Below are positions 1-64,000 of a stretch of DNA of 64,000 nucleotides, in pieces. The translations under genes were made by a program, and so were the position numbers. How positions within the stretch are numbered: the stretch's first letter is position 1; each line of letters starts with the position of its first letter. The DNA is from Actinomycetota bacterium (lineage in GTDB: Bacteria > Actinomycetota > Geothermincolia > Fen-727 > Anoxymicrobiaceae): NCBI GenBank assembly GCA_018831265.1, contig JAHJCO010000052.1:22597-86596 (forward strand), given 5' to 3'. The notes under the pieces were generated by a model that saw nothing but the letters and a program-made list of their open reading frames with translations, did no database searches and was not told the DNA's origin.

Positions 1-1383
1 GCCATAGGGGCCAAGCCCTACGTTCCCGGGGAGGGTAACCGCTGGAGCTACGACGGCGCCTCGGACGTCTTCACCTCTCTGGAGGTGGAACGGCTGCTGA
101 GCTCGGCGGGGCCCACGGGTGGAGAGCTTCTCAGGCGCAGCAACGGGCAGGTGCCCGAGCAGGTCGCCTTCGTCCAGTGCGTAGGCTCCCGAGACCCTGA
201 CGAGAACCCGTGGTGCTCGCGGATCTGCTGCCTCAACACCATCAAGCAGGCCTGCCAGGTCAAAGCCAGGTACCCCGAGGTGAAGGTCTCCGTGTACCAC
301 GGCGACATACGGCTGTACAAGAAGGAGCACGAGGACTTCTACAGGCTCGCCCGCGACCAGGGCATCGTGTTCATGCGCTCGCACGTCGAGGAGGTGGCAC
401 CGAGGGGCGATCGCCTCGAGGTGCGGGCGATCGACGAGCTGCTGGACGGCCCGACCGCCCAGGAGGTGGGGATGGTCGTCCTGGCCTGCGGGCTCACCCG
501 CACCGACGACGCGCAAAAGCTCCAGGACATGCTCAAGGTTCCGAGCAGCGCGGACGGCTTCCTGCTGGAGGCCCACCCCAAGCTGCGGCCGCTGGAGACC
601 GCCATCGACGGGGTGATGCTGGCGGGAACCTGCCAGTTCCCGAAGGACATCGGCGACTGCATGCTGCAGGCGAGCGGGGCCGCCGCCAAGTGCATGGGGA
701 TGCTTTCCAAGGACAGCATCGAGCTGGACGGGATAATCTCTTCAATAGAACAGGACCTGTGTAACGGGTGCATGGTATGCGTCAAGAAGTGCCCGTTCGG
801 CGCGGTCACCACCGACGAGGTGGAGGTCGAGGGCAAGATGAAGAAACGCGCCCGCGTCATCGAGGCCTCCTGCAAGGGGTGCGGGGTATGCGTGGCGCGC
901 TGCAAGCAGGGCGCTATCCAGGCGCACGGCTTCACCGACGAGCAGATCTTCGCGCAGATAGACGCGGCGCTGGAGGAGGACCCGGGGGGCAGGATCCTCG
1001 CGCTCGTCTGTCACTGGTGAACTTACGGCGGAGCTGACCAGGCGGGGGTCAGCAGGTTCCAGTACCCGGCGAGCGCCAGGCTCATCCGGGTCATGTGCAC
1101 GGGACGTATAAGCCAGGAGATGGTCCTGCACGCGTTCGAGAGGGGCGCCGGCCTGGTGCTGATCGGCGGATGCCATCCCCCAGGCGACTGCCACTACATA
1201 AACGGCAACATCCAGTGCGAGGAGATGATCGCCAGGCTGAAGAAGAAGGCCCTCCCCGAGATGGGTGTCGACCCCGAGAGGCTGCGCCTGGAGTGGGTCT
1301 CATCGGCCGAGGGAACGGTCTTCCAGAGGATAATGAAAGAGATGGACGGGCAGCTCGAGGCACTGAAGGCGGCGAGACAATGA
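1..1383 (+). CDS. hdrA: HdrA-like heterodisulfide reductase subunit A (C-terminal part, 5'-partial) fused through an in-frame UGA (probable selenocysteine, nt 1018-1020) to an MvhD-like domain
   Basis: Frame 1 is open from nt 1. The HdrA motif FVQCVGSRD...NPWCSRICC and two C-x2-C-x2-C-x3-CP ferredoxin motifs are present. The ORF ends ...LALVCHW at TGA, and the same frame continues TYGGADQAGVSRFQYP...RVMCTG (ORF 1093-1383), which is the MvhD consensus CNWC-S-YGGADLAGVSR. The TGA therefore sits exactly where the second Cys of the MvhD motif is expected. A perfect 7-bp hairpin GCTGACC-aggcggg-GGTCAGC lies 13 nt downstream (1033-1053), the position of a bacterial SECIS. Gene callers will split this into two ORFs. 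Confidence 0.7.
1033..1053 (+). other. SECIS-like stem-loop immediately downstream of in-frame UGA 1018-1020
   Basis: GCTGACC / GGTCAGC is a perfect inverted repeat with a 7-nt loop, 13 nt 3' of the TGA, within the coding sequence. Confidence 0.5.
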
Positions 1384-3005
1384 GACCTGTGGTGTTTGTC
1401 TGCACGACTCCGGAGGAGCGCAGGGACGAGCTCCGCTCCCTGGCCGGGATCCTTGAGCGCAGGGGTGTCGAGGTACACGTGAGCAAGGACTTCTGCCACC
1501 CCAAGGGGCAGCGGTTGATCCGCGAGAACGTGGGCGCGGACAAAGAAGTGGTCCTGGTGTGCAAGCGGAAGCTCACCCGGGACGTCTTCGAGCACAACTT
1601 CCCTCCCAGGATGGACTACGTCTCCCACGCGATGGAGGGCGACCCGGACGAGCTCGCGGCAAGGATCCGCTCCGAGTCCGCGCCCGGCGAGCCGGCCGGG
1701 GACGGGGAGCAGCCCATGCTTCAGAAGGTCATGGTGATCGGCGGCGGGGTGGCGGGCGTGTACGCCGCGCTCGACGTGGCCGAGCAGGGATTCCAGGTGA
1801 CGCTGGTCGAGAGCGACCCCTCGATCGGGGGGATAATGGCCGCGCTGGACAAGACCTTCCCGACCATGGACTGCTCGATATGAATCCTGGGCCCGAAGCT
1901 GGTGGAGTCAGCTAAGCACAGGAACATAGAACTGGTCACCAACGCCCAGGTCACCTCGGTGGAGGGCGAGCCCGGCAACTTCCGCGTAGGGCTCCTGCAT
2001 CAACCGTGGTACGTGGATACCGACCGGTGTACCGGGTGCGGAGCCTGCATCGACGTATGCCCGGTGTCCGTACCCCACGAGTGGGAGATGGACCTGAAAC
2101 CCCGCAAGGCCATATACGCGCTGTTCCCGCAGGCGGCGCCCCTCAAGTACGTGATAGACAGGGAGCGGTGCATCGAGTGCGGCTTGTGCATGCAGGCCTG
2201 CGGGCTGGACGCAATAGACCTGTCGCAGGAGCCGGGCGAGAGCGTCGTTGAAACGGGCGCGATCGTGGTGGCGACCGGAGCCGGTGTCTTCGACCCGTCC
2301 GCGATCCCCGAGTACGGGTATCCCGAGCACGAGAACGTCGTGACCAACATGGAGTTCGAGCGGATCTGCAACGCGTCGGGGCCGACCGAGGGCGAGCTGG
2401 TGAGACCGGACGGCAAGGCTATCCACAGCGTGGTGTTCGTCCAGTGCGTGGGCTCTCGCGACCTGGAATACAACGTGTGGTGCTCCTTCTACTGCTGCAT
2501 GGCCTCCGTCAAGGGCGGGCGCCTGGTGATGGAGCACGCGCCCGGCGCGGACGTGACCGTCTTCTTCAACGACCTGCGGGCGTGCGGCAAGGGGTTCGAG
2601 GAGCTGTACAGACGCTCGATCGACGAGGGGATGCGGTTCATCCGCTCCATGCCCTCGATCCGGTACGACCACGAGACCAACGACCCCATAGTCATCTACG
2701 AGGATCCCGAGGTCGGCGGCACGGTCGAGAAGAGGGTGGACCTGGTGGTGCTCGCCTGCGGGATGCAGGGCTCGGAGGGGACCAGGAGCATACGCAGGAT
2801 ACTGGGGCTGGAGCGAGACACCTACGGCTTCCTGAGCGAGGAGCACCCCGTGGACGGGCTCGCCGAGACCGGGCGCCCGGGGATATACCTGGCGGGGACG
2901 TGCCAGGGGCCCAAGGACATCCCGGATTCGGCGACCCAGGGGAGCGCGGCGGCGGCGAAGGTGGGGATACTCCTCTCGAGGGGTGAGCGATGGCTGCCCA
3001 GATGA
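1380..3005 (+). CDS. hdrA: HdrA-like FAD/Fe-S flavoprotein with in-frame UGA (probable selenocysteine, nt 1881-1883); lacks the C-terminal ferredoxin and MvhD part
   Basis: The ATG at 1380 overlaps the upstream stop (ATGA). GxGxxG FAD motif VIGGGVAGVYAALDVAEQG is present. ORF 1380-1883 ends ...KTFPTMDCSI-TGA, and the same frame continues ILGPKLVESAKHRNIELV (ORF 1902-3005). This reconstitutes the conserved HdrA stretch FPT-DCS-(C/U)-IL-PKLVE. Downstream motifs: CTGCGACIDVCP, VVFVQCVGSRD, AGTCQGPKDIPDS. A nested stem-loop (tcctg...cagga enclosing agctg-gtggagt-cagct) lies at 1885-1926. Confidence 0.7.
1885..1926 (+). other. SECIS-like nested stem-loop downstream of in-frame UGA 1881-1883
   Basis: Inner stem AGCTG/CAGCT (1897-1913) and outer stem TCCTG/CAGGA. 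This is a weaker structure than the hairpin at 1033. Confidence 0.35.
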
Positions 3006-3277
3006 AGACCGGAGAGGGGCTGGTCCGGGTGGAGTTCTTCGGGCCCTTCAGGGAGTTCGGCCACCGGGTCGACCTGACCGTGCCGTCGGAGGTCTCGTTC
3101 GAGGAGCTGGTATCCCTCCTGGAGGAGCGCGTGGGCCCCGGGTTCGCGGACCGCGCCGCCAGGCGGAACACGACCTTTATACTCGACAGCAGGATAGTCC
3201 CGCCGCAAGCGCTGGGCGAGGTGCGCGTGTGCCCGGGCGACCGGGCCGCGTTCGCCCTGCTCGTCGGTGGCGGTTGA
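2990..3277 (+). CDS. MoaD/ThiS-family small sulfur-carrier-like protein (C-terminal GG)
   Basis: 95 aa ending ...LVGGG, a ubiquitin-like beta-grasp pattern. It sits immediately upstream of the tungsten AOR gene. Confidence 0.55.
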   Translation: MAAQMKTGEGLVRVEFFGPFREFGHRVDLTVPSEVSFEELVSLLEERVGPGFADRAARRNTTFILDSRIVPPQALGEVRVCPGDRAAFALLVGGG

Positions 3278-3299
3278 TAATGCCGCACGCTACATCCTC

Positions 3300-3461
3300 G
3301 AGCTGGAGCAGCCCAGATGCCTGTGTCTGTGGGGTCGGACGTTTGCAGTGCCGTTGGAGTAGGTCGATTCATTTGAGGTCATTACGCAATGAAAACGTCC
3401 GACGCCACTCATCATTTGAAATCTTCATTAGGAAAAGACCACGGAGGAAGGGAGAGATGAT
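3300..3461 (+). promoter_or_regulatory. AT-richer leader upstream of aor with an 11-bp inverted repeat (GTCGGACGTTT / AAACGTCCGAC, 3336-3402), TCATTTGA direct repeats and RBS GGAGGAAGGGAGAG
   Basis: Only sizeable non-coding gap in the hdrA-aor cluster; the repeats were seen directly. Confidence 0.35.
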
Positions 3462-5294
3462 ATGAAGGGGTACACCGGGAAGTATCTGAGAGTGGACCTC
3501 ACCACCGGTGACATCCGCACGGAGCGCCTGCCGGAGGAGGTCGCGAGGAAGTATCTCGGGGGCTACGGCTTCGTGGGCTGGACGCTCTACGAGGAGGTGC
3601 CCGCCGGCACCGACCCTCTTTCTCCCGAGAACGTCGTGTGCCTGTGGACCGGACCGGTGGCGGGTACCCCGGTTCCCGTGTCCTCGAAGTACATAATGGG
3701 CGCCCTCTCCCCCGCCACGGGGTTCATCGGGTTCGGTATAGCCTCCGGCGGGATCGCCTCGGAGCTCAAGGCGGCGGGCTTCGACGGGATCGTGGTCACG
3801 GGCAAGGCCCCGTCGCCGCAGTACATCCTCGTTCAGAACGGGCGCGCCGAGCTCCGTGACGCCTCGGACCTGTGGGGAAAAACCACCTGGGAGACCGAGG
3901 AGCTCATCCGCGAGGAGCTCTCCGACGACGAGGTCAGGGTATCGTCGATAGGGCCGGCCGGTGAGCTCCTCTCTGTGCTGGCCAACGTCACCAACGACCG
4001 GAACCGGCAGGTCGGGCGGTCGGGAATAGGCTGCGTGATGGGCTCCAAGAACCTCAAGGCGATCGCCATACGGGGGACCGGCGACGTCGAGGTGGCCGAC
4101 CTGGACGGGCTCATGGAGTTCTCCAGGGACCTCTACAAACGGTGCAGGGGGCCGGCCACCGAGAAGTACAGGGTGTTCGGGACGCCCGCAAACATGCTGG
4201 TCCACAACAGGCTGGGTTGCCTTCCCTCCTATAACTTCCAGAAGGGCACCTTCGAGAAGGTGGAGGACGTCTCCGGCGAGAGGATGCTGGAGACCATGGT
4301 GAAGAAGATCACCGCGTGCCCATCGTGCCCCATCGCCTGCGACCACATAAACGAGGTCAAAGAGGGGCCCTGGGCGGGCACGGTCTCGTCGATGGACTAC
4401 GAATCGCTCGAGCTCCTCGGCCCCAACTGCGGGGTCTCCGACCTCAACGCCATCACCAAGGCGGTCGAGCTCTGCGACACCCTGGGCATAGACACCATAT
4501 CGGCCGGGGTGACCGTCTCCTGGGCTATGGAGGCGTTCGAGAGGGGACTGCTCACCAGTGAGGACGTCGACGGCCTCGACCTGCGCTTCGGGAACGGCGA
4601 GGCGATGGTGGAGGCGGTGCGGCGGATGTCCCTGCGCGAGGGCAATCTCGGCGCACTGATCGCCGACGGCTCCGCGCGGGCGGCGGAGAAGCTGGGCAAG
4701 GGCTCGGAAAAGTTCGCCATGGTCAACAAGAAGCTGGAGTGGGGCGCGTACTCGCTCCGTCCGCTGCAGACGGCAACCCTGGGGTTCGCCACCAGCGTGC
4801 GGGGCGCCTGCTACCTGCGCTCCGGCTCCTACCAGCCCGACGTGAAGGGCACCGTGGACCGGTACCACCTGGACAGCTCGCGGGGAAAGGTCGTCTTCGA
4901 GGGAGAGAACCTGTACGCGATAATCGACTCGCTCATCATCTGCAAGTTCACCCGGGGCATATACAAGGACAACACCGAGTTCACCAAGCTCATAAAGCTG
5001 GTCACCGGGTTCGACTGGAGCGTAGAGGAGATGATCAAGACCGGCGAGCGCATCCACAACCAGGCCAAGCTCTTCAACGTGAGGTTCGGCGCCAAGCGCG
5101 CCGACGACTACCCGCCGCCGCGCGCGTTCGAGGAGAAGCTGTACGACGATGTGAGCGACGGTGCGATCATCATCCGCGCGGAGTACGACGAGGCGCTCTC
5201 CGGCTACTACGAGGAGCGGCGCTGGGACGAGGAAGGCATACCGACGAAGGCGCTCCTCGAGGAGCTCGGCCTCGACGCGACCCTGGGGGTGTGA
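3462..5294 (+). CDS. aor: aldehyde:ferredoxin oxidoreductase (tungsten-containing AOR family)
   Basis: 610 aa with N-terminus MKGYTGKYLRVDLTTG..., typical of the AOR family. Size and domain order match a W-pterin AOR. Confidence 0.85.
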   Translation: MKGYTGKYLRVDLTTGDIRTERLPEEVARKYLGGYGFVGWTLYEEVPAGTDPLSPENVVCLWTGPVAGTPVPVSSKYIMGALSPATGFIGFGIASGGIASELKAAGFDGIVVTGKAPSPQYILVQNGRAELRDASDLWGKTTWETEELIREELSDDEVRVSSIGPAGELLSVLANVTNDRNRQVGRSGIGCVMGSKNLKAIAIRGTGDVEVADLDGLMEFSRDLYKRCRGPATEKYRVFGTPANMLVHNRLGCLPSYNFQKGTFEKVEDVSGERMLETMVKKITACPSCPIACDHINEVKEGPWAGTVSSMDYESLELLGPNCGVSDLNAITKAVELCDTLGIDTISAGVTVSWAMEAFERGLLTSEDVDGLDLRFGNGEAMVEAVRRMSLREGNLGALIADGSARAAEKLGKGSEKFAMVNKKLEWGAYSLRPLQTATLGFATSVRGACYLRSGSYQPDVKGTVDRYHLDSSRGKVVFEGENLYAIIDSLIICKFTRGIYKDNTEFTKLIKLVTGFDWSVEEMIKTGERIHNQAKLFNVRFGAKRADDYPPPRAFEEKLYDDVSDGAIIIRAEYDEALSGYYEERRWDEEGIPTKALLEELGLDATLGV

Positions 5295-5299
5295 GGTAG

Positions 5300-5776
5300 A
5301 TGGAAGCCAAGAAGATAATCGTCTGCGACACCGAGAAGTGCACCGGATGCGAGATCTGCGAGTACGCCTGCTCCATCTACAAGGAGAAGAGGATCAACTG
5401 GTCCCGGTCCCGGATAAGGCACGTCCGCATCGAGCCCACCTTCGACATCGCCATAGCCTGCCGCAAGTGCGAGGAGCCCCTCTGCATCAAGGCGTGCCCG
5501 CGTGACGCGGTGGTGGTGCTCTCCGACGGGTCCGTGAAGATCGACAAGGATAAGTGCAACGGCTGCGGCTGGTGCATAGAGGCGTGCAACTTCGGGGCGC
5601 TGAAGCTCGACTGGGAGAAAAAATGCGCGTTCACCTGCGATTTCTGCGCGGACCTCGGCACCCCCATGTGCGTCGAGGTCTGCCCGTATGAGGCCCTGGA
5701 GTACACCACGCTGGACCAGGTGGGCCACGAGGCGGGCAAGAAGGCGTTCAAGAGGATAATCGAGGAGCTGAGCTGA
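5300..5776 (+). CDS. 4Fe-4S poly-ferredoxin (AOR-associated electron-transfer subunit)
   Basis: 158 aa with four CxxCxxCxxxCP-type motifs; 5 nt downstream of aor. Confidence 0.8.
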   Translation: MEAKKIIVCDTEKCTGCEICEYACSIYKEKRINWSRSRIRHVRIEPTFDIAIACRKCEEPLCIKACPRDAVVVLSDGSVKIDKDKCNGCGWCIEACNFGALKLDWEKKCAFTCDFCADLGTPMCVEVCPYEALEYTTLDQVGHEAGKKAFKRIIEELS

Positions 5777-5820
5777 GCCGACATTTGCAGGCTTGAGGCC
5801 TCTTTCTCTGATATCCTAGT

Positions 5821-5841
5821 CGGTGCCCATGCCGGGGCACG
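5821..5841 (+). terminator. GTGCCC-atgccg-GGGCAC hairpin between the ferredoxin gene and the next gene
   Basis: 6-bp GC stem, then AGGAGG RBS and the GTG start of the 5858 gene. Confidence 0.3.
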
Positions 5842-5857
5842 AAGATAGGAGGTCGTC

Positions 5858-8056
5858 GTGAAGAGGTCGCTCGTCTCGCTGTCGATCGCAACCCTGCTCC
5901 TGTTCTCTACCGTTCCCCTGCTCCCTCAGGCCGCCGTGGCGGCGGACCTGCAGGGCTGGGTGCAACAGGTGTCGGGCGTGACCGAGAACCTGGTGGACGT
6001 ACAGGCGCTCGACGCCGATACGGCCTGGGCGGTCGGCTGGAGCGACACCATCCTGAAGACCACCAACGGGGGGGCGGACTGGAACCCCCAGGTGTCCGGG
6101 ACGACGAGCAAGGACCTGCAGGATATCTCCGCGGTGAACGGCAACACGGCCTGGGCGGTCGGTCACGGCGGGACGATCATCGTGACCGTCAACGGTGGAA
6201 CAACCTGGACACCGCCCCTGACGGCTCCTCCGATCGCCACCACCAACCTGGCCGGAGTGCACGCCTTCAGCGCGCTCTCGGTATGGGCGGTCGGCGGGTC
6301 CGGCACGGTGATAAGGACCAACAACGGGGGGCTGACCTGGGACGACCAGGCCACTCCCACCACGCGGGACCTGTTCGCGATATCGGCGGCGGACACGCTC
6401 AACGCCTGGGCTGTGGGAAACGAAGGAGCGCTCATCCACACCACCAACGGCGGCGCCACCTGGGTCGCACAGACCGCCACCTCGCAGAAGCTCCGGGGCG
6501 TCCACGCCCTCAGCCCCACTGTGGCATGGATCTGCGGGTTCAACGGCGAGATCTACAAGACGTATGACGCCGGAGCCACCTGGAACCGTCAGCCGACGCC
6601 GACCGACAACATACTCTATGACATCTGGGCCGTGGACAACGACGTGGCCTGGTCCGTGGGCTACGACGACTTCGTCCTCGACGAGGGGATAACCCTGAAG
6701 ACGACCGCGGACGGGGCCGACTGGCACTTCCAGTACGGCTCGACGCAGAACCTGCTCGGGGTGAGCGCGGTGAACTCGCAGATCGCCTGGGCGGTCGGCA
6801 TGAACGGCGAGATACTGAAGACGACCAACGGGGGCGAGTGGTACAGGACCTGGTATCTCGCCGAGGGAGCGACCCTGGGCGGCTTCGAGACCTGGGTGCT
6901 GGTGCAAAACCCGGGCACGAACCCGGCGGACGTCAACATCACCTACATGACGGACCAGGGCGCGGTACAGGGCCCTGTGTTCCAGCTCGCGCCGGAGAGC
7001 CGCACGACCGTGAACGTCGCGGAAACGGTACAGACCTTCGACGTGTCCACCTACGTATCGAGCAATGCCCCGGTGGTGGCGGAGCGCGCCATGTACTGGT
7101 TCAACCGCAAGGCCGGCCACGAGTCCATTGGAACGGTGGCTCCGGCCACGACCTGGTACCTGGCGGAGGGAGCCACCCAGGGAGGCTTCGAGACCTGGGT
7201 GCTCGTGCAGAACCCGGGTGCGGCCACCGCTAATGTGAACCTCACCTACATGACCGAGAATGGGGCGGTGCCCGGACCCCCGCTGCAGATACCGGCTCAG
7301 AGCCGGCAGTCGGTGCCGGTGAACGCGACCGTGACCACCTACAAGGTCTCGACGCTCGTGTCGAGCGACCAGCCGGTCATCGCCGAGCGGGCGATGTACT
7401 GGAACAACAGGTTCGGCGGCCACGACTCCATAGGCGTGAACGGGCCGGACAACGACTGGTACCTGGCCGAGGGGGCCACCCTGGGAGGATTCGAGACCTG
7501 GGTGCTTGTGCAGAACCCGGGGGCTGCGGCCACCAACGTAACCTTGAACTTCATGACGGAGAACGGTCCCGTGACCGGCCCGACCTTCTCGCTTGGGGCC
7601 ATGAGCAGGGAGTCCATCGACATCTCGCAGTGGGTCCAGACCTTCAAGGTCTCCACTCGCGTGACGAGTACACCCGGTCCTGTCATCGCCGAGAGGGCGA
7701 TGTACTGGAACGGCCGTATCGAGGGGCACGACTCGATCGGTGTCACCATGCCCTCGGACACCTGGTACCTGGCCGAGGGGGCCACGCTGGGGGGCTTCGA
7801 GACCTGGATCCTGGTACAGAACCCCGGTCCCATCGCGGTCGACGTCGACCTCACCTACATGACGGACCAGGGTGAGGTGACAGGGCCGCATTTCTCGCTC
7901 GAGGCGAACAGCAGGGAATCCATCGACGTCGGGGCCGACCTGCAGACCTACAACGTCTCGACCAGGGTCACAGCGAGCGCGCCGGTGATAGCCGAGCGGG
8001 CGATGTACTGGAACAACCGCATCGGCGGCCACGACTCGATCGGCCTGGGGCTCTAG
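5858..8056 (+). CDS. secreted protein: signal peptide + BNR/Ycf48-like beta-propeller repeats (TAWAVG..GTIxKTTNGGxTW, about 7 blades) + four copies of the ~105-aa WYLAEG...AERAMYW module
   Basis: Signal peptide MKRSLVSLSIATLLLFSTVPLLPQAAVAA. Modules start at WYRTWYLAEGATLGG, TWYLAEGATQGG, DWYLAEGATLGG and TWYLAEGATLGG. Each ends AERAMYWxNRxGGHDSIG. Confidence 0.8.
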   Translation: MKRSLVSLSIATLLLFSTVPLLPQAAVAADLQGWVQQVSGVTENLVDVQALDADTAWAVGWSDTILKTTNGGADWNPQVSGTTSKDLQDISAVNGNTAWAVGHGGTIIVTVNGGTTWTPPLTAPPIATTNLAGVHAFSALSVWAVGGSGTVIRTNNGGLTWDDQATPTTRDLFAISAADTLNAWAVGNEGALIHTTNGGATWVAQTATSQKLRGVHALSPTVAWICGFNGEIYKTYDAGATWNRQPTPTDNILYDIWAVDNDVAWSVGYDDFVLDEGITLKTTADGADWHFQYGSTQNLLGVSAVNSQIAWAVGMNGEILKTTNGGEWYRTWYLAEGATLGGFETWVLVQNPGTNPADVNITYMTDQGAVQGPVFQLAPESRTTVNVAETVQTFDVSTYVSSNAPVVAERAMYWFNRKAGHESIGTVAPATTWYLAEGATQGGFETWVLVQNPGAATANVNLTYMTENGAVPGPPLQIPAQSRQSVPVNATVTTYKVSTLVSSDQPVIAERAMYWNNRFGGHDSIGVNGPDNDWYLAEGATLGGFETWVLVQNPGAAATNVTLNFMTENGPVTGPTFSLGAMSRESIDISQWVQTFKVSTRVTSTPGPVIAERAMYWNGRIEGHDSIGVTMPSDTWYLAEGATLGGFETWILVQNPGPIAVDVDLTYMTDQGEVTGPHFSLEANSRESIDVGADLQTYNVSTRVTASAPVIAERAMYWNNRIGGHDSIGLGL

Positions 8057-8059
8057 TAC

Positions 8060-8158
8060 GGTGCCAGGCACATTAGCCCGAAAGTATTAGCCTCGATGAA
8101 CTCTTTCCTGTCGGGGAGAGAGCAGGACTAATAATCCAGAGGTAATGTGCCTGGCACC
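8060..8158. mobile_element. MITE-like element: 16-bp perfect terminal inverted repeats GGTGCCAGGCACATTA / TAATGTGCCTGGCACC flanking about 67 bp
   Basis: Lies between two convergent genes. The arm core GGTGCCAGGCAC recurs in other palindromes of the window. Confidence 0.45.
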
Positions 8159-8171
8159 GGGTATTAGTCGG

Positions 8172-8957
8172 CTACCTGCCCTTGAAGTCGGGGGGACGCT
8201 TCTCCATGAAGGCGGTCACGCCCTCGACAACGTCCGCGGTCGCCACCGCGATGCCCTGGCAGCTACCCTCGCGGTCCAGGCAGCCCGCCAGGTCGGACTC
8301 GAAGGACTTGTTGAGCATCCCCTTCATCATGCCGATGGCCCGTGTCGGCCCCGCCGCAAGCCGGTCGGCGATCTCCATGGCCTTGTTCATCAGCTCCTCC
8401 TGTGGGACGACCGCATTGACCAGGCCCATCTCCAGGGCCTTCCGCGCCGGGACGTCATCCCCGAAGAACATGAGCTCCTTGGCCTTCGCCAGGCCGATAA
8501 GCCTGGGCAGGAAGTAGGTCCCACCCAGGTCGGCGATCAGCCCGCGGCGCACGAACACCTGTATGAACTTCGCCTTCTCGGAGGCGACCAGCAGGTCACA
8601 GGAGAAGGCGAGGTTGCAGCCCGCTCCGGCGGCGACCCCGTTGATGGCGCCGATTATCGGCTTCTCCAGCACCCACATGGCGTGACAGAGCCGAGAGTAG
8701 GCGAAGCAGGTTATCCGCATGCCCGGCGCGGTGAAGGCGTCCTCCCGGCCGCCTCCGCCCGACAGGTCGGCCCCGGTGCAGAAGCCGTCCCCCGCGCCGG
8801 TGACCACCACGGCGCGCACCTCATCGTCGAACTGCAACTCGTGCATCACCGCGCCCATCTCCTGGACCAGGTCCATCGTGAAGGCGTTCTTCTTCTCGGG
8901 GCGGTTCAGCGTGAGGACCTCGACCGCGCCTTTCCTCTCCCGCAGCAGCTCGTCCAT
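8172..8957 (-). CDS. enoyl-CoA hydratase/isomerase (crotonase family)
   Basis: Start at internal ATG (MDELLRERKGAVEVLTLNRPEKKNAF) preceded by GAAAGGAAGG RBS. C-terminal crotonase end ...FMEKRPPDFKGR. Confidence 0.8.
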   Translation of the reverse strand: MDELLRERKGAVEVLTLNRPEKKNAFTMDLVQEMGAVMHELQFDDEVRAVVVTGAGDGFCTGADLSGGGGREDAFTAPGMRITCFAYSRLCHAMWVLEKPIIGAINGVAAGAGCNLAFSCDLLVASEKAKFIQVFVRRGLIADLGGTYFLPRLIGLAKAKELMFFGDDVPARKALEMGLVNAVVPQEELMNKAMEIADRLAAGPTRAIGMMKGMLNKSFESDLAGCLDREGSCQGIAVATADVVEGVTAFMEKRPPDFKGR

Positions 8958-9010
8958 GGGCCTTCCTTTCTCATGCAGCCACTCAGCGGTGGCGAACTCG
9001 CGACGCCCAA

Positions 9011-9571
9011 ATGATATCATTTGAGGCCAACGGTATCTTTCCACGACTGGAGGTGCGTGACATCACCGAGCCATCACTCTTCAACCGCAAGATAGAGGTC
9101 GACGCGAACGACGAGGACGGCCGCCTGCGCATGAAGGGCAGCCTGCTCGACACGCGGATGGGCGAGCCGCTGCACGGCATAGAGGTGGAGATGATCGTGG
9201 ACGCGCTCGAGGGCTCCATACTGGAGATATCGGGCTCCTTTGCGGTCTGGCCGCTGGAGGAGTGCAAGCAGGGGCTGCAGGCGCTCCAGGAACTGGTCGG
9301 CGCGAAGATAATGCCCGGGTTCACGGACTTCGTGAAGTCCACGGTCGGCTCCAACCGCGGATGCACCCACATGGCTGCCCTCATCATGACCATGGGAAAC
9401 GTGTCCGTGCAGGGACGCGGCGCCTGGCTGCGCAAGTACATACCCAACGACACCGACCTGGCGCATGCCATGGAGCACAGCGCGAAGGCCCTCGGCCTGG
9501 TGGACAGCTGCGTGAGCTGGGCCCTGGACGGCCCGATACTCACCAGGTACCGCCAGGGCCTCGAGAAATAA
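9011..9571 (+). CDS. hypothetical protein
   Basis: 186-aa ORF divergent from the crotonase. No recognisable family from the sequence alone; the start is uncertain. Confidence 0.4.
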   Translation: MISFEANGIFPRLEVRDITEPSLFNRKIEVDANDEDGRLRMKGSLLDTRMGEPLHGIEVEMIVDALEGSILEISGSFAVWPLEECKQGLQALQELVGAKIMPGFTDFVKSTVGSNRGCTHMAALIMTMGNVSVQGRGAWLRKYIPNDTDLAHAMEHSAKALGLVDSCVSWALDGPILTRYRQGLEK

Positions 9572-9618
9572 CCTCAACCATCTTTTCTCACGAGTGATGA
9601 GAAAAGATGGTTGAGGTT
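9570..9618. terminator. bidirectional intrinsic terminator-like hairpin (21-bp perfect arms AACCTCAACCATCTTTTCTCA / TGAGAAAAGATGGTTGAGGTT, loop CGAGTGA) with symmetric AAATAA/TTATTT flanks
   Basis: It sits between, and overlaps, the stops of convergent genes 9011-9571 (+) and 9624-10421 (-). A paralogous copy lies at 45304-45354. Confidence 0.6.
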
Positions 9619-9623
9619 ATTTC

Positions 9624-10421
9624 TCACGAGCCTTTGAAGTCGGGGGGGCGCTTTTCAACGAAGGCGCGCATACCCTCCGCCGCGTCGTCGCTGCGCATCG
9701 CCTCGGACGCCAGGTACGCTATCTCGTCGGCCTCGCCCGGCGGCAGCGCCGGCCCCTTCGCAAGTGCCGCGAGAATGCGCTTGTGGCCTTTCATGGATAG
9801 TGGAGCGTACGAGGCGAGCGCGGCTGCCAGGTCCCATGCGCACTCCTCGAGATCGTCGGACTCCACCACCGAGTCCAGCATCCCCATCTCGAGCAGCCTG
9901 TCGGCCCCGAAGCGCTCCGCTGTGTAGAAGAGTCGCCGGGTGACGGCCAGGCCGAGGATCCGCACGAACCGTTCTATCCCCTCGGCCGGGTAGACTATGC
10001 CGATCCTGGCGGGTGGCATCCCCATCAACGCGTTCAGGGCCCCCAGGCGCAGGTCGCAGGAGACGGCCAGCTCGCAGGCCGCGCCCAGAGCGTACCCGTT
10101 GATAGCGGCCAGCACCGGGTAGGGGTACTCCTCGATCGCCGCGATGGCCGCGAGCAGCGGGCCTCCGGGGCTTATCAGGCGCAGGCCTTCCGCCGGCGTG
10201 TACTCCGACATCGCCTTGAGGTCCATGCCCACAGAGAACGCCCTGTCGCCGGCGCCTTTCAGGATGGCCGCCCGCGTGGTCCCCTCCGAGGCAAGCTCTA
10301 TCAGCGTCTCCCTGAGACTCACCAGCATCGATTCGGTCAACGCGTTGGAGACCTCGGGCCTGTTCAGGGTCAGCGCGGCGATGGCGCCTCGCCTCTCCAG
10401 GAGCAACTCGTCCGTCGGCAT
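9624..10421 (-). CDS. enoyl-CoA hydratase/isomerase (crotonase family)
   Basis: Internal start MPTDELLLERRGAIAALTLNRPEVSNAL. C-terminal ...FVEKRPPDFKGS. The long upstream extension in the ORF track overlaps the radical-SAM gene and is rejected. Confidence 0.75.
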   Translation of the reverse strand: MPTDELLLERRGAIAALTLNRPEVSNALTESMLVSLRETLIELASEGTTRAAILKGAGDRAFSVGMDLKAMSEYTPAEGLRLISPGGPLLAAIAAIEEYPYPVLAAINGYALGAACELAVSCDLRLGALNALMGMPPARIGIVYPAEGIERFVRILGLAVTRRLFYTAERFGADRLLEMGMLDSVVESDDLEECAWDLAAALASYAPLSMKGHKRILAALAKGPALPPGEADEIAYLASEAMRSDDAAEGMRAFVEKRPPDFKGS

Positions 10422-10429
10422 GACCGCCC

Positions 10430-12064
10430 CTACCGGGCCCGGCCGGTCCCGCCGCGATCGCCGGCCAGCTCCATCCGGCCACTCGCGACCTCGGCCTGCG
10501 CGGGCAGCTCGAGACGCTCGCGGTCCATCTGCTCCTGCTTGCGGTGCGCCTTCTCGGCCTTGGACGCCTGCCGCTCGGCCTTGTAGCGGTGTTTGAGCTC
10601 TGAGATGTAGTAGCGGTTCATACTCTTCCACCTGGTGATTGTGTGGTGCGCGTAGATGCTTATCGCCATGTCCTTCCAGCGGAACGACATCCCCAGCTTC
10701 CAGCACTGGAAGACGGAGTAGAACCTTCGCATCGCCTTCAGGCCTATCTCCTTCTGGAGCTTGAACGGTGACATCTTGGCGGGCTCATAGACCACGTGGT
10801 GCCCGCTGAACTTGGACCAGTCGTCCACGAAGATGCGCCCCTCGCTGCACAGCTCGTCGTAGGTCTCGGTCCCCGGAAGCGGGGTCAGCACCAGGAACTG
10901 TACGGTATCTATCCCCGACTTGCGCGCGAAGCGGACCGTGTCCCTTATGGTCTGCTTGTCGTCCTCGTCCGAGCCGAGCACGAACATGCCGTGCACCCTG
11001 ATCTTGTACTGGTGCAGGACCTCGACCGCGCGCCTGATGTCATCCACGGTCTGTGACTTGCGGAACGCCTCCAGGGTCGCCGGGTTGATCGACTCGACGC
11101 CCAGGAAGAGGTTCTTGCAGTTGGTGTCGCGCATCAGCTCCATGAGCTCGAGGTCCTCGACCACCTCGACCCGCGCCTGGGCCATCCATCGCTGGGTCAG
11201 CCCCTTCTCCTTCATCTTGCGGAGGAGCTCCTTGGTGTGCGACGGCGAGGCGGTGAAGTTGTCGTCGTAGAAGAAGACCGTGCGGTTGGGCTGCCTCTCG
11301 CAGAGCACCTCCAGCTCCGCTATCACGTCATCGGTGTCGCGGAACCGGTACCTGCGCCCGAACATGCTTGTCACCGAGCAGAACTTGCAGTCGTACGGGC
11401 AGCCGCGCGAGGTCTGTAGTGGGATGACCTTGAATCTCTCGAATCCCTCGATGAGGGTGAGGTCCGGCCACGGCAGCGCCGTGAGGTCCTTTACCCTCTC
11501 GCGGTCGGGGTTGTGCCGGAACCCGTCGCCGTCGTGGTAGGAGAGGCCCTCGATGTCCGAGAGCTCGCCCTCACCGGCCGAGAGTTGCTCTATCAGCTCG
11601 ACGAACGTCTCTTCACCCTCCCCGCGGACTACGAAATCGGCCCCCGCTGCGAGAGCCTCGTCCGCGAGGAACGACACGTGCGGACCACCCAGGACCACCG
11701 GGATATCACTCGAGGCCTTGATGCGCTCGATCAGGTCGTAGGCGACCGGCGCCGTCGGAGTTACGGTCGATATACCGACCAGGTCGGCCGTCGCCACCTC
11801 GCCCCAGTCGATCTTCGCCACCTCCTGGACGTAGATCTTGACCTCGATGCCCTTATCAACGAGAACAGCTCCCAGCAGGGGCAGCCCCAGTCTCGGGAGC
11901 TTGAACTTCGAGAAGACGTGGAACCCCGGGGCCCTGGGTTCGATAAGGACGACCTTGCGGATTCCGTCATACCCTGGCTGTGCATGCAGGCTGCACAAGT
12001 CCCGCGTATCGTGGCGCGGCCCGATATGCCCGCCTGATCGACCTGGCTCTTCAGAGGTATTCAT
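10430..12064 (-). CDS. B12-binding-domain radical SAM protein
   Basis: N-terminal cobalamin-binding-like domain (VVLIEPRAP...VVLGGPH) followed by a radical SAM core with the CPYDCKFC (CxxxCxxC) motif. The start overlaps the vapC stop by a few codons. Confidence 0.75.
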   Translation of the reverse strand: MNTSEEPGRSGGHIGPRHDTRDLCSLHAQPGYDGIRKVVLIEPRAPGFHVFSKFKLPRLGLPLLGAVLVDKGIEVKIYVQEVAKIDWGEVATADLVGISTVTPTAPVAYDLIERIKASSDIPVVLGGPHVSFLADEALAAGADFVVRGEGEETFVELIEQLSAGEGELSDIEGLSYHDGDGFRHNPDRERVKDLTALPWPDLTLIEGFERFKVIPLQTSRGCPYDCKFCSVTSMFGRRYRFRDTDDVIAELEVLCERQPNRTVFFYDDNFTASPSHTKELLRKMKEKGLTQRWMAQARVEVVEDLELMELMRDTNCKNLFLGVESINPATLEAFRKSQTVDDIRRAVEVLHQYKIRVHGMFVLGSDEDDKQTIRDTVRFARKSGIDTVQFLVLTPLPGTETYDELCSEGRIFVDDWSKFSGHHVVYEPAKMSPFKLQKEIGLKAMRRFYSVFQCWKLGMSFRWKDMAISIYAHHTITRWKSMNRYYISELKHRYKAERQASKAEKAHRKQEQMDRERLELPAQAEVASGRMELAGDRGGTGRAR

Positions 12065-12503
12065 CCAGCACCATCACCTTCATCCCATTGAAACCGGTCA
12101 GCTCGGGGTCGTCAGTCACGAACGCGCTGGCGCCTGCCTCCGCAGCACTCGCCAGCAGGATGCTGGATGCCATCTCCAGCTTGCCCATCGAGCGAATCCC
12201 GGCGGCGCGGGCGGCCACTGCCGGATCCATCGCCACCAGCTCGAGGTTCGGCATCTCGTGGAACAGCACCCGGTACAGGTCGGCGAGGCTCTCCAGCCCC
12301 AGCTCCAGGGGCCTGGCCATCACCTCCGCCAGGGTCACCGTGGAGACGGTGCCCCTCACGTGCCCGTCCTGGACCTGCCCCAGCACCACCGAGGTCAGCT
12401 CGGAGAGCTCATCGCCCCCGAAGTGGTGGATGAAGACGCCGGTGTCCAGCCCCACCACCTTGTGGTCGCCCAGGTCCTTCTTGAGTCTCTTCACTTTGTC
12501 CAC
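12051..12503 (-). CDS. vapC: PIN-domain ribonuclease toxin (VapC-like)
   Basis: 150 aa with a PIN acidic-residue pattern (VVGLDTGVFI.., ..TDDPEL). Overlaps the upstream antitoxin gene by about 4 codons. Confidence 0.65.
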   Translation of the reverse strand: MDKVKRLKKDLGDHKVVGLDTGVFIHHFGGDELSELTSVVLGQVQDGHVRGTVSTVTLAEVMARPLELGLESLADLYRVLFHEMPNLELVAMDPAVAARAAGIRSMGKLEMASSILLASAAEAGASAFVTDDPELTGFNGMKVMVLDEYL

Positions 12504-12727
12504 GGTTCCCTCACGCTCCTGAGGTACGCCCTGGGGTCGATCCCCTCCCAGGCCTCGGCACCCAGGCCCCGCATGAACGAGGCGAAGTCCTCGGGCCGGG
12601 CCAGCATGACCACGACGCCGTCCCGGTAGTCGAAGATCACCTTGTCGCCCGCCTTGATGCCCAGGGCATCTCGGGCTTGCCGGGGGATCACCACCTGGTA
12701 TTTGCTGCTGACCGTCGCCGTGTCCAT
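12491..12727 (-). CDS. vapB: AbrB/MazE/SpoVT-family antitoxin (VapB-like)
   Basis: Internal start MDTATVSSKYQVVIPRQARDALGIKAGDKV, a swapped-hairpin antitoxin signature. The track ORF begins at an upstream TTG; the ATG is preferred. Confidence 0.6.
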   Translation of the reverse strand: MDTATVSSKYQVVIPRQARDALGIKAGDKVIFDYRDGVVVMLARPEDFASFMRGLGAEAWEGIDPRAYLRSVREPWTK

Positions 12728-12832
12728 CCGTCTCTCCGTTCGTGTTGCTGCCATGCGTAGGTGGACATTAGCATCTGTAATACGACAGGTCAATAGGTAA
12801 AGGGATTATCACTATCGCTTTGCGCTGATCTC

Positions 12833-13102
12833 TCGAGCGGCCACGATGTGACTAACCAGGGGGTCAGGCACAATTCAAGTCACACAGGCCAGGTCGTACT
12901 GACGTTCATCTCGGGCCGCACCCCGCTGCCCTGCTCTTGCTCGACCTACATACAGGGTCACGATGTGACTGGTTGAGTAGCCTGAAATTGAATGCTTTTC
13001 TCGAGCAACCACCAAGTGACTAGGCTTGGGGTCAGGCACAATTCAAGTCACACCATACAGGTTGTCCAGCATTGAAGCTGACATTGAATTGAGCCTGACC
13101 CC
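12833..13102. mobile_element. MITE-like non-coding element, copy A (about 270 bp). Imperfect terminal inverted repeats GGGGTCAGGCACAATTCAAGT / ATTGAATTGAGCCTGACCCC, with internal repeats of GGGGTCAGGCACAATTCAAGTCACAC and GTGACT-containing units
   Basis: About 90% identical, in inverted orientation, to 44091-44356. The 3' half is repeated at 50997-51100. Fragments occur at 18351-18397. Confidence 0.65.
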
Positions 13103-13212
13103 ACTTTATTCACATACCCTCTTCACACTTTAGACATATCTCAATGCTAGACTGTGCTCCATGAAATACTATTAATCCAATAGACTTTGTAGTCTGAGGA
13201 GCCTGGAGGGGC

Positions 13213-13614
13213 GTGATGAAGAAGACAGTCGTAGTGTTGATAGCGCTGGCGTTGCTGGGTGGCGCGGTAGCCGTCGTCGCGGGCTGCGGGGGTTCCGGGC
13301 TCAGGGCCGGCGCGGAGATCCCCGCGGACACGGCTGTGGTCGGTATCGCTGAGATCAACGAGAAGCCCACCGCCTACGCGGGCAAGTCGGTCGTGACCTC
13401 CGGTTATTACGGGATCGGGCTCTGCTCCGATTGCTTTCTCATCAAGGACGGCGTCGCGACCCTCAGGGTGGAAGGCTCGCAGACGGTGCCGGTGCCGTCG
13501 AAGTCGTACCTGAACAAGCCCCTCAGGGTGTACGGCACGGTCGATGTTACCGAGGGGGCCGGGGGGACCGAGCAGGCTATCACGCTGAAGGCCGAAGGCC
13601 TCGAGTTCCAGTAG
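13213..13614 (+). CDS. small lipoprotein (signal peptide with lipobox VAGC) preceding a MacB-type ABC transporter
   Basis: MMKKTVVVLIALALLGGAVAVVAGCGG...; 133 aa. ATG at 13216 or GTG at 13213. Confidence 0.6.
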   Translation: MMKKTVVVLIALALLGGAVAVVAGCGGSGLRAGAEIPADTAVVGIAEINEKPTAYAGKSVVTSGYYGIGLCSDCFLIKDGVATLRVEGSQTVPVPSKSYLNKPLRVYGTVDVTEGAGGTEQAITLKAEGLEFQ

Positions 13615-13624
13615 TGATCGTGCC

Positions 13625-14779
13625 ATGAGACTCCACACGCTCGCTCTGAAGAACCTCAGGCGGCACAGGGTGCGAAGCATCCTGACCGTCGCCGGTATCG
13701 CCATCTCGGCCATAACGCTGTTCTCCATACTCTCGTTCAACTCCGGGTACGACCGGGCGCTCAAGGAGGAGATATCGGGCTCGGGTATCCACATCTACGT
13801 CTCGCGGGAAGGCTGCCCGCTCGAGGCCGCCTCGCTCATCATCCACGGAGGCGAGATACCCGAGTACCTCGACGAGGGGCTGCTCCCCCAGGTTCAGTCC
13901 ATCAGCGGGGTCAGGGCGGCCGGCGGGATGCTGATAGCCACCGCGATAACCGGCGGGATGGCCGACCTCTTCTACGGCATCACCCCCGAGGTGCGCTCGC
14001 TCAAGCCGAACTGGCGCCTGAAGGGTCAGTGGTTCCAGGACGGAGGCTCGGCGGTCCTCGGGGCCAAGGTCGCCGCCAAGATGAAGAAAGGGGTCGGCGA
14101 CACCGTCGAGGTCCCAAGCGTGGGCAGGAGCTTCAAGGTGACCGGCGTGCTGGAGCCAACCAACGGAGAGGACGACGGCTTCTACTACCTGCCGCTCGCC
14201 ACGGCCCAGGAGCTCTTCGGGAAGCCCGCCAAGCTCACCGCGGTGGGAATCCAGCTCGACGACGTGACCACCCTCGCGCAGGTGAGGCGTGACATCGAGA
14301 AGCTGCCCGGGGCGTACGTGGTCCCGGCCGAGGATATGAGCAACCGGGTGCTGGAGATAGTGGGCGGGACCAAGTCCATCATGTTCGCGATCATGGTCAT
14401 CGTACTGGTGGTGGCCGGCCTGGGCGTGTTCAACATCGTTCTCATGGCGACGTTCGAGCGCAGGGAGGAGTTCGGCTACCTTCGCTGCGTGGGAGCCGGC
14501 AGGGGTTCCATATTCAGGATGATAGTCATAGAGACCCTGGCCCTGAGCCTGCTCGGGTTCGCCGCGGGCCTGGGGGTTGGCTGGGCGGCTTCCTCCGGCA
14601 TCGACCGCTGGATAAGGCACTTCGTGGCCTACGTCCCCTCCGGCCGCCTGATACGGCCCGACCTGTGGTCGGTTCTCATAACCGCGGGGGTCGTCCTGGC
14701 GCTGGGACTGCTGGCGGGGCTCTACCCCGGCTACCGCGCATCGAGCGTACCTCCGATGGAGGCGATACGAAGTGAGTGA
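13625..14779 (+). CDS. ABC transporter permease, FtsX/MacB family
   Basis: N-terminal TM (LKNLRRHRVRSILTVAGIAI), a periplasmic domain and a C-terminal FtsX 3-TM bundle. Confidence 0.8.
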   Translation: MRLHTLALKNLRRHRVRSILTVAGIAISAITLFSILSFNSGYDRALKEEISGSGIHIYVSREGCPLEAASLIIHGGEIPEYLDEGLLPQVQSISGVRAAGGMLIATAITGGMADLFYGITPEVRSLKPNWRLKGQWFQDGGSAVLGAKVAAKMKKGVGDTVEVPSVGRSFKVTGVLEPTNGEDDGFYYLPLATAQELFGKPAKLTAVGIQLDDVTTLAQVRRDIEKLPGAYVVPAEDMSNRVLEIVGGTKSIMFAIMVIVLVVAGLGVFNIVLMATFERREEFGYLRCVGAGRGSIFRMIVIETLALSLLGFAAGLGVGWAASSGIDRWIRHFVAYVPSGRLIRPDLWSVLITAGVVLALGLLAGLYPGYRASSVPPMEAIRSE

Positions 14780-15443
14780 CACCGCGTTCGAACTCATCGA
14801 CGTCCAGAAGGTGTACCACCGCGGCTCCGAGGAGGTGCGGGCGGTGGACGGCCTGTCGCTATCCGTGCCGGCCGGCGAGTATCTCTCGATAACAGGGCCC
14901 TCGGGATCCGGCAAGTCCACCCTGCTGAACCTGATAGGGTGCGTGGACACCCCGACCGCCGGCCTGGTCAGGGTCGATGGGCTCGAGGTGGCGGGCATGA
15001 AGGAGAACGAGCTGAGGCGCATCCGCTCGAAGCGGATCGGGTTCGTCTTCCAGCAGTTCTTCCTGCTCCCGACGCTGACCGCGCTGGAGAACGTGATGGT
15101 GCCGGGGGTCTTCTACGAAGGCCCCAACGGTTCGCTGCGGGCTCGGGCGGAGGGCCTGCTGCAGACGGTCGGGCTCGGGAAGCGTGTCGCGCACAGGCCC
15201 TCCGAGCTGTCGGGGGGCGAGATGCAGCGGGTGGCGATCGCCAGGTCGCTCGTGAACCGACCTTCGATACTGCTGGCCGACGAGCCCACGGGCAACCTGG
15301 ACATAAGGAACTCGGGCGAGATAGTAGAGCTGCTGGAGGGTTTCAACGCCGAGGGCCTGACCCTGATCGTGGTCACCCACAACCCTGAGCTGGCCGCCCG
15401 CGCCGGCCGTGGCATCTCCCTGGCCGACGGCCGAATAGCGTGA
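14772..15443 (+). CDS. ABC transporter ATP-binding protein (MacB/LolD-like)
   Basis: Walker A GPSGSGKST, signature LSGGEMQRVAIARSL, Walker B ILLADEPTGNLD. Confidence 0.85.
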   Translation: MSDTAFELIDVQKVYHRGSEEVRAVDGLSLSVPAGEYLSITGPSGSGKSTLLNLIGCVDTPTAGLVRVDGLEVAGMKENELRRIRSKRIGFVFQQFFLLPTLTALENVMVPGVFYEGPNGSLRARAEGLLQTVGLGKRVAHRPSELSGGEMQRVAIARSLVNRPSILLADEPTGNLDIRNSGEIVELLEGFNAEGLTLIVVTHNPELAARAGRGISLADGRIA

Positions 15444-15517
15444 AAGAAAACCTCAGACCAAAACTTTCAACGAAGGCTTGTTCGAGGCTGCTGATGAAAG
15501 AAATGGTCTGAGGTTTT
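15436..15517. terminator. inverted repeat GAAAGAAAACCTCAGACC ... GGTCTGAGGTTTTCTTGC (45-nt spacer) between convergent genes. The element begins at the TGA stop of the ABC ATPase gene
   Basis: Seen directly. The same 18-mer arm recurs at 22937 and 22968. Confidence 0.5.
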
Positions 15518-15524
15518 CTTGCAC

Positions 15525-16157
15525 TCAAGCGCAGAAGCCTTCGAAGATGCGGACCGCCTCCACCGCATCGCGGCCCAGCGCGTCGATGCCATACCTGTCG
15601 GCGAGCTCCTGGGTGGTGCATGCGCCACCGATGGCTATCTTGACCTTTTCGCGCAGCCCCGCCGATTCCAGCGCCTTCACCACGTCGCCGATGGAGTCAA
15701 CCATGGAGGTGAGCAGCACTGAGAGCGCGACCGCGTCGGCGTCGTTGGACCGCACGGCCTCGACTATCCTGTCCTCGTGCACGTCCACGCCCAGGTCGAC
15801 CACGTCGAACCCGGAGGTGGAGAGCATGGTGCATACCAGGTTCTTGCCTATATCGTGGATGTCGCCCTTGACCGTGCAGGCTACGACCTTTCCCTTCTTC
15901 TCCAGCGCCTCACCGACCAGCAGCGGCTCGAGGATCGCGACGCCCTCCTTCATCCCCTCACCCGCCAGGACCAGGTCCGCCAGGTAGTACTCTCCCTGCT
16001 CGAACAGCTCGCCCACCTTCGCCATCCCGGAGCACATTGCCCCCAGTACGTCCTTCGGAGCCTGGCCGGCGTCCAGCGCCTCCCTGACCAGCGGGGCTAT
16101 GTTGTCCAGGTCCAGATCCGAGACCGCCGCCTGCACCTTTTCCAGTTGCTCTGCCAC
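15525..16157 (-). CDS. corrinoid (cobalamin-binding) protein of methyltransferase systems (MtaC/MtbC/MttC family)
   Basis: B12-binding DxHxxG motif GDIHDIGKN with a Rossmann-like C-terminal half, plus an N-terminal helical cap domain; 210 aa. Confidence 0.8.
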   Translation of the reverse strand: MAEQLEKVQAAVSDLDLDNIAPLVREALDAGQAPKDVLGAMCSGMAKVGELFEQGEYYLADLVLAGEGMKEGVAILEPLLVGEALEKKGKVVACTVKGDIHDIGKNLVCTMLSTSGFDVVDLGVDVHEDRIVEAVRSNDADAVALSVLLTSMVDSIGDVVKALESAGLREKVKIAIGGACTTQELADRYGIDALGRDAVEAVRIFEGFCA

Positions 16158-16220
16158 TTGAGCCTCCTTGCCCTGCCGCCGCCGCGCGGTCGGCTCACCG
16201 CCGGGAACGATTTTATCTCC

Positions 16221-17390
16221 TCAAACCTTCAAAGGGTAATGCCCGTACTCCTCGACCGCCTCCAGCATCCAGCGCAGCCGCTCCAGGCGCATCCCGGGAT
16301 GGCTGTTCGTGGGAGCGACGATGTAGCCGCCGCCCTTGCCGGCATCCGCTATGCGCTGCTTGATGTCGGCGAAGACCTCCTCCCTGGTGGCGTCCACCAG
16401 TATGTGGGTGACGTCGACATTGCCGAGCAGGCACATGCGGTCGCCCACCATCTCCTTGACCTTCGCCAGCTCTACCCCCGCCGTAGGCTCGAGCGCGTGC
16501 ACGCCGTCGAACCCGCAGTCGGCAAACCACCCTATCAGCGGGTAGACGTCGCCGTCCGTATGAACGACTATCTTCATGCCCAGCCTGTGCGCGGTCTCGG
16601 TGATGCGCCTGAACGAGTCGCCGAAGAACTCCTCCATCATCTTCGGGTTGAGCATGGGCCCGGAGCGGTACGCCTGGTCGTCGGAGTACACCGCGCCCGG
16701 CAACCCCGCGTCGGCCCACGCCTCGATCATCATGCAGTAGAGGTCCTCGTAGAACTTGATGTAGCGCCGCATGAACTCCTTCTCGCGCCGGATCATCACC
16801 GCGAAACGTTCGAAGCCGAACGGCTGCCAGCAGGTCTCGAAGAGCCCGAACAGGAAGCTGCCCAGGATGAAGATGTCATTGCCGAAGTCTTTCTGGATGT
16901 GCGAGAAGGCCCTGTTGGCCCGCTCGGGCAGCCGCAGTATGTCCTTCTTGTCCCACGCGTCCCAGTCATCGGGGCCCGACAGCAGCCCTCCCCTGTACAT
17001 CGGAGTCCCGATGTTGCCCTTGTGGTCCACTACGAGGTCGTAGTAGCGGCCGTAGATGTCGGTGGCGGTCTTCGAGTCCGGGAACCGCCAGATCGGAACG
17101 TGCATGGTCCAGACGGAGTCGTAGCCCATCCTGACCGAGGCGTCCACGCGGTCGTGGGAGAAGTGGTCCATCTCCCTGTCGATCAGGTGAAGCTTGTTGA
17201 CCAGAGGGCAGGCCAGGTCGAAGAGCCTGGAGGCGTACTTGTTGTCGACGAGGAACCCCAGCGGGACCGGCTTCTTGCCGAGTATCTCGTAGATGTTGGA
17301 GTACTCCTCCATCACATCCATGGTGGGTACGCGGTCCGGCTCGCGGAGCTCGAGGGCCGCCGTCACCCTCTCTATACTGGACATCGCCAT
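16221..17390 (-). CDS. uroporphyrinogen decarboxylase (URO-D) family methyltransferase (MtaA/CmuA-like, methylcorrinoid methyltransferase)
   Basis: 389 aa. URO-D/MT2 fold markers: ...VHTDGDVYPLIGWFADCGFDGVHALEP... Confidence 0.65.
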   Translation of the reverse strand: MAMSSIERVTAALELREPDRVPTMDVMEEYSNIYEILGKKPVPLGFLVDNKYASRLFDLACPLVNKLHLIDREMDHFSHDRVDASVRMGYDSVWTMHVPIWRFPDSKTATDIYGRYYDLVVDHKGNIGTPMYRGGLLSGPDDWDAWDKKDILRLPERANRAFSHIQKDFGNDIFILGSFLFGLFETCWQPFGFERFAVMIRREKEFMRRYIKFYEDLYCMMIEAWADAGLPGAVYSDDQAYRSGPMLNPKMMEEFFGDSFRRITETAHRLGMKIVVHTDGDVYPLIGWFADCGFDGVHALEPTAGVELAKVKEMVGDRMCLLGNVDVTHILVDATREEVFADIKQRIADAGKGGGYIVAPTNSHPGMRLERLRWMLEAVEEYGHYPLKV

Positions 17391-17425
17391 TGTCGCGTCC
17401 TTTCGTCGGTGCCGAGGTTACTATA

Positions 17426-18094
17426 TCAAGAAAGCTGCGTGGAGAAGTCCTCGAAGCGGATCTCCACTCCCGGCTCCACGACCACGAACTCGTCGGTCCA
17501 TTCGCCTGCCAGCAGCATCTCCAGCATCCGGTTCGAGCCGGGTATCTCCACGAACTGAAGTTCCAGGAACCCGGCCATGGCGCGCGCGAAGTCGCGGTAC
17601 TCGTCCATGTGGTAGTTGCCGGTGTCGATCAGCGCCACGGTGGTGTAGTTGACGAACAGCACGCGGGCCACCTTGAGGGCGCGCTCCGGCCCGTAGCGCT
17701 CGACCAGGCGTTCATACTCCGCGACCGTCCCCTCCTGGGCCTCCACCCAGCCCTTGGTCAGGTAGTAGGTGCCGGGCTCGGCGCGAAGCCTCTCCATGTG
17801 GGCGGCGCGGGACCCCAGGAATAGGGCGATGCAGTCGTCCACCTTCGGTATGACGAGCCTGTGGGTCGGTGAGGACAGGCTTACCACTGCGTTCGAGCAC
17901 AACCCGTATCCGAGCAGGATGTCGCACTCGCCGGGCACGGCCTCGACGGCCGCCTTCAGCTCCGACTTCAGCTTCTCGGGCTCCGCGTGCAGCCCGAACT
18001 CGAGCACGGTCAGGCGCTCCTCGGTCACCCCCAGGCGGCGCAGCTCCTCGGCCACGGTCGCGCAGGATATGACGTGGTAGTCATCGGTTCTCAT
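17426..18094 (-). CDS. DUF1638-domain protein (commonly encoded with corrinoid methyltransferase genes)
   Basis: Internal start MRTDDYHVISCATV.... Co-oriented and tightly spaced with the MtaA-like and corrinoid protein genes. Confidence 0.5.
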   Translation of the reverse strand: MRTDDYHVISCATVAEELRRLGVTEERLTVLEFGLHAEPEKLKSELKAAVEAVPGECDILLGYGLCSNAVVSLSSPTHRLVIPKVDDCIALFLGSRAAHMERLRAEPGTYYLTKGWVEAQEGTVAEYERLVERYGPERALKVARVLFVNYTTVALIDTGNYHMDEYRDFARAMAGFLELQFVEIPGSNRMLEMLLAGEWTDEFVVVEPGVEIRFEDFSTQLS

Positions 18095-18350
18095 CGCACC
18101 CGGCTCTCGCTGTCCGGGTAGCTCCGCTTCCCGGTCCATCGACGCTGCCTTTCACCTGGTCCCAGAAGGCTTCCCGTATGAATAACGCGATTTTAACCCG
18201 CGGCTAACGGCCGTTTCACCCGCGTGCCCGATTATCCTCCCAGGGACCGGGTAGATGGAACCGGTCTGGAATCGGGCCGGGTGGCGCGGCTTCATACTCC
18301 CCCACTCACTCCCCGCGCCGCCCGGCTTCCCCTCCACTTTGAGTACCCAT

Positions 18351-18424
18351 GAGGTGACTGGGCTGGGGGTCAGGCACGATTCAAGTCACACCATACAAGA
18401 ATAGAATGGTGCCTGGCACCATTC
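18351..18424. repeat. MITE fragment (GTGACTGGGCTGGGGGTCAGGCACGATTCAAGTCACACCATACA) plus palindrome GAATGGTGCC-T-GGCACCATTC
   Basis: Matches the 5' end of the copy at 44091-44356 in reverse complement. The palindrome shares the GGTGCCnGGCACC core. Confidence 0.55.
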
Positions 18425-18427
18425 AAT

Positions 18428-19219
18428 TCACTTCTTGAGGCCGATGTAGTAGAGGCGGTTGAAGCTCACCGTCACCAGCCCGTCGCGGGCGTCCGTCTCC
18501 ATCTCCTCACGGACCGCGCGGTTGAACGCCTCTACGTAATCGTCACCGATCTCGACGTCGTAGGCGGCTCCGTCCACGAAGCCCCGCGCCGCACCCGTGA
18601 TGTAGATGCCGTAGGCCTCCTCGACGGTGTGCTCGCTCGTCTCCACCTCGATCGCCGCATGCGTGGTGGCGAAGCCGCAGCGCTCGAACAGCGTGCGGTA
18701 CTGATCCAGGCCCGGGAGCTGGAACCACGGGTTGCACCAGTGGGCCCAGGTTGGTGCCAGGTCGGCTCGCTCCCCCGCGCGCGCCACCATGGTGTTGAAC
18801 CAGGGGGCGAAGTCGGGTGTCGCGGGACAGCACACGCCCAACCGCCCGGGTCTGGCAAGGGCCTGGTACATCGCGGAGATAGCCCCCACCGCGTTGCCGA
18901 ACCACTGCAGCGTGGAGTTGCAGAAGACGACGTCGAACTCCTCCTCGTAGTCCAGGTCCTCGGCCGCCACGCACCTGAATTCCATACCCGGGTGACTGGA
19001 GCGGGCCTTCTCGATCATGCCCTCCGAGATGTCGGCACCGACCACCCGTCCGCCGGTCCTGCGCGCGAGCTCCGCGGTGATATGTCCCGGGCCGCAGCCC
19101 ACGTCCAGCACCGACTTCCCCGGCTTGAGGTCCAGCAGGTCCATGAGCCGGTCGGCCGCTTTCCGCTGCACCACGGACTTCGCGCGATAGTCGCCGGACA
19201 CCGGATCGAACACTCCCAT
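18428..19219 (-). CDS. class I SAM-dependent methyltransferase (Tam/UbiE-like)
   Basis: Internal start MGVFDPVSGDYRAK.... Motif I VLDVGCGPG; motif post-I VVGADISEGM. Confidence 0.7.
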   Translation of the reverse strand: MGVFDPVSGDYRAKSVVQRKAADRLMDLLDLKPGKSVLDVGCGPGHITAELARRTGGRVVGADISEGMIEKARSSHPGMEFRCVAAEDLDYEEEFDVVFCNSTLQWFGNAVGAISAMYQALARPGRLGVCCPATPDFAPWFNTMVARAGERADLAPTWAHWCNPWFQLPGLDQYRTLFERCGFATTHAAIEVETSEHTVEEAYGIYITGAARGFVDGAAYDVEIGDDYVEAFNRAVREEMETDARDGLVTVSFNRLYYIGLKK

Positions 19220-19317
19220 CGGAAACCTCCCTTCAAGGAGATGATATACGACCGGCGCGGTCGTGCGCCTGTCGCGGCTCAATGTCACCCGGAGGGCATT
19301 CCGTGTATCATGTCGCC

Positions 19318-20235
19318 ATGAAGTCTACTCGTGGACCCCTCGGGCCAAGCCGCGGGAAGGCCCTGCTCTCGGTCACAATGGCCGTGCTGCTGCTGTCTCT
19401 GGTCGTAGCCCTGTCACCCGGGTGCGGCTCGAAGAACGCCTCCGTGCCGACCCTGGACCCCTTCAAGGGGCTCGACTCAGGCCTTGCCTCGGCCTCGGGG
19501 CTGTCGTCGGGCGGGTTCGTGGTGGACGGGTGCCTGTTCACCACGAGGCAGGGCGACGAGCTCGAGGGCGTGCTTCCCCCCGTCAAGCCCCAGGTCCTGA
19601 GCAAGGGCAATACCAACGTGAAGAAGGTCGCCCTGACCATCGACGACGGCTGGAACGCCGACATGCGCATCCTACAGCTCCTCAAGGACAGCAAGGTCAA
19701 GTTCACGGCCTTCCTCATCGGGGGGCGAAACATGGTGGAGAGCAATCCCGATTTCGTGCGGCAGATACAGGAGGCCGGGGGCGAGGTCTGCTCTCACACC
19801 TGGGACCACTACGTGATGCGGGGCAAGGACGAGGCGACCGTCATGATGGAGATCTGGAAGTCGCAGGGAATTATCACCGACATCACCCACCGGGTCCTGC
19901 CGTACATCCGGTTCAGCGGGGGGGCGTACGACCAGCCGGCGCTCGACTGGACCGCGCGCGAGGGCTACTGGGTCGTCAACTGGAGCGCCTCCGACAACGA
20001 CACCGCCAGCGGGGTGACCGTGGACTCGCAGGTGGCGGCGCTGCTCTCCGGGTGCTCGAACGGCGCCATACTGCTGTGCCACTGGGGCGGGCACAACACC
20101 TATGAGGTCCTGGCGCGCGCCATCCCGGAGATACAGAAGCGCGGCTTCGAGGTGACCTCGCTATCCGAGGTCATGGAGGGCACCCCGTACGTGCTCACCG
20201 AGAAGGCCTACCGGGAGCACAACAAGAAGAAGTAG
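19318..20235 (+). CDS. polysaccharide deacetylase (NodB-homology) lipoprotein
   Basis: Signal plus lipobox ...VALSPGCGS. NodB motifs TIDDGW, GGRNMVE, HTWDH, LLCHW. Confidence 0.75.
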   Translation: MKSTRGPLGPSRGKALLSVTMAVLLLSLVVALSPGCGSKNASVPTLDPFKGLDSGLASASGLSSGGFVVDGCLFTTRQGDELEGVLPPVKPQVLSKGNTNVKKVALTIDDGWNADMRILQLLKDSKVKFTAFLIGGRNMVESNPDFVRQIQEAGGEVCSHTWDHYVMRGKDEATVMMEIWKSQGIITDITHRVLPYIRFSGGAYDQPALDWTAREGYWVVNWSASDNDTASGVTVDSQVAALLSGCSNGAILLCHWGGHNTYEVLARAIPEIQKRGFEVTSLSEVMEGTPYVLTEKAYREHNKKK

Positions 20236-20258
20236 TGTGCAAAAGTGCCAGGCACTTT
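20228..20258. terminator. palindrome TGCAAAAGTGCC-A-GGCACTTTTGCA overlapping the deacetylase stop
   Basis: 12-bp perfect arms. Same family as TGCAAAAGGGTCAGGCCCTTTTGCA at 33443. Confidence 0.45.
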
Positions 20259-20350
20259 TGCACCATCTGCCGGGGAAACCGCCTTCCTTATAGAATTAAG
20301 CCTCGAGGGCCGGACGGCCCGCGGTCCTTCAAACGGGGTGGGAGAAGCGG

Positions 20351-22060
20351 ATGGCGGTCAGCAACTCCGAGATAGCGGCGGTGCTGGACGAGGTCGCCGC
20401 CCTTCTCGAGATCAGCGGCGCCTCCTTCTTCCGGGTCCGCGCCTACGAGACGGCCTCCCGGGTCGTCAGGGACCTCTCGCGCCCCGTATCCCGGATGATA
20501 AAGGACCCCGACGCCGACCTCACCGAACTTCCCGGCGTGGGCAAGGACCTCGCCTCCAAGATCACCGAGATAGCGACCACCGGCGACCTGCCGCTGCGCA
20601 GGGAGCTGGAGGAGCAGGTGCCCACCGGCCTGATGGACGTCACGAAGATCGCCGGGCTGGGGCCGCGCAAGGCGTACGCACTCTACCTGGCCTTGGGCGT
20701 CACCGACCTGGACAGCCTGCTGGAGGCCGCCCGCTCCGGAAAGGTCAAGACCGTAAAGGGGTTCGGGCCTAAGACCGAGGCGAACATCCTGGAGGGTATC
20801 TACGCGGTGAAGGGTCTCGGCCGCCGGCTGCTCTGGTCGGACGCCGAGCCGATCGCCGCGCGGGTGGTCGAGCACATGAAGGCCCTGGCCGGCGTCGAGC
20901 GGGCGGTCGCCGCGGGCAGCTTCAGGCGGCTCAAGGACACCGTGGGAGACCTGGACGTGCTGGTGGTGTGCGCGGACGCGGAGGCCGCCGGGGAGCACTT
21001 CGTGTCCCTCCCCGGGGTCACCCGGGTCATCGCAAGGGGGCCTACCCGGAGCAGCGTGGTGGTGGACGACGGGGTGCAGGTGGACATCCGGGTGGTGGAG
21101 GCGGGGTCCTGGGGCTCGGCGCTCCAGTACTTCACGGGCTCGCAGGCGCACAGCATCGCGCTCCGCAGCATGGCGCTGCGCAAGGGCCTCAAGCTCAACG
21201 AGTACGGCGTCTTCCGCGAGGAGGACAGGGTCGCGGGAGAGACGGAGGAGGATGTCTACGCCTCGCTGGGCCTGCCCTGGATAGCGCCCGAACTCAGGGA
21301 GAACCGTGGGGAGATCTCGGCCGCCTTCGAGGGATCGCTGCCCTCGCTGGTCGAGCTCCGCGATATCCGTGGCGACCTCCACGTGCACGTGGAGACCGGC
21401 GAGGACGGCGGCACCCTGGCCGAGATCGTGAAGGCGGCGCGGCGCAAGGGCTACCTCTACATCGCGGTCACCAACCGTGCCGGGTCGGAGGCCGACGGCA
21501 AGGCGCTGCTGGAGACCTGGAAGCGCATCGACAGGGTCAACCAGACGGGGAGCGGCCTGCACGTGCTTCGAGGGGTGGAGGTGGAAATCCTATCCAGCGG
21601 GACGCTGGCCCTGCGCGACGAGTTGCTGTCCCACGCGGACATAGTCGTGGCCGCGATCCACACCGATACCCGGATGAACAGACCGCGCATGACCCGCAGG
21701 GTAATCAAGGCGATGTCACATCGGCACGTGGACGTGCTGGCGCACCCTACGGGCAGGGTCCTGGGAGAGACCCTGCCCTACCAGGTCAGCATGGACGAGG
21801 TCATCGCGGCGGCGGCCCGCTACGACGTAGCCCTGGAGCTGAACGCCTGCCCGCGCAGGCTGGACATAGACGACCTGGCGTGCCACTCGGCGCGCGACCA
21901 CGGGGTAAAGATCGTGGTCGCCACCGACGCGCACTCCGCGCGTGAGCTGGATTACATGCGCTTCGGCATCCACCAGGCGCGGCGCGGCTGGCTGGAGAAG
22001 GGCGACGTGCTGAACACCATGACCTACCGCTCACTAGTGAAGTACCTGCGCCACCGCTGA
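20351..22060 (+). CDS. polX: DNA polymerase X family protein with C-terminal PHP phosphoesterase domain (PolX)
   Basis: N-terminal Pol-beta-like HhH and 8-kDa region (FFRVRAYETAS, LPGVGKDLA), a nucleotidyltransferase domain, and PHP His motifs (HVHVETGEDGG..., HTD..., AHP). Confidence 0.8.
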   Translation: MAVSNSEIAAVLDEVAALLEISGASFFRVRAYETASRVVRDLSRPVSRMIKDPDADLTELPGVGKDLASKITEIATTGDLPLRRELEEQVPTGLMDVTKIAGLGPRKAYALYLALGVTDLDSLLEAARSGKVKTVKGFGPKTEANILEGIYAVKGLGRRLLWSDAEPIAARVVEHMKALAGVERAVAAGSFRRLKDTVGDLDVLVVCADAEAAGEHFVSLPGVTRVIARGPTRSSVVVDDGVQVDIRVVEAGSWGSALQYFTGSQAHSIALRSMALRKGLKLNEYGVFREEDRVAGETEEDVYASLGLPWIAPELRENRGEISAAFEGSLPSLVELRDIRGDLHVHVETGEDGGTLAEIVKAARRKGYLYIAVTNRAGSEADGKALLETWKRIDRVNQTGSGLHVLRGVEVEILSSGTLALRDELLSHADIVVAAIHTDTRMNRPRMTRRVIKAMSHRHVDVLAHPTGRVLGETLPYQVSMDEVIAAAARYDVALELNACPRRLDIDDLACHSARDHGVKIVVATDAHSARELDYMRFGIHQARRGWLEKGDVLNTMTYRSLVKYLRHR

Positions 22061-22136
22061 ACACGAGGCTCGGCGTCGGTTGCGCACTGTCAGCCCTGGG
22101 GAATAGACTCGGCACAGGCATCAGGGAGGTGGCGAC

Positions 22137-22934
22137 ATGGAAAACAGCCAGTGGATCGTGGTAGGGGTCGGGGCCGGTGCGTTCATCCTGGGGATCATCT
22201 TCATCGTCATGGGCGTCCTGTCGCGCAGGAAGCTCACCGCGATCCGTGAAACCCCCACGGTGAAGGCGGACCAGGCGTGCCGGATGGCGGACCCGACAGG
22301 CTCAAAGCTGGTGGAGATAACAGGAAACACGGAGTCTCCGACCCCGCTGACGGCGCCGGCGGGGGGTCGCGAGGTCCTCTATTACAGGCACAAGGTCGAG
22401 CGCATGGAGCGCCGCAGGGTGACCGACTCCAGCGGCAACGAGCGCTGGGAGGAGAACTGGCGCACGGTCCGCGACGACAAGCAGGACACCTCCTTCATCG
22501 TCAAGGACGAGACCGGGCAGGTGTGGGTGAATCCCGACGGTGCTGACTTCGTGCCCGAGCTGATCATGAACGACCAGCCCGGGGCATACGGTTACGACAC
22601 CAGCGCGGGCTCGAGCGTGGGAGGCGTACTGGGCAGCGTTCTGGATACGGTGACCGACGTCGCGAGCGGCTCCTACGGCGATTACTACCGGACCTCGGAG
22701 TGGATAATCCCGCTCGGCGCCCCGGTGTACGTGCTGGGCGGCGCCTGCTCAGGCCAGACCGGCGCACAGATCGTGAAGAGCCAAGGGAAGCCGTTCATAA
22801 TCAGCTACAAACCTGAGACGGAGCTCACGAAGAAGTACACCTGGCACTATGTCCTCTGGTGGGCCTTCGGCGGGCTCCTGGGTGCCGGCGGCATCGCGGC
22901 CGCGGTCTACGGCGCGGGCTTCATGAAGAAATGA
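22137..22934 (+). CDS. membrane protein with N- and C-terminal TM helices flanking a soluble domain (possibly GIDE-like); function unknown
   Basis: TM1 WIVVGVGAGAFILGIIFIVMGVL and TM2 WHYVLWWAFGGLLGAGGIAAAVYGAGF. Confidence 0.45.
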   Translation: MENSQWIVVGVGAGAFILGIIFIVMGVLSRRKLTAIRETPTVKADQACRMADPTGSKLVEITGNTESPTPLTAPAGGREVLYYRHKVERMERRRVTDSSGNERWEENWRTVRDDKQDTSFIVKDETGQVWVNPDGADFVPELIMNDQPGAYGYDTSAGSSVGGVLGSVLDTVTDVASGSYGDYYRTSEWIIPLGAPVYVLGGACSGQTGAQIVKSQGKPFIISYKPETELTKKYTWHYVLWWAFGGLLGAGGIAAAVYGAGFMKK

Positions 22935-23090
22935 AAGAAAACCTCAGACCATTTCTTTCAATTGAAAGAAGACCTCAGACCATTTCTTTCATCAGCGGCT
23001 CTTTACCACCTGGGTGAAAGTTTTGGTCTGAGGTATTCTTTCATGGGTGAAAGTTTTGGTCTGAGGTATTCTTTCATTAGAATTGTCGTA
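22934..23090. repeat. array of four small hairpin units. Two direct copies of GAAAGA(A/G)AACCTCAGACCATTTCTTTCA are followed by two direct copies of their reverse-complement relative GGGTGAAAGTTTTGGTCTGAGGTATTCTTTCAT
   Basis: The array starts at the TGA stop of the upstream gene. The whole region can form a long cruciform. Not CRISPR: only two copies, units are self-complementary, and there are no spacers. Confidence 0.55.
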
Positions 23091-23100
23091 GGAGCGGCTG

Positions 23101-24261
23101 TTGATCAAGTACATTCTTCGTAACATGTGGCGCCGCAAGGCGCGGACCTTCCTGACAGTCTTCGGGATAGTCGTCGGCATCTTCGCCCTGACCGTGCTGG
23201 GGGGTCTATCGGCCCGCCTGACCCAGCAGGTCCAGGGAGCCCGCTCCTGGTTCACCAGTTCAATCTCCGTGGTGCCGTCGGGCTCGGGCCTGTTCGGCGG
23301 CGGGGAGAACCAGTTCTTCGACCTGAAGAAGGTGGAAGAGGTTAAGAACGTGCCGGGCGTCGAGAAGGCGTCGGCGGGGCTGGGGGTGACGCTCGCGGAA
23401 CAGGGCGGGGGGTTCTCCTTCGGCGCACCCGACCTGTTGATAGGGCTTGACCTCTCCGAGGGATCCGGACTGCTGGAGCAGCTCGCGATCGGCGAAGGCC
23501 GGCCCCTTCAGCCGGGCGACCGCGGCAAGGTGACGCTGGGCTCGGTGCTCGCCGAGAAGCGGGACGCACGGGTCGGAGACACCGTGAAGCTGCGGGGAGA
23601 GCCGTTCGAGGTGGTGGGCATCTACCGGCCCACCCTGTCCGCCCCCGACACCTTCGCCTTCGCCGCCTACGAGGACGTCCTGCCGGTCTTCCTGGAAGCG
23701 AACCCCTTCCTGCAGAAGAAGGCGATATCCAGCGTCGTATACGTGATATGGGAGCCGGGGGCGGACCCGGAGGCGGTCGCGGCCCGGATCAAGGACGAGG
23801 TCGAGGACGTCAACGTTATCTCACCCCGCAGGGCCGAGCAGCAGATATCGCAGTTCAGTCTCATCTTCAACGCGATCCTGCTGGGCATCGCGCTCATCGC
23901 CCTTCTGGTGGGCGGGCTCTCGGTGATAAACACCATGATCATGTCGGTGTCGGAACGCACGCGCGAGATAGGCCTGAAGCGGGCCATCGGCGCGGAGACG
24001 CGGACCATCCTGTCGGAGTACCTGCTGGAGTCGGCCACAATCGGGTTGCTGGGCGGCCTGGTAGGCATGCTCCTGGGGCTGGTCGTCATCTGGCTGCTGA
24101 ACAGCGCGACGGCCTCGCAGAACGTGTCCGTGTTCGCCATCACCGTGACGGTGGTCGTCGGCCCGGTGATTTTCGCCACAGTACTGGGGACGGTCGCGGG
24201 CATCTTTCCGGCACTGCGGGCGGCGCGCCTGCGGCCGGTCGAGTCCCTGAAGGAGGATTGA
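23101..24261 (+). CDS. ABC transporter permease, FtsX/MacB family
   Basis: TTG start 7 nt after AGGAG. MIKYILRNMWRRKARTFLTVFGIVVGI followed by a C-terminal FtsX 3-TM. Confidence 0.75.
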   Translation: MIKYILRNMWRRKARTFLTVFGIVVGIFALTVLGGLSARLTQQVQGARSWFTSSISVVPSGSGLFGGGENQFFDLKKVEEVKNVPGVEKASAGLGVTLAEQGGGFSFGAPDLLIGLDLSEGSGLLEQLAIGEGRPLQPGDRGKVTLGSVLAEKRDARVGDTVKLRGEPFEVVGIYRPTLSAPDTFAFAAYEDVLPVFLEANPFLQKKAISSVVYVIWEPGADPEAVAARIKDEVEDVNVISPRRAEQQISQFSLIFNAILLGIALIALLVGGLSVINTMIMSVSERTREIGLKRAIGAETRTILSEYLLESATIGLLGGLVGMLLGLVVIWLLNSATASQNVSVFAITVTVVVGPVIFATVLGTVAGIFPALRAARLRPVESLKED

Positions 24262-24264
24262 ACC

Positions 24265-24990
24265 TTGAGCTCGATCACCCTGGAGGACCTCCACAAGGTG
24301 TACGGGGAGGGCGGCGGCGAGGAGGTGCGCGCAGTGGACGGCATCGACCTCTCCGTGGACAGGGGCGAGTTCGTGGCCATAATCGGGCCGTCGGGCTCCG
24401 GGAAGTCGACCCTCCTGAACCTCATCGGCGGGCTGGACGTGCCCACCTCCGGGCGCGTGGAGGTGGACGGCATGGACACCGGGGGGCTCTCTGACAGGGA
24501 GCTGACCCGGCTGCGCCGCGAGAAGATCGGGTTCGTGTTCCAGGAGTTCAACCTGCTGCCCGTCTTGAATGCGCTGGAGAACGTACAGCTTCCCCTGCGT
24601 TACCTGAAGGTGAACCCGAAGGAGCGCAGGGAACGAGCGATGGAGGCGCTGGAGAAGGTGGACCTGGTGAACCGCGCCGGGAACAGGCCGTCGCAGCTCT
24701 CGGGGGGCGAGAGGCAGCGGGTGGCCATCGCGAGGGCGCTTGTGACGACGCCCGCCCTGGTGCTCGCCGACGAGCCTACCGGCGAGCTCGACACCGCCAA
24801 CACCTGCAGGATAATCGAGTACATGAGGGTTCTGAACAGGGAGCTCGAGCAGACCTTCGCCATCGTCACCCACGACCCCATGGTGGCCCGCTACGCAGGG
24901 CGCGTCATCACGCTCAGGGACGGCCGGGTCGCCTCCGACGAGCCGGGCGAGGATGCCCCGCTCACCTGCGACGACCTCAAGCCGGTCTAG
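24265..24990 (+). CDS. ABC transporter ATP-binding protein (MacB/LolD-like)
   Basis: AAGGAGG RBS then TTG. Walker A GPSGSGKST; signature LSGGERQRVAIARAL. Confidence 0.85.
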   Translation: MSSITLEDLHKVYGEGGGEEVRAVDGIDLSVDRGEFVAIIGPSGSGKSTLLNLIGGLDVPTSGRVEVDGMDTGGLSDRELTRLRREKIGFVFQEFNLLPVLNALENVQLPLRYLKVNPKERRERAMEALEKVDLVNRAGNRPSQLSGGERQRVAIARALVTTPALVLADEPTGELDTANTCRIIEYMRVLNRELEQTFAIVTHDPMVARYAGRVITLRDGRVASDEPGEDAPLTCDDLKPV

Positions 24991-25014
24991 TCGGGCTCCG
25001 CACCCGGGAGTGGT

Positions 25015-25437
25015 TCAGAGCCAGTATACGGGGAGCGACAGATTGCTCTCGAGGATCGAGAACTCGGGGTCGCCGGTGACGAGCACTGCGTCTTCCCTCT
25101 CGGTCAACGCGGCGGCGAAACAGTCCGCGTATGCGATCGGACAAAGAGCCTTGATGTGGGCGGCCTCTAAACAGAGCTGCTTGTCGACGGCAACGATCTC
25201 TATCGGCAGCTCCTCGATCTTTGCGAGCGTCTTCTGTGCGCCCGACAGTCCCCTGTTCCTTTCGCTGACGTACATTACCTCGCCGAGATTGACACCGCTC
25301 ATCATGAGCTTGATGCGACCGCTCCGAGCCTTCCGTAAGAGGTCGGTGACCTCCTCGAACCCGCTCTCCTGCCCGAGGAACGCCACAACGGCGTGGCTAT
25401 CGAGCACGTAGGCGGGTTGCCGCACTGCGGGCATCAC
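25015..25437 (-). CDS. vapC: PIN-domain toxin (VapC-like)
   Basis: 140 aa. PIN acidic residues (VLDSHAVV, ...VTGDPEF). Overlaps the antitoxin stop by 4 nt. Confidence 0.65.
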   Translation of the reverse strand: MMPAVRQPAYVLDSHAVVAFLGQESGFEEVTDLLRKARSGRIKLMMSGVNLGEVMYVSERNRGLSGAQKTLAKIEELPIEIVAVDKQLCLEAAHIKALCPIAYADCFAAALTEREDAVLVTGDPEFSILESNLSLPVYWL

Positions 25438-25673
25438 TCAGCCTCTCTTTCCGCTTCCTCCCGCCGGCTCTTCAGCAAGGCTTCTACTAAAGAGGGGTCA
25501 CCTTTCAGCATCCCGAGCGATTCCTTCACGGGGTCGCGTGACGCCGGTACGACCGCTATCACACCGGCGTAGTCCACGAAGACCACCTTATCCCCCTTCT
25601 TCAGCCCGTAGCGGGTTCGGAGTTCCTTCGGGATGACCACCCATCCTTTCTCTGACAAGGTCGCTGCTCTCAT
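25434..25673 (-). CDS. vapB: AbrB/SpoVT-family antitoxin (VapB-like)
   Basis: MRAATLSEKGWVVIPKELRTRYGLKKGDKV, a SpoVT/AbrB swapped-hairpin. Confidence 0.65.
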   Translation of the reverse strand: MRAATLSEKGWVVIPKELRTRYGLKKGDKVVFVDYAGVIAVVPASRDPVKESLGMLKGDPSLVEALLKSRREEAEREAE

Positions 25674-25689
25674 GGTTATACACCTCCGT

Positions 25690-25745
25690 AATTAGTATAT
25701 ACGATTCTTTGAATTATATATACGCGATTCAAGAGGTGTCGGAGC
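25690..25745 (-). promoter_or_regulatory. candidate vapBC promoter/operator: AT-rich with direct repeats TATATACGATTC / TATATACGCGATTC
   Basis: Immediately upstream of vapB. AbrB-type antitoxins autoregulate through repeated operator half-sites. Confidence 0.35.
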
Positions 25746-25909
25746 TTTGCGTAACATCAACAACAGCAGTTGAACAACGAATCAGCAGCCACAGAAATCG
25801 CCCCGGCGTAGGCCGTGGGACCACCCGGCCTGTTATTCAAGTTACTCCACTTGAATAGTGATAAAACAGTTGTTTATCGTGATTCAATTCTCCGACACCG
25901 CGGCCGCCC

Positions 25910-28306
25910 TCAGTCGTCGAAGCCGCCGATCGTGTCCGTGCCCGCGCCCCGGGAGTTCCAGTACATGGCACGCTCGCACATGATGCGCCCTCCCGCAGTC
26001 AGCGACTCCACCATCACCGCCGCCCGACCTCCTGGCAGGTGGTCGGCCATGTTGAAGGTGACACGCGAGTTCGCGGGGACCTCGGAGTCGAACTGCGGGC
26101 TGCCCAGCCCGTCCGGCGTCATGTAGGTCACCCTCACCGTGACAGGCACGTCGTTGGGATTCTGCACGAGCGTCCAGGTCTCGTGGCCGTTGGCCGTCTC
26201 GCCGTCGGGCAGGAAGAACTTCATGTGACGGTTTGCCATGCCGATCGAGTCGTGGCAGGCCTCCCCCGCCCCGGCGTCCCAGTACATGGCTCTCTCGGTG
26301 ATGATGCTCTGCGAGCCGTGGGCGTGGGTGGAGAAGTCGGGAACGTTCATGCTCGGTGACTCCTGGTTGACGTTGACGGTCCGCCTGGAGTTGGGGGGCA
26401 TCTGGAACGAGGTCTGAGTACTGTCCTGGGGCGTCATGAACGTCAGGGTGACGTCCGTGACCGTGTCGTGCGGGTTCTGCACCAGCACGTAGGTGGTGAA
26501 CCCCCAGCCGACCGAGCCCTCCGCGAGGTAGCAGTCGACCGCCGGGGTCGTGGTCCCGGTGGAGTCGTGACCCTCCCTCCTGCCGTTGCGGTACATCGCC
26601 CGCTCGGGGATGACCGGCACGCTGGAGGTGACCATGATGGACGCGTCGGCGCTCCCGATGTCATCGACCATGCCGAAGCTGCTCCGCGAGTTCGCCGGCA
26701 CCACGTGGTTCACCGGAACCGGCTCGCCGCCCTCGACCATGTAGGTCACCGTGCAGTATGCGTCCTGGGTGTTGGGGTTCTGGATGAGCAGCCAGGTCTC
26801 GAAACCCCACTTCGAGCTTCCCTCGGGCATGTACCAGGTCCGGGCCGGAGCCGTGACCCCCACCGAGCAGTGCCCCTCCGGCGAGAGCGCTCCCTGGCCG
26901 GTCCACATCATGCGGCGGTCCACCGCGATGGTCCGTCCCTCCTTACAGACGACCCTGGTGGAGAAGTCGGCCGTGCCGATGTCGTTCCTGGGGTTGATCA
27001 CGGTCTGGCTGTTCGCGGGGAGCCAGACGTCGGGCCTCTGGGTGGGCCCGGACGGCGTCATGTAGGTCACGGCGGCCGTGGACGCCTGGGCGCTCGGGTT
27101 CTGTATGGTCACGTAGGTCTCGAACCCCCAGTCGCTGGACCCCTCGGCCAGGTACCATGTCGAGAAGTACGCCTTGGTGACGGTCAGGGCTCCCACCCCG
27201 GTCGCGGACTCCCCGTCCGGGTTGCGCACGGTCACGTCCCAGGTCCCGAGCGCCGCCCCGGTCAGGTCCACGTAGCACACAAGCCCCTGCGTATAAGCGA
27301 CCGCCTCGCCGGTCGCCTCGATATCGCCCTGCCCGCTCCTCTCCAGGACCACCTGCGCGCCCTCGTCGAACCCCTGGCCGGCGATGTTCATGGACACCGA
27401 GCCGTTGTTCGGCGCGGTCGACGGCTGCACGTTGCTGACCGACATCTCCGGCTCGGGCTCGGGCTCGGGTTCCGGCTCCTCCTCGATGAACGCCGCGTAG
27501 GCGTCGTTCAGCAGGGGCACGAACTCGGCTGTCGCCTTGAGGTTGCCGGCCTGCGAGGGGTGGTCGTCACCGGTGGGGTAGGCCAGCGTGTTCCCACCGC
27601 CGTCGGTCTTGTGCTGCACCGCGCCGTTCCACCAGCGGTGGTGGTTACCGTTCGCGCTCCCCAGGTCGTTGGTGTCCGGGTCCCCGCCGTTGCTGGTCAG
27701 CACGTTGTAGAAGTCGAATACGAGCACGTTGCCCGTTTCGTAGGAGTCCAGCCAGTCGTTCACCAGCCACTGGTTGAAGGCGCGCGCGTTCGCCGCCCAG
27801 GTCGAATCGCTCAAGGGTGGGGCGGCGATGACCACGAACAGCCTGTCCGATTGCGTGGCGAAGTAATCCAGCAGGGCGATGTAGATACCCTTGGCGTTGG
27901 CCACCGTGTGATACTGAGACCCGCAGGCCTGGCTTCTCAGGGGATTCGAACCGATGGGTGGGACCGGGTCGGAGGGGTTTCCCCTAAGGCCTGAGTTCGG
28001 GAAGCACGACTTGAAGACGACCACCTCGTTCTCGCCGGTGGGATCCGGGTTGGAGGCCATCCGCGAGTAGGAGCAGTTCTGGCCGGACTGGTCGTAGAGC
28101 GCCGCGGTGTAGGTGTCCCGCGAGGGCCCCAGGAACCAGTCGTACCAGTGGCCGATGTCCGTGCGGTCCCCGATGGCATCCGGCCCCCACCCGTAGTTGG
28201 TATCGCTCACGTAGTAGTTGCCGTCCCGCAGGGCCAGCCCGAGGCCGCCGTTGCCATCGGCGAGCCAGTTCTGGCCGGTGGAGTGGTGGACGAAGACGAG
28301 CCTCAC
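25910..28306 (-). CDS. secreted modular protein: N-terminal about 300-aa putative hydrolase-like head, EPEPEPEPEPE linker, IPT/TIG-like Ig domain, and a 4-module WYLAEG...AERAMYW block ending GTDTIGGFDD
   Basis: Modules: STWYLAEGSSDWGFETYVTIQNP, RTWYMPEGSSKWGFETWLLIQNPN, VDCYLAEGSVGWGFTTYVLVQNPH, MKFFLPDGETANGHETWTLVQNPN. The true N-terminus probably extends to about 28411: the in-frame upstream peptide IRRAIAIAVAAGLLCLASPFVPAALAADP is a signal peptide with GGAGAAGGAGG 5 nt before an ATC codon and no canonical start. Confidence 0.75.
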   Translation of the reverse strand: MRLVFVHHSTGQNWLADGNGGLGLALRDGNYYVSDTNYGWGPDAIGDRTDIGHWYDWFLGPSRDTYTAALYDQSGQNCSYSRMASNPDPTGENEVVVFKSCFPNSGLRGNPSDPVPPIGSNPLRSQACGSQYHTVANAKGIYIALLDYFATQSDRLFVVIAAPPLSDSTWAANARAFNQWLVNDWLDSYETGNVLVFDFYNVLTSNGGDPDTNDLGSANGNHHRWWNGAVQHKTDGGGNTLAYPTGDDHPSQAGNLKATAEFVPLLNDAYAAFIEEEPEPEPEPEPEMSVSNVQPSTAPNNGSVSMNIAGQGFDEGAQVVLERSGQGDIEATGEAVAYTQGLVCYVDLTGAALGTWDVTVRNPDGESATGVGALTVTKAYFSTWYLAEGSSDWGFETYVTIQNPSAQASTAAVTYMTPSGPTQRPDVWLPANSQTVINPRNDIGTADFSTRVVCKEGRTIAVDRRMMWTGQGALSPEGHCSVGVTAPARTWYMPEGSSKWGFETWLLIQNPNTQDAYCTVTYMVEGGEPVPVNHVVPANSRSSFGMVDDIGSADASIMVTSSVPVIPERAMYRNGRREGHDSTGTTTPAVDCYLAEGSVGWGFTTYVLVQNPHDTVTDVTLTFMTPQDSTQTSFQMPPNSRRTVNVNQESPSMNVPDFSTHAHGSQSIITERAMYWDAGAGEACHDSIGMANRHMKFFLPDGETANGHETWTLVQNPNDVPVTVRVTYMTPDGLGSPQFDSEVPANSRVTFNMADHLPGGRAAVMVESLTAGGRIMCERAMYWNSRGAGTDTIGGFDD

Positions 28307-28505
28307 GGGATCGGCGGGCGCAACGGGGTCCGCTGCCAGCGCCGCAGGGACGAACGGGGAAGCCAGGCAGAGAAGCCCGGCCGCTACCGCGATGGCGATT
28401 GCTCTTCTGATGAGAACCTCCTTCTCCGACTCCTTTGCTGTTTATATCGGACTAACGCGTCGTTACTAAAGTGTTATAATCCGCGCACGGGAAGACAGGG
28501 GGACG

Positions 28506-29447
28506 ATGGAAGACACCGGCGACGTCATCATCGAGGTGCGGGACCTCGTCAAAGTCTACGGCGCGACCCACGCGGTCAACGGCGTCTCCTTCGACGTCCG
28601 CGAGGGTGAGGTGTTCGGCCTGCTGGGGGAGAACGGCGCCGGAAAGACCACTGCGCTCGAGATAATCGAAGGCCTGCGCCAGCCCACCGGCGGCACCACC
28701 CGCGTCTTCGGCCTCGACAGCCGCACCGACATCGCGAGAATACGCGAGCGCATCGGGGTGCAGCTGCAGGCGTCGGCCTACTTCGAGGAGCTGACCCTCT
28801 TCGAGATACTCGACCTGTTCGGCTCCTTCTACCGCAGGCACCGGGAACCCGAGGAGCTCCTCTCGCTGGTCAACCTCCAGGGCAGGGCCCAGAGCAGGGT
28901 CGGTGAGCTTTCGGGGGGCATGAGGCAGCGATTCTCGCTCGTGGCCGCCCTGGTCAACGACCCCGAGCTGGTGTTCTTCGACGAGCCGACCACCGGCCTG
29001 GACCCGCTCGCCCGCCAGAACATCTGGGAGCTCATACGCAGCATACAGGCCGCGGGCAAGACCCTGGTCCTCACCAGCCACTACCTGGAGGAGGTCGAGT
29101 CGCTGTGCGGGCGGGTCGGTATCCTCAAGGACGGCGAGCTCATCGCGCTCGACAGGGTGAGCGACCTGGTGATGACCCTTGCCGACCCCATCAGGGTAGA
29201 CTTCCTGCCCCGTACCGCGATGTCTGATTCGACCGGGGAGTTTCTCGAGAAGGTGGGCAGGCTCGAGCGCTCCACCCGGCGCGCGGGCGAGTTCACCCTC
29301 TACCTGGCCGACCGCGACACCCTCAAGCGCGCCATAAGGGAGCTGGACCGGGTGGACCTGGACCGCCTGACGGTCAGCACCGCCAACCTGGAGGACGTGT
29401 TCGTGAAGCTGACCGGCGGAACGATCCGCGTCGAAGAGGAGTCCTAG
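28506..29447 (+). CDS. ABC transporter ATP-binding protein (ABC-2/DrrA-like)
   Basis: Walker A GENGAGKTT; signature LSGGMRQRFSL; Walker B VFFDEPTTGLD. Confidence 0.85.
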   Translation: MEDTGDVIIEVRDLVKVYGATHAVNGVSFDVREGEVFGLLGENGAGKTTALEIIEGLRQPTGGTTRVFGLDSRTDIARIRERIGVQLQASAYFEELTLFEILDLFGSFYRRHREPEELLSLVNLQGRAQSRVGELSGGMRQRFSLVAALVNDPELVFFDEPTTGLDPLARQNIWELIRSIQAAGKTLVLTSHYLEEVESLCGRVGILKDGELIALDRVSDLVMTLADPIRVDFLPRTAMSDSTGEFLEKVGRLERSTRRAGEFTLYLADRDTLKRAIRELDRVDLDRLTVSTANLEDVFVKLTGGTIRVEEES

Positions 29448-30551
29448 TTGGGCGAGAGCACGGAGAAAGAACCGACACTGGACAGGGCCAGGCGAAAGGG
29501 CACGGTCCCCAAGCTGCTCGGGGCCAGCATAAAGATGCTCTATCGCGACCGCACGGGCCTGTTCTGGGCGCTGGTGTTCCCCCTGCTGTTCGTGTTGGTG
29601 TTCGGGCTGTTCGGCAAGACCAGCTCGGTGGGCACGGTCACCATAGTGGACGAGGCCAGGAACGAGTCCTCGGCCGCCATTAAAACCGCCTTCGAGGAGG
29701 CCAAGTCGTTCACGGTGAAGGCCGACGACTACAGCGTCGAGGAGGCCCGCGAGGCCATCAAGGACAACAAGACGGGCTTGGTGGTCATAATCCCGAGGGA
29801 CTTCCAGATAGGCGCGGCCGCGCCCGAGCTCACGGTGGTGTCCGGGAGCGGCAACGTGCTCGTCAACAGCTCGGCGATGAACCTGCTGACCAACCTGGGC
29901 GCCCAGCGGGTCATCGCGCTGAAGAGTGACGAGACGACGACCAACACCGTCACCTACTTCGACTTCGTGTACGCCGGCATCCTGTGCCTCGCGCTCATGA
30001 ACTACAACATCACGAACGTAGACACGCAGCTCACATCCTTCAGGGAGCAGAAGATACTCAAGCGGCTGCAGACCACACCTCTGCCGGTCTGGAAGTTCAT
30101 GACGGCGCAGATAGGCTCGTTCCTGGTGCTGAACGTCTTCCAGGTGATCGTGCTTCTGATTGTCGGGGTCGCGATGTTCGGCGCCCACATCTACGGGAGC
30201 TATGCGGGTGTCGTTGTGCTGTGCCTCATCGGGGCGGTGCTGTTCCTCGCCTTCGGGTTCTTCCTGGCGAGCTTTACGAAGACAATACGGGCGGCGTCCG
30301 GGCTGTCGGTCTCCATATCGATAATCTTCATGTTCATGTCGGGCGTCTTCTTCCCGCTGTCGGGGCTGCCGAACGCCATCTACCAGGTGGTGCGGTGGCT
30401 GCCGCTCTCTCCGATGATCCAGGCCATGAGGAACGTCGCGCTGGACGCCCAGCCGCTGGCCGACCAGTGGTCCTACATACTCATCATGCTGGGGTGGCTG
30501 GTGGTGCTGGTGGTCGCCAGCGCCTTCACGTTCCGATTCTCGGAGGAGTAG
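29448..30551 (+). CDS. ABC-2 family transporter permease
   Basis: 367 aa, 6 TM. Adjacent to and overlapping the ATPase stop (TTG start). Confidence 0.75.
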   Translation: MGESTEKEPTLDRARRKGTVPKLLGASIKMLYRDRTGLFWALVFPLLFVLVFGLFGKTSSVGTVTIVDEARNESSAAIKTAFEEAKSFTVKADDYSVEEAREAIKDNKTGLVVIIPRDFQIGAAAPELTVVSGSGNVLVNSSAMNLLTNLGAQRVIALKSDETTTNTVTYFDFVYAGILCLALMNYNITNVDTQLTSFREQKILKRLQTTPLPVWKFMTAQIGSFLVLNVFQVIVLLIVGVAMFGAHIYGSYAGVVVLCLIGAVLFLAFGFFLASFTKTIRAASGLSVSISIIFMFMSGVFFPLSGLPNAIYQVVRWLPLSPMIQAMRNVALDAQPLADQWSYILIMLGWLVVLVVASAFTFRFSEE

Positions 30552-30571
30552 TCCCCCTCTAGAGGTGGCAG

Positions 30572-32125
30572 ATGGACCCGGTAGACCGCGAAGAAGACCT
30601 TCCGCCGCGAGACGAGGTGGAGCTGGTCGGCTCCGCCTTCCAGGCGGTCGCCGACGCCTTCATAGTCTATGACCTCACCGGCAAGCCCCTGGTATGGAAC
30701 GGCGCTTACAACCGGATGGTCAACTGCTCCGACGAGGAGATCCGTGCACGCATGGCCTGGGACTTCCACCCCCCTGAGGACGTCGAGTTCGTCGCCGGGA
30801 CCTTCTTAGAGGTCATCGAGTCCGGGGAGCCCTCCTACATCGAGGCCGGCGTAAAGACCCGTACCGGCAGGGTCATCCCCTGCGGGCTCACCGGCTCGGC
30901 GCTGAAGAACGGCCACGGCGAGACCATCGCGCTCTGCGGCGTCGGGCGGGACCTTACCCAGCAGAAACGCGCGGAGGCCATCTACGGCATGGTGCTGAGG
31001 AGCACGCTCGAGGGATTCTGCGTCCTCGACCTTGACGGTACCATGCTGGAGGTGAACGACGCCTACTGCGAGATGCTCGGGTACAGCCGCGAGGAGATCC
31101 TGGGTATCGACATCGCCGACGTCGAGGTCAATGAGAGCCCCTCCGAGGTGAAGGAACATGTGCAACGTATCCTGGCCACCGGACACGATCGTTTCGAGAC
31201 GCGCCACCGGAGGAAGGACGGCGGCATCATGGATGTCGAGGTGAGCGTCTCCTTCAAGGATGTGGACCACGGCAGGTTCTACAGCTTTACGCGGGACATC
31301 ACACAGCGGAAGAGGATCGAGGCCGAGCTGCGGGAGCACAGGGACAACCTCCAGGGGCTGGTGAGGGAGAGGACGCGCGAGCTCGAGGAACTCAACGCGC
31401 AGCTCGTCCACGAGATAACCGAGCGCGGGCTGGCCGAGAAGGAATTGCGCAGGGTCAACCAGGAGCTGGAGGAGTACGCGCAGACGGTGTCGCACGAGAT
31501 ACGGACGCCTCTGTCCGGCATATTCCTGGCTCTCGAGTACCTGGAGCGGCTCGCCGGCACCATGTCACCCGGCGGGCTGGACCAGGAGATGGCGGGGATA
31601 GTCCAGAGCGCCAAGAGCGCCGTCTCTACGACCGAGGGCCAGGTGGACCGCCTGCTCAAGCTCGCGAGGGCCGGGCAGGTGCCCGAGGAGGTCGGCCCGG
31701 TCGACATCTCGTCAGTGGTCCAGGGCGTGCTCTGTGATCTGCAGGAGGAAGCGGTCCGGGCCAACGCCACCTTCGACGTTCGCGGCGACCTCGGGTCCAT
31801 TCGGGCGGACACTCTTCACGTGCAGCAGGTTTTCTCCAACCTGATCGCAAACGCCATCAGGCACAACAGCGGCGGCGACCCGGAGATACGGGTCTCTAGG
31901 CTGGATGGCCCCGGGCACCGTTTCATGGTCAGGGACAGCGGCATCGGACTTCCCGAGGAACTAACCGGAAACCTCTCCGACCCCGTGACACTGGGGAAGA
32001 GAGTGAAGGCTGGCCTGGGGCTCGCCATAGTGGGCAAGATCGTTCGGGTCTACAACGGCTCGCTGAAAGCCTACAACGACGGGGGCGCCTGCTTCGAGTT
32101 CGTGCTCTACGACTACCAGCGTTAG
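30572..32125 (+). CDS. cytoplasmic PAS-domain sensor histidine kinase (2 x PAS, HisKA, HATPase_c)
   Basis: PAS repeats; H-box SHEIRTPLSGI; N/G boxes ...NLIANAIRHN..., DSGIGLP, GLGLAIV. No TM and no adjacent response regulator. Confidence 0.8.
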   Translation: MDPVDREEDLPPRDEVELVGSAFQAVADAFIVYDLTGKPLVWNGAYNRMVNCSDEEIRARMAWDFHPPEDVEFVAGTFLEVIESGEPSYIEAGVKTRTGRVIPCGLTGSALKNGHGETIALCGVGRDLTQQKRAEAIYGMVLRSTLEGFCVLDLDGTMLEVNDAYCEMLGYSREEILGIDIADVEVNESPSEVKEHVQRILATGHDRFETRHRRKDGGIMDVEVSVSFKDVDHGRFYSFTRDITQRKRIEAELREHRDNLQGLVRERTRELEELNAQLVHEITERGLAEKELRRVNQELEEYAQTVSHEIRTPLSGIFLALEYLERLAGTMSPGGLDQEMAGIVQSAKSAVSTTEGQVDRLLKLARAGQVPEEVGPVDISSVVQGVLCDLQEEAVRANATFDVRGDLGSIRADTLHVQQVFSNLIANAIRHNSGGDPEIRVSRLDGPGHRFMVRDSGIGLPEELTGNLSDPVTLGKRVKAGLGLAIVGKIVRVYNGSLKAYNDGGACFEFVLYDYQR

Positions 32126-32207
32126 GGTCAAACCTGAAATCTTGCATTTCTTGCATCGGGGGTCAGACCTGAAACGCAAATTATGCAAGATTTCAGGTTT
32201 GACCCCT
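32125..32207. terminator. 22-bp perfect inverted repeat GGGTCAAACCTGAAATCTTGCA / TGCAAGATTTCAGGTTTGACCC around a diverged third copy; bidirectional terminator or MITE between convergent genes
   Basis: Seen directly. The inner segment contains GGGGTCAGACCTGAAACGCAAATTATGCA. Confidence 0.5.
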
Positions 32208-32225
32208 TTTGGCCTTTTGGCCTTT

Positions 32226-33431
32226 TTACGGGGCGCGGCTGCAGTCCCTCCCGCAATCGATTATCCACGGCTCGAACGGGAGGTTCGACATCACCTCGTT
32301 GCCGGTCTCGGTTATCAGCAGCGGGCGCTCGAGTCGGAACCCGGCCACGCCCGGCCTGTTGCAGATCACCGCTATCATCTGGATGTACCCCGGCTCGAGC
32401 ACGTAGTCGGGCTCGTTGTTGCCGGGGGACTCGGCCTCCGCCACGCACGGGTACCACTCGTGTCCGAAGTGACCTATTCCGTGGCCGTAGCCGGGGAGCA
32501 CCCACTCCCCCCAGCCGTTCTCCTGGACGAACGCGTTGCAGTTGCGCGTGACCTCGGCCAGGCTCCTGCCCGGCTGCATCTCCTCGACGACCTTGTAGCA
32601 GACCTTGGTGTATGCGTCGATGACCTCGCGCTGCTCGAGTGACGGCCTGCCCATTATCGCGTTGTGGGCCACGTCGCCCAGCATCAGCCAGTACATGCCG
32701 TGCAGGTCGATCATCACCGGCTCACCGCACTGGACGCGCTTGTCGGTCGCCGGCGTGCAGCCTCCCCAGAACCACCAGGTGCGGTACCCCGAGGCGATCT
32801 CCTGGCCGCCGGTGAAGGTCCAGGCGAACTGGCTGCCCAGGTCTCGCATGACCGCCTCGGCGATCCCGGCTATCTCCTTCTCGCTGATCCCCACCCGCAG
32901 GGCGTCGTGCACCTCCTCGTGGGCCGTATCGCAGATAGCGGTCGCCTGCCGCATCAGCTTTATCTCCTCGGGCTCCTTCACCAGGGTGAAGCGGTCCATC
33001 AGCTCGACGGCGTTCCTGAAGGTCGCATCGGGAAAACGCTCGCGCAGCTGCTCGTACTCGTACAGGGTGATGAAGCCGTCCGGCAGGTAGTTGGAGGTCC
33101 CGCTCTCGTAGCCTATGACGCCCTTCGCCAGCCCCAGCTCGTTGATGCGCAGGGATATCATGTCCAGGAAGTCCATGCCGGGAAGGCCGCCGTAGCCGAC
33201 CACGTTGTCCAGCCAGGACTCCTCCTTGAGCCGCCCGGCGTCCAGCAGCGAGGTTATGAGCTGGACCTCGCCCTCCGCCGGCACTATGACTACGCTCCGC
33301 CAGGGGACGAAACCGCCCGACATATGCGTTATGGTCTTCAGCTTGGTGCCGACCAGCACGTCGATACCCGCGTTCTTCAGCTCGTCCTGGAAGCTCGCGA
33401 TGCGCCTGGGGAAGTTGATGAAGGTCATCAT
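32226..33431 (-). CDS. M24-family metallopeptidase (Xaa-Pro aminopeptidase/creatinase-like)
   Basis: Start at MMTFINFPRRIASFQDELKNAGIDVLVG with GAGGAGG RBS. Creatinase N-domain plus pita-bread C-domain with His/Glu metal ligands (HGIGHFGHE). Confidence 0.75.
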   Translation of the reverse strand: MMTFINFPRRIASFQDELKNAGIDVLVGTKLKTITHMSGGFVPWRSVVIVPAEGEVQLITSLLDAGRLKEESWLDNVVGYGGLPGMDFLDMISLRINELGLAKGVIGYESGTSNYLPDGFITLYEYEQLRERFPDATFRNAVELMDRFTLVKEPEEIKLMRQATAICDTAHEEVHDALRVGISEKEIAGIAEAVMRDLGSQFAWTFTGGQEIASGYRTWWFWGGCTPATDKRVQCGEPVMIDLHGMYWLMLGDVAHNAIMGRPSLEQREVIDAYTKVCYKVVEEMQPGRSLAEVTRNCNAFVQENGWGEWVLPGYGHGIGHFGHEWYPCVAEAESPGNNEPDYVLEPGYIQMIAVICNRPGVAGFRLERPLLITETGNEVMSNLPFEPWIIDCGRDCSRAP

Positions 33432-33442
33432 GTGAACCGCCT

Positions 33443-33472
33443 CCTCGAATGTTGCAAAAGGGTCAGGCCCTT
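33443..33472. repeat. palindrome TGCAAAAGGG-TCAGG-CCCTTTTGCA in the M24 peptidase 5' region
   Basis: 10-bp perfect arms. Sibling of the 20228 and 48722 hairpins. Confidence 0.45.
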
Positions 33473-33500
33473 TTGCACATTCTATACGATGACTCAGATT

Positions 33501-33581
33501 GGGGTCAGGCAGCATTCAATTCACGCCCGTCGTTGTCGCACACAGGCAATTGCGCGCGCATTGAAAGTGCTGCCTGACCCC
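33501..33581. mobile_element. short MITE-like element with terminal inverted repeats GGGGTCAGGCAGCA... / ...TGCTGCCTGACCCC (about 80 bp)
   Basis: Same GGGGTCAGGCA terminal inverted repeat family as 12833, 44091 and 52846. Abuts the stop of the 33581 gene. Confidence 0.55.
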
Positions 33582-36439
33582 TATGGAAGCGGTTTGCCGT
33601 CCACGCAGCCCGGCGCCGGCCAGCCCATGATCTCGTAGATGGTGGGGGCGATGTCCCCTATCTCGACCTCCCGGTCGTAGACCCGGCCCGGCGCGTACGC
33701 GTCCGTCCCTGCCGGCGCCTTGAAAACCAGCGGCACGTAGGCGGTCTGCAGGCCGCCGTGGATGCCGGGCAGGCCGAACTGCACCGACTCCGGGACGTTT
33801 ATTCCGAAGCCGATCCCCACGTTGTTGATTCCGCTCGCGAGTGCGTCGCCGTGCGCCAGGGTCTGGTAGTTGTAGAGCGGGAAGACGAAAAGGTCGGGCC
33901 ATTCCTCGCCGTTGTCGGAGTCGGGGTGGTTTATCCACCACTCGCTGTACAGCTCCCGGGGCCTCACCCTCCCGGCCTCGCCGAAGTCCTTGCCGTCGAG
34001 CATCTCCTGCCGGTTCAGCACGGTGAGCGGCTTCACGGGGCCGAGGACCTGGTCGGTGACCGTGTACTCCTCCAGCACCTTCTGGATGTCGGCCGCCCTC
34101 TCAGGCTTCAGGACCCAGAGGCAGTTCATAGCCGTACCGCCGACCTCCTCGTAGTCCTCGTGCCTCAGGTAGCCGCGGTCGCGGAGGACGCTGCGCAGGT
34201 CGATGGCCTCGTAGCCGTCCTTGGGGTCCTTGGCGTTCTCCATCCCGTGGTCGGAAAGGACGACTACGATGCTGTTGTCGTAGACTCCACGCTCCTTCAG
34301 CTTATCCAGGAACTCCCCGAACAACACATCGGCTTCGCGGGCGATGTCGAAGCACTCGTCGCGGCGCATCCAGGGGCTGTAGATGTCGGTGTCGTCGGAA
34401 GGCGAGTCCTTCCCCTTCTTCCACTCGTTCTGCGGCCAGGACGCACCGGTGAAATGCCCGGTGTTGTCGAGATCGGCTATGTTGACGTAGGAAACGTCGG
34501 GGTCCTCCTCCTCCAGAGAGCGGAAGAACCCGTCCGCCAAGTAGCGGTCCTCCGCATGGAGGCCGGGATTCTTGCCGAAGAACAGCGACAGCGGGGCGCT
34601 TAGCAGCCGCGTGCCTACGACCAGGTCGAACTGCCCCAGCAGGGTGGGGATGAGCACCGCGCGCGTGTTGTTGCTGTGGAAGGCGCACTTTATGTTCGCC
34701 GATAGCCTGTCCTCGGGATCGGTATCGGTCTGCGGGTCGCCGGCGGCGCTGTACTTGTAGGGCGGCTTGTAGAACAGTGGGTGCTTCTCGGAGGTCCCCT
34801 CGATGTCCACGCTGCGCTCCGCCTCGAGGTCGGCCAGCCAGTTCTTGTTGGACCAGAAGCCGGTGGTGGCCTTCCCCCCGGTCTGCTGCTTGGCGACCTC
34901 GTACATGCGCTCCACCGGAAGCCCGTCCGGCCCGTAGCGGAGCAGGTCGAGCGTGTTAGGCCCGGAAAGCGTCTCGTCGTGCGGGCCGAAGCCCTTGAAG
35001 GTCCCACCGACCATGTACACACCCATGGTCCCGGTGTAGGTCCCGGCCAGCGCGTTGGTATGGTTCATGTCTGTAGCCGACGGCAGGTAGACCCGCGCGT
35101 CGGTGTAGTTGGTGCCCTCCGACAGGAACGCCTGTGTCTCGGGCATCAGCCAGTCCCCGTCCTTCCCCGGCCCGGTGCCCTTCTCGTCCAGGTAGAGGTA
35201 CTCGGGGTCCATGGAGTCGATCGACCAGTAGTAGATGTTGCGTACGTCGGTGACCTCCGCGGCGAGACGGGAGGTCTCGGTGCGACCGGAGGTGCTCTTC
35301 GCCGTCACGGTGATGCCGAGCCGCTCACCGGCAGGCGCCGCTCCCGGTGCGGTGGCCCGCACCACGACCTCATCTGTCTTGCCCGGCGCCAGGCCCTTTA
35401 TGTCCCCTGATTCCGGCTTCACGTCCCACCCTTCGGCGTCCTCCTCCACTGTGAGCTTGATATCCTGGCTGTCGGCCTCCAGGTTCGTGACGTGCAGGAT
35501 GAACGAGGTCTGCTCGCCTGGCATCACCTGGTGGGCACGCGGTTTGAGCCCCCCGAGGTCGTTCAGGCAGAAGAGCATCCCGGGGTTCACAAGGCTGACC
35601 TTCACCTCGGAGGTCTCTTCGGTGTACTTCCCCGGTCCCAGGAGGAGGGTGACCTCCTTGACCTCGTTCCTGGGGAGCGGCTCGGTCGGGACGACCTCAA
35701 CCGACATCTCGTACGGCTTCGAGAAGAGCAGGTTCCTGGTGCGCCCGTTGACCTTCGCGTTCCTTATGACCTTTCCGTTGATGTCCTTCCAGGTCACCTT
35801 GCAGGGGAAGTCCGCCCGGCTGCCGAGCTCGTATGTCTCGTCGGAGGCCCCCTCGTTCTTCGCGCTGAGGTGCCAGACCACGGGGTCCCCGACGTACTCC
35901 TGGAGCTCGGGGTCGAGGTACCCCTGGCCCGTGAACGGGATGCCGCGCGAGGTCTGGAGCAGGGGCCTGGAGTCAAGCGCCGTGCACTTGAGCCAGATGT
36001 GGTGGGCCTCCTCGCCGCGCGTTCCGATGACCTTTATCCAGCCGACGGTGTCCTCCGGCGTGCCCTTTTCGCACTCGACCGCTACGCGGGTGCTCGCGAC
36101 GCCGTCCTCTCCCTTCGGGGTGAGCTTCGGGTTGTCGACGCCCACCTTGAAGTAGCCCGAGTCGCACGACGGGACAAGGCCGACCTCTCCGGAAGCCTGG
36201 CCGATGTTGCGCACGTCCAGGGGCATGAACGTGCTCAGCTCTCCTGCCTGTGGCGCGACATACTGCTCCGGGTACATGCTGAAGAAGTCGAAGGTGGCGC
36301 CCCCGTTGGGGGTCTGCGCCCGGGCGCTGGTCCCCGCGCCCGCTGGTAAGAACCCCGCGCACAGCGCCGCGGCCGCCAGCACCGCGGCGACCATCCTCGC
36401 CTTTCCGGACACGGCCGGCCTCTTGTAGCCTCTCATCAT
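33581..36439 (-). CDS. large secreted protein: N-terminal Ig-like/beta-sandwich region + C-terminal alkaline-phosphatase-superfamily domain (type I phosphodiesterase / nucleotide pyrophosphatase-like)
   Basis: Signal peptide MMRGYKRPAVSGKARMVAAVLAAAALCAGFLPAGAG (GGGAG RBS before ATGATG). C-terminal NPP-like motifs WSIDSMDP, LSDHGM, GIHGG. Confidence 0.6.
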   Translation of the reverse strand: MMRGYKRPAVSGKARMVAAVLAAAALCAGFLPAGAGTSARAQTPNGGATFDFFSMYPEQYVAPQAGELSTFMPLDVRNIGQASGEVGLVPSCDSGYFKVGVDNPKLTPKGEDGVASTRVAVECEKGTPEDTVGWIKVIGTRGEEAHHIWLKCTALDSRPLLQTSRGIPFTGQGYLDPELQEYVGDPVVWHLSAKNEGASDETYELGSRADFPCKVTWKDINGKVIRNAKVNGRTRNLLFSKPYEMSVEVVPTEPLPRNEVKEVTLLLGPGKYTEETSEVKVSLVNPGMLFCLNDLGGLKPRAHQVMPGEQTSFILHVTNLEADSQDIKLTVEEDAEGWDVKPESGDIKGLAPGKTDEVVVRATAPGAAPAGERLGITVTAKSTSGRTETSRLAAEVTDVRNIYYWSIDSMDPEYLYLDEKGTGPGKDGDWLMPETQAFLSEGTNYTDARVYLPSATDMNHTNALAGTYTGTMGVYMVGGTFKGFGPHDETLSGPNTLDLLRYGPDGLPVERMYEVAKQQTGGKATTGFWSNKNWLADLEAERSVDIEGTSEKHPLFYKPPYKYSAAGDPQTDTDPEDRLSANIKCAFHSNNTRAVLIPTLLGQFDLVVGTRLLSAPLSLFFGKNPGLHAEDRYLADGFFRSLEEEDPDVSYVNIADLDNTGHFTGASWPQNEWKKGKDSPSDDTDIYSPWMRRDECFDIAREADVLFGEFLDKLKERGVYDNSIVVVLSDHGMENAKDPKDGYEAIDLRSVLRDRGYLRHEDYEEVGGTAMNCLWVLKPERAADIQKVLEEYTVTDQVLGPVKPLTVLNRQEMLDGKDFGEAGRVRPRELYSEWWINHPDSDNGEEWPDLFVFPLYNYQTLAHGDALASGINNVGIGFGINVPESVQFGLPGIHGGLQTAYVPLVFKAPAGTDAYAPGRVYDREVEIGDIAPTIYEIMGWPAPGCVDGKPLP

Positions 36440-36514
36440 CACTCCCATCCTGTACGGTCTTTCGCGTCGGATTCGCATCGGGGTCTCAACGCCGATGCGA
36501 AAACCCGGGCGGCT

Positions 36515-36799
36515 CTACTTCGCAGCGATCTCCTGGAGCGCCGTGTGGATGTCCCTGCCCATCCGGGCGAGGTACACCAGCAGGGCCCCGCTCCCGGCGA
36601 ACAGCCACACCGACAGCAGCATCATTACCATCGCCATGTAGAGAGCCGGGCTCTGGGTCCCGCCGTACTCGGTGATGGTCGCTGAGATCTTGACCATCAT
36701 CCCGATGACACCCACGGTCCCCAGCACCGCGATCACGGCGCACCCGATGAGCACCGCCTTGTGCCATGCCGCGTAGCCCGCCTTCTTTACCTCGTTCAT
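36515..36799 (-). CDS. small two-TM membrane protein (possible RdhB-like membrane anchor)
   Basis: About 94 aa from MNEVKK. TM helices AVLIGCAVIAVLGTVGVIGMMV and ALYMAMVMMLLSVWLFAGSGALLVYL. Lies immediately downstream of, and overlaps, the RdhA/QueG-like gene. Confidence 0.45.
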   Translation of the reverse strand: MNEVKKAGYAAWHKAVLIGCAVIAVLGTVGVIGMMVKISATITEYGGTQSPALYMAMVMMLLSVWLFAGSGALLVYLARMGRDIHTALQEIAAK

Positions 36800-36815
36800 C
36801 TGCCCCTCCTCTTCG

Positions 36816-38195
36816 TCAGTCGATCTTCCCGTCACCCCTGCCCGCCGCGGACCGAAGTCCGCGCCCGGGCGCTCCTTCCCTTACCGCCCTTCTCAGCCGC
36901 AGCCCGTATGCGATACCGCCGAAGAAAGACCGCGGCTCGAAGCCGAAGTAGTACCGGTGCCACAGCCACGCGGACTGCAGCCCGTCCCAGCGCATCGCTC
37001 TCCGCTTCACCCTGTGGGATCTCCTGCCCATGACCTCGAGCGCTTCGGCGTAGTCTTTCACCTTCACCATCTCGTCGGGCGCCTCGCCGGGGACCACGAT
37101 CCCCCCGGAGTGCAGCGCCTCCAGCCTCCGCTTTGTCTCGGCCACGGTCGGCCCGCACACCAGGGCGCAATGCCCGCAGGTGAGCACGTTCGGGTCCCGC
37201 AGCCTCTCCACACCCAGCACCCCCGTCGCGCGCGCGTTCTCCATCAGCAGGCGGTTGCTCCCGGCACGGTCCTCCGCCATCGCCTCACCGGGGCGGGGCA
37301 GCCGGTCCAGCAGCTCACGCGGCTGCAGCAGCGCCCCGTTGCGCCGGATGAGGTCGTACCGCGGGGTGGCGTCGCCCGTGGTGCCCCCGCGCCGCATGAG
37401 CGCGAGGCGTAGCGCGAGCTTTCCACCCGACGGCCTGCGCCCGACCCAGTCCTCTATCCAGTGCTTGCCCCAGGTGCTCCAGGTCCGCTCGGGGCTGATG
37501 GAGTGCAGCCCGAAGCAGGATGCGTTGCACAGGTCCAGCCCGTTCCTCTTCGCCCGGGGATGAAGCTCACCGTTCAGCAGCACGTACTCCTCGCCCTCAG
37601 GCTCGAACATGCACGCCACGCAGGTCTGCGCGCATACCTTGCAGGAGCGGCACGGGCCGTCCACGAAATGACGCGGGTTCAGAGGCGGGTCGCTCTCGAG
37701 GACCGCTTCCGTCACCACGGTCCCCAGGTAGACCGCCGCCCCGTGCTCGGCGGTCATCACGTTGCCGGACCAGCCCTGGGCGCCTACGCCCGCGGCGATC
37801 GCCCCGAAGCGGTGGGAGAAGCCGGGGCGCGTGGAGAACACGTCGAGCGAGCGGCGGTAGGTGTTGTTGGGCGGGACCACCTCCGCGCGGTGACCCCGCG
37901 AGCGGATGAACCCGGCGACCTGTTCGCAGCAGGATCGCATGCGCTGATTCCCCAGCAGCTGATCGAGGTTATGGGGCGTGGGCGTCTCCTTGGACAGGAA
38001 CGCGTAGATCGCCTCGACGTCCATGGGTAGTGCCATGCTGACGATCGAGCGCGCGCCTTTCATGGTGTAGGCGGGGTCGAGGGAGGGCGGGCCGGACAGC
38101 CTGTCCGGGCCCGCCACTCCCACGATGTCAACGCCGCGGCTCCTCGCGTACTCCTTGATCTCCTCCTCGAAGCGCTCCACTACCCCACCCTTCAT
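36816..38195 (-). CDS. RdhA/QueG-like iron-sulfur protein (epoxyqueuosine reductase / reductive dehalogenase superfamily; 2 x 4Fe-4S)
   Basis: 459 aa. N-terminus ...RGVDIVGVAGPDRL. Cys clusters CRSCKVCAQTCVACMF and CGHCALVCGP. No Tat signal. Confidence 0.45.
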   Translation of the reverse strand: MKGGVVERFEEEIKEYARSRGVDIVGVAGPDRLSGPPSLDPAYTMKGARSIVSMALPMDVEAIYAFLSKETPTPHNLDQLLGNQRMRSCCEQVAGFIRSRGHRAEVVPPNNTYRRSLDVFSTRPGFSHRFGAIAAGVGAQGWSGNVMTAEHGAAVYLGTVVTEAVLESDPPLNPRHFVDGPCRSCKVCAQTCVACMFEPEGEEYVLLNGELHPRAKRNGLDLCNASCFGLHSISPERTWSTWGKHWIEDWVGRRPSGGKLALRLALMRRGGTTGDATPRYDLIRRNGALLQPRELLDRLPRPGEAMAEDRAGSNRLLMENARATGVLGVERLRDPNVLTCGHCALVCGPTVAETKRRLEALHSGGIVVPGEAPDEMVKVKDYAEALEVMGRRSHRVKRRAMRWDGLQSAWLWHRYYFGFEPRSFFGGIAYGLRLRRAVREGAPGRGLRSAAGRGDGKID

Positions 38196-38770
38196 CAGGC
38201 CACCAGGTTGCCCAGGCTCATCGCGAACGGCATGTCGCCCTCTATCTTGAGCTTGCCGGACATAAACGCGGTCACCCCGACCAGCTCCCCCTTGCTCATG
38301 AGCACCCAGTCGTCCAGCGTCAGGCGGAATGTCACCGCGGGCGACTCCGCACCGCCGAATACGATCTTTATTGGGATGTTCTCCGCCCCCTCGTGCGAGA
38401 GGTCCAGGTTGAGCGTCCCCCTGGTGGTCTTGAGCATGTCGTACTTGGCCTTGTTGGCGAGCTGCGCCGTGTCGGTGAACATGTCCACCGCCCCCGCCAC
38501 CTTGCCGGTGACCGCATCGCGCCAGTCGTCCTCGCGGATCTCCACCGTCACGTCGGGGCTGTCGGCGGGCCCGCCCTTGACCTCCAGGTCGCGCGCGTCT
38601 TTGATGGCGATGTTGTAGGTCTGCTTCCCGGCGCCCGTGACATCGAACTGCAGGACGAACTCTGTGCCCTCCATGCCCAGCACCGGGCTCTTCGCGAGTT
38701 CCTCGGCGAAGATCCTCGGGACCATCTCCTCGAAGTACTCCTTCACCGTGATGTCGTCAGCGATCTCCAT
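38195..38770 (-). CDS. SCP2 sterol-carrier-like domain protein
   Basis: C-terminal SCP2 signature ...FMSGKLKIEGDMPFAMSLGNL. Confidence 0.7.
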   Translation of the reverse strand: MEIADDITVKEYFEEMVPRIFAEELAKSPVLGMEGTEFVLQFDVTGAGKQTYNIAIKDARDLEVKGGPADSPDVTVEIREDDWRDAVTGKVAGAVDMFTDTAQLANKAKYDMLKTTRGTLNLDLSHEGAENIPIKIVFGGAESPAVTFRLTLDDWVLMSKGELVGVTAFMSGKLKIEGDMPFAMSLGNLVA

Positions 38771-39446
38771 CTCCTCGACCCCCTTTTTCCGCGGGCGCGC
38801 GCTTCGCGGCCCGATCTTTCCGTTGCCGCTCCCTCGCGGCGCCGGTACCTTCGCCCGTCAGGGCCCTCGTGTGGTACTCCATGAACTCGTCGGCGAGCCG
38901 CTCTATGTCCGGCCGGACTCCCCTGACCACCAGCTCCATGATGCCGTAGACGGCGGACCCCATGACTATGGTCGTGACCACGTCGACGTCGCAGGACCGT
39001 ATGAGCCCGTGCTCCTGCAGCAGGCTGAACCCCTGATTCAGCTGCTTGCGCGCCACGTCGGAGAGCTCCTCCATCCGGGCGGAGAAGTGCTCGTCGGAGC
39101 CGAGCGCGTCGCGGTAGATGACCCTTGTCAGGTGCGGGCGGCTGCTGTGGTACTCGAGGATGCTCAGTACGTTGGCACGCCAGGTTGCCATGATGTCGCC
39201 GCAGGCGGTGACCGCGGCCGAGAGCTGCCGGTGGTTCTCCTCGAGCAGCTGCTGGAACTCGGTGAAGTAGGTCTCGATCAGCTCGAGGAAGACGTCCCGC
39301 TTGGACTCGAAGTACAGGTAGAAGGTGCCGCGCCCTATCCCCGCTCCCTCGACTATGTCGCTGACGGTGGCCGCACGGTAGCCCTTCTCCGAGAAGACCT
39401 GTGCCGCCACGGAGAGCACCTGGTCGCGCCGGTCCTCGGGCCGCAT
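38757..39446 (-). CDS. TetR/AcrR-family transcriptional regulator
   Basis: Internal start MRPEDRRDQVLSVAAQVFSEKGYRAATVSDIVEGAGIGRGTFYLYFESK (HTH). Confidence 0.75.
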   Translation of the reverse strand: MRPEDRRDQVLSVAAQVFSEKGYRAATVSDIVEGAGIGRGTFYLYFESKRDVFLELIETYFTEFQQLLEENHRQLSAAVTACGDIMATWRANVLSILEYHSSRPHLTRVIYRDALGSDEHFSARMEELSDVARKQLNQGFSLLQEHGLIRSCDVDVVTTIVMGSAVYGIMELVVRGVRPDIERLADEFMEYHTRALTGEGTGAARERQRKDRAAKRAPAEKGGRGDGDR

Positions 39447-39588
39447 CCTGGTGCGACGCCTCGTCCCGTCCTTGCTCTCGGTCTTCACGTCCAGGGCCTG
39501 CTTCACAAAGCTCCTCCAGGCCGGGCGGATTACCCCATCCGGCCGGCTGTCTGACGGGTGCGTCAGCAACTGACACGTGCCCACCGCG

Positions 39589-39606
39589 GTACTGACATGT
39601 CAGTAC
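39589..39606. promoter_or_regulatory. perfect 18-bp palindrome GTACTGACATGTCAGTAC (candidate TetR operator). Nearby palindromes CTGACGGGTGCGTCAG (39551-39566) and ATATCCA-C-TGGATAT
   Basis: About 140 nt upstream of the TetR start, in the only non-coding gap of that operon. Confidence 0.4.
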
Positions 39607-39768
39607 TCTACATATGGGTGTCCGTCGAGTCAATAGATATCCACTGGATATTGTTAAAGCGATGGTTATCTATTTGCCGCGCCAGTCACAGTCAACCCTG
39701 GAAGTTGACCCCTCCGGAACAGCCAGGTTGCCGATGGCGTCTATCTTGTGCGGTCCCGTCCCGAGCGA

Positions 39769-40605
39769 TCAAAGCCGCTTCTCAAGGAAGCGAAGCGTGT
39801 ACTTCAGCCCGACCACGTTGAGGCGTCGGCTCAGGCGCCAGATAAAGTCGGCAAGCTTGGTCTCCGGCCCCACGTTGATCACGAACCTGTTGCGCTCCAC
39901 AGCGCGGACCACCGACTCGGCCGCCCTGCTCGGGGACGCCTTCAGGCCGGTCATGAAGCGGTCCACCTTCCCGCCCAGCTTCTCCCGGTTGCTGCGTCTG
40001 GTCTCCGAGCAGAACCTCATGCTGCGGGCGATGCTGGTGCTCATGAAACCGGGGCACACGGCCGAGATGCCCACCCCGCAAAGCGCTCCCTCGGCGCGCA
40101 GGTTCGCCGAGAACGAGAGGACCGCGGCCTTCAGCGAGCAGTAGGTGGTGAGCAGCGGCAGGGGTCCGTACGCGGCGGCCGAGGCGATGTTCACGATGTG
40201 GCCGCTCCCCCGCTCCTTCATCCCCGGGTAGAAGAAGTGGCACCCGTGGACGACCCCCCAGTAGTTCACTCCCACGATCCACTGCCAGTTCTCCAGAGAT
40301 ATGTCCTCGAACCGCCCGCCGCACGCCACCCCGGCGTTGTTGACCACGACGTCGACGTGATCGCAGCGCTTGAGGACGTTGTCTCGGAACTCCTCCATCT
40401 GCCACGCCTGCGATACGTCCACGACCTCGGTGGAGACCTCGGCACCCATTGCCTCACATTCGGTCTTGATCTCTCCCAGGCCCTCCCCGTCGACATCGCA
40501 AAGCTCCAGGCGAGCGCCCCTGCGCGCAAACGAACGCGCGACCTCGGCCCCCAGGCCGCTCGCCGCCCCCGTTACCACAACTACCTTCCCGCGAAAGTCA
40601 TCCAC
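39769..40605 (-). CDS. SDR-family short-chain dehydrogenase/reductase
   Basis: TGAASGLG NAD(P)-binding motif; NNAG; YxxxK region. Confidence 0.85.
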   Translation of the reverse strand: MDDFRGKVVVVTGAASGLGAEVARSFARRGARLELCDVDGEGLGEIKTECEAMGAEVSTEVVDVSQAWQMEEFRDNVLKRCDHVDVVVNNAGVACGGRFEDISLENWQWIVGVNYWGVVHGCHFFYPGMKERGSGHIVNIASAAAYGPLPLLTTYCSLKAAVLSFSANLRAEGALCGVGISAVCPGFMSTSIARSMRFCSETRRSNREKLGGKVDRFMTGLKASPSRAAESVVRAVERNRFVINVGPETKLADFIWRLSRRLNVVGLKYTLRFLEKRL

Positions 40606-40778
40606 GATGAGGGACCTTCCTTTCCTTCCGGTGTTTCACAGTATCCTAGTGCCCCACCGCGCGGGCGGTCAAACAGGGTTCGTGGCCTTCATCGTCAACC
40701 CGAGCACAGGATGGCACTCGCTTCAAACTGATATAATCAAACAGGCGTATGCAACTACTTGGAAGGCGGTGTTACGCT

Positions 40779-43700
40779 ATGCGTACTCACCTGAGGGCTC
40801 ACCATGCTACGTTTGCCGTGCTGGTTCTCTCAGCGCTTGTGCTCTGCTCGGCGATCGCCTTCGCGGGGACGCGCTGGGCCTCAAACGGGGTCGTGGTTTG
40901 CAACGTGGACAATCACCAGAACCTGCCGGAGGCGGTCTCGGACGGGACCGGCGGTGTTATCGTGGTATGGCAGGACACGCGCACGGCCGGTACCGACTAC
41001 AGCGTCTATGCGCAGCGGCTCAACTCGGCGGGGCAGCCCCAGTGGACCGCGGGCGGTCTACAGATCGCGGCGGCACAGGGGCAGGTTACCTTCGCGCAGT
41101 ATCCCTACCCAAAGATCGCGACCGACGACGCGGCCGGAGCTTACATAGTCTGGACAAACAAGTCGGGTGCCAACTGGGATATCTGCGCCAGGAGGGTCCT
41201 CGCCGACGGCTCGCTGCCATGGGCGACTGTCAACGTCTGTGGAGCCGCCGGCAACCAGAGGAACCCGGTGGTCTGCGCGGACGGCTCCGGCGGAGTCCTT
41301 GTCTCCTGGGAAGACCAGCGGGCCGGCGGGCCGTGGCGGGTCTATGCCCAGAGGTTGAACTCCAGCGGAGTAGCCCAGTGGACCGGCGATGGGGTGGCGC
41401 TGAGCGCGCTGGCCAGCGACCAGCAGGCGCCCTGCATCGCCGCCGACGGTGCGGGAGGGGCGGTGGTCGCCTGGCAGGACGACCAGGCGCCGCTGGTGCT
41501 GTTCAACATCTACGCGATGCACGTCGACCAGCTCGGCGCCAAAGACCCGTTGTTCGGGCCCAATGGCCTGCCCGTGGCCGCGTCGGCCCAACCGCAGGGA
41601 ACCCCCGTACTGGTCGACTCCGGCTCGCAGAGCTTCGTCACCGCCTTCACCCAGGACCCGGGCGGAGGAGTGACAGACATATACGCGCAGAAGTTCGACC
41701 TGACCGGCGCCTTCCCGTGGGGACTCTCCGGCGCTACGGTGTGCACCGCAGCGGGTATGCAATACGAGCAGCAGATAATCGGTGACGGCGCGGGCGGAAC
41801 CTACGTGGCCTGGCGCGACCAGCGTGGCGCGCCCGACTACATCTACGCTCAGCACCTGCAGTCCGGTGGAACTCCGTACTCGGGCTGGGATCCAGACGGC
41901 CTGCACATGGCAGGCATGGGCCTCGGCAACCAGCAATCCCCCAGGCTCACTTCCGACTCCCTGACCGGCGCCTACGTGACCTGGCACGACTACCGCGACG
42001 ACCCCGCCAACCCCGACATCTACGCACAGCGGGCCACTTCGGGTGGCACGCGCGTCTGGGGCACCACCGGCCTGGCCATATGTACCGCGACGGGTTGGCA
42101 GGGATTCCCGGTGATCGCGGGCGACGGCTCATACGGAGCGATGATCGCCTGGGAAGATGGGCGGAACGACACCCCCTCCGGGACGGGCTACGATATCTAC
42201 GCGCAGCGCACGAGCAACGATGCGCCGACAGTTACCGGGATAACCCCTGCCAAGGGACTCAACAACAGCAGTATTGACTGTACGGTGACCGGCACCAACT
42301 ACTACACACCCGGAACGCTCGCCAAGCTCAAGAGAGGCAATACCTATATCACCGGCACCAACAATACGGTTGTGAACAGCACGACTCTGACCAGCAGGTT
42401 CGACCTGGCCGGGAAAGCCTATGGAACGTACGACGTGCTCGTCTACAGCGGCGACGGGCAATCAGGCTCGAAGGCAGGATCGTTCACCGTCAAGTCCTCC
42501 GTACCCGTGATGGAGACGCTGCTTCCCCTGAACGCCACCCCGGGAGACACGGTGACGATTACCGGAGGCGGCTTCGGCGACAACCAGGGGGCCGGCAGCG
42601 CAGGTGGAGCCGCATCGTTCGTCTCATTCTCGGGTGTCAGTGCAACCGTGTACAGCGAATGGACGGATACCAGGATCAAGTGCGAGGTCCCGGTCGGGGC
42701 CGGCAGCGGGGACGTTTCCGTAACCACCTCGACTGGTACCTCCAACACCAGGACCATCACCGTGGTCTACCCCACCTGGTTCCTGGCCGAGGGCAGCACC
42801 TCGTGGGGATTCGATACATACATAGCCATCGAGAATCCAAATACCGTCGGGGTGGATGCGCAGGTGACGTACATGACCACCGGCGGCGAGGTCGACGGGG
42901 GCACCATCAACCTGCCCGCCGGCTCGCAGACCACGATCCATCCCAAGGACCTGTTGGGAGAGCAGGACTTCTCGACCAGGGTGGCCTCCCTGGACACCTC
43001 CAGGGATATCTGCGTCGACAGGACCATGACCTGGTACTCGGGGTACGGGAACGGCAACGCCTGGCACGGCTCGGTCGGGGTGACCGGTTCGGCTGCTACC
43101 TGGTACCTGCCCGAGGGCTCCTCCAACTGGGGATTCGAGACCTGGCTCCTGATCCAGAACCCCAACACCGTGGAGGCGAACTGCCAGGTGACCTACATGA
43201 TCGAGAACGATGTGCCGCAGACGGTCACCCACGTCGTCCCCGCGAACTCGCGCCGGACCTATAACATGGCCGACGACATAGGCTCGAAGGACGCCTCGAT
43301 AATGGTCCAGGCCGACGTGGGCGTCATACCCGAGCGGGCGATGTACCAGATGAGCACCGGGCAGTACGCCGTGCCGGACTCTCGCCGGGAGGGCCACGAC
43401 TCCATCGGGACCACGCTGCCCGACACCGACTACTACCTGGCCGAGGGGACGAGCGCCTGGGGCTTCACCACCTACGTACTCATACAGAACCCGAACGCGG
43501 TCGCGGCGAACGTTGACGTCACTTACATGACCGGCGCAGGCCCACAGCCTCAGGCGCAGTTCGAGATGCCGGCCAACTCGCGCAAGACCATCCGGGTGAA
43601 CGACGTCCCCGGGATGGGAAGCGTCGACTTCTCGACGCAGGTGCACGCCGACGCGCCGATCATCGCGGAGCGGGCGATGTACTGGCAGCCTGGAAGCGCC

Positions 43701-44084
43701 GACTCGAACCAGGCCATGCACGACTCCATCGGGATGAGCGCTCCGCACAAGGTCTTCTACCTGCCGGACGGTGAGACGTTCCTCACCGACGAGGGACCTT
43801 ACGACATCGAGACGTTCACGCTGGTACAGAATCCCAACGGCGTGGCCGTCGAGATCGAGATCAGCTACTTCCCCGAGGGAGGCGGGACCCCTGTCACCTG
43901 GAAAGACACCGTGCCCGCCAACTCCCGGATGACCTTCAACATGAGGGACCGGTTCCAGGCCAATGCCAGGGCGGCGATCAAGGTGGAGTGCCTTACAGCC
44001 GGCCGGAAGATAATGGTCGAGCGCTCGATGTACATGCAGGACAGATGGGGTGGTACCGACACGATCGGTGGATACAGCGACTAG
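40779..44084 (+). CDS. secreted modular protein: signal peptide + about ten 47-aa repeats (DIYAQR..G...W...G......Q..P.I..DG.GGA.V.W.D.R) + two IPT/TIG-like domains + 4-module WYLAEG...AERAMYW block ending GTDTIGGYSD
   Basis: Start MRTHLRAHHATFAVLVLSALVLCSAIAFAG. Modules: PTWFLAEGSTSWGFDTYIAIENPN, ATWYLPEGSSNWGFETWLLIQNPN, TDYYLAEGTSAWGFTTYVLIQNPN, KVFYLPDGETF...ETFTLVQNPN. Confidence 0.8.
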   Translation: MRTHLRAHHATFAVLVLSALVLCSAIAFAGTRWASNGVVVCNVDNHQNLPEAVSDGTGGVIVVWQDTRTAGTDYSVYAQRLNSAGQPQWTAGGLQIAAAQGQVTFAQYPYPKIATDDAAGAYIVWTNKSGANWDICARRVLADGSLPWATVNVCGAAGNQRNPVVCADGSGGVLVSWEDQRAGGPWRVYAQRLNSSGVAQWTGDGVALSALASDQQAPCIAADGAGGAVVAWQDDQAPLVLFNIYAMHVDQLGAKDPLFGPNGLPVAASAQPQGTPVLVDSGSQSFVTAFTQDPGGGVTDIYAQKFDLTGAFPWGLSGATVCTAAGMQYEQQIIGDGAGGTYVAWRDQRGAPDYIYAQHLQSGGTPYSGWDPDGLHMAGMGLGNQQSPRLTSDSLTGAYVTWHDYRDDPANPDIYAQRATSGGTRVWGTTGLAICTATGWQGFPVIAGDGSYGAMIAWEDGRNDTPSGTGYDIYAQRTSNDAPTVTGITPAKGLNNSSIDCTVTGTNYYTPGTLAKLKRGNTYITGTNNTVVNSTTLTSRFDLAGKAYGTYDVLVYSGDGQSGSKAGSFTVKSSVPVMETLLPLNATPGDTVTITGGGFGDNQGAGSAGGAASFVSFSGVSATVYSEWTDTRIKCEVPVGAGSGDVSVTTSTGTSNTRTITVVYPTWFLAEGSTSWGFDTYIAIENPNTVGVDAQVTYMTTGGEVDGGTINLPAGSQTTIHPKDLLGEQDFSTRVASLDTSRDICVDRTMTWYSGYGNGNAWHGSVGVTGSAATWYLPEGSSNWGFETWLLIQNPNTVEANCQVTYMIENDVPQTVTHVVPANSRRTYNMADDIGSKDASIMVQADVGVIPERAMYQMSTGQYAVPDSRREGHDSIGTTLPDTDYYLAEGTSAWGFTTYVLIQNPNAVAANVDVTYMTGAGPQPQAQFEMPANSRKTIRVNDVPGMGSVDFSTQVHADAPIIAERAMYWQPGSADSNQAMHDSIGMSAPHKVFYLPDGETFLTDEGPYDIETFTLVQNPNGVAVEIEISYFPEGGGTPVTWKDTVPANSRMTFNMRDRFQANARAAIKVECLTAGRKIMVERSMYMQDRWGGTDTIGGYSD

Positions 44085-44090
44085 CAACTG

Positions 44091-44356
44091 GGGTCAGGCT
44101 CAATTCAATGTCAGCTTCAAGTCCACCCGACTTGGGTGGTGTGACTTGAATTGTGCCTGACCCCTGGCTTAGTCACTTGGTAGTTGCCCAAGAAAAGCAT
44201 TCAATTTCGGGCTATTCAACCAGTCACATCGTGACCCTGCATATAGGTCAAGCAAGAGCAGGGCAGCGTGGTGCGGCCCAAAATGACAGTCAATACGACC
44301 TGTATGGTGTGACTTGAATTGTGCCTGACCCCCAGCCTAGTCACATCGTGGCCGCT
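44091..44356. mobile_element. MITE-like element, copy A' (inverted orientation relative to 12833-13102, about 90% identical)
   Basis: Begins 7 nt after the stop of the 40779 gene. Its reverse complement aligns end-to-end with copy A. Confidence 0.65.
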
Positions 44357-44494
44357 CAAGTACGGAAGCCCCCGCTTTTTACCCCGTTTTTACAGGGGCG
44401 CAATCCCTTTTTCACTCAAATGCGTGTAAATATAGGCGTACACTGTCGTATAGATATGCGGCAGACGTTCGTCGGACGGCACGGGGAGGGAGCC

Positions 44495-45040
44495 ATGAAG
44501 AAAGGTGTCATGACCGCGGCGATCGCCCTGGCGATGATGCTCGCCGTCGGCACCGCCGTCGCCGGCGGGGAGCAGCCCAGGGCCAGCTACCCCAGGAGCA
44601 GCGCCGCCGAGGAGCGCCAGGACGCGCGCTCGGAGATGCTCCAGCAGAGGATAGACCTGGTCATTACGCGCTTCAACAACAACAAGGAGCGCCACGTCGC
44701 GACCTACCAGGCGATGAAGGCCGAGGTCCAGCAGTTGATAAGCACACTGGCTGCGCAGGGTTACGACGTGGCGAAGATCACCTCCGACCTGCAGACCTGG
44801 GACCAGATGATAATCAAGTTCGCGCAGGACTACGTGAGCTTCATCAATCTCCTCGAGGCGACCAAGGCGTACATCCCCTACGAGTCGGAGGGGCAGTTCG
44901 CCGCGGCCCTGGAGCAGGCGAGGGCTCAGCTACGCGTGTGCAGGCAGGACTCGCTGGACATCCGGCTCTACTACCAGCAGACCATCCGCGCCGACATCGC
45001 CGAGCTGGCTTCCCAGAAGCCCGGCTCGACCGCGCCTTAG
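44495..45040 (+). CDS. secreted hypothetical protein (signal peptide, predicted all-alpha)
   Basis: GGGGAGGGAG RBS; MKKGVMTAAIALAMMLAVGTAVAGG.... Confidence 0.55.
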   Translation: MKKGVMTAAIALAMMLAVGTAVAGGEQPRASYPRSSAAEERQDARSEMLQQRIDLVITRFNNNKERHVATYQAMKAEVQQLISTLAAQGYDVAKITSDLQTWDQMIIKFAQDYVSFINLLEATKAYIPYESEGQFAAALEQARAQLRVCRQDSLDIRLYYQQTIRADIAELASQKPGSTAP

Positions 45041-45043
45041 GGG

Positions 45044-45295
45044 GTGAGCACGATGATTAAGTGCACCAGGATCTCCATCGCGGCTCTAGTTGTCCTTGCG
45101 CTGCTCCTCGTGGCGCTGGTCGCCACCTCCTGCGGCGGCAGGACCACCACTCAGCAGGGCGCGGGGACCCAGGGCGTGAACACAGGGAACCCGACAATAG
45201 ACAACGCCATCGAGAAGCTCGACGGTCAGATGGACTCGGTGAGCTCCGATGACTTCAACGACAGCCAGTTGAACGACTCGGAACTCGGCCTCTAA
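45044..45295 (+). CDS. small lipoprotein (lipobox ATSC), Ser/Asp-rich
   Basis: MIKCTRISIAALVVLALLLVALVATSCGG.... Confidence 0.5.
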   Translation: MSTMIKCTRISIAALVVLALLLVALVATSCGGRTTTQQGAGTQGVNTGNPTIDNAIEKLDGQMDSVSSDDFNDSQLNDSELGL

Positions 45296-45303
45296 CGAGA
45301 AAA

Positions 45304-45354
45304 GACCTCAACCATTATTTCTCACCTCTTTGGTGAGAAATAATGGTTGAGGTC
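45304..45354. terminator. bidirectional terminator-like hairpin, 23-bp perfect arms GACCTCAACCATTATTTCTCACC / GGTGAGAAATAATGGTTGAGGTC; paralog of the 9570 hairpin
   Basis: Lies between convergent genes 45044-45295 (+) and 45366-47504 (-). Confidence 0.6.
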
Positions 45355-45365
45355 AATTCCCAATC

Positions 45366-47504
45366 CTAGGGCAGCGGCTTCTCCGGGGGCATGGGCTCCT
45401 CGGGTAGGTTCCTGTCCTCGGGGAGATTCCGCAGCTCAGGCAGCTCCCGCTGCTCGGGTAGCCGCTGCTCGACGGGAGGCATCGGGGCCGGCGGCTCAGT
45501 ATCGGGCTTCGGTCCAGGTCCGGGCTCCTTCTTCTGCCTCGGCGGCTTCTCCGCGCCCCCCGAGAACCCGAGCGGACCCTTCGCCCCGGACTGGCTCTTC
45601 TCCAGCACCCCCATCAGCTGCGCGGCCAGCCCCTCCAGCGTCTGCCCGCCGCCGACCACCAGTATGCTTGGAACGAACGTCTGGCCGCTGCGGGAGAGGG
45701 CGTCCACCGCGTTGACCATCGCAGTGGGTACCGAGCCCAGCGCCTGCACCTGTGCCTGGTACGCCTTCGCCCGGGCCATACCGACCGCCTCCACCTCGGC
45801 GCCCATCGCGCGCCCGGTCTCGGCGATGTAGGTGGCCTCGCCGTCGGCCTGTGCCTTGCGGGCGTTGGCGTTGTTGATGTTTATGTCCACACCGACCTTC
45901 GACTGGGCCAGTTGCGCCTGCATATCGGCGGTGCCCCGCGCCTGCTCCGTCTCGATCCTCTGGGTCTGGGCGTCCTTCTGCTTCTGGTAGGTCTCTATCT
46001 CCTGCCTGGCGATCTCCCGTTCGGTCAGCACCCGGACCATGTCCGGCGGGAAGACCACGTCCTGGATGTACACTCCCCTGGTCTCGACCTGGTAGTCGTC
46101 CAGCTTCTCCTTGATGTGCTCGAAGGCCTGCTCCTGGACCTGCTGCCTGGTCTCTATGAACTGCACGGCCTGCATGCTCTGCAGCTTGTCCCTGAAGTGG
46201 TTGCCGACCGCCGCCTGTAGAACCTCGTTGACCAGGTTCTGCATGGTCCCGACCATGGAGATGACCTTGGGCGCCCGCGTGTCCGGCACGTGTATCTGGA
46301 CCTGCAGGTCGATGGCGAATACGAAGCCCTCGCGGCTCTTGGCGACTATCTGCTTGAGCTGCCGGTCCAGGTTGTGCGCCTCGGAGCTGGCCTCCGCCCA
46401 GTTGAGGGTGAGGATGGCCGTGGGCACTATCTCGGACTGGTACACGCGCGGGTTCAGGGGGTACTTGCCGGTGCGCAGCGGCTCCTGCCAGATGCCGCGG
46501 TGGCCCGGCTTCACCAGCGAGCCGAACTTGAACATCTCGCCGGAGGTGTCCTCGGTCGCCAGGCCCACGTAGGCCTTGATGACCGCCACCTCGCCCTGGT
46601 TCACCACCAGCATCGGTATCAGCTCGACGCTGACCAGGAACGGGTTCAGAGCGTAGGCCCCGTAGAGCAGCGGGTCGTGCTGGAGGCCGATCTTGCCCCC
46701 GTTGTCCAGGAACGCCTGGTAGTCCTGGTAGTTGTTGTGTACCGCGTTCTTGCTGCCCAGGAGGTTCTCGATGAGCTCCAGGTCGCCCGCTCCCTGCTGC
46801 TCCAGGACGTCGACGTCCTGGAAGCCGCCCAGCCGGTTCGCGATGTCACCGCTGGGAAGAGGCTCGCCCTCGAAGGTGGTGACTATTCCCACCATGTCGA
46901 TGACGTCGTCCGTCTGCGGGCTGGGCTGCGGCGCTATCCGAACCAGGTAGAGCTGGTCCGGGTAGAGCCCGAACGTCTCGGGGGTCAGCCCCTGCTCGTT
47001 CGCGATCTGCTGGAACTCCGGGGCGATGGGAATGCCGTAGATCTTCTCCCTGGTGATGACCAGGAAGCCGATGGGGTGGACGGGGGCCGATGTACCCGGC
47101 GGGAGCACCGGGCGCTGGACGCCCTTCTGGCCTCCGCTCGCTACGAACCCCTCGAGATCGGAGAAGTTGCCGAACTCATTGCGGTAGACCGCGGACTTCG
47201 CCCCTATCGGCAACGGCAGGCCGACCTGCGCGATGACCACGCCTATCTCCCCGGCCGGCACCTGGACCCACGGGAGCTTCTGCACTTTGTATACGATCCA
47301 GAACTTCCAGCGCCAGCCCGGCATCAGCATCTCTGACTGGTAGCCGGCCTCGCCGTTGAAAGCGACCGGGTTGTCCTCGCCCAGCTTCTTGAAGGAGAAC
47401 CTCTTGATGACGAGTCCCACCTGCGTGGGTCCGATCCTGCGGATGGACGGGACCACGAGCGCGATGGCAAGCAGCACTGCGAGGATGATGATGAGCGCGG
47501 TCAT
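45366..47504 (-). CDS. SPFH/band-7 (flotillin-like) membrane protein with long coiled-coil and Pro/Glu-rich C-terminus
   Basis: N-terminal TM MTALIIILAVLLAIALVV; SPFH domain; EA-rich coiled coil (AQTQRIETEQARGTADMQAQ...). Confidence 0.7.
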   Translation of the reverse strand: MTALIIILAVLLAIALVVPSIRRIGPTQVGLVIKRFSFKKLGEDNPVAFNGEAGYQSEMLMPGWRWKFWIVYKVQKLPWVQVPAGEIGVVIAQVGLPLPIGAKSAVYRNEFGNFSDLEGFVASGGQKGVQRPVLPPGTSAPVHPIGFLVITREKIYGIPIAPEFQQIANEQGLTPETFGLYPDQLYLVRIAPQPSPQTDDVIDMVGIVTTFEGEPLPSGDIANRLGGFQDVDVLEQQGAGDLELIENLLGSKNAVHNNYQDYQAFLDNGGKIGLQHDPLLYGAYALNPFLVSVELIPMLVVNQGEVAVIKAYVGLATEDTSGEMFKFGSLVKPGHRGIWQEPLRTGKYPLNPRVYQSEIVPTAILTLNWAEASSEAHNLDRQLKQIVAKSREGFVFAIDLQVQIHVPDTRAPKVISMVGTMQNLVNEVLQAAVGNHFRDKLQSMQAVQFIETRQQVQEQAFEHIKEKLDDYQVETRGVYIQDVVFPPDMVRVLTEREIARQEIETYQKQKDAQTQRIETEQARGTADMQAQLAQSKVGVDININNANARKAQADGEATYIAETGRAMGAEVEAVGMARAKAYQAQVQALGSVPTAMVNAVDALSRSGQTFVPSILVVGGGQTLEGLAAQLMGVLEKSQSGAKGPLGFSGGAEKPPRQKKEPGPGPKPDTEPPAPMPPVEQRLPEQRELPELRNLPEDRNLPEEPMPPEKPLP

Positions 47505-47617
47505 ACCGACCTCCCTGGGGTGATGGTGTCCCGAAGGACCGCTTCTTGCCGCCTTCCCCGGCGGTGGTGTGTAGTATATTCCTTGCGGGACGGCAATCCA
47601 AGGAGAGTGGAGGCGCG

Positions 47618-48721
47618 ATGCGGAGGCGGGCCGTTGACAGGCAGGGGGTCCCCGGGAATCGCGGGGGGGACGCGTTGAACGTCGGCCTGACCCCCGCGGA
47701 CGACGCCCGGCACCGCATGAGGGCTCCGCTGAGCTACGAGTGGTGGTACTTCGACGCAGCCTTCTCCGACGGGCACGGCGTGGTGGCGATAATCTGGCCC
47801 ATGAACTACTCCAAGCCGTGGCGGAGGCAGTGCACGGTGCAGCTCTCCATCTATACCCCGGAGGGCGGATGCCACAAGGACTACGCCTTCCCCGCGCGCC
47901 GGCTCTTCAGCGCCTCATACAATACGTGCGATGTCACGGTTGGCGATTCCTTCATGCGCGGCGCCTGGCCCCGCTACGAGGTGCGGGTCGCCTCCGGTGG
48001 CCTGGAGGTGGACCTCGAGTTCGAGGCTCGCACGCCCGGCTGGAAGCCCGGCACCGCCGTGAACTACCTGCCCTTCCCGTTGTTCAAGAGCATGGGCTGG
48101 CTGGTGCCCCTGCCGGTCGCGTCCGTCAGCGGGATGCTGCGCTACGGAGGCCGCGAGTTGTCCGTCGAGGGCCACGGCTACCACGACCACAACTGGGGCG
48201 AGGCGCCGATCTTTCACATGGTGGACAACTGGAACTGGGGACACCTGGTCTCCGGTGACCTGGCGGTGACATGGGCCGACATCACCATGTACCGGGGTAT
48301 TGGGTTCGAGCGGACCTACATGCTGCTGGTGAGCCATGGCGACCGTCTCGTCTACGAGTCGCCGTCCCTCCGAGTCGATTACTCCGACTGGCGGCGCGAG
48401 CCCGGGTACCTGCACCCCTACCCTGCGACCGTCTCCGTCTCGTTCGGGTCCAGGAGCGAGCCGGTGAACGGCGCACTGACCATGAGCGTGCAGCGGGTGG
48501 TGGAGACCCAGGACCTGCTCCAGATGGTCGGCATACCGGACCTGCTGGAGCGGCTGGTGCACAGGTTCATAGCGAAGCCCTACTACTTCCGCTGGGACTC
48601 ACTGGTGAAGGGCTCGGTAGAGATGGAGGGGCGGCGGTTCGACATCGACGGGCGGACCATCCACGAGCAGATGCTCTTCAGAGGCCGGATGCCGGAGCGC
48701 CTCGCCCGCGACGCACTGTAG
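47618..48721 (+). CDS. CrtC/AttH-like lipocalin-fold protein (hydroxyneurosporene synthase-like)
   Basis: AAGGAGAGTGGAGG RBS; motif PLSYEWWYFDAAFSDGHG is characteristic of the CrtC/AttH family. Confidence 0.55.
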   Translation: MRRRAVDRQGVPGNRGGDALNVGLTPADDARHRMRAPLSYEWWYFDAAFSDGHGVVAIIWPMNYSKPWRRQCTVQLSIYTPEGGCHKDYAFPARRLFSASYNTCDVTVGDSFMRGAWPRYEVRVASGGLEVDLEFEARTPGWKPGTAVNYLPFPLFKSMGWLVPLPVASVSGMLRYGGRELSVEGHGYHDHNWGEAPIFHMVDNWNWGHLVSGDLAVTWADITMYRGIGFERTYMLLVSHGDRLVYESPSLRVDYSDWRREPGYLHPYPATVSVSFGSRSEPVNGALTMSVQRVVETQDLLQMVGIPDLLERLVHRFIAKPYYFRWDSLVKGSVEMEGRRFDIDGRTIHEQMLFRGRMPERLARDAL

Positions 48722-48750
48722 CAAAAGGGTCAGACCATTTTGCTACAGTC
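48722..48750. terminator. hairpin GTAGCAAAAGGGTCAGACCATTTTGCTAC directly after the stop
   Basis: Imperfect GCAAAAGGG/CCATTTTGC arms around TCAGACC. Confidence 0.4.
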
Positions 48751-48776
48751 CCGCAGTACGCCCTGATCCTTGCGAG

Positions 48777-49520
48777 TCAGTCCGGGCTTACACCGGTGAA
48801 AACAGGCGAGGCGAAGACGGTGTACACCGCGCCCCCATATGACCAGTACGGTTCGGCCGCCGCGCCGGACGAATAACCCTCGTTCAGTTCTTTCCAGGCC
48901 GTCGTCGCCGTGTCGCCCGTCACCACCATCCCGTCCGGCTGGGCCGCAGAGGCGCCCAGGTCCGGCGCGCCCGCTGGCCACGCTGATACCTGCGCTCCCT
49001 CCGGCGGGCCCGCCGCCGTCGCGTGAAGCCTTATCTTGTCCGGGACGTACGCGGCACCGCCCGGAACCGGAACCGCCATCACGGCCTTGACGATCTTGTC
49101 CCAGTTCGCGGGCGTGGCGGGGCGATCCGTCGAGGTGGTATAGGTGCCGGTGAGGATGACTACCGAGAGGGTCTCCCTGGCCCCTCCCGGCAGGGGCTTG
49201 CCCGTGTAGACCTTGTTCAGACCGAAGAACCCGTAGCCGTCCAGCGTCCTGAGCAGCTCGTCTATCTGCGACGCGCTTATCTTCCCGCTGATGAACTGGT
49301 AGGGCCCCTGTTTCTTGATCACGGTTCCGTCCTGGTAGACGAGGACCACGGGGACCGTCGGGTTGTAGGCCGGCGATATCGCCTTGACCGACCGGTAGTC
49401 GACGACCGGCAGGTCCTTGCATGTTGAGAGCGACAGGTCGCGGGTCCCGCAGCCTCCGGCGGCCGGCAGGGCGAGCGAAATAATGATGGTTATCGCGATC
49501 GCGGCCGTCCTTCTTCGCAT
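48777..49520 (-). CDS. lipoprotein, function unknown
   Basis: MRRRTAAIAITIIISLALPAAGGCG... lipobox. Confidence 0.5.
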   Translation of the reverse strand: MRRRTAAIAITIIISLALPAAGGCGTRDLSLSTCKDLPVVDYRSVKAISPAYNPTVPVVLVYQDGTVIKKQGPYQFISGKISASQIDELLRTLDGYGFFGLNKVYTGKPLPGGARETLSVVILTGTYTTSTDRPATPANWDKIVKAVMAVPVPGGAAYVPDKIRLHATAAGPPEGAQVSAWPAGAPDLGASAAQPDGMVVTGDTATTAWKELNEGYSSGAAAEPYWSYGGAVYTVFASPVFTGVSPD

Positions 49521-49663
49521 GACGCTCTCCTCTCTTATTCACTGATAATCTATCCGAAACCGGGCTCGATTTCGAACCGGCGGCGTTCTTCGTTTGCCCA
49601 CCGGCCCTGCGGCATATAGGATAATCGTCGGGGCCGTCGGCCTGGCGGCTCCCGGCGAAGGGG

Positions 49664-50932
49664 GTGGCAATGGACGACGAGAAAGCCTACGGCCTGTATC
49701 GATACCGCTGGGTGGTGCTCGGGGCGTTCATGGTGGTGGGGGCCCTCACCCAGCTGATGTGGCTCAACTACGCGGCAATAACCGTCTCCACCAACGAACT
49801 TACCGGCGTGGCTGAGATCATGGGCCGCAGCGAATCGAGCATCACGCTCCTGGCGACGATGTTCCCCCTCCTCTATATCCCCGTATCGATACCGGCCGGC
49901 ATAATCATAGACCGGAAGGGATTCCGCTTCGCGGTCCTGCTGGGCGCCGTGCTCACCGCCGGCTTCTCGTTCCTGAGGTTGTTCGCCGGCAACTACCCGC
50001 TGGTCCTGATCGGCATGATAGGCATCGCCATAGGGCAGCCTTTCGTCCTGAACAGCATCACCAAGATGGTGTCGGCCTGGTTCCCCACCGAGGAATCGGC
50101 CCTGGCAACGGGCATCGCCACACTGTCGCTGTTCCTGGGGATGATAGTAGCCCTCGCCCTCACCCCGGCTCTGCTGAAGGGGTTCGGCGACGACCTCAGC
50201 GCCGTCCGCTGGATCGTGCTGGTCTACAGTCTCGCCGCCGCAGGGGGTGCCGTACTGTTCGCCCTGCTGGCCCGCGCCAAGCCGCCGAAGCCGCCGAAGC
50301 GCACCGAGGAAGAACTGCAGGGAGAGGATGCGGCCATCAACTGGGGCAGTCTCCGCGCGATATTCGACCTCTATAACTTCCGGCTACTCTGCGCAATCAT
50401 ACTGATAGGCAACGGGGCCTTCGTGGGGATACTCCAGCTCATCGACCAGATACTCAAGCCGAAGGGCATCTCGCAGGACACCGCGGGTTTCATCGGCGCC
50501 GTGATGGTCATGGCGGGGGTCGTCGGCTGTGTGGTCATCCCCGGCCTGTCGGACAAGTACAGGCGGCGCAAGCCGTTCCTGCTGATTGCGGCGGGAGTGG
50601 CCATACCCACCCTTTTCCTGATCGCGCAGCTCCAGAGCGCCGCGCAGATATACGTCGTCGCGGCTTTCACGGGATTCTTCCTGTTCAGCGCCTTTCCGCT
50701 GGTGCTCACCTTCGCGGAGGAGACCACCGGTCACGCCCTCACCGGCACGGCGACCTCGATCCTGCTGTTGCTGGGAAACGCCGGCGGGGTCATCCTCACG
50801 CTGTTGATGATCGCGCTCAAGAACGTGACCGGCACGCCGTTCTACCTGTCGATGATAATGCTGGTCGTCCTCTTCGGCGTGGCGCTCCTCATCGCGACGT
50901 TCCTCAAGGAACCCGTGGCGAAAAAGGTCTGA
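49664..50932 (+). CDS. MFS transporter
   Basis: 12 predicted TM helices; MFS-like loop motifs. Confidence 0.75.
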   Translation: MAMDDEKAYGLYRYRWVVLGAFMVVGALTQLMWLNYAAITVSTNELTGVAEIMGRSESSITLLATMFPLLYIPVSIPAGIIIDRKGFRFAVLLGAVLTAGFSFLRLFAGNYPLVLIGMIGIAIGQPFVLNSITKMVSAWFPTEESALATGIATLSLFLGMIVALALTPALLKGFGDDLSAVRWIVLVYSLAAAGGAVLFALLARAKPPKPPKRTEEELQGEDAAINWGSLRAIFDLYNFRLLCAIILIGNGAFVGILQLIDQILKPKGISQDTAGFIGAVMVMAGVVGCVVIPGLSDKYRRRKPFLLIAAGVAIPTLFLIAQLQSAAQIYVVAAFTGFFLFSAFPLVLTFAEETTGHALTGTATSILLLLGNAGGVILTLLMIALKNVTGTPFYLSMIMLVVLFGVALLIATFLKEPVAKKV

Positions 50933-50938
50933 CTAGAT

Positions 50939-50986
50939 GGGTGCCAGGCAGGATTCAAGTCACATGACTTGAATCCTGCCTGGCAC
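50939..50986. repeat. 48-nt perfect palindrome GGTGCCAGGCAGGATTCAAGTCA-CA-TGACTTGAATCCTGCCTGGCACC
   Basis: Seen directly. It combines the GGTGCCAGGCA core with the TTCAAGTCACA motif of the MITE. Confidence 0.55.
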
Positions 50987-50996
50987 CGTTTTGTTT

Positions 50997-51100
50997 CTCG
51001 AGCAACTACCAAGTGACTAGGCTTGGGGTCAGGCACAATTCAAGTCACACCATACAGGTTGTCCAGCATTGAAGCTGACATTGAATTGAGCCTGACCCCC
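50997..51100. mobile_element. partial MITE copy (3' half; near-identical to 13000-13102)
   Basis: CTCGAGCAACTACCAAGTGACTAGGCTTGGGGTCAGGCACAATTCAAGTCACACCATACAGGTTGTCCAGCATTGAAGCTGACATTGAATTGAGCCTGACCCC. Confidence 0.65.
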
Positions 51101-51104
51101 TCGG

Positions 51105-52775
51105 TCAATCCGCAAACCCTCCGATGGTGTCCGTGCCCGATCCCCTGGAGTTGGAGTACATGGCCCTCTCGCACATTATCTTCCGACCGGCCGTCCGCGA
51201 CGTCACCATCACCGAGGCCCTGCCCACGGGCAGCTTCTCGGCCATGCTGTAGGACTTCCGGGAGTTGGGCTGCAGGGTGTCGGATAGCGTCAGGGATGCA
51301 CCCCCGTTCTCCGGCAGGTAGTACAGGTCTATGGCCACCGACACAGTGTTGGGGTTCTGGACGAGCGTCCAGGTCTCCCAGCCGTCGGAGGTCTGACCGT
51401 CCGGGAGGTAGAACGTGGTGTGGGGTGATGGCATCCCCACCGAGTCGTGGCATGCCTCGCCGGTCCCGTTGTCCCAGTACATGGCCCGCTCGGCGATTAT
51501 GGGGCGTGAGCCGTGGACCTGTGTGGACAGGTCGTGCCCGGGCAGCACGTTGTTGACGTTGATGGTCATCCTCGAGTTGGCCGGCATGGTCACAGGCGGC
51601 TGGGGCTGCGGACCGAAGTCTGCCGTCATGTAGGTCACCGTGACCTCGGCCGGCTCGCTGTCCGGGTTCTGTACCAGCACGTAGGTGGTGAACCCCCAGT
51701 CGGTGGTCCCCTCGGCCAGGTAGTAGTCGGTCGCCGGGGTGGTGGTCCCGATGGAGTCGTGGCCCTCGCGCCGGTTGTTGCGGTACATGGCCCTCTCGGG
51801 TATCACCGGCACGTCGGAGACCACCCGGATGGATGCGTCGGCCTCACCTATGTCTTGCGCCATGTTGAAGGTGGCCCGGGAGTTGGGGGGGACAACCTTG
51901 TCGAAGGTGGCCGGACCCGCTCCCTCTATCATGTAGGTGAGGGTCAGGTGGGCCTCGCTCCCGTTGGGGTTCTGCACCAGCAGCCAGCACTCGAAGCCCC
52001 AGTCGCTGGAGCCCTCGGCCAGGTACCAGGTGTCGTCCGGTGAGGTGACCCCCACCGAGGAGTGGGACTCGGGAGACGAGGCGCCCCCTCCCGTCCAGGT
52101 CATGGTGCGGTCCACGGCGATGGTCTCACCCTCCAGGCAGGTCACCCGGGTGGAGAAGTCACGCGCCCCCAGGTCGTCGGCCGGGAAGAGGGTGGTCTGG
52201 GAGAGGGGGGGCAGGGTTATGTCGGGCCTGCCCACCGGGCCGTCTCCGGTCATGTAGGTGACGCGGGCGATGACCGGCTCCTCGTTGGGGTTCTGGATGG
52301 ATATGCGGGTCTGGAACCCCCAGTCGGTGGTACCCTCGGCGAGGTACCAGGTGGGGGTAGGCTCAGAGGTAGGCTCAGGCGGCGGCTCCGGTGGCACGGT
52401 GACCGTAAAGTCGACAGCGTTGCTGTCCCCGCCTGCCGCGTGTACCAGCACCGGTCCGCTGGTCGCGCCGGACGGCACCGCGCAGATGACCTGGGTCGGG
52501 GCCCACGTGGTGTACGAGGTCGCGGCTTTCCCATTGAAGGTCACGGTGTTGGTCGCCTGGGTCTCGTTGAAGTTGGTCCCGGTCAGTGTCACAGGCGAGC
52601 CTACGGGCCCCGACGGCGGGTTGATGCCCGAGATCGCGGGGGCGGGAACGGTCGCGCTCGAGACGCTGTCCGGCCGCCTCGTGGCGTGAACCGAAAACAG
52701 GGCCAGCCCGGCTACCAGGCCGACGACCAGGACGAAGGATATCGCGTGCTTACGCCTCATTTGTGAAACCTCCAT
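51105..52775 (-). CDS. secreted modular protein: signal peptide + IPT/TIG-like domain + 4-module WYLAEG...AERAMYW block ending GTDTIGGFAD
   Basis: Modules: PTWYLAEGTTDWGFQTRISIQNPN, DTWYLAEGSSDWGFECWLLVQNPN, TDYYLAEGTTDWGFTTYVLVQNPD, TTFYLPDGQTSDGWETWTLVQNPN. Confidence 0.8.
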   Translation of the reverse strand: MEVSQMRRKHAISFVLVVGLVAGLALFSVHATRRPDSVSSATVPAPAISGINPPSGPVGSPVTLTGTNFNETQATNTVTFNGKAATSYTTWAPTQVICAVPSGATSGPVLVHAAGGDSNAVDFTVTVPPEPPPEPTSEPTPTWYLAEGTTDWGFQTRISIQNPNEEPVIARVTYMTGDGPVGRPDITLPPLSQTTLFPADDLGARDFSTRVTCLEGETIAVDRTMTWTGGGASSPESHSSVGVTSPDDTWYLAEGSSDWGFECWLLVQNPNGSEAHLTLTYMIEGAGPATFDKVVPPNSRATFNMAQDIGEADASIRVVSDVPVIPERAMYRNNRREGHDSIGTTTPATDYYLAEGTTDWGFTTYVLVQNPDSEPAEVTVTYMTADFGPQPQPPVTMPANSRMTINVNNVLPGHDLSTQVHGSRPIIAERAMYWDNGTGEACHDSVGMPSPHTTFYLPDGQTSDGWETWTLVQNPNTVSVAIDLYYLPENGGASLTLSDTLQPNSRKSYSMAEKLPVGRASVMVTSRTAGRKIMCERAMYSNSRGSGTDTIGGFAD

Positions 52776-52845
52776 AGTCCGACGCTAACCGGAAATGGTG
52801 TTTGCCACGCATTTTGTTACGGAAGTCGCAAAGGGGAGTTGCGAA

Positions 52846-52975
52846 GGGGTCAGGCACGAATGCAACAGTCGTCGCATCCTTGCTGTGAATGTAGGCTGTA
52901 CAAGACCCGCATATTGTTGTGCGGCCTGATGTAATCGCCTAATCGACCTGGCTGACTTGAATGGTGCCTGACCCC
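52846..52975. mobile_element. MITE-like element (about 130 bp) with terminal inverted repeats GGGGTCAGGCACGAATGCAA... / ...GACTTGAATGGTGCCTGACCCC
   Basis: Same terminal inverted repeat family but a different internal sequence. Confidence 0.55.
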
Positions 52976-52983
52976 GGTTTGAG

Positions 52984-53628
52984 TCAGAGGTCGAGGCGGT
53001 AGATATACCCTCGTACGTCCTCGCCGGGAAGCGAGTAGAAGAACATCTTGAGGGGGAACTCCCGGACACGCCGGAACCCGTAACGCTCGTAAAAGCCCCA
53101 GCTCACCGTGGAGTCGGTGGAGACGGTCGTGGAATCATAGCCGCGCTCCCGGACCCTGGTCACCCATTCGTCCATCAGCGCCCGCCCTATGCCGCCCCGG
53201 TATTCCTTCTGGGATGAGAGAAGCAGCACCTCGGCGCGGGTGTCCGTGTGCCTTATGACGAAGGAGATCTCGCCCTTGTGGTGGCGCCAGAACGCCGCCC
53301 TGCCGAACGGTGTCATGCAGTACCGGCGCAGCAATACTCTCAGGGTAAACCGGGCGGTCTCGACCAGGGACCGCAGCAGGGTGAGCCCCTCGCGCGGGAA
53401 GTAGCCGAAGAGCACGCCCCGGGCTTCTCCGTCCACCTCGGCGACCAGGGAAACCTGGGACATGCGTGCCGCCATCAGGATGGAGTCGGTCAACAGGCGC
53501 TTCTCGGCGTGGTCGATGAGCGGCCAGGAGTTGTGGTAGAAGCCGCTCACGAAGCACTCGTACGCTCCCTCTATGTCGCGGACCGGGTCGAACGCCCTGA
53601 CGTCGAACCCGTCATGCCCATCATCCAT
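52984..53628 (-). CDS. GNAT-family N-acetyltransferase
   Basis: Acetyl-CoA binding region ...RGGIGRALMDEWVTRVRERGY... Confidence 0.65.
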   Translation of the reverse strand: MDDGHDGFDVRAFDPVRDIEGAYECFVSGFYHNSWPLIDHAEKRLLTDSILMAARMSQVSLVAEVDGEARGVLFGYFPREGLTLLRSLVETARFTLRVLLRRYCMTPFGRAAFWRHHKGEISFVIRHTDTRAEVLLLSSQKEYRGGIGRALMDEWVTRVRERGYDSTTVSTDSTVSWGFYERYGFRRVREFPLKMFFYSLPGEDVRGYIYRLDL

Positions 53629-53942
53629 CCGCTCGCTCCTCGCGCCCGCACCGTACTACCATCCCAGTATAGACCGACCGCGGCCCGACGCGGGCGGGGG
53701 CAAGACTATCTTCTTCGCGCCGGATATCGTGTACATCCACGAACGCTCCGAGGCTCTCGGAGGGGTGGACCTCTACGTCGGGGACGGTGCCACCCTGGCC
53801 CGCCCCATCATACGAAAGCGAGACGAGGCGTTGATAGCCTACGACGGAATGGTGATGGATGTCTGACGCCGCGCTCCGACCCTGCACGCCCGGTCAAGAA
53901 GCCTTATGCTAACTGGCAAGAGCGACAGAAAGGGGTACGGAG

Positions 53943-54308
53943 ATGAGCAGCAGGACGAGGGCGGTTGTCCTTGGCATCCTGGTCATCGCGCTGCTGGCAC
54001 TGGCGGGCTGTGGCGGCGAGACCAGGACGACACCGACCACGCCGGGGACGTCACCCGGGTCGACCACCGGGAAGTCGGTCAGTATCAAGAACTTCTCGTT
54101 CGACCCATCCTCCCTCACGGTAGACGTCGGTGATAGGGTGGTCTGGACCAACGACGACGACGTCGATCACACCGTCACCGGTACGGGCCTCGACAGCGGG
54201 ACGCTCAAGCCGGGAGACACCTACTCGTTCACCTTCGACACCGCGGGCACGTACAACTACCAGTGCACATTGCACCCCGCCATGCAGGGCCAGGTTGTGG
54301 TCGAATAA
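53943..54308 (+). CDS. cupredoxin (type-1 blue copper protein, plastocyanin/amicyanin-like) lipoprotein
   Basis: Lipobox LALAGCGG. Copper ligands H (DHTV) ... C-T-L-H-P-A-M. Confidence 0.75.
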   Translation: MSSRTRAVVLGILVIALLALAGCGGETRTTPTTPGTSPGSTTGKSVSIKNFSFDPSSLTVDVGDRVVWTNDDDVDHTVTGTGLDSGTLKPGDTYSFTFDTAGTYNYQCTLHPAMQGQVVVE

Positions 54309-54373
54309 CCCAATAGCGGTCCCCGTTGGGGGGCGCTCTCTGACTCCGTTCAGCCGGCCCGTCCGCCTGCCAT

Positions 54374-54727
54374 CTACTGCGGGGGCGTAGGTCCCGTGTT
54401 GGTGTCCGGCGCGGGGGCCGGGGCCGGCGCAGGCTCGGGGGCCGGGGCTGGAGCCGGTTCCGCGGTAGGTGCCGGGGCCGGCTCGGGAGGGGGGGCCGCC
54501 TCCTGCGAAGGCTCGGGCTCAGGAGCGGGGGCCGGGGTCGCCTCCGGGGCGGGGGCCGGCGTCGTGGCAGCAGGTTGCGGCTGCGTGGACTGAGCCTCGG
54601 GCGTTTTCGAACCCGCCTCCTTCGTGGACTGCTTGGACGAGGTCACCGCCCCACACCCCGCCAGGACGAGGGCGCTGAGCGCCGCGATGACCGCGATGGC
54701 TATGAGGATCTTTGCTCTGCTCTGCAT
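54374..54727 (-). CDS. lipoprotein with Pro/Ala/Glu-rich low-complexity tail (PAPAPEP repeats)
   Basis: Lipobox LVLAGCG followed by about 80 aa of PAPAPEPAP repeats. Confidence 0.5.
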   Translation of the reverse strand: MQSRAKILIAIAVIAALSALVLAGCGAVTSSKQSTKEAGSKTPEAQSTQPQPAATTPAPAPEATPAPAPEPEPSQEAAPPPEPAPAPTAEPAPAPAPEPAPAPAPAPDTNTGPTPPQ

Positions 54728-54945
54728 CTGCTGTACCCTCCAGGGTCCGCCGGCACTTGGTTCACCTGTAGATGGGGGTTTGCGCCGGCGCGTTACGGGG
54801 ATCTACGTTTGCAGGGCGTGGAGTTCGTTCCGCCTGGGCCTTGAACGCAAAATTCACTCCGCGATGGCGAACATCAACGGACCGGGAACGAATTCCCGGC
54901 CCGGGGGTCGACGGATAGTGAGGGACTGAAGTCGCGGCTCAATGT

Positions 54946-55353
54946 CTAATCGGTGTAGCCTCCAATCGTATTGGCGGCCGCCTGCCTGCCGTTCCAGTAC
55001 ATGGCGCGCTCCACCATGATGTCCTCGCCGCTCGTGCAGGTGACTTTTACTGCGCCCCTTCCGCTCGCGAGGTCGTTCATCAGGAACGTCGCGCGGCTGT
55101 CGGGGTCCAGCGTATAGATGTGTGACGAGTTCCCGACGCCTCCCTCCATGAGGTAGTCGATCCTGACGTCCACCGGAACCCCGTTGGGGTTCTGCACCAG
55201 GGTGTAGGTCTCGCATCCGTCCGTCGTCTGGCCGTCGGGCAGGAAGAAGACGTTGTGGGTCGCGCTGAACCCTATCGAGTCGTGGCATATCTCCCCGGTG
55301 GGCGAAGGCAGGTACATGGCGCGCTCCGCGATTATCGGGAGCGTTCCCTCCAC
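54946..55353 (-). pseudogene. gene fragment: terminal module only (FFLPDGQTTDGCETYTLVQNPN ... ERAMYWNGRQAAANTIGGYTD) of the modular secreted-protein family; no signal peptide or head
   Basis: It begins mid-module (..IIAERAMY) and lies directly downstream of an unrelated gene on the same strand. Confidence 0.5.
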
Positions 55354-55394
55354 GATGGACAGGTCCGGCCCTGCCGGCCCGCGAGTAGCTCTGC

Positions 55395-55763
55395 TCAGGC
55401 TATCGGCTGGACGCCAAGCTGACCCAGCAGCGTATTGACCTCCTTGCGCAACTTGTTGCGCGGTATGAAGCCCTTCTTCCCCGCTTCGGATTCGATGCGG
55501 GCCTCGTCGGGCAGCATGCCCAGGGACATGACCCTGTTAATCATCGGGAAACGTACCCACGCCTCCATCCGGTATGCGTTGCCTGTCCGTGCGACGGCGA
55601 GCATCATCGGAGGGACAAGGATGTTCTCCCCCTTCTGGTAAACCCGCCACGTTCCGTCCTGGGTCTTCAGCAGGTACTTGTTTTCCCCGGCCCACCGCTC
55701 GATCGCAGCCGACACGTCCGCGTCGGACTGAAACTCGACGACCGTCCTGCCTTTGATGCTCAT
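55395..55763 (-). CDS. hypothetical protein
   Basis: Start MSIKGRTVVEFQ preceded by GGAGGAGG. Confidence 0.45.
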   Translation of the reverse strand: MSIKGRTVVEFQSDADVSAAIERWAGENKYLLKTQDGTWRVYQKGENILVPPMMLAVARTGNAYRMEAWVRFPMINRVMSLGMLPDEARIESEAGKKGFIPRNKLRKEVNTLLGQLGVQPIA

Positions 55764-55907
55764 GCATCCTCCTCCAGTGATACCCCTCCCATGAATACGA
55801 CTGCACTCTCCATATGCTGTATTGTACAGTCCCGTGCCCCTGTGCTGGCCCAACTCCGGGTTGTGGACCTGATGTCTTACCCCGGCGTCTTGTGGCGCCG
55901 CGTCGTA

Positions 55908-57521
55908 CTAGACCGGCTGTCCTCCCTTGACCTGTATCTTCCTGGGGTATTTCTCGAACGTCTTCACGTGCGCGGCCGTCAGCGCCGCGAACAGCGGCAT
56001 GTAGACGAGCTTGCGGATCGTGAAGCTATGCTCCTCCTTTGGATCCAGGAACAGGTTGAAGACCTTGCCGTAGGTGAGGGCTACGTCGTGCCCCGAGAAC
56101 CCTCCGGGTGTCACCGTGTCCCGGATGTCCCGCTCCGTCGCGTGGTTGAACGCCTTCCAGGGACCGATACGCGCGCACGATTGCCGGTCCAGCAACCACC
56201 CGAACACCGCCGCGCGGTTGGACATCCACGCCGGGTCCGCGCCCCAGTGTGTGCCGTCTGGCGCGGGTTCGGCCAGCAGGAAGGCCCTCTGGTCCACCCC
56301 GTCGATGTACCTGTCCTCGGGCAGGTCCTCGACCCCGGCCAGCTCGCAGAGAGTGGGCAGCACGTCACAGAAGTCGAACAGGCCGTCGGACACGCGCCCG
56401 GGCTCTACCATGCCCTTCCAGTAGAAAACGCCCGGCACCCTGATGCCGCCGTCCCAGGTGGTCCCTTTCGAGCCACGGAACGGCGTGTAGGAGCTGTCGG
56501 GCCACGACTCCATCTCCGGGCCGTTGTCCGATGTGAGGAAGATGAGAGTGTTCTCCAACTGGCCGGTCTCCTCGAGCGCCGCGAAGAGACGCCCGAAGAT
56601 GTCGTCGCACTCGACCAGCACGTCGTGGAAGGGGTACTTGCACCGGGACTTGCCCTTGAACCTGTCGGGGGGGTAGTTATCGAAGTGGCATCCCCGGGTG
56701 CCGTGGTAGAGGAACCACGGCTCCTGTGAGTCTTTCATCGACTTGATGAAATCGACGGAGTAGTCGGCCCAGTTCTCGTCCAGGTCCTTGACGGTATCAA
56801 GGTCTATCTCCTCCTGCTCTATCCCGGGGATGTCGAACTGGCCAGCCTTCGCCTTGATCACGTGTTTGTTGAACTTCGCGTTCAGTATCGCGTTGAAGAT
56901 AAGCGGGTCGTTGACGATCTCCGGGTAGAAGTAGTTGTCGCGCCACTCCGTGTACATGTCCGAGACTCCGTAGAAGCCGTAGAACTCGTCGAAGCCCTTG
57001 TTCTGGGGCACCGACTCCGCGTTCTCCCCGCAGTGCCACTTGCCGACCGCGCGCGTGACGTAACCGGCCTTCTTGAGCAGCTCCGCGAGCGTCACCTCGT
57101 CCTGCAGGCCTCCCGGTTGGCCGTACATCGGCGGGGTCAGGATGCCGTGGCGGATGGGCAGGCGCCCCGTCATCAGGGTCGCCCTCGACGGGGAGCAGCT
57201 CGGCTGCGAGTAGCAGGACGTGAGCTTCAGGCCGTCCTCCGCCAGCCTATCGAAGTTCGGGGTTGGAGCCCCCCTCAGGTGCCCTCCCCCGTAGCACCCG
57301 AAGTCACCCCAGCCCACGTCGTCCAGTACGAATACGAGGAAGTTGGGTTTCCTCCCGGTCTTCTTCTCGAGCTCAGAGAGTTTCTTCTCCGCGGCTTCCT
57401 GCCATCCGGGGTGCAGGAGCCGGGGCTCGCGGTTCTCCGCGTAGATGTCGACCGCCCCGCCCAGGACACGTTCACCTCCGTCCGGCGGGATCGCACCGCT
57501 GTCGATCCAGTGGTCGGCCAT
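55908..57521 (-). CDS. Cys-type sulfatase (arylsulfatase family, alkaline phosphatase superfamily)
   Basis: AAAGGAGAAGG RBS then MADHWIDSG.... Sulfatase signature with formylglycine site CSPSRATLMTGR; PNFLVFVLDDVGWGDFG. No signal peptide detected. Confidence 0.8.
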   Translation of the reverse strand: MADHWIDSGAIPPDGGERVLGGAVDIYAENREPRLLHPGWQEAAEKKLSELEKKTGRKPNFLVFVLDDVGWGDFGCYGGGHLRGAPTPNFDRLAEDGLKLTSCYSQPSCSPSRATLMTGRLPIRHGILTPPMYGQPGGLQDEVTLAELLKKAGYVTRAVGKWHCGENAESVPQNKGFDEFYGFYGVSDMYTEWRDNYFYPEIVNDPLIFNAILNAKFNKHVIKAKAGQFDIPGIEQEEIDLDTVKDLDENWADYSVDFIKSMKDSQEPWFLYHGTRGCHFDNYPPDRFKGKSRCKYPFHDVLVECDDIFGRLFAALEETGQLENTLIFLTSDNGPEMESWPDSSYTPFRGSKGTTWDGGIRVPGVFYWKGMVEPGRVSDGLFDFCDVLPTLCELAGVEDLPEDRYIDGVDQRAFLLAEPAPDGTHWGADPAWMSNRAAVFGWLLDRQSCARIGPWKAFNHATERDIRDTVTPGGFSGHDVALTYGKVFNLFLDPKEEHSFTIRKLVYMPLFAALTAAHVKTFEKYPRKIQVKGGQPV

Positions 57522-57535
57522 AGCGCCTTCTCCTT

Positions 57536-58471
57536 TCATGCCTGCCGCACGCCCTGGGGCGCCAGCTCGTCGAGCAGGTCGAACAGGTTGAACAGCCGTG
57601 GGTATTCGAACACGATCATCTCGGAAACAAGGGATCCATCGAAGTACAAGACCTGGATGGAGTGCGAGGCGAACGGTTGCCGCGAGCCCATGCACACGTA
57701 GGCGCCGAACGCCATCTGCCCGTTCGCGCGCCTGGGGAGCAACCGCCACAGCGGACCCTCGCCGCGCCTCAGCGGACCGGTGGCGAGATGGCGCAACACC
57801 TCGTCCCTACCGATGAAGCATTCCCCCGAGGGCACGTTCTGCAGTACCACGCCGTCTGAGAGCATGGCTTCCATTCCTTCGGGGCCCGCCGACTCCCAGT
57901 TGAAGATGTATCTCATGAGCAACGGCCCGGCATCCGCCTCGGGCGGCGGCTCCCGCCTGCCTGCTTCCCGGTCGTACGCGTACTCGAAGGCCGCGTGGTC
58001 GGCTTCGATGTCGGCGGGCGGCGAATCCTCATGCCCGAGGAGCAGCCGGGCCCGGGCGGGCGGCGAAAGGCCCTGCAGCGCCCCCACGAACTCGAGGGAA
58101 ACACTCTCCCGCGGTTCGTAGGGCGGGATCTCGAGCCCCGTCTGGGGCAGCAGGTCATCCGGGAAAGGCTCCAGCCACCCGACATCGCCCGGCGAGGAAG
58201 GTGCCGGCCCGACACCCCGCGGGTGGGAGGCATCGACCCACGACGGTAGAGTGCGGCCCCGGCCCACATCGGGCATCGAGACGCAAAGGTCGGTCATTGT
58301 CCCGAGAAGGAACTCCCTCACGGCGCCTTCGCCCGGCGGGCACTCCCGTTCGGCTCGACGCGTCGTCTCTGCCAAGAGTGCCTCGGCCACAAACAGCGAC
58401 CCCGAAATCCTGTAGGCGAAGAGCCTCAGTCCGTCCAGGGGAGTTCGCTCAGGCGCCGGACTCGATCTCAT
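57536..58471 (-). CDS. ECF/SigJ-like sigma-70 factor with C-terminal NTF2/SnoaL-like domain
   Basis: Region-2-like LRLFAYRISGSLFVAEALLAETTRRA and region-4-like LQGLSPPARARLLLGHEDS. Confidence 0.4.
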   Translation of the reverse strand: MRSSPAPERTPLDGLRLFAYRISGSLFVAEALLAETTRRAERECPPGEGAVREFLLGTMTDLCVSMPDVGRGRTLPSWVDASHPRGVGPAPSSPGDVGWLEPFPDDLLPQTGLEIPPYEPRESVSLEFVGALQGLSPPARARLLLGHEDSPPADIEADHAAFEYAYDREAGRREPPPEADAGPLLMRYIFNWESAGPEGMEAMLSDGVVLQNVPSGECFIGRDEVLRHLATGPLRRGEGPLWRLLPRRANGQMAFGAYVCMGSRQPFASHSIQVLYFDGSLVSEMIVFEYPRLFNLFDLLDELAPQGVRQA

Positions 58472-58600
58472 TCACCCGTTCCGTTTCTCCTCGAGAAGGA
58501 GTATCTCCGAGACCACACGATACCATTTTCCTCTCCGCCGTGTACCAGCACGTAGTCCGCCACCGACATCGACCTCCATGATTAGAGACGTGTCTGTAGT

Positions 58601-58834
58601 ATGAACGACAAATGCCCCGCTTGTGGAGGGACGATCAGAGAAGACAAAGTCAGGCACCCACCGGAACATGAAGGCAGAATTGTCATCATCGAGAATATGC
58701 CTGTGCTCGTCTGCAACCAGTGTGGTGAAATCCTCTTGCGACCTGAAACGATGAAGAAGATCCAGAAGCTGGTCTGGTCGGGATCCGAGCCTGAACGCAC
58801 GGAGTCAATCCCCGTCTACGACCTCGCGGTTTGA
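58601..58834 (+). CDS. YgiT-type zinc-ribbon protein (MqsA-like antitoxin N-terminal domain family)
   Basis: CPACGG ... CNQCGE zinc ribbon; 77 aa. Confidence 0.5.
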   Translation: MNDKCPACGGTIREDKVRHPPEHEGRIVIIENMPVLVCNQCGEILLRPETMKKIQKLVWSGSEPERTESIPVYDLAV

Positions 58835-58851
58835 TGGCTCCAGGGGGAGGT

Positions 58852-59214
58852 CTACCCCGCCGGCTCCTTGGCCCCCTCCGTTATGGCGTTGGCGATGATG
58901 AGGGCCTGGTTGCGGTCCTCCATGCGGTTGGCGTCCTCGAGGGACGAGCCGTTGAGCGCGGCGTTGAAGGCGTCCTTTGTCATGCGCAGGCCGAACTTGT
59001 TCTTGGAGCACATCACCGCCGCCATCGCCCTGGCCGCGGGAAGCAGGTCCTCGCGGGTGTGCACGTGGTTGGCAAGCCCCAAGCGGTAGGCCTCGTCGGC
59101 GGGGACCCTCTCTCCGGTGAGGCGCACCTCGGCGGCCTTGCCCCAGCCCACAGTTTGGGCAGGAAGAAGCTGGAGGACAGGTCGGCCCCGCCGGTCACGA
59201 ACACCCTGGATCAA
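58852..59214 (-). pseudogene. crotonase (enoyl-CoA hydratase) C-terminal fragment
   Basis: ...VRLTGERVPADEAYRLGLANHV...AMAAVMCS..FGLRMTKDAFNA... matches only the last third of a crotonase. Confidence 0.5.
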
Positions 59215-62200
59215 TCGGAATACGCACCTATAGTGTCCGTTCCGAAACCACGATCACCCCAGTACATGGAGCGCTCGACCACGATGGGTCTGGCACAGTT
59301 GACCGCTACGGATGCCCTGCTGCTCTTCATCCAAAGGCTCATGTCACAGGTCTTACGGCTGTGAGCGGGCAGAGTTTCCGAGAAGGTCACCCCGCCCTGG
59401 CCGGTCGCGGTCAGGTAGGACACGGTGACACTTACCGGCGTGCTATTGGGGTTGGCTACCAGGGTGTAGGTCTCCCTTCCCTCGGAACTCTGGCCGTCGG
59501 GCAGGTACCAGGAGGCGTGCGGTGCCGGGCTCCCTATGGAGTCGTGGCAGGCCTCCTTTTCCCCGTTGTTCCAGTACATGGCCCTCTCGGCGAGTATCGG
59601 TACCGTCCCGTGTACGTGGATGGAGCAATCCACGCCCGCCATGCCCGGTACATCGTTCACCTTGATTGATTTCCTGGAGTTCGCCGGCAGCGTTAACGGG
59701 TCCTGGTTGACCGGACCTCCAGGGGTCATGTAGGTAACGTTCACCTGCGCATCGGTGGGGTTCGGGTTCTGCATCAGCACCCAGGTCGTGAAGCCCCAGG
59801 CGGTGGTACCTTCCGCAAGGTAGTAATCTTCGGCCGGCGCGGTCGAACCCACCGAGTCGTGTCCCTCCATCCTGTCATACCGGTACATGGAACGCTCGGG
59901 GATGACAGGCAGGTCCGAGGTCACTGTGGTGGAGGCGCTCTGCTCGCCGATGTCGGCGGCCATGCTGAACGTATGCCGCGACTTCGCCGGCACGACCTTG
60001 TCGAACGAGTTCGCGCCGCCGCCTTCCACCATGTACGTCAGCTTTACGTTGGCGGGGGCGTCGTTAGGGTTCTGGATGAGGGTCCAGGTCTCAAAACCGA
60101 ACGCCGAGCAGCCCTCGGGCAGGTACCAGGTATCGGCTGCGTAGTTCACTCCTACCGAGTTGTGGGCCTCTTCCGCCCAGCTCATGGTCCTGTCAACAGC
60201 GATGGTCCTGCCCTCGAGGCATTCAACCTTCGTGGAGAAGTCGGAAGAGCCTACTGCGTCGCCCGGGTTGACGGTGAGCTGCGACTGCGGGTTAACCCTG
60301 AACGTGCCGCCGTCCACCGCACCGCCGGGTGTCATGTAGGTGAACTTCACGCTAACGGCGCAGTCGTTGGAGTTCACGGCGGTCACATAGGCGCTGAAAC
60401 CCCAGGCGGTGGAGCCTTCGGGCAGGTACCAGGTGGGCGTGAGGACTTCGAACGCTTTCCCGTTGGAGGTGCCGTGATCTGTGGTGACGGTGACCGTGCA
60501 ACCGCCGGATACCCCCGTTGGCACCTTGCACGTCACTTCCCCTTCGGTCCATTCACCGTATTCCACGGCCTTCGTCCCGCCGAAGCTGACGTATGAACCT
60601 CCTCGCGCGTCCCCGAAGCCGCTGCCTTTCACGGTAACGGTCGTTCCGGCGGGCCCACTCTGAGGTGACATGGAGTCGATGACGGGTGGCGCGACCGATA
60701 TCCTCCACACCTCGCATCCCGAATCCCAGTTTGACGTGCCGACGAAGAGGCTTTCTCCGTTGGCGATCATGGACCGTGCGTTCCTGTTCCCGGGGCTCCC
60801 GAACCCATAAGTGGCCGCGCGGGTCCACTCGTGCCCGTCGTAGCAGAACACGCCGCACCCCTTGTCGTCGTTCTGCGTCCCGACGTAGAGCCGCGAGTCG
60901 AATGCCGCCATCGACCAGGCTACGTCGTTTTCCGCGTCTCCGAAGCCTCCCTCCGAGATCTTCGACCACGTGGTGCCGTCGTAGCTCCACACCTGGCAGC
61001 CATCATTGTTCTGCGCGCCCGCGAAGAGGGCGTTCCCCATTACGGCCATGGCATAGATCCCGGCGTTGTCCGGGTCCCCGAAGTGGTCAACGTTCATCTG
61101 GGTCCACGATGTACCGCCGTCGTACCGGTAGACCCGCCCTTCGGGAGTACTCGCGTAGAGGCGCCCGCGGAACTCCACGAGTTGAGTGACGCAACTGCTG
61201 TCATCATGGATCGGTCCCTCCGCCACGCTGTTCCAGGTCGACCCGTCGTAGCTCCAGACCTGCGCTCCCGTGCCATTCCACGTACCGACATGGAGACGGT
61301 CATCGAACACGCTCATGCATACGGGTTCCGCATTGCCGATGTCTCCGAAACCATCCTGGTTCACCTGCGCCCATGACGAGCCGTTGTATCGCCAGATCTG
61401 GCAACCGCCATAGTCCTTCTCCGCTCCGACATACAGGTTGCCCTGGTACTCGCAGGCCGAGGCAATGATGCTGACGAGGTTGCTGCCGAAGCCCGGTTCA
61501 GCGATACGCGACCACGATTGCCCGCTCGCCGACTCCATGAATACCTGCCCCCTGCTGGCTACTGCGGCCGTTCCCACGGCAAGCCGCCCATCGAAGAAGG
61601 CCATTCCGAAGGCGTCGGTGTCATTGTGTGCCGATAATCCGAGCGGGGCCGCAAGCGGCCAGTCGGTGCCACCCGCGTATCTCCTGACCTCACCGCTTGA
61701 CCCTGTATCGGCGCAGTGTGTCGAGCAGTAGAGTTCGGGGCCGTAGTTGAGGAGACTGCAGACGACGACGGTCTGCCTGCGGCCTGGTCCCTGCGGATCG
61801 TTCTGTTCGTCGAAGGAGGGCTCCGAGACGGGCTTGATCTCGTCCATGGAAGGGTCATAATTCCAGATCTCGCAACCTACATCTTCGTTGTAGGTGCCCA
61901 CGACAAGGCAGTCCTGGTAAGAGGTCATCGACCACGCGATGGTGTTGCTGGGATCGCCGAACCCCTGGCCTGCCGCGCCGACATTGTTCCATGAGTCTCC
62001 GTCATAGCAGTAGACCTTGCATCCTCCGTCAATCTCACCCCTGGCCGTTCCCGCGTACAGCTCGCCCGCGACAGTCGCCAACGATGTCACGCTGCCGTTC
62101 GTGGGGTCATCGAAGCCTCCCGACGCCGACCTCGTCCAGCTGGAACCGTCGTAGCGCCAGACGTCCGCCCCGGCAACGGGGTTATCCGTCCCTGCATATA

Positions 62201-62894
62201 GCGCGCCGTCGTATTCGGCCATGCTCAAGACAGTATGGGTAGCAATGGTCCATGGGTTGAGGCCGGCCGAACCGACGCAGGTCCATACCGACCCGTCGTA
62301 GCGCCACATCTGCGCACCGTCCGGGTCATTCCCCACCCCCGCGTAGAGGGCATCGTTGAAGACGAACATCGACATGACGTTCACATTGTCGTCGTCCCCG
62401 AATCCGCTGGCGTTGACCTGAGTCCAGGACGTCCCGCCGTTGTACCGGAGGACCTGGCAACCATCCGTCCCGTTGAGGGTGCCTGCATAGAGGCGCGACC
62501 TAAACGAAGACATCGAGTAGACGATCCAGTTCTCCTGATCTCCCAGGCCGTTCGAGCCGACCATCTGCCAGCTAGACCCGTCATAGCTCCACACTGAACC
62601 GCCCGCGTTCCCTGCGGCGTCCCCCGTACCCACATAGAGGTTAGAGCCGTTGATCGCCATGCATTGCACGGCCTTGTAGCAGGGCACATAGCTCCCGTCG
62701 ATCCCTCCCGTGGCAATCCTTACCCAGTCGTCCGCGAAGGCGGGCTGGTTCCCACAGAGACCGGACGATAGGAGCAGGCAAATGGCCAGAATGGCCATGA
62801 GAAAGGAGCATACACGCACCATAGCAGGCCTCCTTTGCCTTCTGCACCCTTCAGTACTAGGAAATCGGCAACTTGTCGAGAACGCTGAAGTCAA
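59211..62894 (-). CDS. giant secreted modular protein (1227 aa): signal peptide + about 13 copies of a 50-aa DGSSW/LYAGT propeller-like repeat + IPT/TIG domain + 4-module WYLAEG...AERAMYW block ending GTDTIGAYSD
   Basis: Signal MVRVCSFLMAILAICLLLSSGLCG. Repeats ...G.FGD..N..V.SM..F...LYAGT.N...G..VW.YDG..W.... Modules: PTWYLPEGSTAWGFSAYVTAVNSN, DTWYLPEGCSAFGFETWTLIQNPN, EDYYLAEGTTAWGFTTWVLMQNPN, ASWYLPDGQSSEGRETYTLVANPN. Confidence 0.8.
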   Translation of the reverse strand: MTSAFSTSCRFPSTEGCRRQRRPAMVRVCSFLMAILAICLLLSSGLCGNQPAFADDWVRIATGGIDGSYVPCYKAVQCMAINGSNLYVGTGDAAGNAGGSVWSYDGSSWQMVGSNGLGDQENWIVYSMSSFRSRLYAGTLNGTDGCQVLRYNGGTSWTQVNASGFGDDDNVNVMSMFVFNDALYAGVGNDPDGAQMWRYDGSVWTCVGSAGLNPWTIATHTVLSMAEYDGALYAGTDNPVAGADVWRYDGSSWTRSASGGFDDPTNGSVTSLATVAGELYAGTARGEIDGGCKVYCYDGDSWNNVGAAGQGFGDPSNTIAWSMTSYQDCLVVGTYNEDVGCEIWNYDPSMDEIKPVSEPSFDEQNDPQGPGRRQTVVVCSLLNYGPELYCSTHCADTGSSGEVRRYAGGTDWPLAAPLGLSAHNDTDAFGMAFFDGRLAVGTAAVASRGQVFMESASGQSWSRIAEPGFGSNLVSIIASACEYQGNLYVGAEKDYGGCQIWRYNGSSWAQVNQDGFGDIGNAEPVCMSVFDDRLHVGTWNGTGAQVWSYDGSTWNSVAEGPIHDDSSCVTQLVEFRGRLYASTPEGRVYRYDGGTSWTQMNVDHFGDPDNAGIYAMAVMGNALFAGAQNNDGCQVWSYDGTTWSKISEGGFGDAENDVAWSMAAFDSRLYVGTQNDDKGCGVFCYDGHEWTRAATYGFGSPGNRNARSMIANGESLFVGTSNWDSGCEVWRISVAPPVIDSMSPQSGPAGTTVTVKGSGFGDARGGSYVSFGGTKAVEYGEWTEGEVTCKVPTGVSGGCTVTVTTDHGTSNGKAFEVLTPTWYLPEGSTAWGFSAYVTAVNSNDCAVSVKFTYMTPGGAVDGGTFRVNPQSQLTVNPGDAVGSSDFSTKVECLEGRTIAVDRTMSWAEEAHNSVGVNYAADTWYLPEGCSAFGFETWTLIQNPNDAPANVKLTYMVEGGGANSFDKVVPAKSRHTFSMAADIGEQSASTTVTSDLPVIPERSMYRYDRMEGHDSVGSTAPAEDYYLAEGTTAWGFTTWVLMQNPNPTDAQVNVTYMTPGGPVNQDPLTLPANSRKSIKVNDVPGMAGVDCSIHVHGTVPILAERAMYWNNGEKEACHDSIGSPAPHASWYLPDGQSSEGRETYTLVANPNSTPVSVTVSYLTATGQGGVTFSETLPAHSRKTCDMSLWMKSSRASVAVNCARPIVVERSMYWGDRGFGTDTIGAYSD

Positions 62895-62906
62895 AGGCTG
62901 TCCCTG

Positions 62907-63398
62907 TCACTCGCAGAGCCATTCCCCCTGGAGTTTTTCCAGGGAACCGTCTTCCTTCATACGGTCAAGGACCTGGTCGAGCCGGTCAAGTAATGGCGCG
63001 TTGCCTTTCTTGACGCCGAAGCCCCACTCTGTGGGTTCCCCGACCTCGCCGATGCTGGTATTCTCGCCTGTTCCCCTGTTCCGCCAGGCGTACTCCACCG
63101 ACGGGCTCACGATCACATCGACTGTACCGTCTGCAAGCGCCGCATACATCTCGTCGTCGTGCGGGAAAACCCTGACATCACGAATCCCAGGAATCGCCTG
63201 CGCCAGTTTCAAGGCTCGCGAACTCTCGACGGCACCCACCAGTTTGCCTTCGAGGTCTTCCTGGCCTTTAAGCGGCGACTGCCGGGGTACTACCAGCTTG
63301 AACGCTGTGCTGGAGGACCGACACCACCCTGGGCACATGCCTTGAGGAGTGGATTCAGCTTGAAGAACGTTCGTTGATTGTTGGAAAATGGCAACCAT
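62907..63398 (-). pseudogene. fragment of a family-3 solute-binding protein (C-terminal lobe only)
   Basis: ...KLVGAVESSRALKLAQAIPGIRDVRVFPHDDEMYAALADGTVDVIVSPSVEYAW...GFGVKKGNAPLLDRLDQVL... without an N-terminal lobe or signal peptide. Confidence 0.4.
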
Positions 63399-63843
63399 TC
63401 ACAACTACAGCATTGTTAACGTCCGCTTTAGATGCCGGTCACCAATTCTCGTGAAAACCAAGGATTTCCTGCGCGTACCCGACGACGCAGATCGGCGACA
63501 TGATGAACTGATAAAAGAGAAACCGATTGCTCCGTTTGCTCAGCTCCGGCGGCGTAGCGCCGGCATCCTGCCGGCATAATCGTAGGTCGATGCCGCCTGG
63601 AAGGCGGCGCTACGAGCTCACTGCCGCCGGAGCTGCGCAAAGTGGTTAATTGTAAAGAGAATGTACACCAGCCCGCCGAAACGGTTCCGCCTGACTTCAA
63701 GCCCAGGATGTCGAAGACCTTCTTCTCCGCAATCCGGACAAACTGTTATATCGTGCTCAGGGGATATGTATCGGTTCTGTATCTGTGCCCCATAGGATTC
63801 TATTGAATTCCACGGGGCACAGCGGTCTCAGACCGTGTTGTTA

Positions 63844-64000
63844 CTAGTACATCCAGAACCCTATCGAATCGTGCGCCGCCTGACGGTACACGCCTGTCAC
63901 GGGCATCCAGTACATCGCCCTCTCGGCAATGATGGGCTGGTCGGACGTCACGGTGGTGGAAACGCTGAACGCATTCGCGACCGCGGGCGTGCTGGCGATG
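63844..64000 (-). CDS. 3' end of another member of the modular secreted-protein family (5' part lies beyond the window)
   Basis: The minus-strand translation ends ...DQPIIAERAMYWMPVTGVYRQAAHDSIGFWMY* with a TAG at about 63844. This is a module end motif and is not in the ORF track because it runs off the edge. Confidence 0.5.
   Translation of the reverse strand, partial: IASTPAVANAFSVSTTVTSDQPIIAERAMYWMPVTGVYRQAAHDSIGFWMY

Follow-up and report, generated by a model that had tools for sequence, protein, structure and literature searches.

In bacterial TIR-MITEs, e.g. Correia/NEMIS and the Tn3-derived TIMEs, length is defined, target-site duplications are present and the partner is a DDE transposase; the ends of the Tn3-derived TIMEs also begin with GGGG. 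PATEs carry distinct left and right subterminal hairpins, and their multi-copy TnpA is usually accompanied by tnpB. Termination or DNA uptake accounts for the mycobacterial TRIT motif and the inverted pairs of DNA-uptake sequences in Neisseria, which are not known to have an associated transposase. In REP/REPIN-RAYT systems, such as the REP/BIME of E. coli with TnpA-REP and the REPINs of Pseudomonas fluorescens (Bertels & Rainey 2011, PMC3116915, PMC3337134; Bertels et al. 2017, PMC5581495), a REPIN consists of two inverted REPs and a spacer, the RAYT is flanked by them, and long palindromes are excision products (PMC3337134, PMC5581495).

The repeats in the window, i.e. the whole 64-kb stretch of DNA analysed here, are probably REP-like extragenic palindromic repeats in a REPIN-type organisation, tied to a RAYT (REP-associated tyrosine transposase, HUH/Y1 family); they look like a known kind of repeat, of the REP/REPIN-RAYT type, which one domesticated RAYT copies, here in an uncultured actinobacterium. 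The 23-nt arm, GG(G/T)G(T/C)CAGGCNNNATTCAAGTCA, occurs 12 times in the 64 kb, where none is expected (arm pattern GGKGYCWGGCNNNATTCWANTCA, 0.00 expected). The shorter GGGGTCAGGCAS with at most one mismatch gave 14 matches against 1.87 expected, a number reached by 0 of 100 shuffles. The basic unit of ~34 nt is TGACT-VRRATN-GG(G/T)G(T/C)CAGGCA(C/G)-N-ATTCAAGTCA, the arm usually being preceded by TGACT and 6 nt, and its core is quasi-palindromic (perfect form GGTGCC-A-GGCACC) with partly complementary flanks. The sequence GGGGTCAGGCAC, earlier taken as the outer end, is not the end on the 'head' side, where the conserved TGACT lies 6 nt farther out. Arms in the window are solo, in tandem, in inverted doublets of 48, 75, 81 and 130 nt, or in two 275-nt composites (Table 1). 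A doublet comprises two inverted units with a spacer of 0 to about 110 nt (forms of 48, 75, 81, 130 and 160 nt), elements overall span 48-275 nt, and the interiors of different size classes are unrelated. Both arms vary jointly between subtypes (GGGGTC/GACCCC versus GGTGCC/GGCACC, and C/G at position 12).

Table 1. Members of the repeat family in the window, with their gene context and folding.
Feature	Position	Strand	Sequence and anatomy	Context and folding
Related 99-nt inverted doublet	8060..8158		Arms GGTGCCAGGCACATTA; 12-nt core common, inner flanks differ	Between convergent genes, 3 nt past TAG of 5858-8056 gene; DNA fold -29.2 kcal/mol, z -5.7
Arm-less interior copy of 130-nt doublet	11965..12048		79% identity to 52870-52953; lacks exactly the arm segment found at 52954-52983	Directly past stop of PIN toxin gene 12051-12503(-)
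275-nt composite	12829..13102 (repeat alignment 12832-13106)	+	Long doublet (unit 12849-12882, interior, degenerate 3' arm near 12965-12990) joined to 106-nt module (extended leader 12997-13016, unit 13017-13050, 75-nt hairpin doublet 13028-13102)	Between divergent gene starts; fold z -6.5
34-nt unit	18355..18388	+	TGACTgggctgGGGGTCAGGCACGATTCAAGTCA; 18341-18397 86% identical to 13003-13059	
Near-perfect palindromic unit, GGTGCC subtype	18399..18430	-	TGAATTGAAT-GGTGCCAGGCACC-ATTCTATTC	TGA 18428-18430 is stop codon of methyltransferase gene 18428-19288(-)
Small perfect palindrome with family core	20239..20261		GCAAAAG-TGCCAGGCA-CTTTTGC	Just past stop of 19282-20235 gene
Small hairpin, core in loop	33454..33476		GCAAAAGGGTCAGGCCCTTTTGC; hairpin also adjoins units in L006, L008, L014, L016 and L017	
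TGACT leader and 81-nt inverted doublet (33501-33581)	33490..33581	+	Arms GGGGTCAGGCAG...CTGCCTGACCCC	Last base overlapped by TAG stop of 33581-36478(-) gene; fold z -4.6
Second 275-nt composite	44086..44360	-	Inverted relative to 12832-13106, 87% identical/complementary; 75-nt doublet 44090-44164, units 44142-44175 and 44310-44343	Starts 5 nt past TAG of 40749-44084 gene
Small imperfect hairpin, weak member	48722..48743		CAAAAGGGTCAGACCATTTTG(C), core-like centre	Between convergent genes
Leader and perfect 48-nt palindrome (50940-50987)	50930..50987	+	Leader TGACTAGATG; two GGTGCCAGGCAGGATTCAAGTCA arms back to back	TGA 50930-50932 is stop codon of MFS gene 49664-50932; fold -28.6 kcal/mol, z -11.5; T-rich tail
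106-nt module	50994..51099	+	Extended leader, unit 51014-51047, 75-nt doublet 51025-51099; 99% identity to 12997-13102	Ends 5 nt before stop of 51105-52775(-) gene
130-nt inverted doublet (52846-52975) and leader	52846..52986	-	Leader TGACTCAAACC; 82% identity to L011 7739-7873	TGA 52984-52986 is stop codon of acetyltransferase gene 52984-53628(-); fold z -3.2

The dispersed repeat family of the preliminary description was recovered, each of its copies being found at the earlier position or no more than a few bases away. These include the perfect 48-nt palindrome, the two shorter elements of 81 and 130 nt, which carry the same ends, and the 3' half and the fragment formerly delimited as 50997-51100 and 18351-18397. 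The two copies of about 270 bp, described as roughly 90% identical, are present and inverted, but they are 275 nt long and 87% identical, and each is a composite and not a single element. The earlier list was sound but incomplete, having missed 8060-8158, 11965-12048, 18399-18430, 20239-20261, 33454-33476 and 48722-48743. A match at 47683-47694 was rejected as a chance match, as it lies inside a gene and the rest of the arm is absent.

Every copy is intergenic, as had been claimed, by a gene map built on GC3 and consistent with the deposited gene calls, and copies do often abut stop codons, with 5 of the 7 window loci starting 0-13 nt past one. At least 19 genes, three of which lie in the window, use the TGA of the TGACT leader as their stop codon. 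As single-stranded DNA, the doublets fold strongly (z -3.2 to -11.5 relative to shuffled sequence); solo and tandem units fold no better than shuffled sequence (z -0.7 to -1.6). Several other, unrelated hairpin families are also held by the convergent spacers of the window.

The position past stop codons, the presence of these other hairpin families and the terminator-like T-rich tail of 50940-50987 would suit 3'-end hairpins selected by the host as terminators, mRNA stabilisers or translation-coupled regulators, with similarity arising via selection or gene conversion and not transposition. The TRIT and Neisseria uptake-sequence hairpins are likewise repeated, conserved in sequence and located immediately 3' of stop codons. 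However, the T-tract is found at one window copy only and the family is associated with a RAYT, in both of which it departs from those hairpins. Furthermore, divergent genes start on either side of the 12829-13102 composite, solo arms lack a fold, and head and tail arms differ by a conserved A/T asymmetry that puts a mismatch in the stem. Conservation also extends to the 23-nt sequence, beyond mere structure, an identical arm being shared by two genomes with paralogous genes that are ~70% identical. An origin of the family as host-selected hairpins is therefore considered unlikely. As copies sit 0-13 nt past stop codons, they probably act additionally as 3'-end mRNA hairpins, and such a secondary, co-opted function is compatible with the association with a RAYT.

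A structured non-coding RNA family, raised earlier as an alternative, would account for the strong hairpins and for arms that change together between subtypes, though paired changes are expected anyway, both arms being copies of one unit. There was no Rfam match and no promoter-like site in the 10 kb scanned, solo units lack folding potential, both orientations occur relative to the neighbouring genes, and interiors are unrelated across size classes, which makes such a family extremely unlikely.

The copies in the window are confined to 8-53 kb, and none was found in the other 19 kb of the window or in the 17.5 kb of contig beyond its ends, as a local segmental duplication confined to the region would predict. 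However, the sequences flanking the copies are mutually unrelated, and the same arms are present on three metagenomic contigs and in the related MAG JAZDFZ01, the only one with exact arm matches in a scan of genome contigs (26 loci on at least 20 contigs). Local duplication is thus refuted for the family as a whole and is barely conceivable as its source. Syntenic loci of three relatives are without arms, and no units were found in L029-L032, syntenic with 44-53 kb of the window, and L039-L041, which have recR without a RAYT (~80 kb combined). The DUF5719|MFS spacer is 172 nt long in the window versus 50 nt in L029. Mobility is deduced from this distribution, no excision or empty-site polymorphism having been observed at nucleotide resolution.

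The preliminary description had favoured non-autonomous transposable elements, and the family is indeed non-coding, dispersed and non-autonomous. It does not conform to classical MITEs, i.e. deletion derivatives of an insertion sequence with a DDE transposase, moved via terminal inverted repeats. Like TIR-MITEs, the elements are short, multi-copy, intergenic and often near gene ends, and the inverted ends of the doublets are complementary at 15-23 of 23 nt. Unlike TIR-MITEs, they have no defined length, and the target-site duplications that had been anticipated were present in 0 of 16 doublets at any offset. Arms also occur solo and in direct tandem, and the conserved TGACT lies beyond the supposed terminus. 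The autonomous IS with the same ends that had been envisaged was likewise not found in the sequence examined: besides the RAYT gene, no kilobase-scale insert lies between inverted arms in the window, its 17.5-kb flank and ~190 kb of JAZDFZ01 loci, and no transposase family was detected among 11 window proteins scanned against Pfam. The only arm-flanked transposase is an HUH/Y1 enzyme and not a DDE partner. A classical MITE family is therefore very unlikely.

Inverted arms flank a RAYT gene in four related contigs, one from JAZDFZ01 and three metagenomic. In L007, the product of the gene at 2241-3083(-), 280 aa long, contains HUH (HYHLLLE) and Tyr (ARYIVINPV) motifs; it scored 35.5 bits against Pfam Y1_Tnp (cut-off 23) and 84 bits against the NCBIfam equivalog 'REP-associated tyrosine transposase' (cut-off 80), and its sole PDB match was E. 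coli TnpA-REP (4ER8). A forward unit at 2210-2243 lies on one side of the gene and two reverse units at 3146-3224 on the other, and there are five units within 1.6 kb, whereas the whole JAZDFZ01 MAG has only about 30 matches to the strict arm pattern. L007 was picked up through its arm-pattern match, which introduces some ascertainment bias, but the flanking pattern recurred in three contigs found solely through protein similarity: the homologues in L035, L033 and L034 (96, 80 and 75% identity) each lie between inverted units. The gene order recR-RAYT-CYTH-FtsX is conserved across these loci, without tnpB, and this order together with the flanking units fits a single-copy, vertically inherited RAYT.

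By analogy with REPINs, two inverted units around a spacer would form a long hairpin in single-stranded DNA, the presumed substrate of the RAYT, which as the mobilising enzyme would excise and reinsert the doublet without target-site duplication. On this model, decay or excision would have produced the solo and tandem arms as well as the perfect 48-nt palindrome and the interior that lacks arms. Short extragenic units, inverted doublets with a spacer forming long hairpins, singlets and long perfect palindromes as putative by-products, the lack of target-site duplications, and a single-copy HUH/Y1 transposase between inverted units at a conserved chromosomal locus are all features shared with REP/REPIN-RAYT systems. 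An HUH/Y1 enzyme, no target-site duplication and a short conserved motif at a fixed distance from the hairpin foot are also shared with IS608-type transposition and the IS200/IS605-derived PATEs, and if insertion took place beside a specific short target, as in IS608-type transposition, the overlap of TGACT with stop codons would be accounted for. Unlike PATEs, however, the family has inverted copies of one arm, and its associated enzyme is encoded once, at a syntenic locus, with no tnpB.

Several features differ from known REP/REPIN-RAYT systems. The host belongs to an uncultured Actinomycetota lineage, whose closest homologues bear the names Geothermincolia or Anoxymicrobiaceae. The single unit is only weakly self-complementary compared with classical REPs, it lacks the GTAG/CGTC tag known from REPs of proteobacteria, and an invariant TGACT, often doubling as a stop codon, lies 6 nt outside the arm. 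The L007 RAYT bears a C-terminal helix-turn-helix region with a weak Sigma70_r4 match. In addition, no RAYT was found in the window or the 17.5 kb of flanking contig, nor did the protein collection yield a close homologue from the window's own MAG, none of the matches listed from an 'ncbi, nr' source exceeding 47% identity. As this MAG is fragmentary and RAYT homologues lie on contigs of 1.1-3.3 kb, a size that binning normally drops, the link to the window is by repeat homology and not by co-residence; its genome presumably has or had such a RAYT. A 47%-identical orthologue in another MAG (L036) also adjoins recR but lies between inverted copies of a different repeat, GGGGTCAGGTCTTGAAACGTGAATTA. 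Repeat and RAYT therefore change together, as in REP/REPIN-RAYT systems, where the repeat sequence shifts together with the RAYT lineage.

The recurrence of the family in the window was examined with two patterns. With at most one mismatch, the 12-mer GGGGTCAGGCAS has 14 matches against 1.87 expected, a count reached in 0 of 100 shuffles, and the long arm pattern GGKGYCWGGCNNNATTCWANTCA has 12 matches against 0.00 expected. The copies named in the preliminary description, namely two inverted ~270-bp elements, a recurring 3' half, a fragment, two elements with the same ends and a perfect 48-nt palindrome, are all real, but its list was incomplete, and the overlooked members are marked in the table. 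As it had stated, the location is intergenic; every copy lies in a spacer of a GC3-based gene map that is concordant with the deposited gene calls. Copies on the contig are confined to 8-53 kb, and no units were found in the 17.5 kb of contig beyond the window ends. A MazE/PIN toxin-antitoxin gene pair is flanked on both sides by family sequences, with an arm-less interior copy following the PIN stop codon and one of the 275-nt composites upstream of mazE.

Positions of the repeats and of the genes associated with them (positions without a locus name refer to the window; L001 to L025 are arm-bearing loci of the related MAG JAZDFZ01)
Feature	Position	Remark
Composite element	12832-13106	275 nt
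Composite element, inverted	44086-44360	275 nt; 87% complementary to 12832-13106
Recurring 3' half	50994-51099	99% identical to 12997-13102
Fragment	18341-18397	86% identical to 13003-13059
Element with the same ends	33501-33581	81 nt
Element with the same ends	52846-52975	130 nt
Perfect back-to-back palindrome	50940-50987	48 nt
Family copy	8060-8158	overlooked
Whole unit, near-perfect palindrome	18399-18430	overlooked
Arm-less interior copy	11965-12048	overlooked; 79% identical to 52870-52953
Small hairpins GCAAAAG-core-CTTTTGC	20239-20261, 33454-33476, 48722-48743	overlooked
Intact long doublet	L015 6844-7003
Whole elements compared between genomes	L021 1866-2024	with 12946-13103
Whole elements compared between genomes	L020, L025	with 44090-44164, 13028-13102
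MazE/PIN pair	12051-12793	minus strand
MFS gene	49664-50932	ends in unit TGA
Methyltransferase gene	18428-19288(-)	ends in unit TGA
Acetyltransferase gene	52984-53628(-)	ends in unit TGA
Probable surface-protein paralogues	5858-8056, 25910-28306, 40749-44084, 51105-52775, 59211-62894; L042 1-1579, 6454-9555	L042, flank of the window's contig
RAYT gene	L007 2241-3083(-)	280 aa
Units around the RAYT gene	L007 2210-2243; 3146-3224	one forward; two reverse
Second RAYT-like gene	L011 1551-2321	31% identical to the L007 RAYT
Hairpin element GGTGTCGGAG...CTCCGACACC	25740-25909; L011 1386-1560	~160 nt; ~71% identical
Hairpins on GGTCAAACCTGAAAT / GGGGTCAGACCTGAAACG	32126-32210
Sites noted together with these hairpins	L036 3925-3955, 4843-4870; L040 3010-3040	L036, another MAG; L040, recR relative without RAYT
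Second hairpin family	9572-9623, 45296-45365	identical at 43/52 nt
Third hairpin family	15444-15524, 22935-23100; L012 1706-1787	22935-23100 nested or tandem
Fourth hairpin family	3325-3415; L001 4907-4991, L004 2035-2117, L005 7548-7631	78-85% identical across two genomes
GC-rich short-period repeat	54405-54559	periods 12-36 nt

When the copies in the window and at the related loci were read, the recurring part proved to be a stretch of ~34 nt, probably not the terminal inverted repeat that had been proposed. This unit consists of TGACT, six semi-conserved bases (VRRATN), a 12-nt core GG(G/T)G(T/C)CAGGCA(C/G), a free base and ATTCAAGTCA. The core is quasi-palindromic, GG(G/T)G(T/C)C-A-GGCAC(C), with GGTGCC-A-GGCACC as the perfect form, and the unit flanks TGACTVRRAT and ATTCAAGTCA are partly complementary to each other. 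Units occur singly (L001, L004, L005, L009, L013, L019 and L023), in direct tandem with a 35-nt period (L018, L010 and L007), as perfect back-to-back palindromes (in the window, L003 and L024) and as inverted doublets around spacers, of which there are 75-, 81-, 99-, 123-130- and 160-nt forms. In the 16 doublets (48-160 nt), the 23-nt core-bearing arms are complementary at 15-23 of 23 nt. The 75-nt form is asymmetric, with GGCAC in the head and GGCTC plus one extra T in the tail, and this is kept in nine copies from two genomes. The supposed 270-nt element is not a single unit; it is a composite in which a long doublet, its 3' arm decayed, adjoins a 106-nt module, itself made up of a 30-nt leader and a 75-nt doublet. 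In folds of single-stranded DNA, the doublets are far more stable than shuffled sequence (z -3.2 to -11.5), and the solo and tandem units show no such advantage (z -0.7 to -1.6).

The window was assigned to contig JAHJJV010000049.1 of MAG GCA_018822775.1, and its closest protein homologues are named, for example, Candidatus Geothermincolia and Anoxymicrobiaceae. When prokaryotic species were scanned with one genome each, exact arm matches were found in one other genome only, the Actinomycetota MAG JAZDFZ01; in the JGI metagenome collection, neither a strict nor a relaxed pattern gave any match. As the 26 arm-bearing loci of JAZDFZ01 lie on at least 20 contigs, the family is dispersed rather than a product of local duplication, the outcome that had been set against a mobile family. 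No units were found in the syntenic 22 kb of L029 (GCA_936417815.1; Band_7 protein 85% identical) or in three further related loci (L030-L032), and the convergent spacer between the DUF5719 and MFS genes is 50 nt in L029 versus 172 nt in the window. L029 is the closest syntenic relative, yet it is too diverged to define insertion boundaries at the nucleotide level. The presence of arms in two genomes and their absence from syntenic loci of relatives provide indirect evidence of mobility.

The elements of JAZDFZ01 are 80-96% identical to copies in the window, whereas paralogous neighbour genes are only 65-72% identical, and both loop variants of the 75-nt doublet are present in both genomes. 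When whole elements including loops were compared, identity across the two genomes reached up to 96%, and the two composites of the window are only 87% identical to each other. Since the sampled loci of the two MAGs have only paralogues in common, the sharing of elements may reflect either vertical preservation or horizontal exchange.

If the family consisted of MITEs with terminal inverted repeats mobilised by a DDE transposase, target-site duplications of fixed length would be expected at the element ends. None were found in the 16 doublets, and no consistent flanking direct repeat was seen at offsets 0-12. HUH/Y1 enzymes, which include IS200/IS605 transposases and RAYTs, leave no target-site duplication. 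Further points against MITEs are the conserved TGACT beyond the supposed termini, with one subtype also carrying the 30-nt leader outside its arms, the existence of solo and tandem arms, and the heterogeneous lengths. No autonomous IS with the same ends and a DDE transposase came to light in the window, in its flanks or at the JAZDFZ01 loci; across these sequences (~190 kb for the JAZDFZ01 loci), the only kilobase-scale insert seen between inverted arms is a gene for a REP-associated tyrosine transposase (RAYT). The evidence therefore argues against MITEs. Integron attC sites and CRISPR arrays were rejected on inspection, given the lack of R'/R'' core sites and of a regular spacer array, respectively, as were DNA-uptake sequences, which the strictly extragenic location does not resemble. 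Tn3-type ends, which likewise begin with GGGG, were discarded as well, since neither 38-bp repeats nor target-site duplications are present. Rfam 15 covariance models gave 0 matches in the whole window at the gathering score.

The RAYT gene was found by tblastn with approximate Y1-transposase sequences (IS200, IS608 and E. coli RAYT), the single match lying between units at locus L007 of JAZDFZ01. The ORF includes the motifs HYHLLLE (HUH) and ARYIVINPV (tyrosine) and scores 35.5 bits against Pfam Y1_Tnp (cut-off 23) and 84 bits against the NCBIfam equivalog 'REP-associated tyrosine transposase' (cut-off 80). Its sole relative of solved structure is E. coli TnpA-REP (4ER8), and the alignment spans both motifs. 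Besides the one forward and two reverse units enclosing the gene, L007 has an additional unit at the FtsX stop codon. Homologues 96%, 80% and 75% identical were retrieved, by protein similarity alone, from three metagenomic contigs (L035, L033 and L034, respectively), and each of them also lies between inverted units. The order recR-RAYT-CYTH-FtsX is common to L007 and these contigs. In another MAG (L036), a 47%-identical orthologue is likewise beside recR and is flanked by a different inverted repeat, GGGGTCAGGTCTTGAAACGTGAATTA, that has the same start. The RAYT has no tnpB partner, and its stable locus fits a single-copy, vertically inherited gene; the ~190 kb of JAZDFZ01 include one copy and one distant paralogue of 31% identity. 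This paralogue, at L011, was rejected as the family's partner, as it is not flanked by the family. No units were found in L039-L041, three relatives with recR and without a RAYT.

In the 64-kb window and its 17.5 kb of flanks (L042 and L043, 9 kb past each window end, which also lack units), tblastn detected no RAYT, whether the queries were the Y1-transposase sequences used above or the RAYT of L007. The protein collection gave no close homologue from the window's MAG, and the recR orthologues that were traced came from other MAGs. Hence, the link to this MAG rests on the identity of its repeats with RAYT-flanking units in related genomes. Not only is the MAG incomplete, but contigs of the size on which the RAYT homologues lie (1.1-3.3 kb) are normally dropped by binning.

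In published REPIN-RAYT systems, where a REPIN is an inverted doublet of REPs, the transposase is vertically inherited as a single copy, and the repeats on either side of it occur in abundance across the rest of the genome (PMC3337134, PMC5581495); the L007-type locus matches this signature. As judged by sequence, the family is probably of the REP/REPIN type and would be mobilised in trans by the RAYT. However, it differs from textbook REPs in that single units are weakly self-complementary, the RAYT has a C-terminal helix-turn-helix region and the host is actinobacterial. Proteobacterial REPs typically, though not universally, carry GTAG (or CGTC) where the palindrome has its 5' foot; this tetranucleotide tag is absent here, and the arm has TGACT as its conserved outer motif, at a distance of 6 nt.

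To our knowledge, no vertically inherited, long-lived mobile DNA of bacteria is better documented than REPIN-RAYT systems, which have been characterised almost only in Gammaproteobacteria. Their known range would widen with a clear example from an uncultured lineage of actinobacteria. Repeats that change with the RAYT lineage, the stable recR locus, the several doublet sizes and the shared stop codons are useful properties, offering a natural system for studying target choice by RAYTs and the possible co-option of the hairpins by hosts at the 3' ends of mRNAs. The repeats also mark gene ends open to mis-calls by annotators, and cause assembly breaks in this lineage, where RAYT contigs are only 1-3 kb.

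The position of the units relative to genes was assessed for 69 arms, and for 27 of them a long high-GC3 ORF ends within 20 nt upstream. The gene stop is the TGA of TGACT (position -11) at 17 arms, the TGA of a 10-nt leader variant at 2 and the TAG of TGACTAG at 2-3, and at the remaining 5-6 it lies 8-17 nt before leaderless tail arms. At least 19 genes terminate in the unit's own TGA or TAG. In L007 and L033, FtsX has an intact C-terminus, LRYE, when read to the unit TGA, and a unit-less relative has TAG at that position. Stop-codon sharing could possibly arise if insertion or cleavage took place at TGACT, the part played by TTAC in IS608, or if the unit brought the stop and only exact gene-end insertions survived. 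It is conceivable, if doubtful, that the family represents an uncharacterised REPIN-RAYT type of an uncultured Actinomycetota class, with TGACT as a putative transposase cleavage or target motif that places units on TGA stops. If so, the identities of 65-72% for paralogues versus up to 96% for elements would imply very long-term preservation of whole elements or horizontal exchange.

A putative role of the units as 3'-end mRNA hairpins is plausible. A terminator-like T-tract was found only at the perfect palindrome of the window, which alone qualifies as an intrinsic (Rho-independent) terminator, the other copies in 43.5-53.5 kb not being flagged. The probable surface-protein paralogues, which include 101-aa (303-nt) repeats WYLAEGAT..GFETWVLVQNP and DUF5719, TIG and BNR domains, are unusually often followed at their 3' ends by members of the repeat family, both in the window and at L015, L021, L023 and L024.

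Other hairpin repeats were observed in the window. One ~160-nt element has a counterpart that adjoins the 3' end of the second RAYT-like gene of JAZDFZ01, and on this sequence evidence the two may form a second repeat-RAYT pair. On either side of the 47%-identical RAYT of L036 are GGGGTCAGGTCTTGAAACG repeats, to which the hairpins on GGTCAAACCTGAAAT / GGGGTCAGACCTGAAACG bear a short (21/25 nt) and unproven likeness. Each copy of a second family, CCTCAACCAT[CT]TTTTCTCA...TGAGAAAAGATGGTTGAGG, fills a convergent spacer, and that at 45296-45365 is followed on the minus strand by a T-rich tail. The third family (AAGAAAACCTCAGACCA...TGGTCTGAGGTTTTCTT) and the fourth, also intergenic (GGGGTCGGACGTTT...AAACGTCCGAC), recur in JAZDFZ01. 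Finally, a GC-rich GGGGCCGG-like repeat lies within a 637-nt stretch without a confident gene call and may code, on the minus strand, for a segment rich in Pro and Ala.
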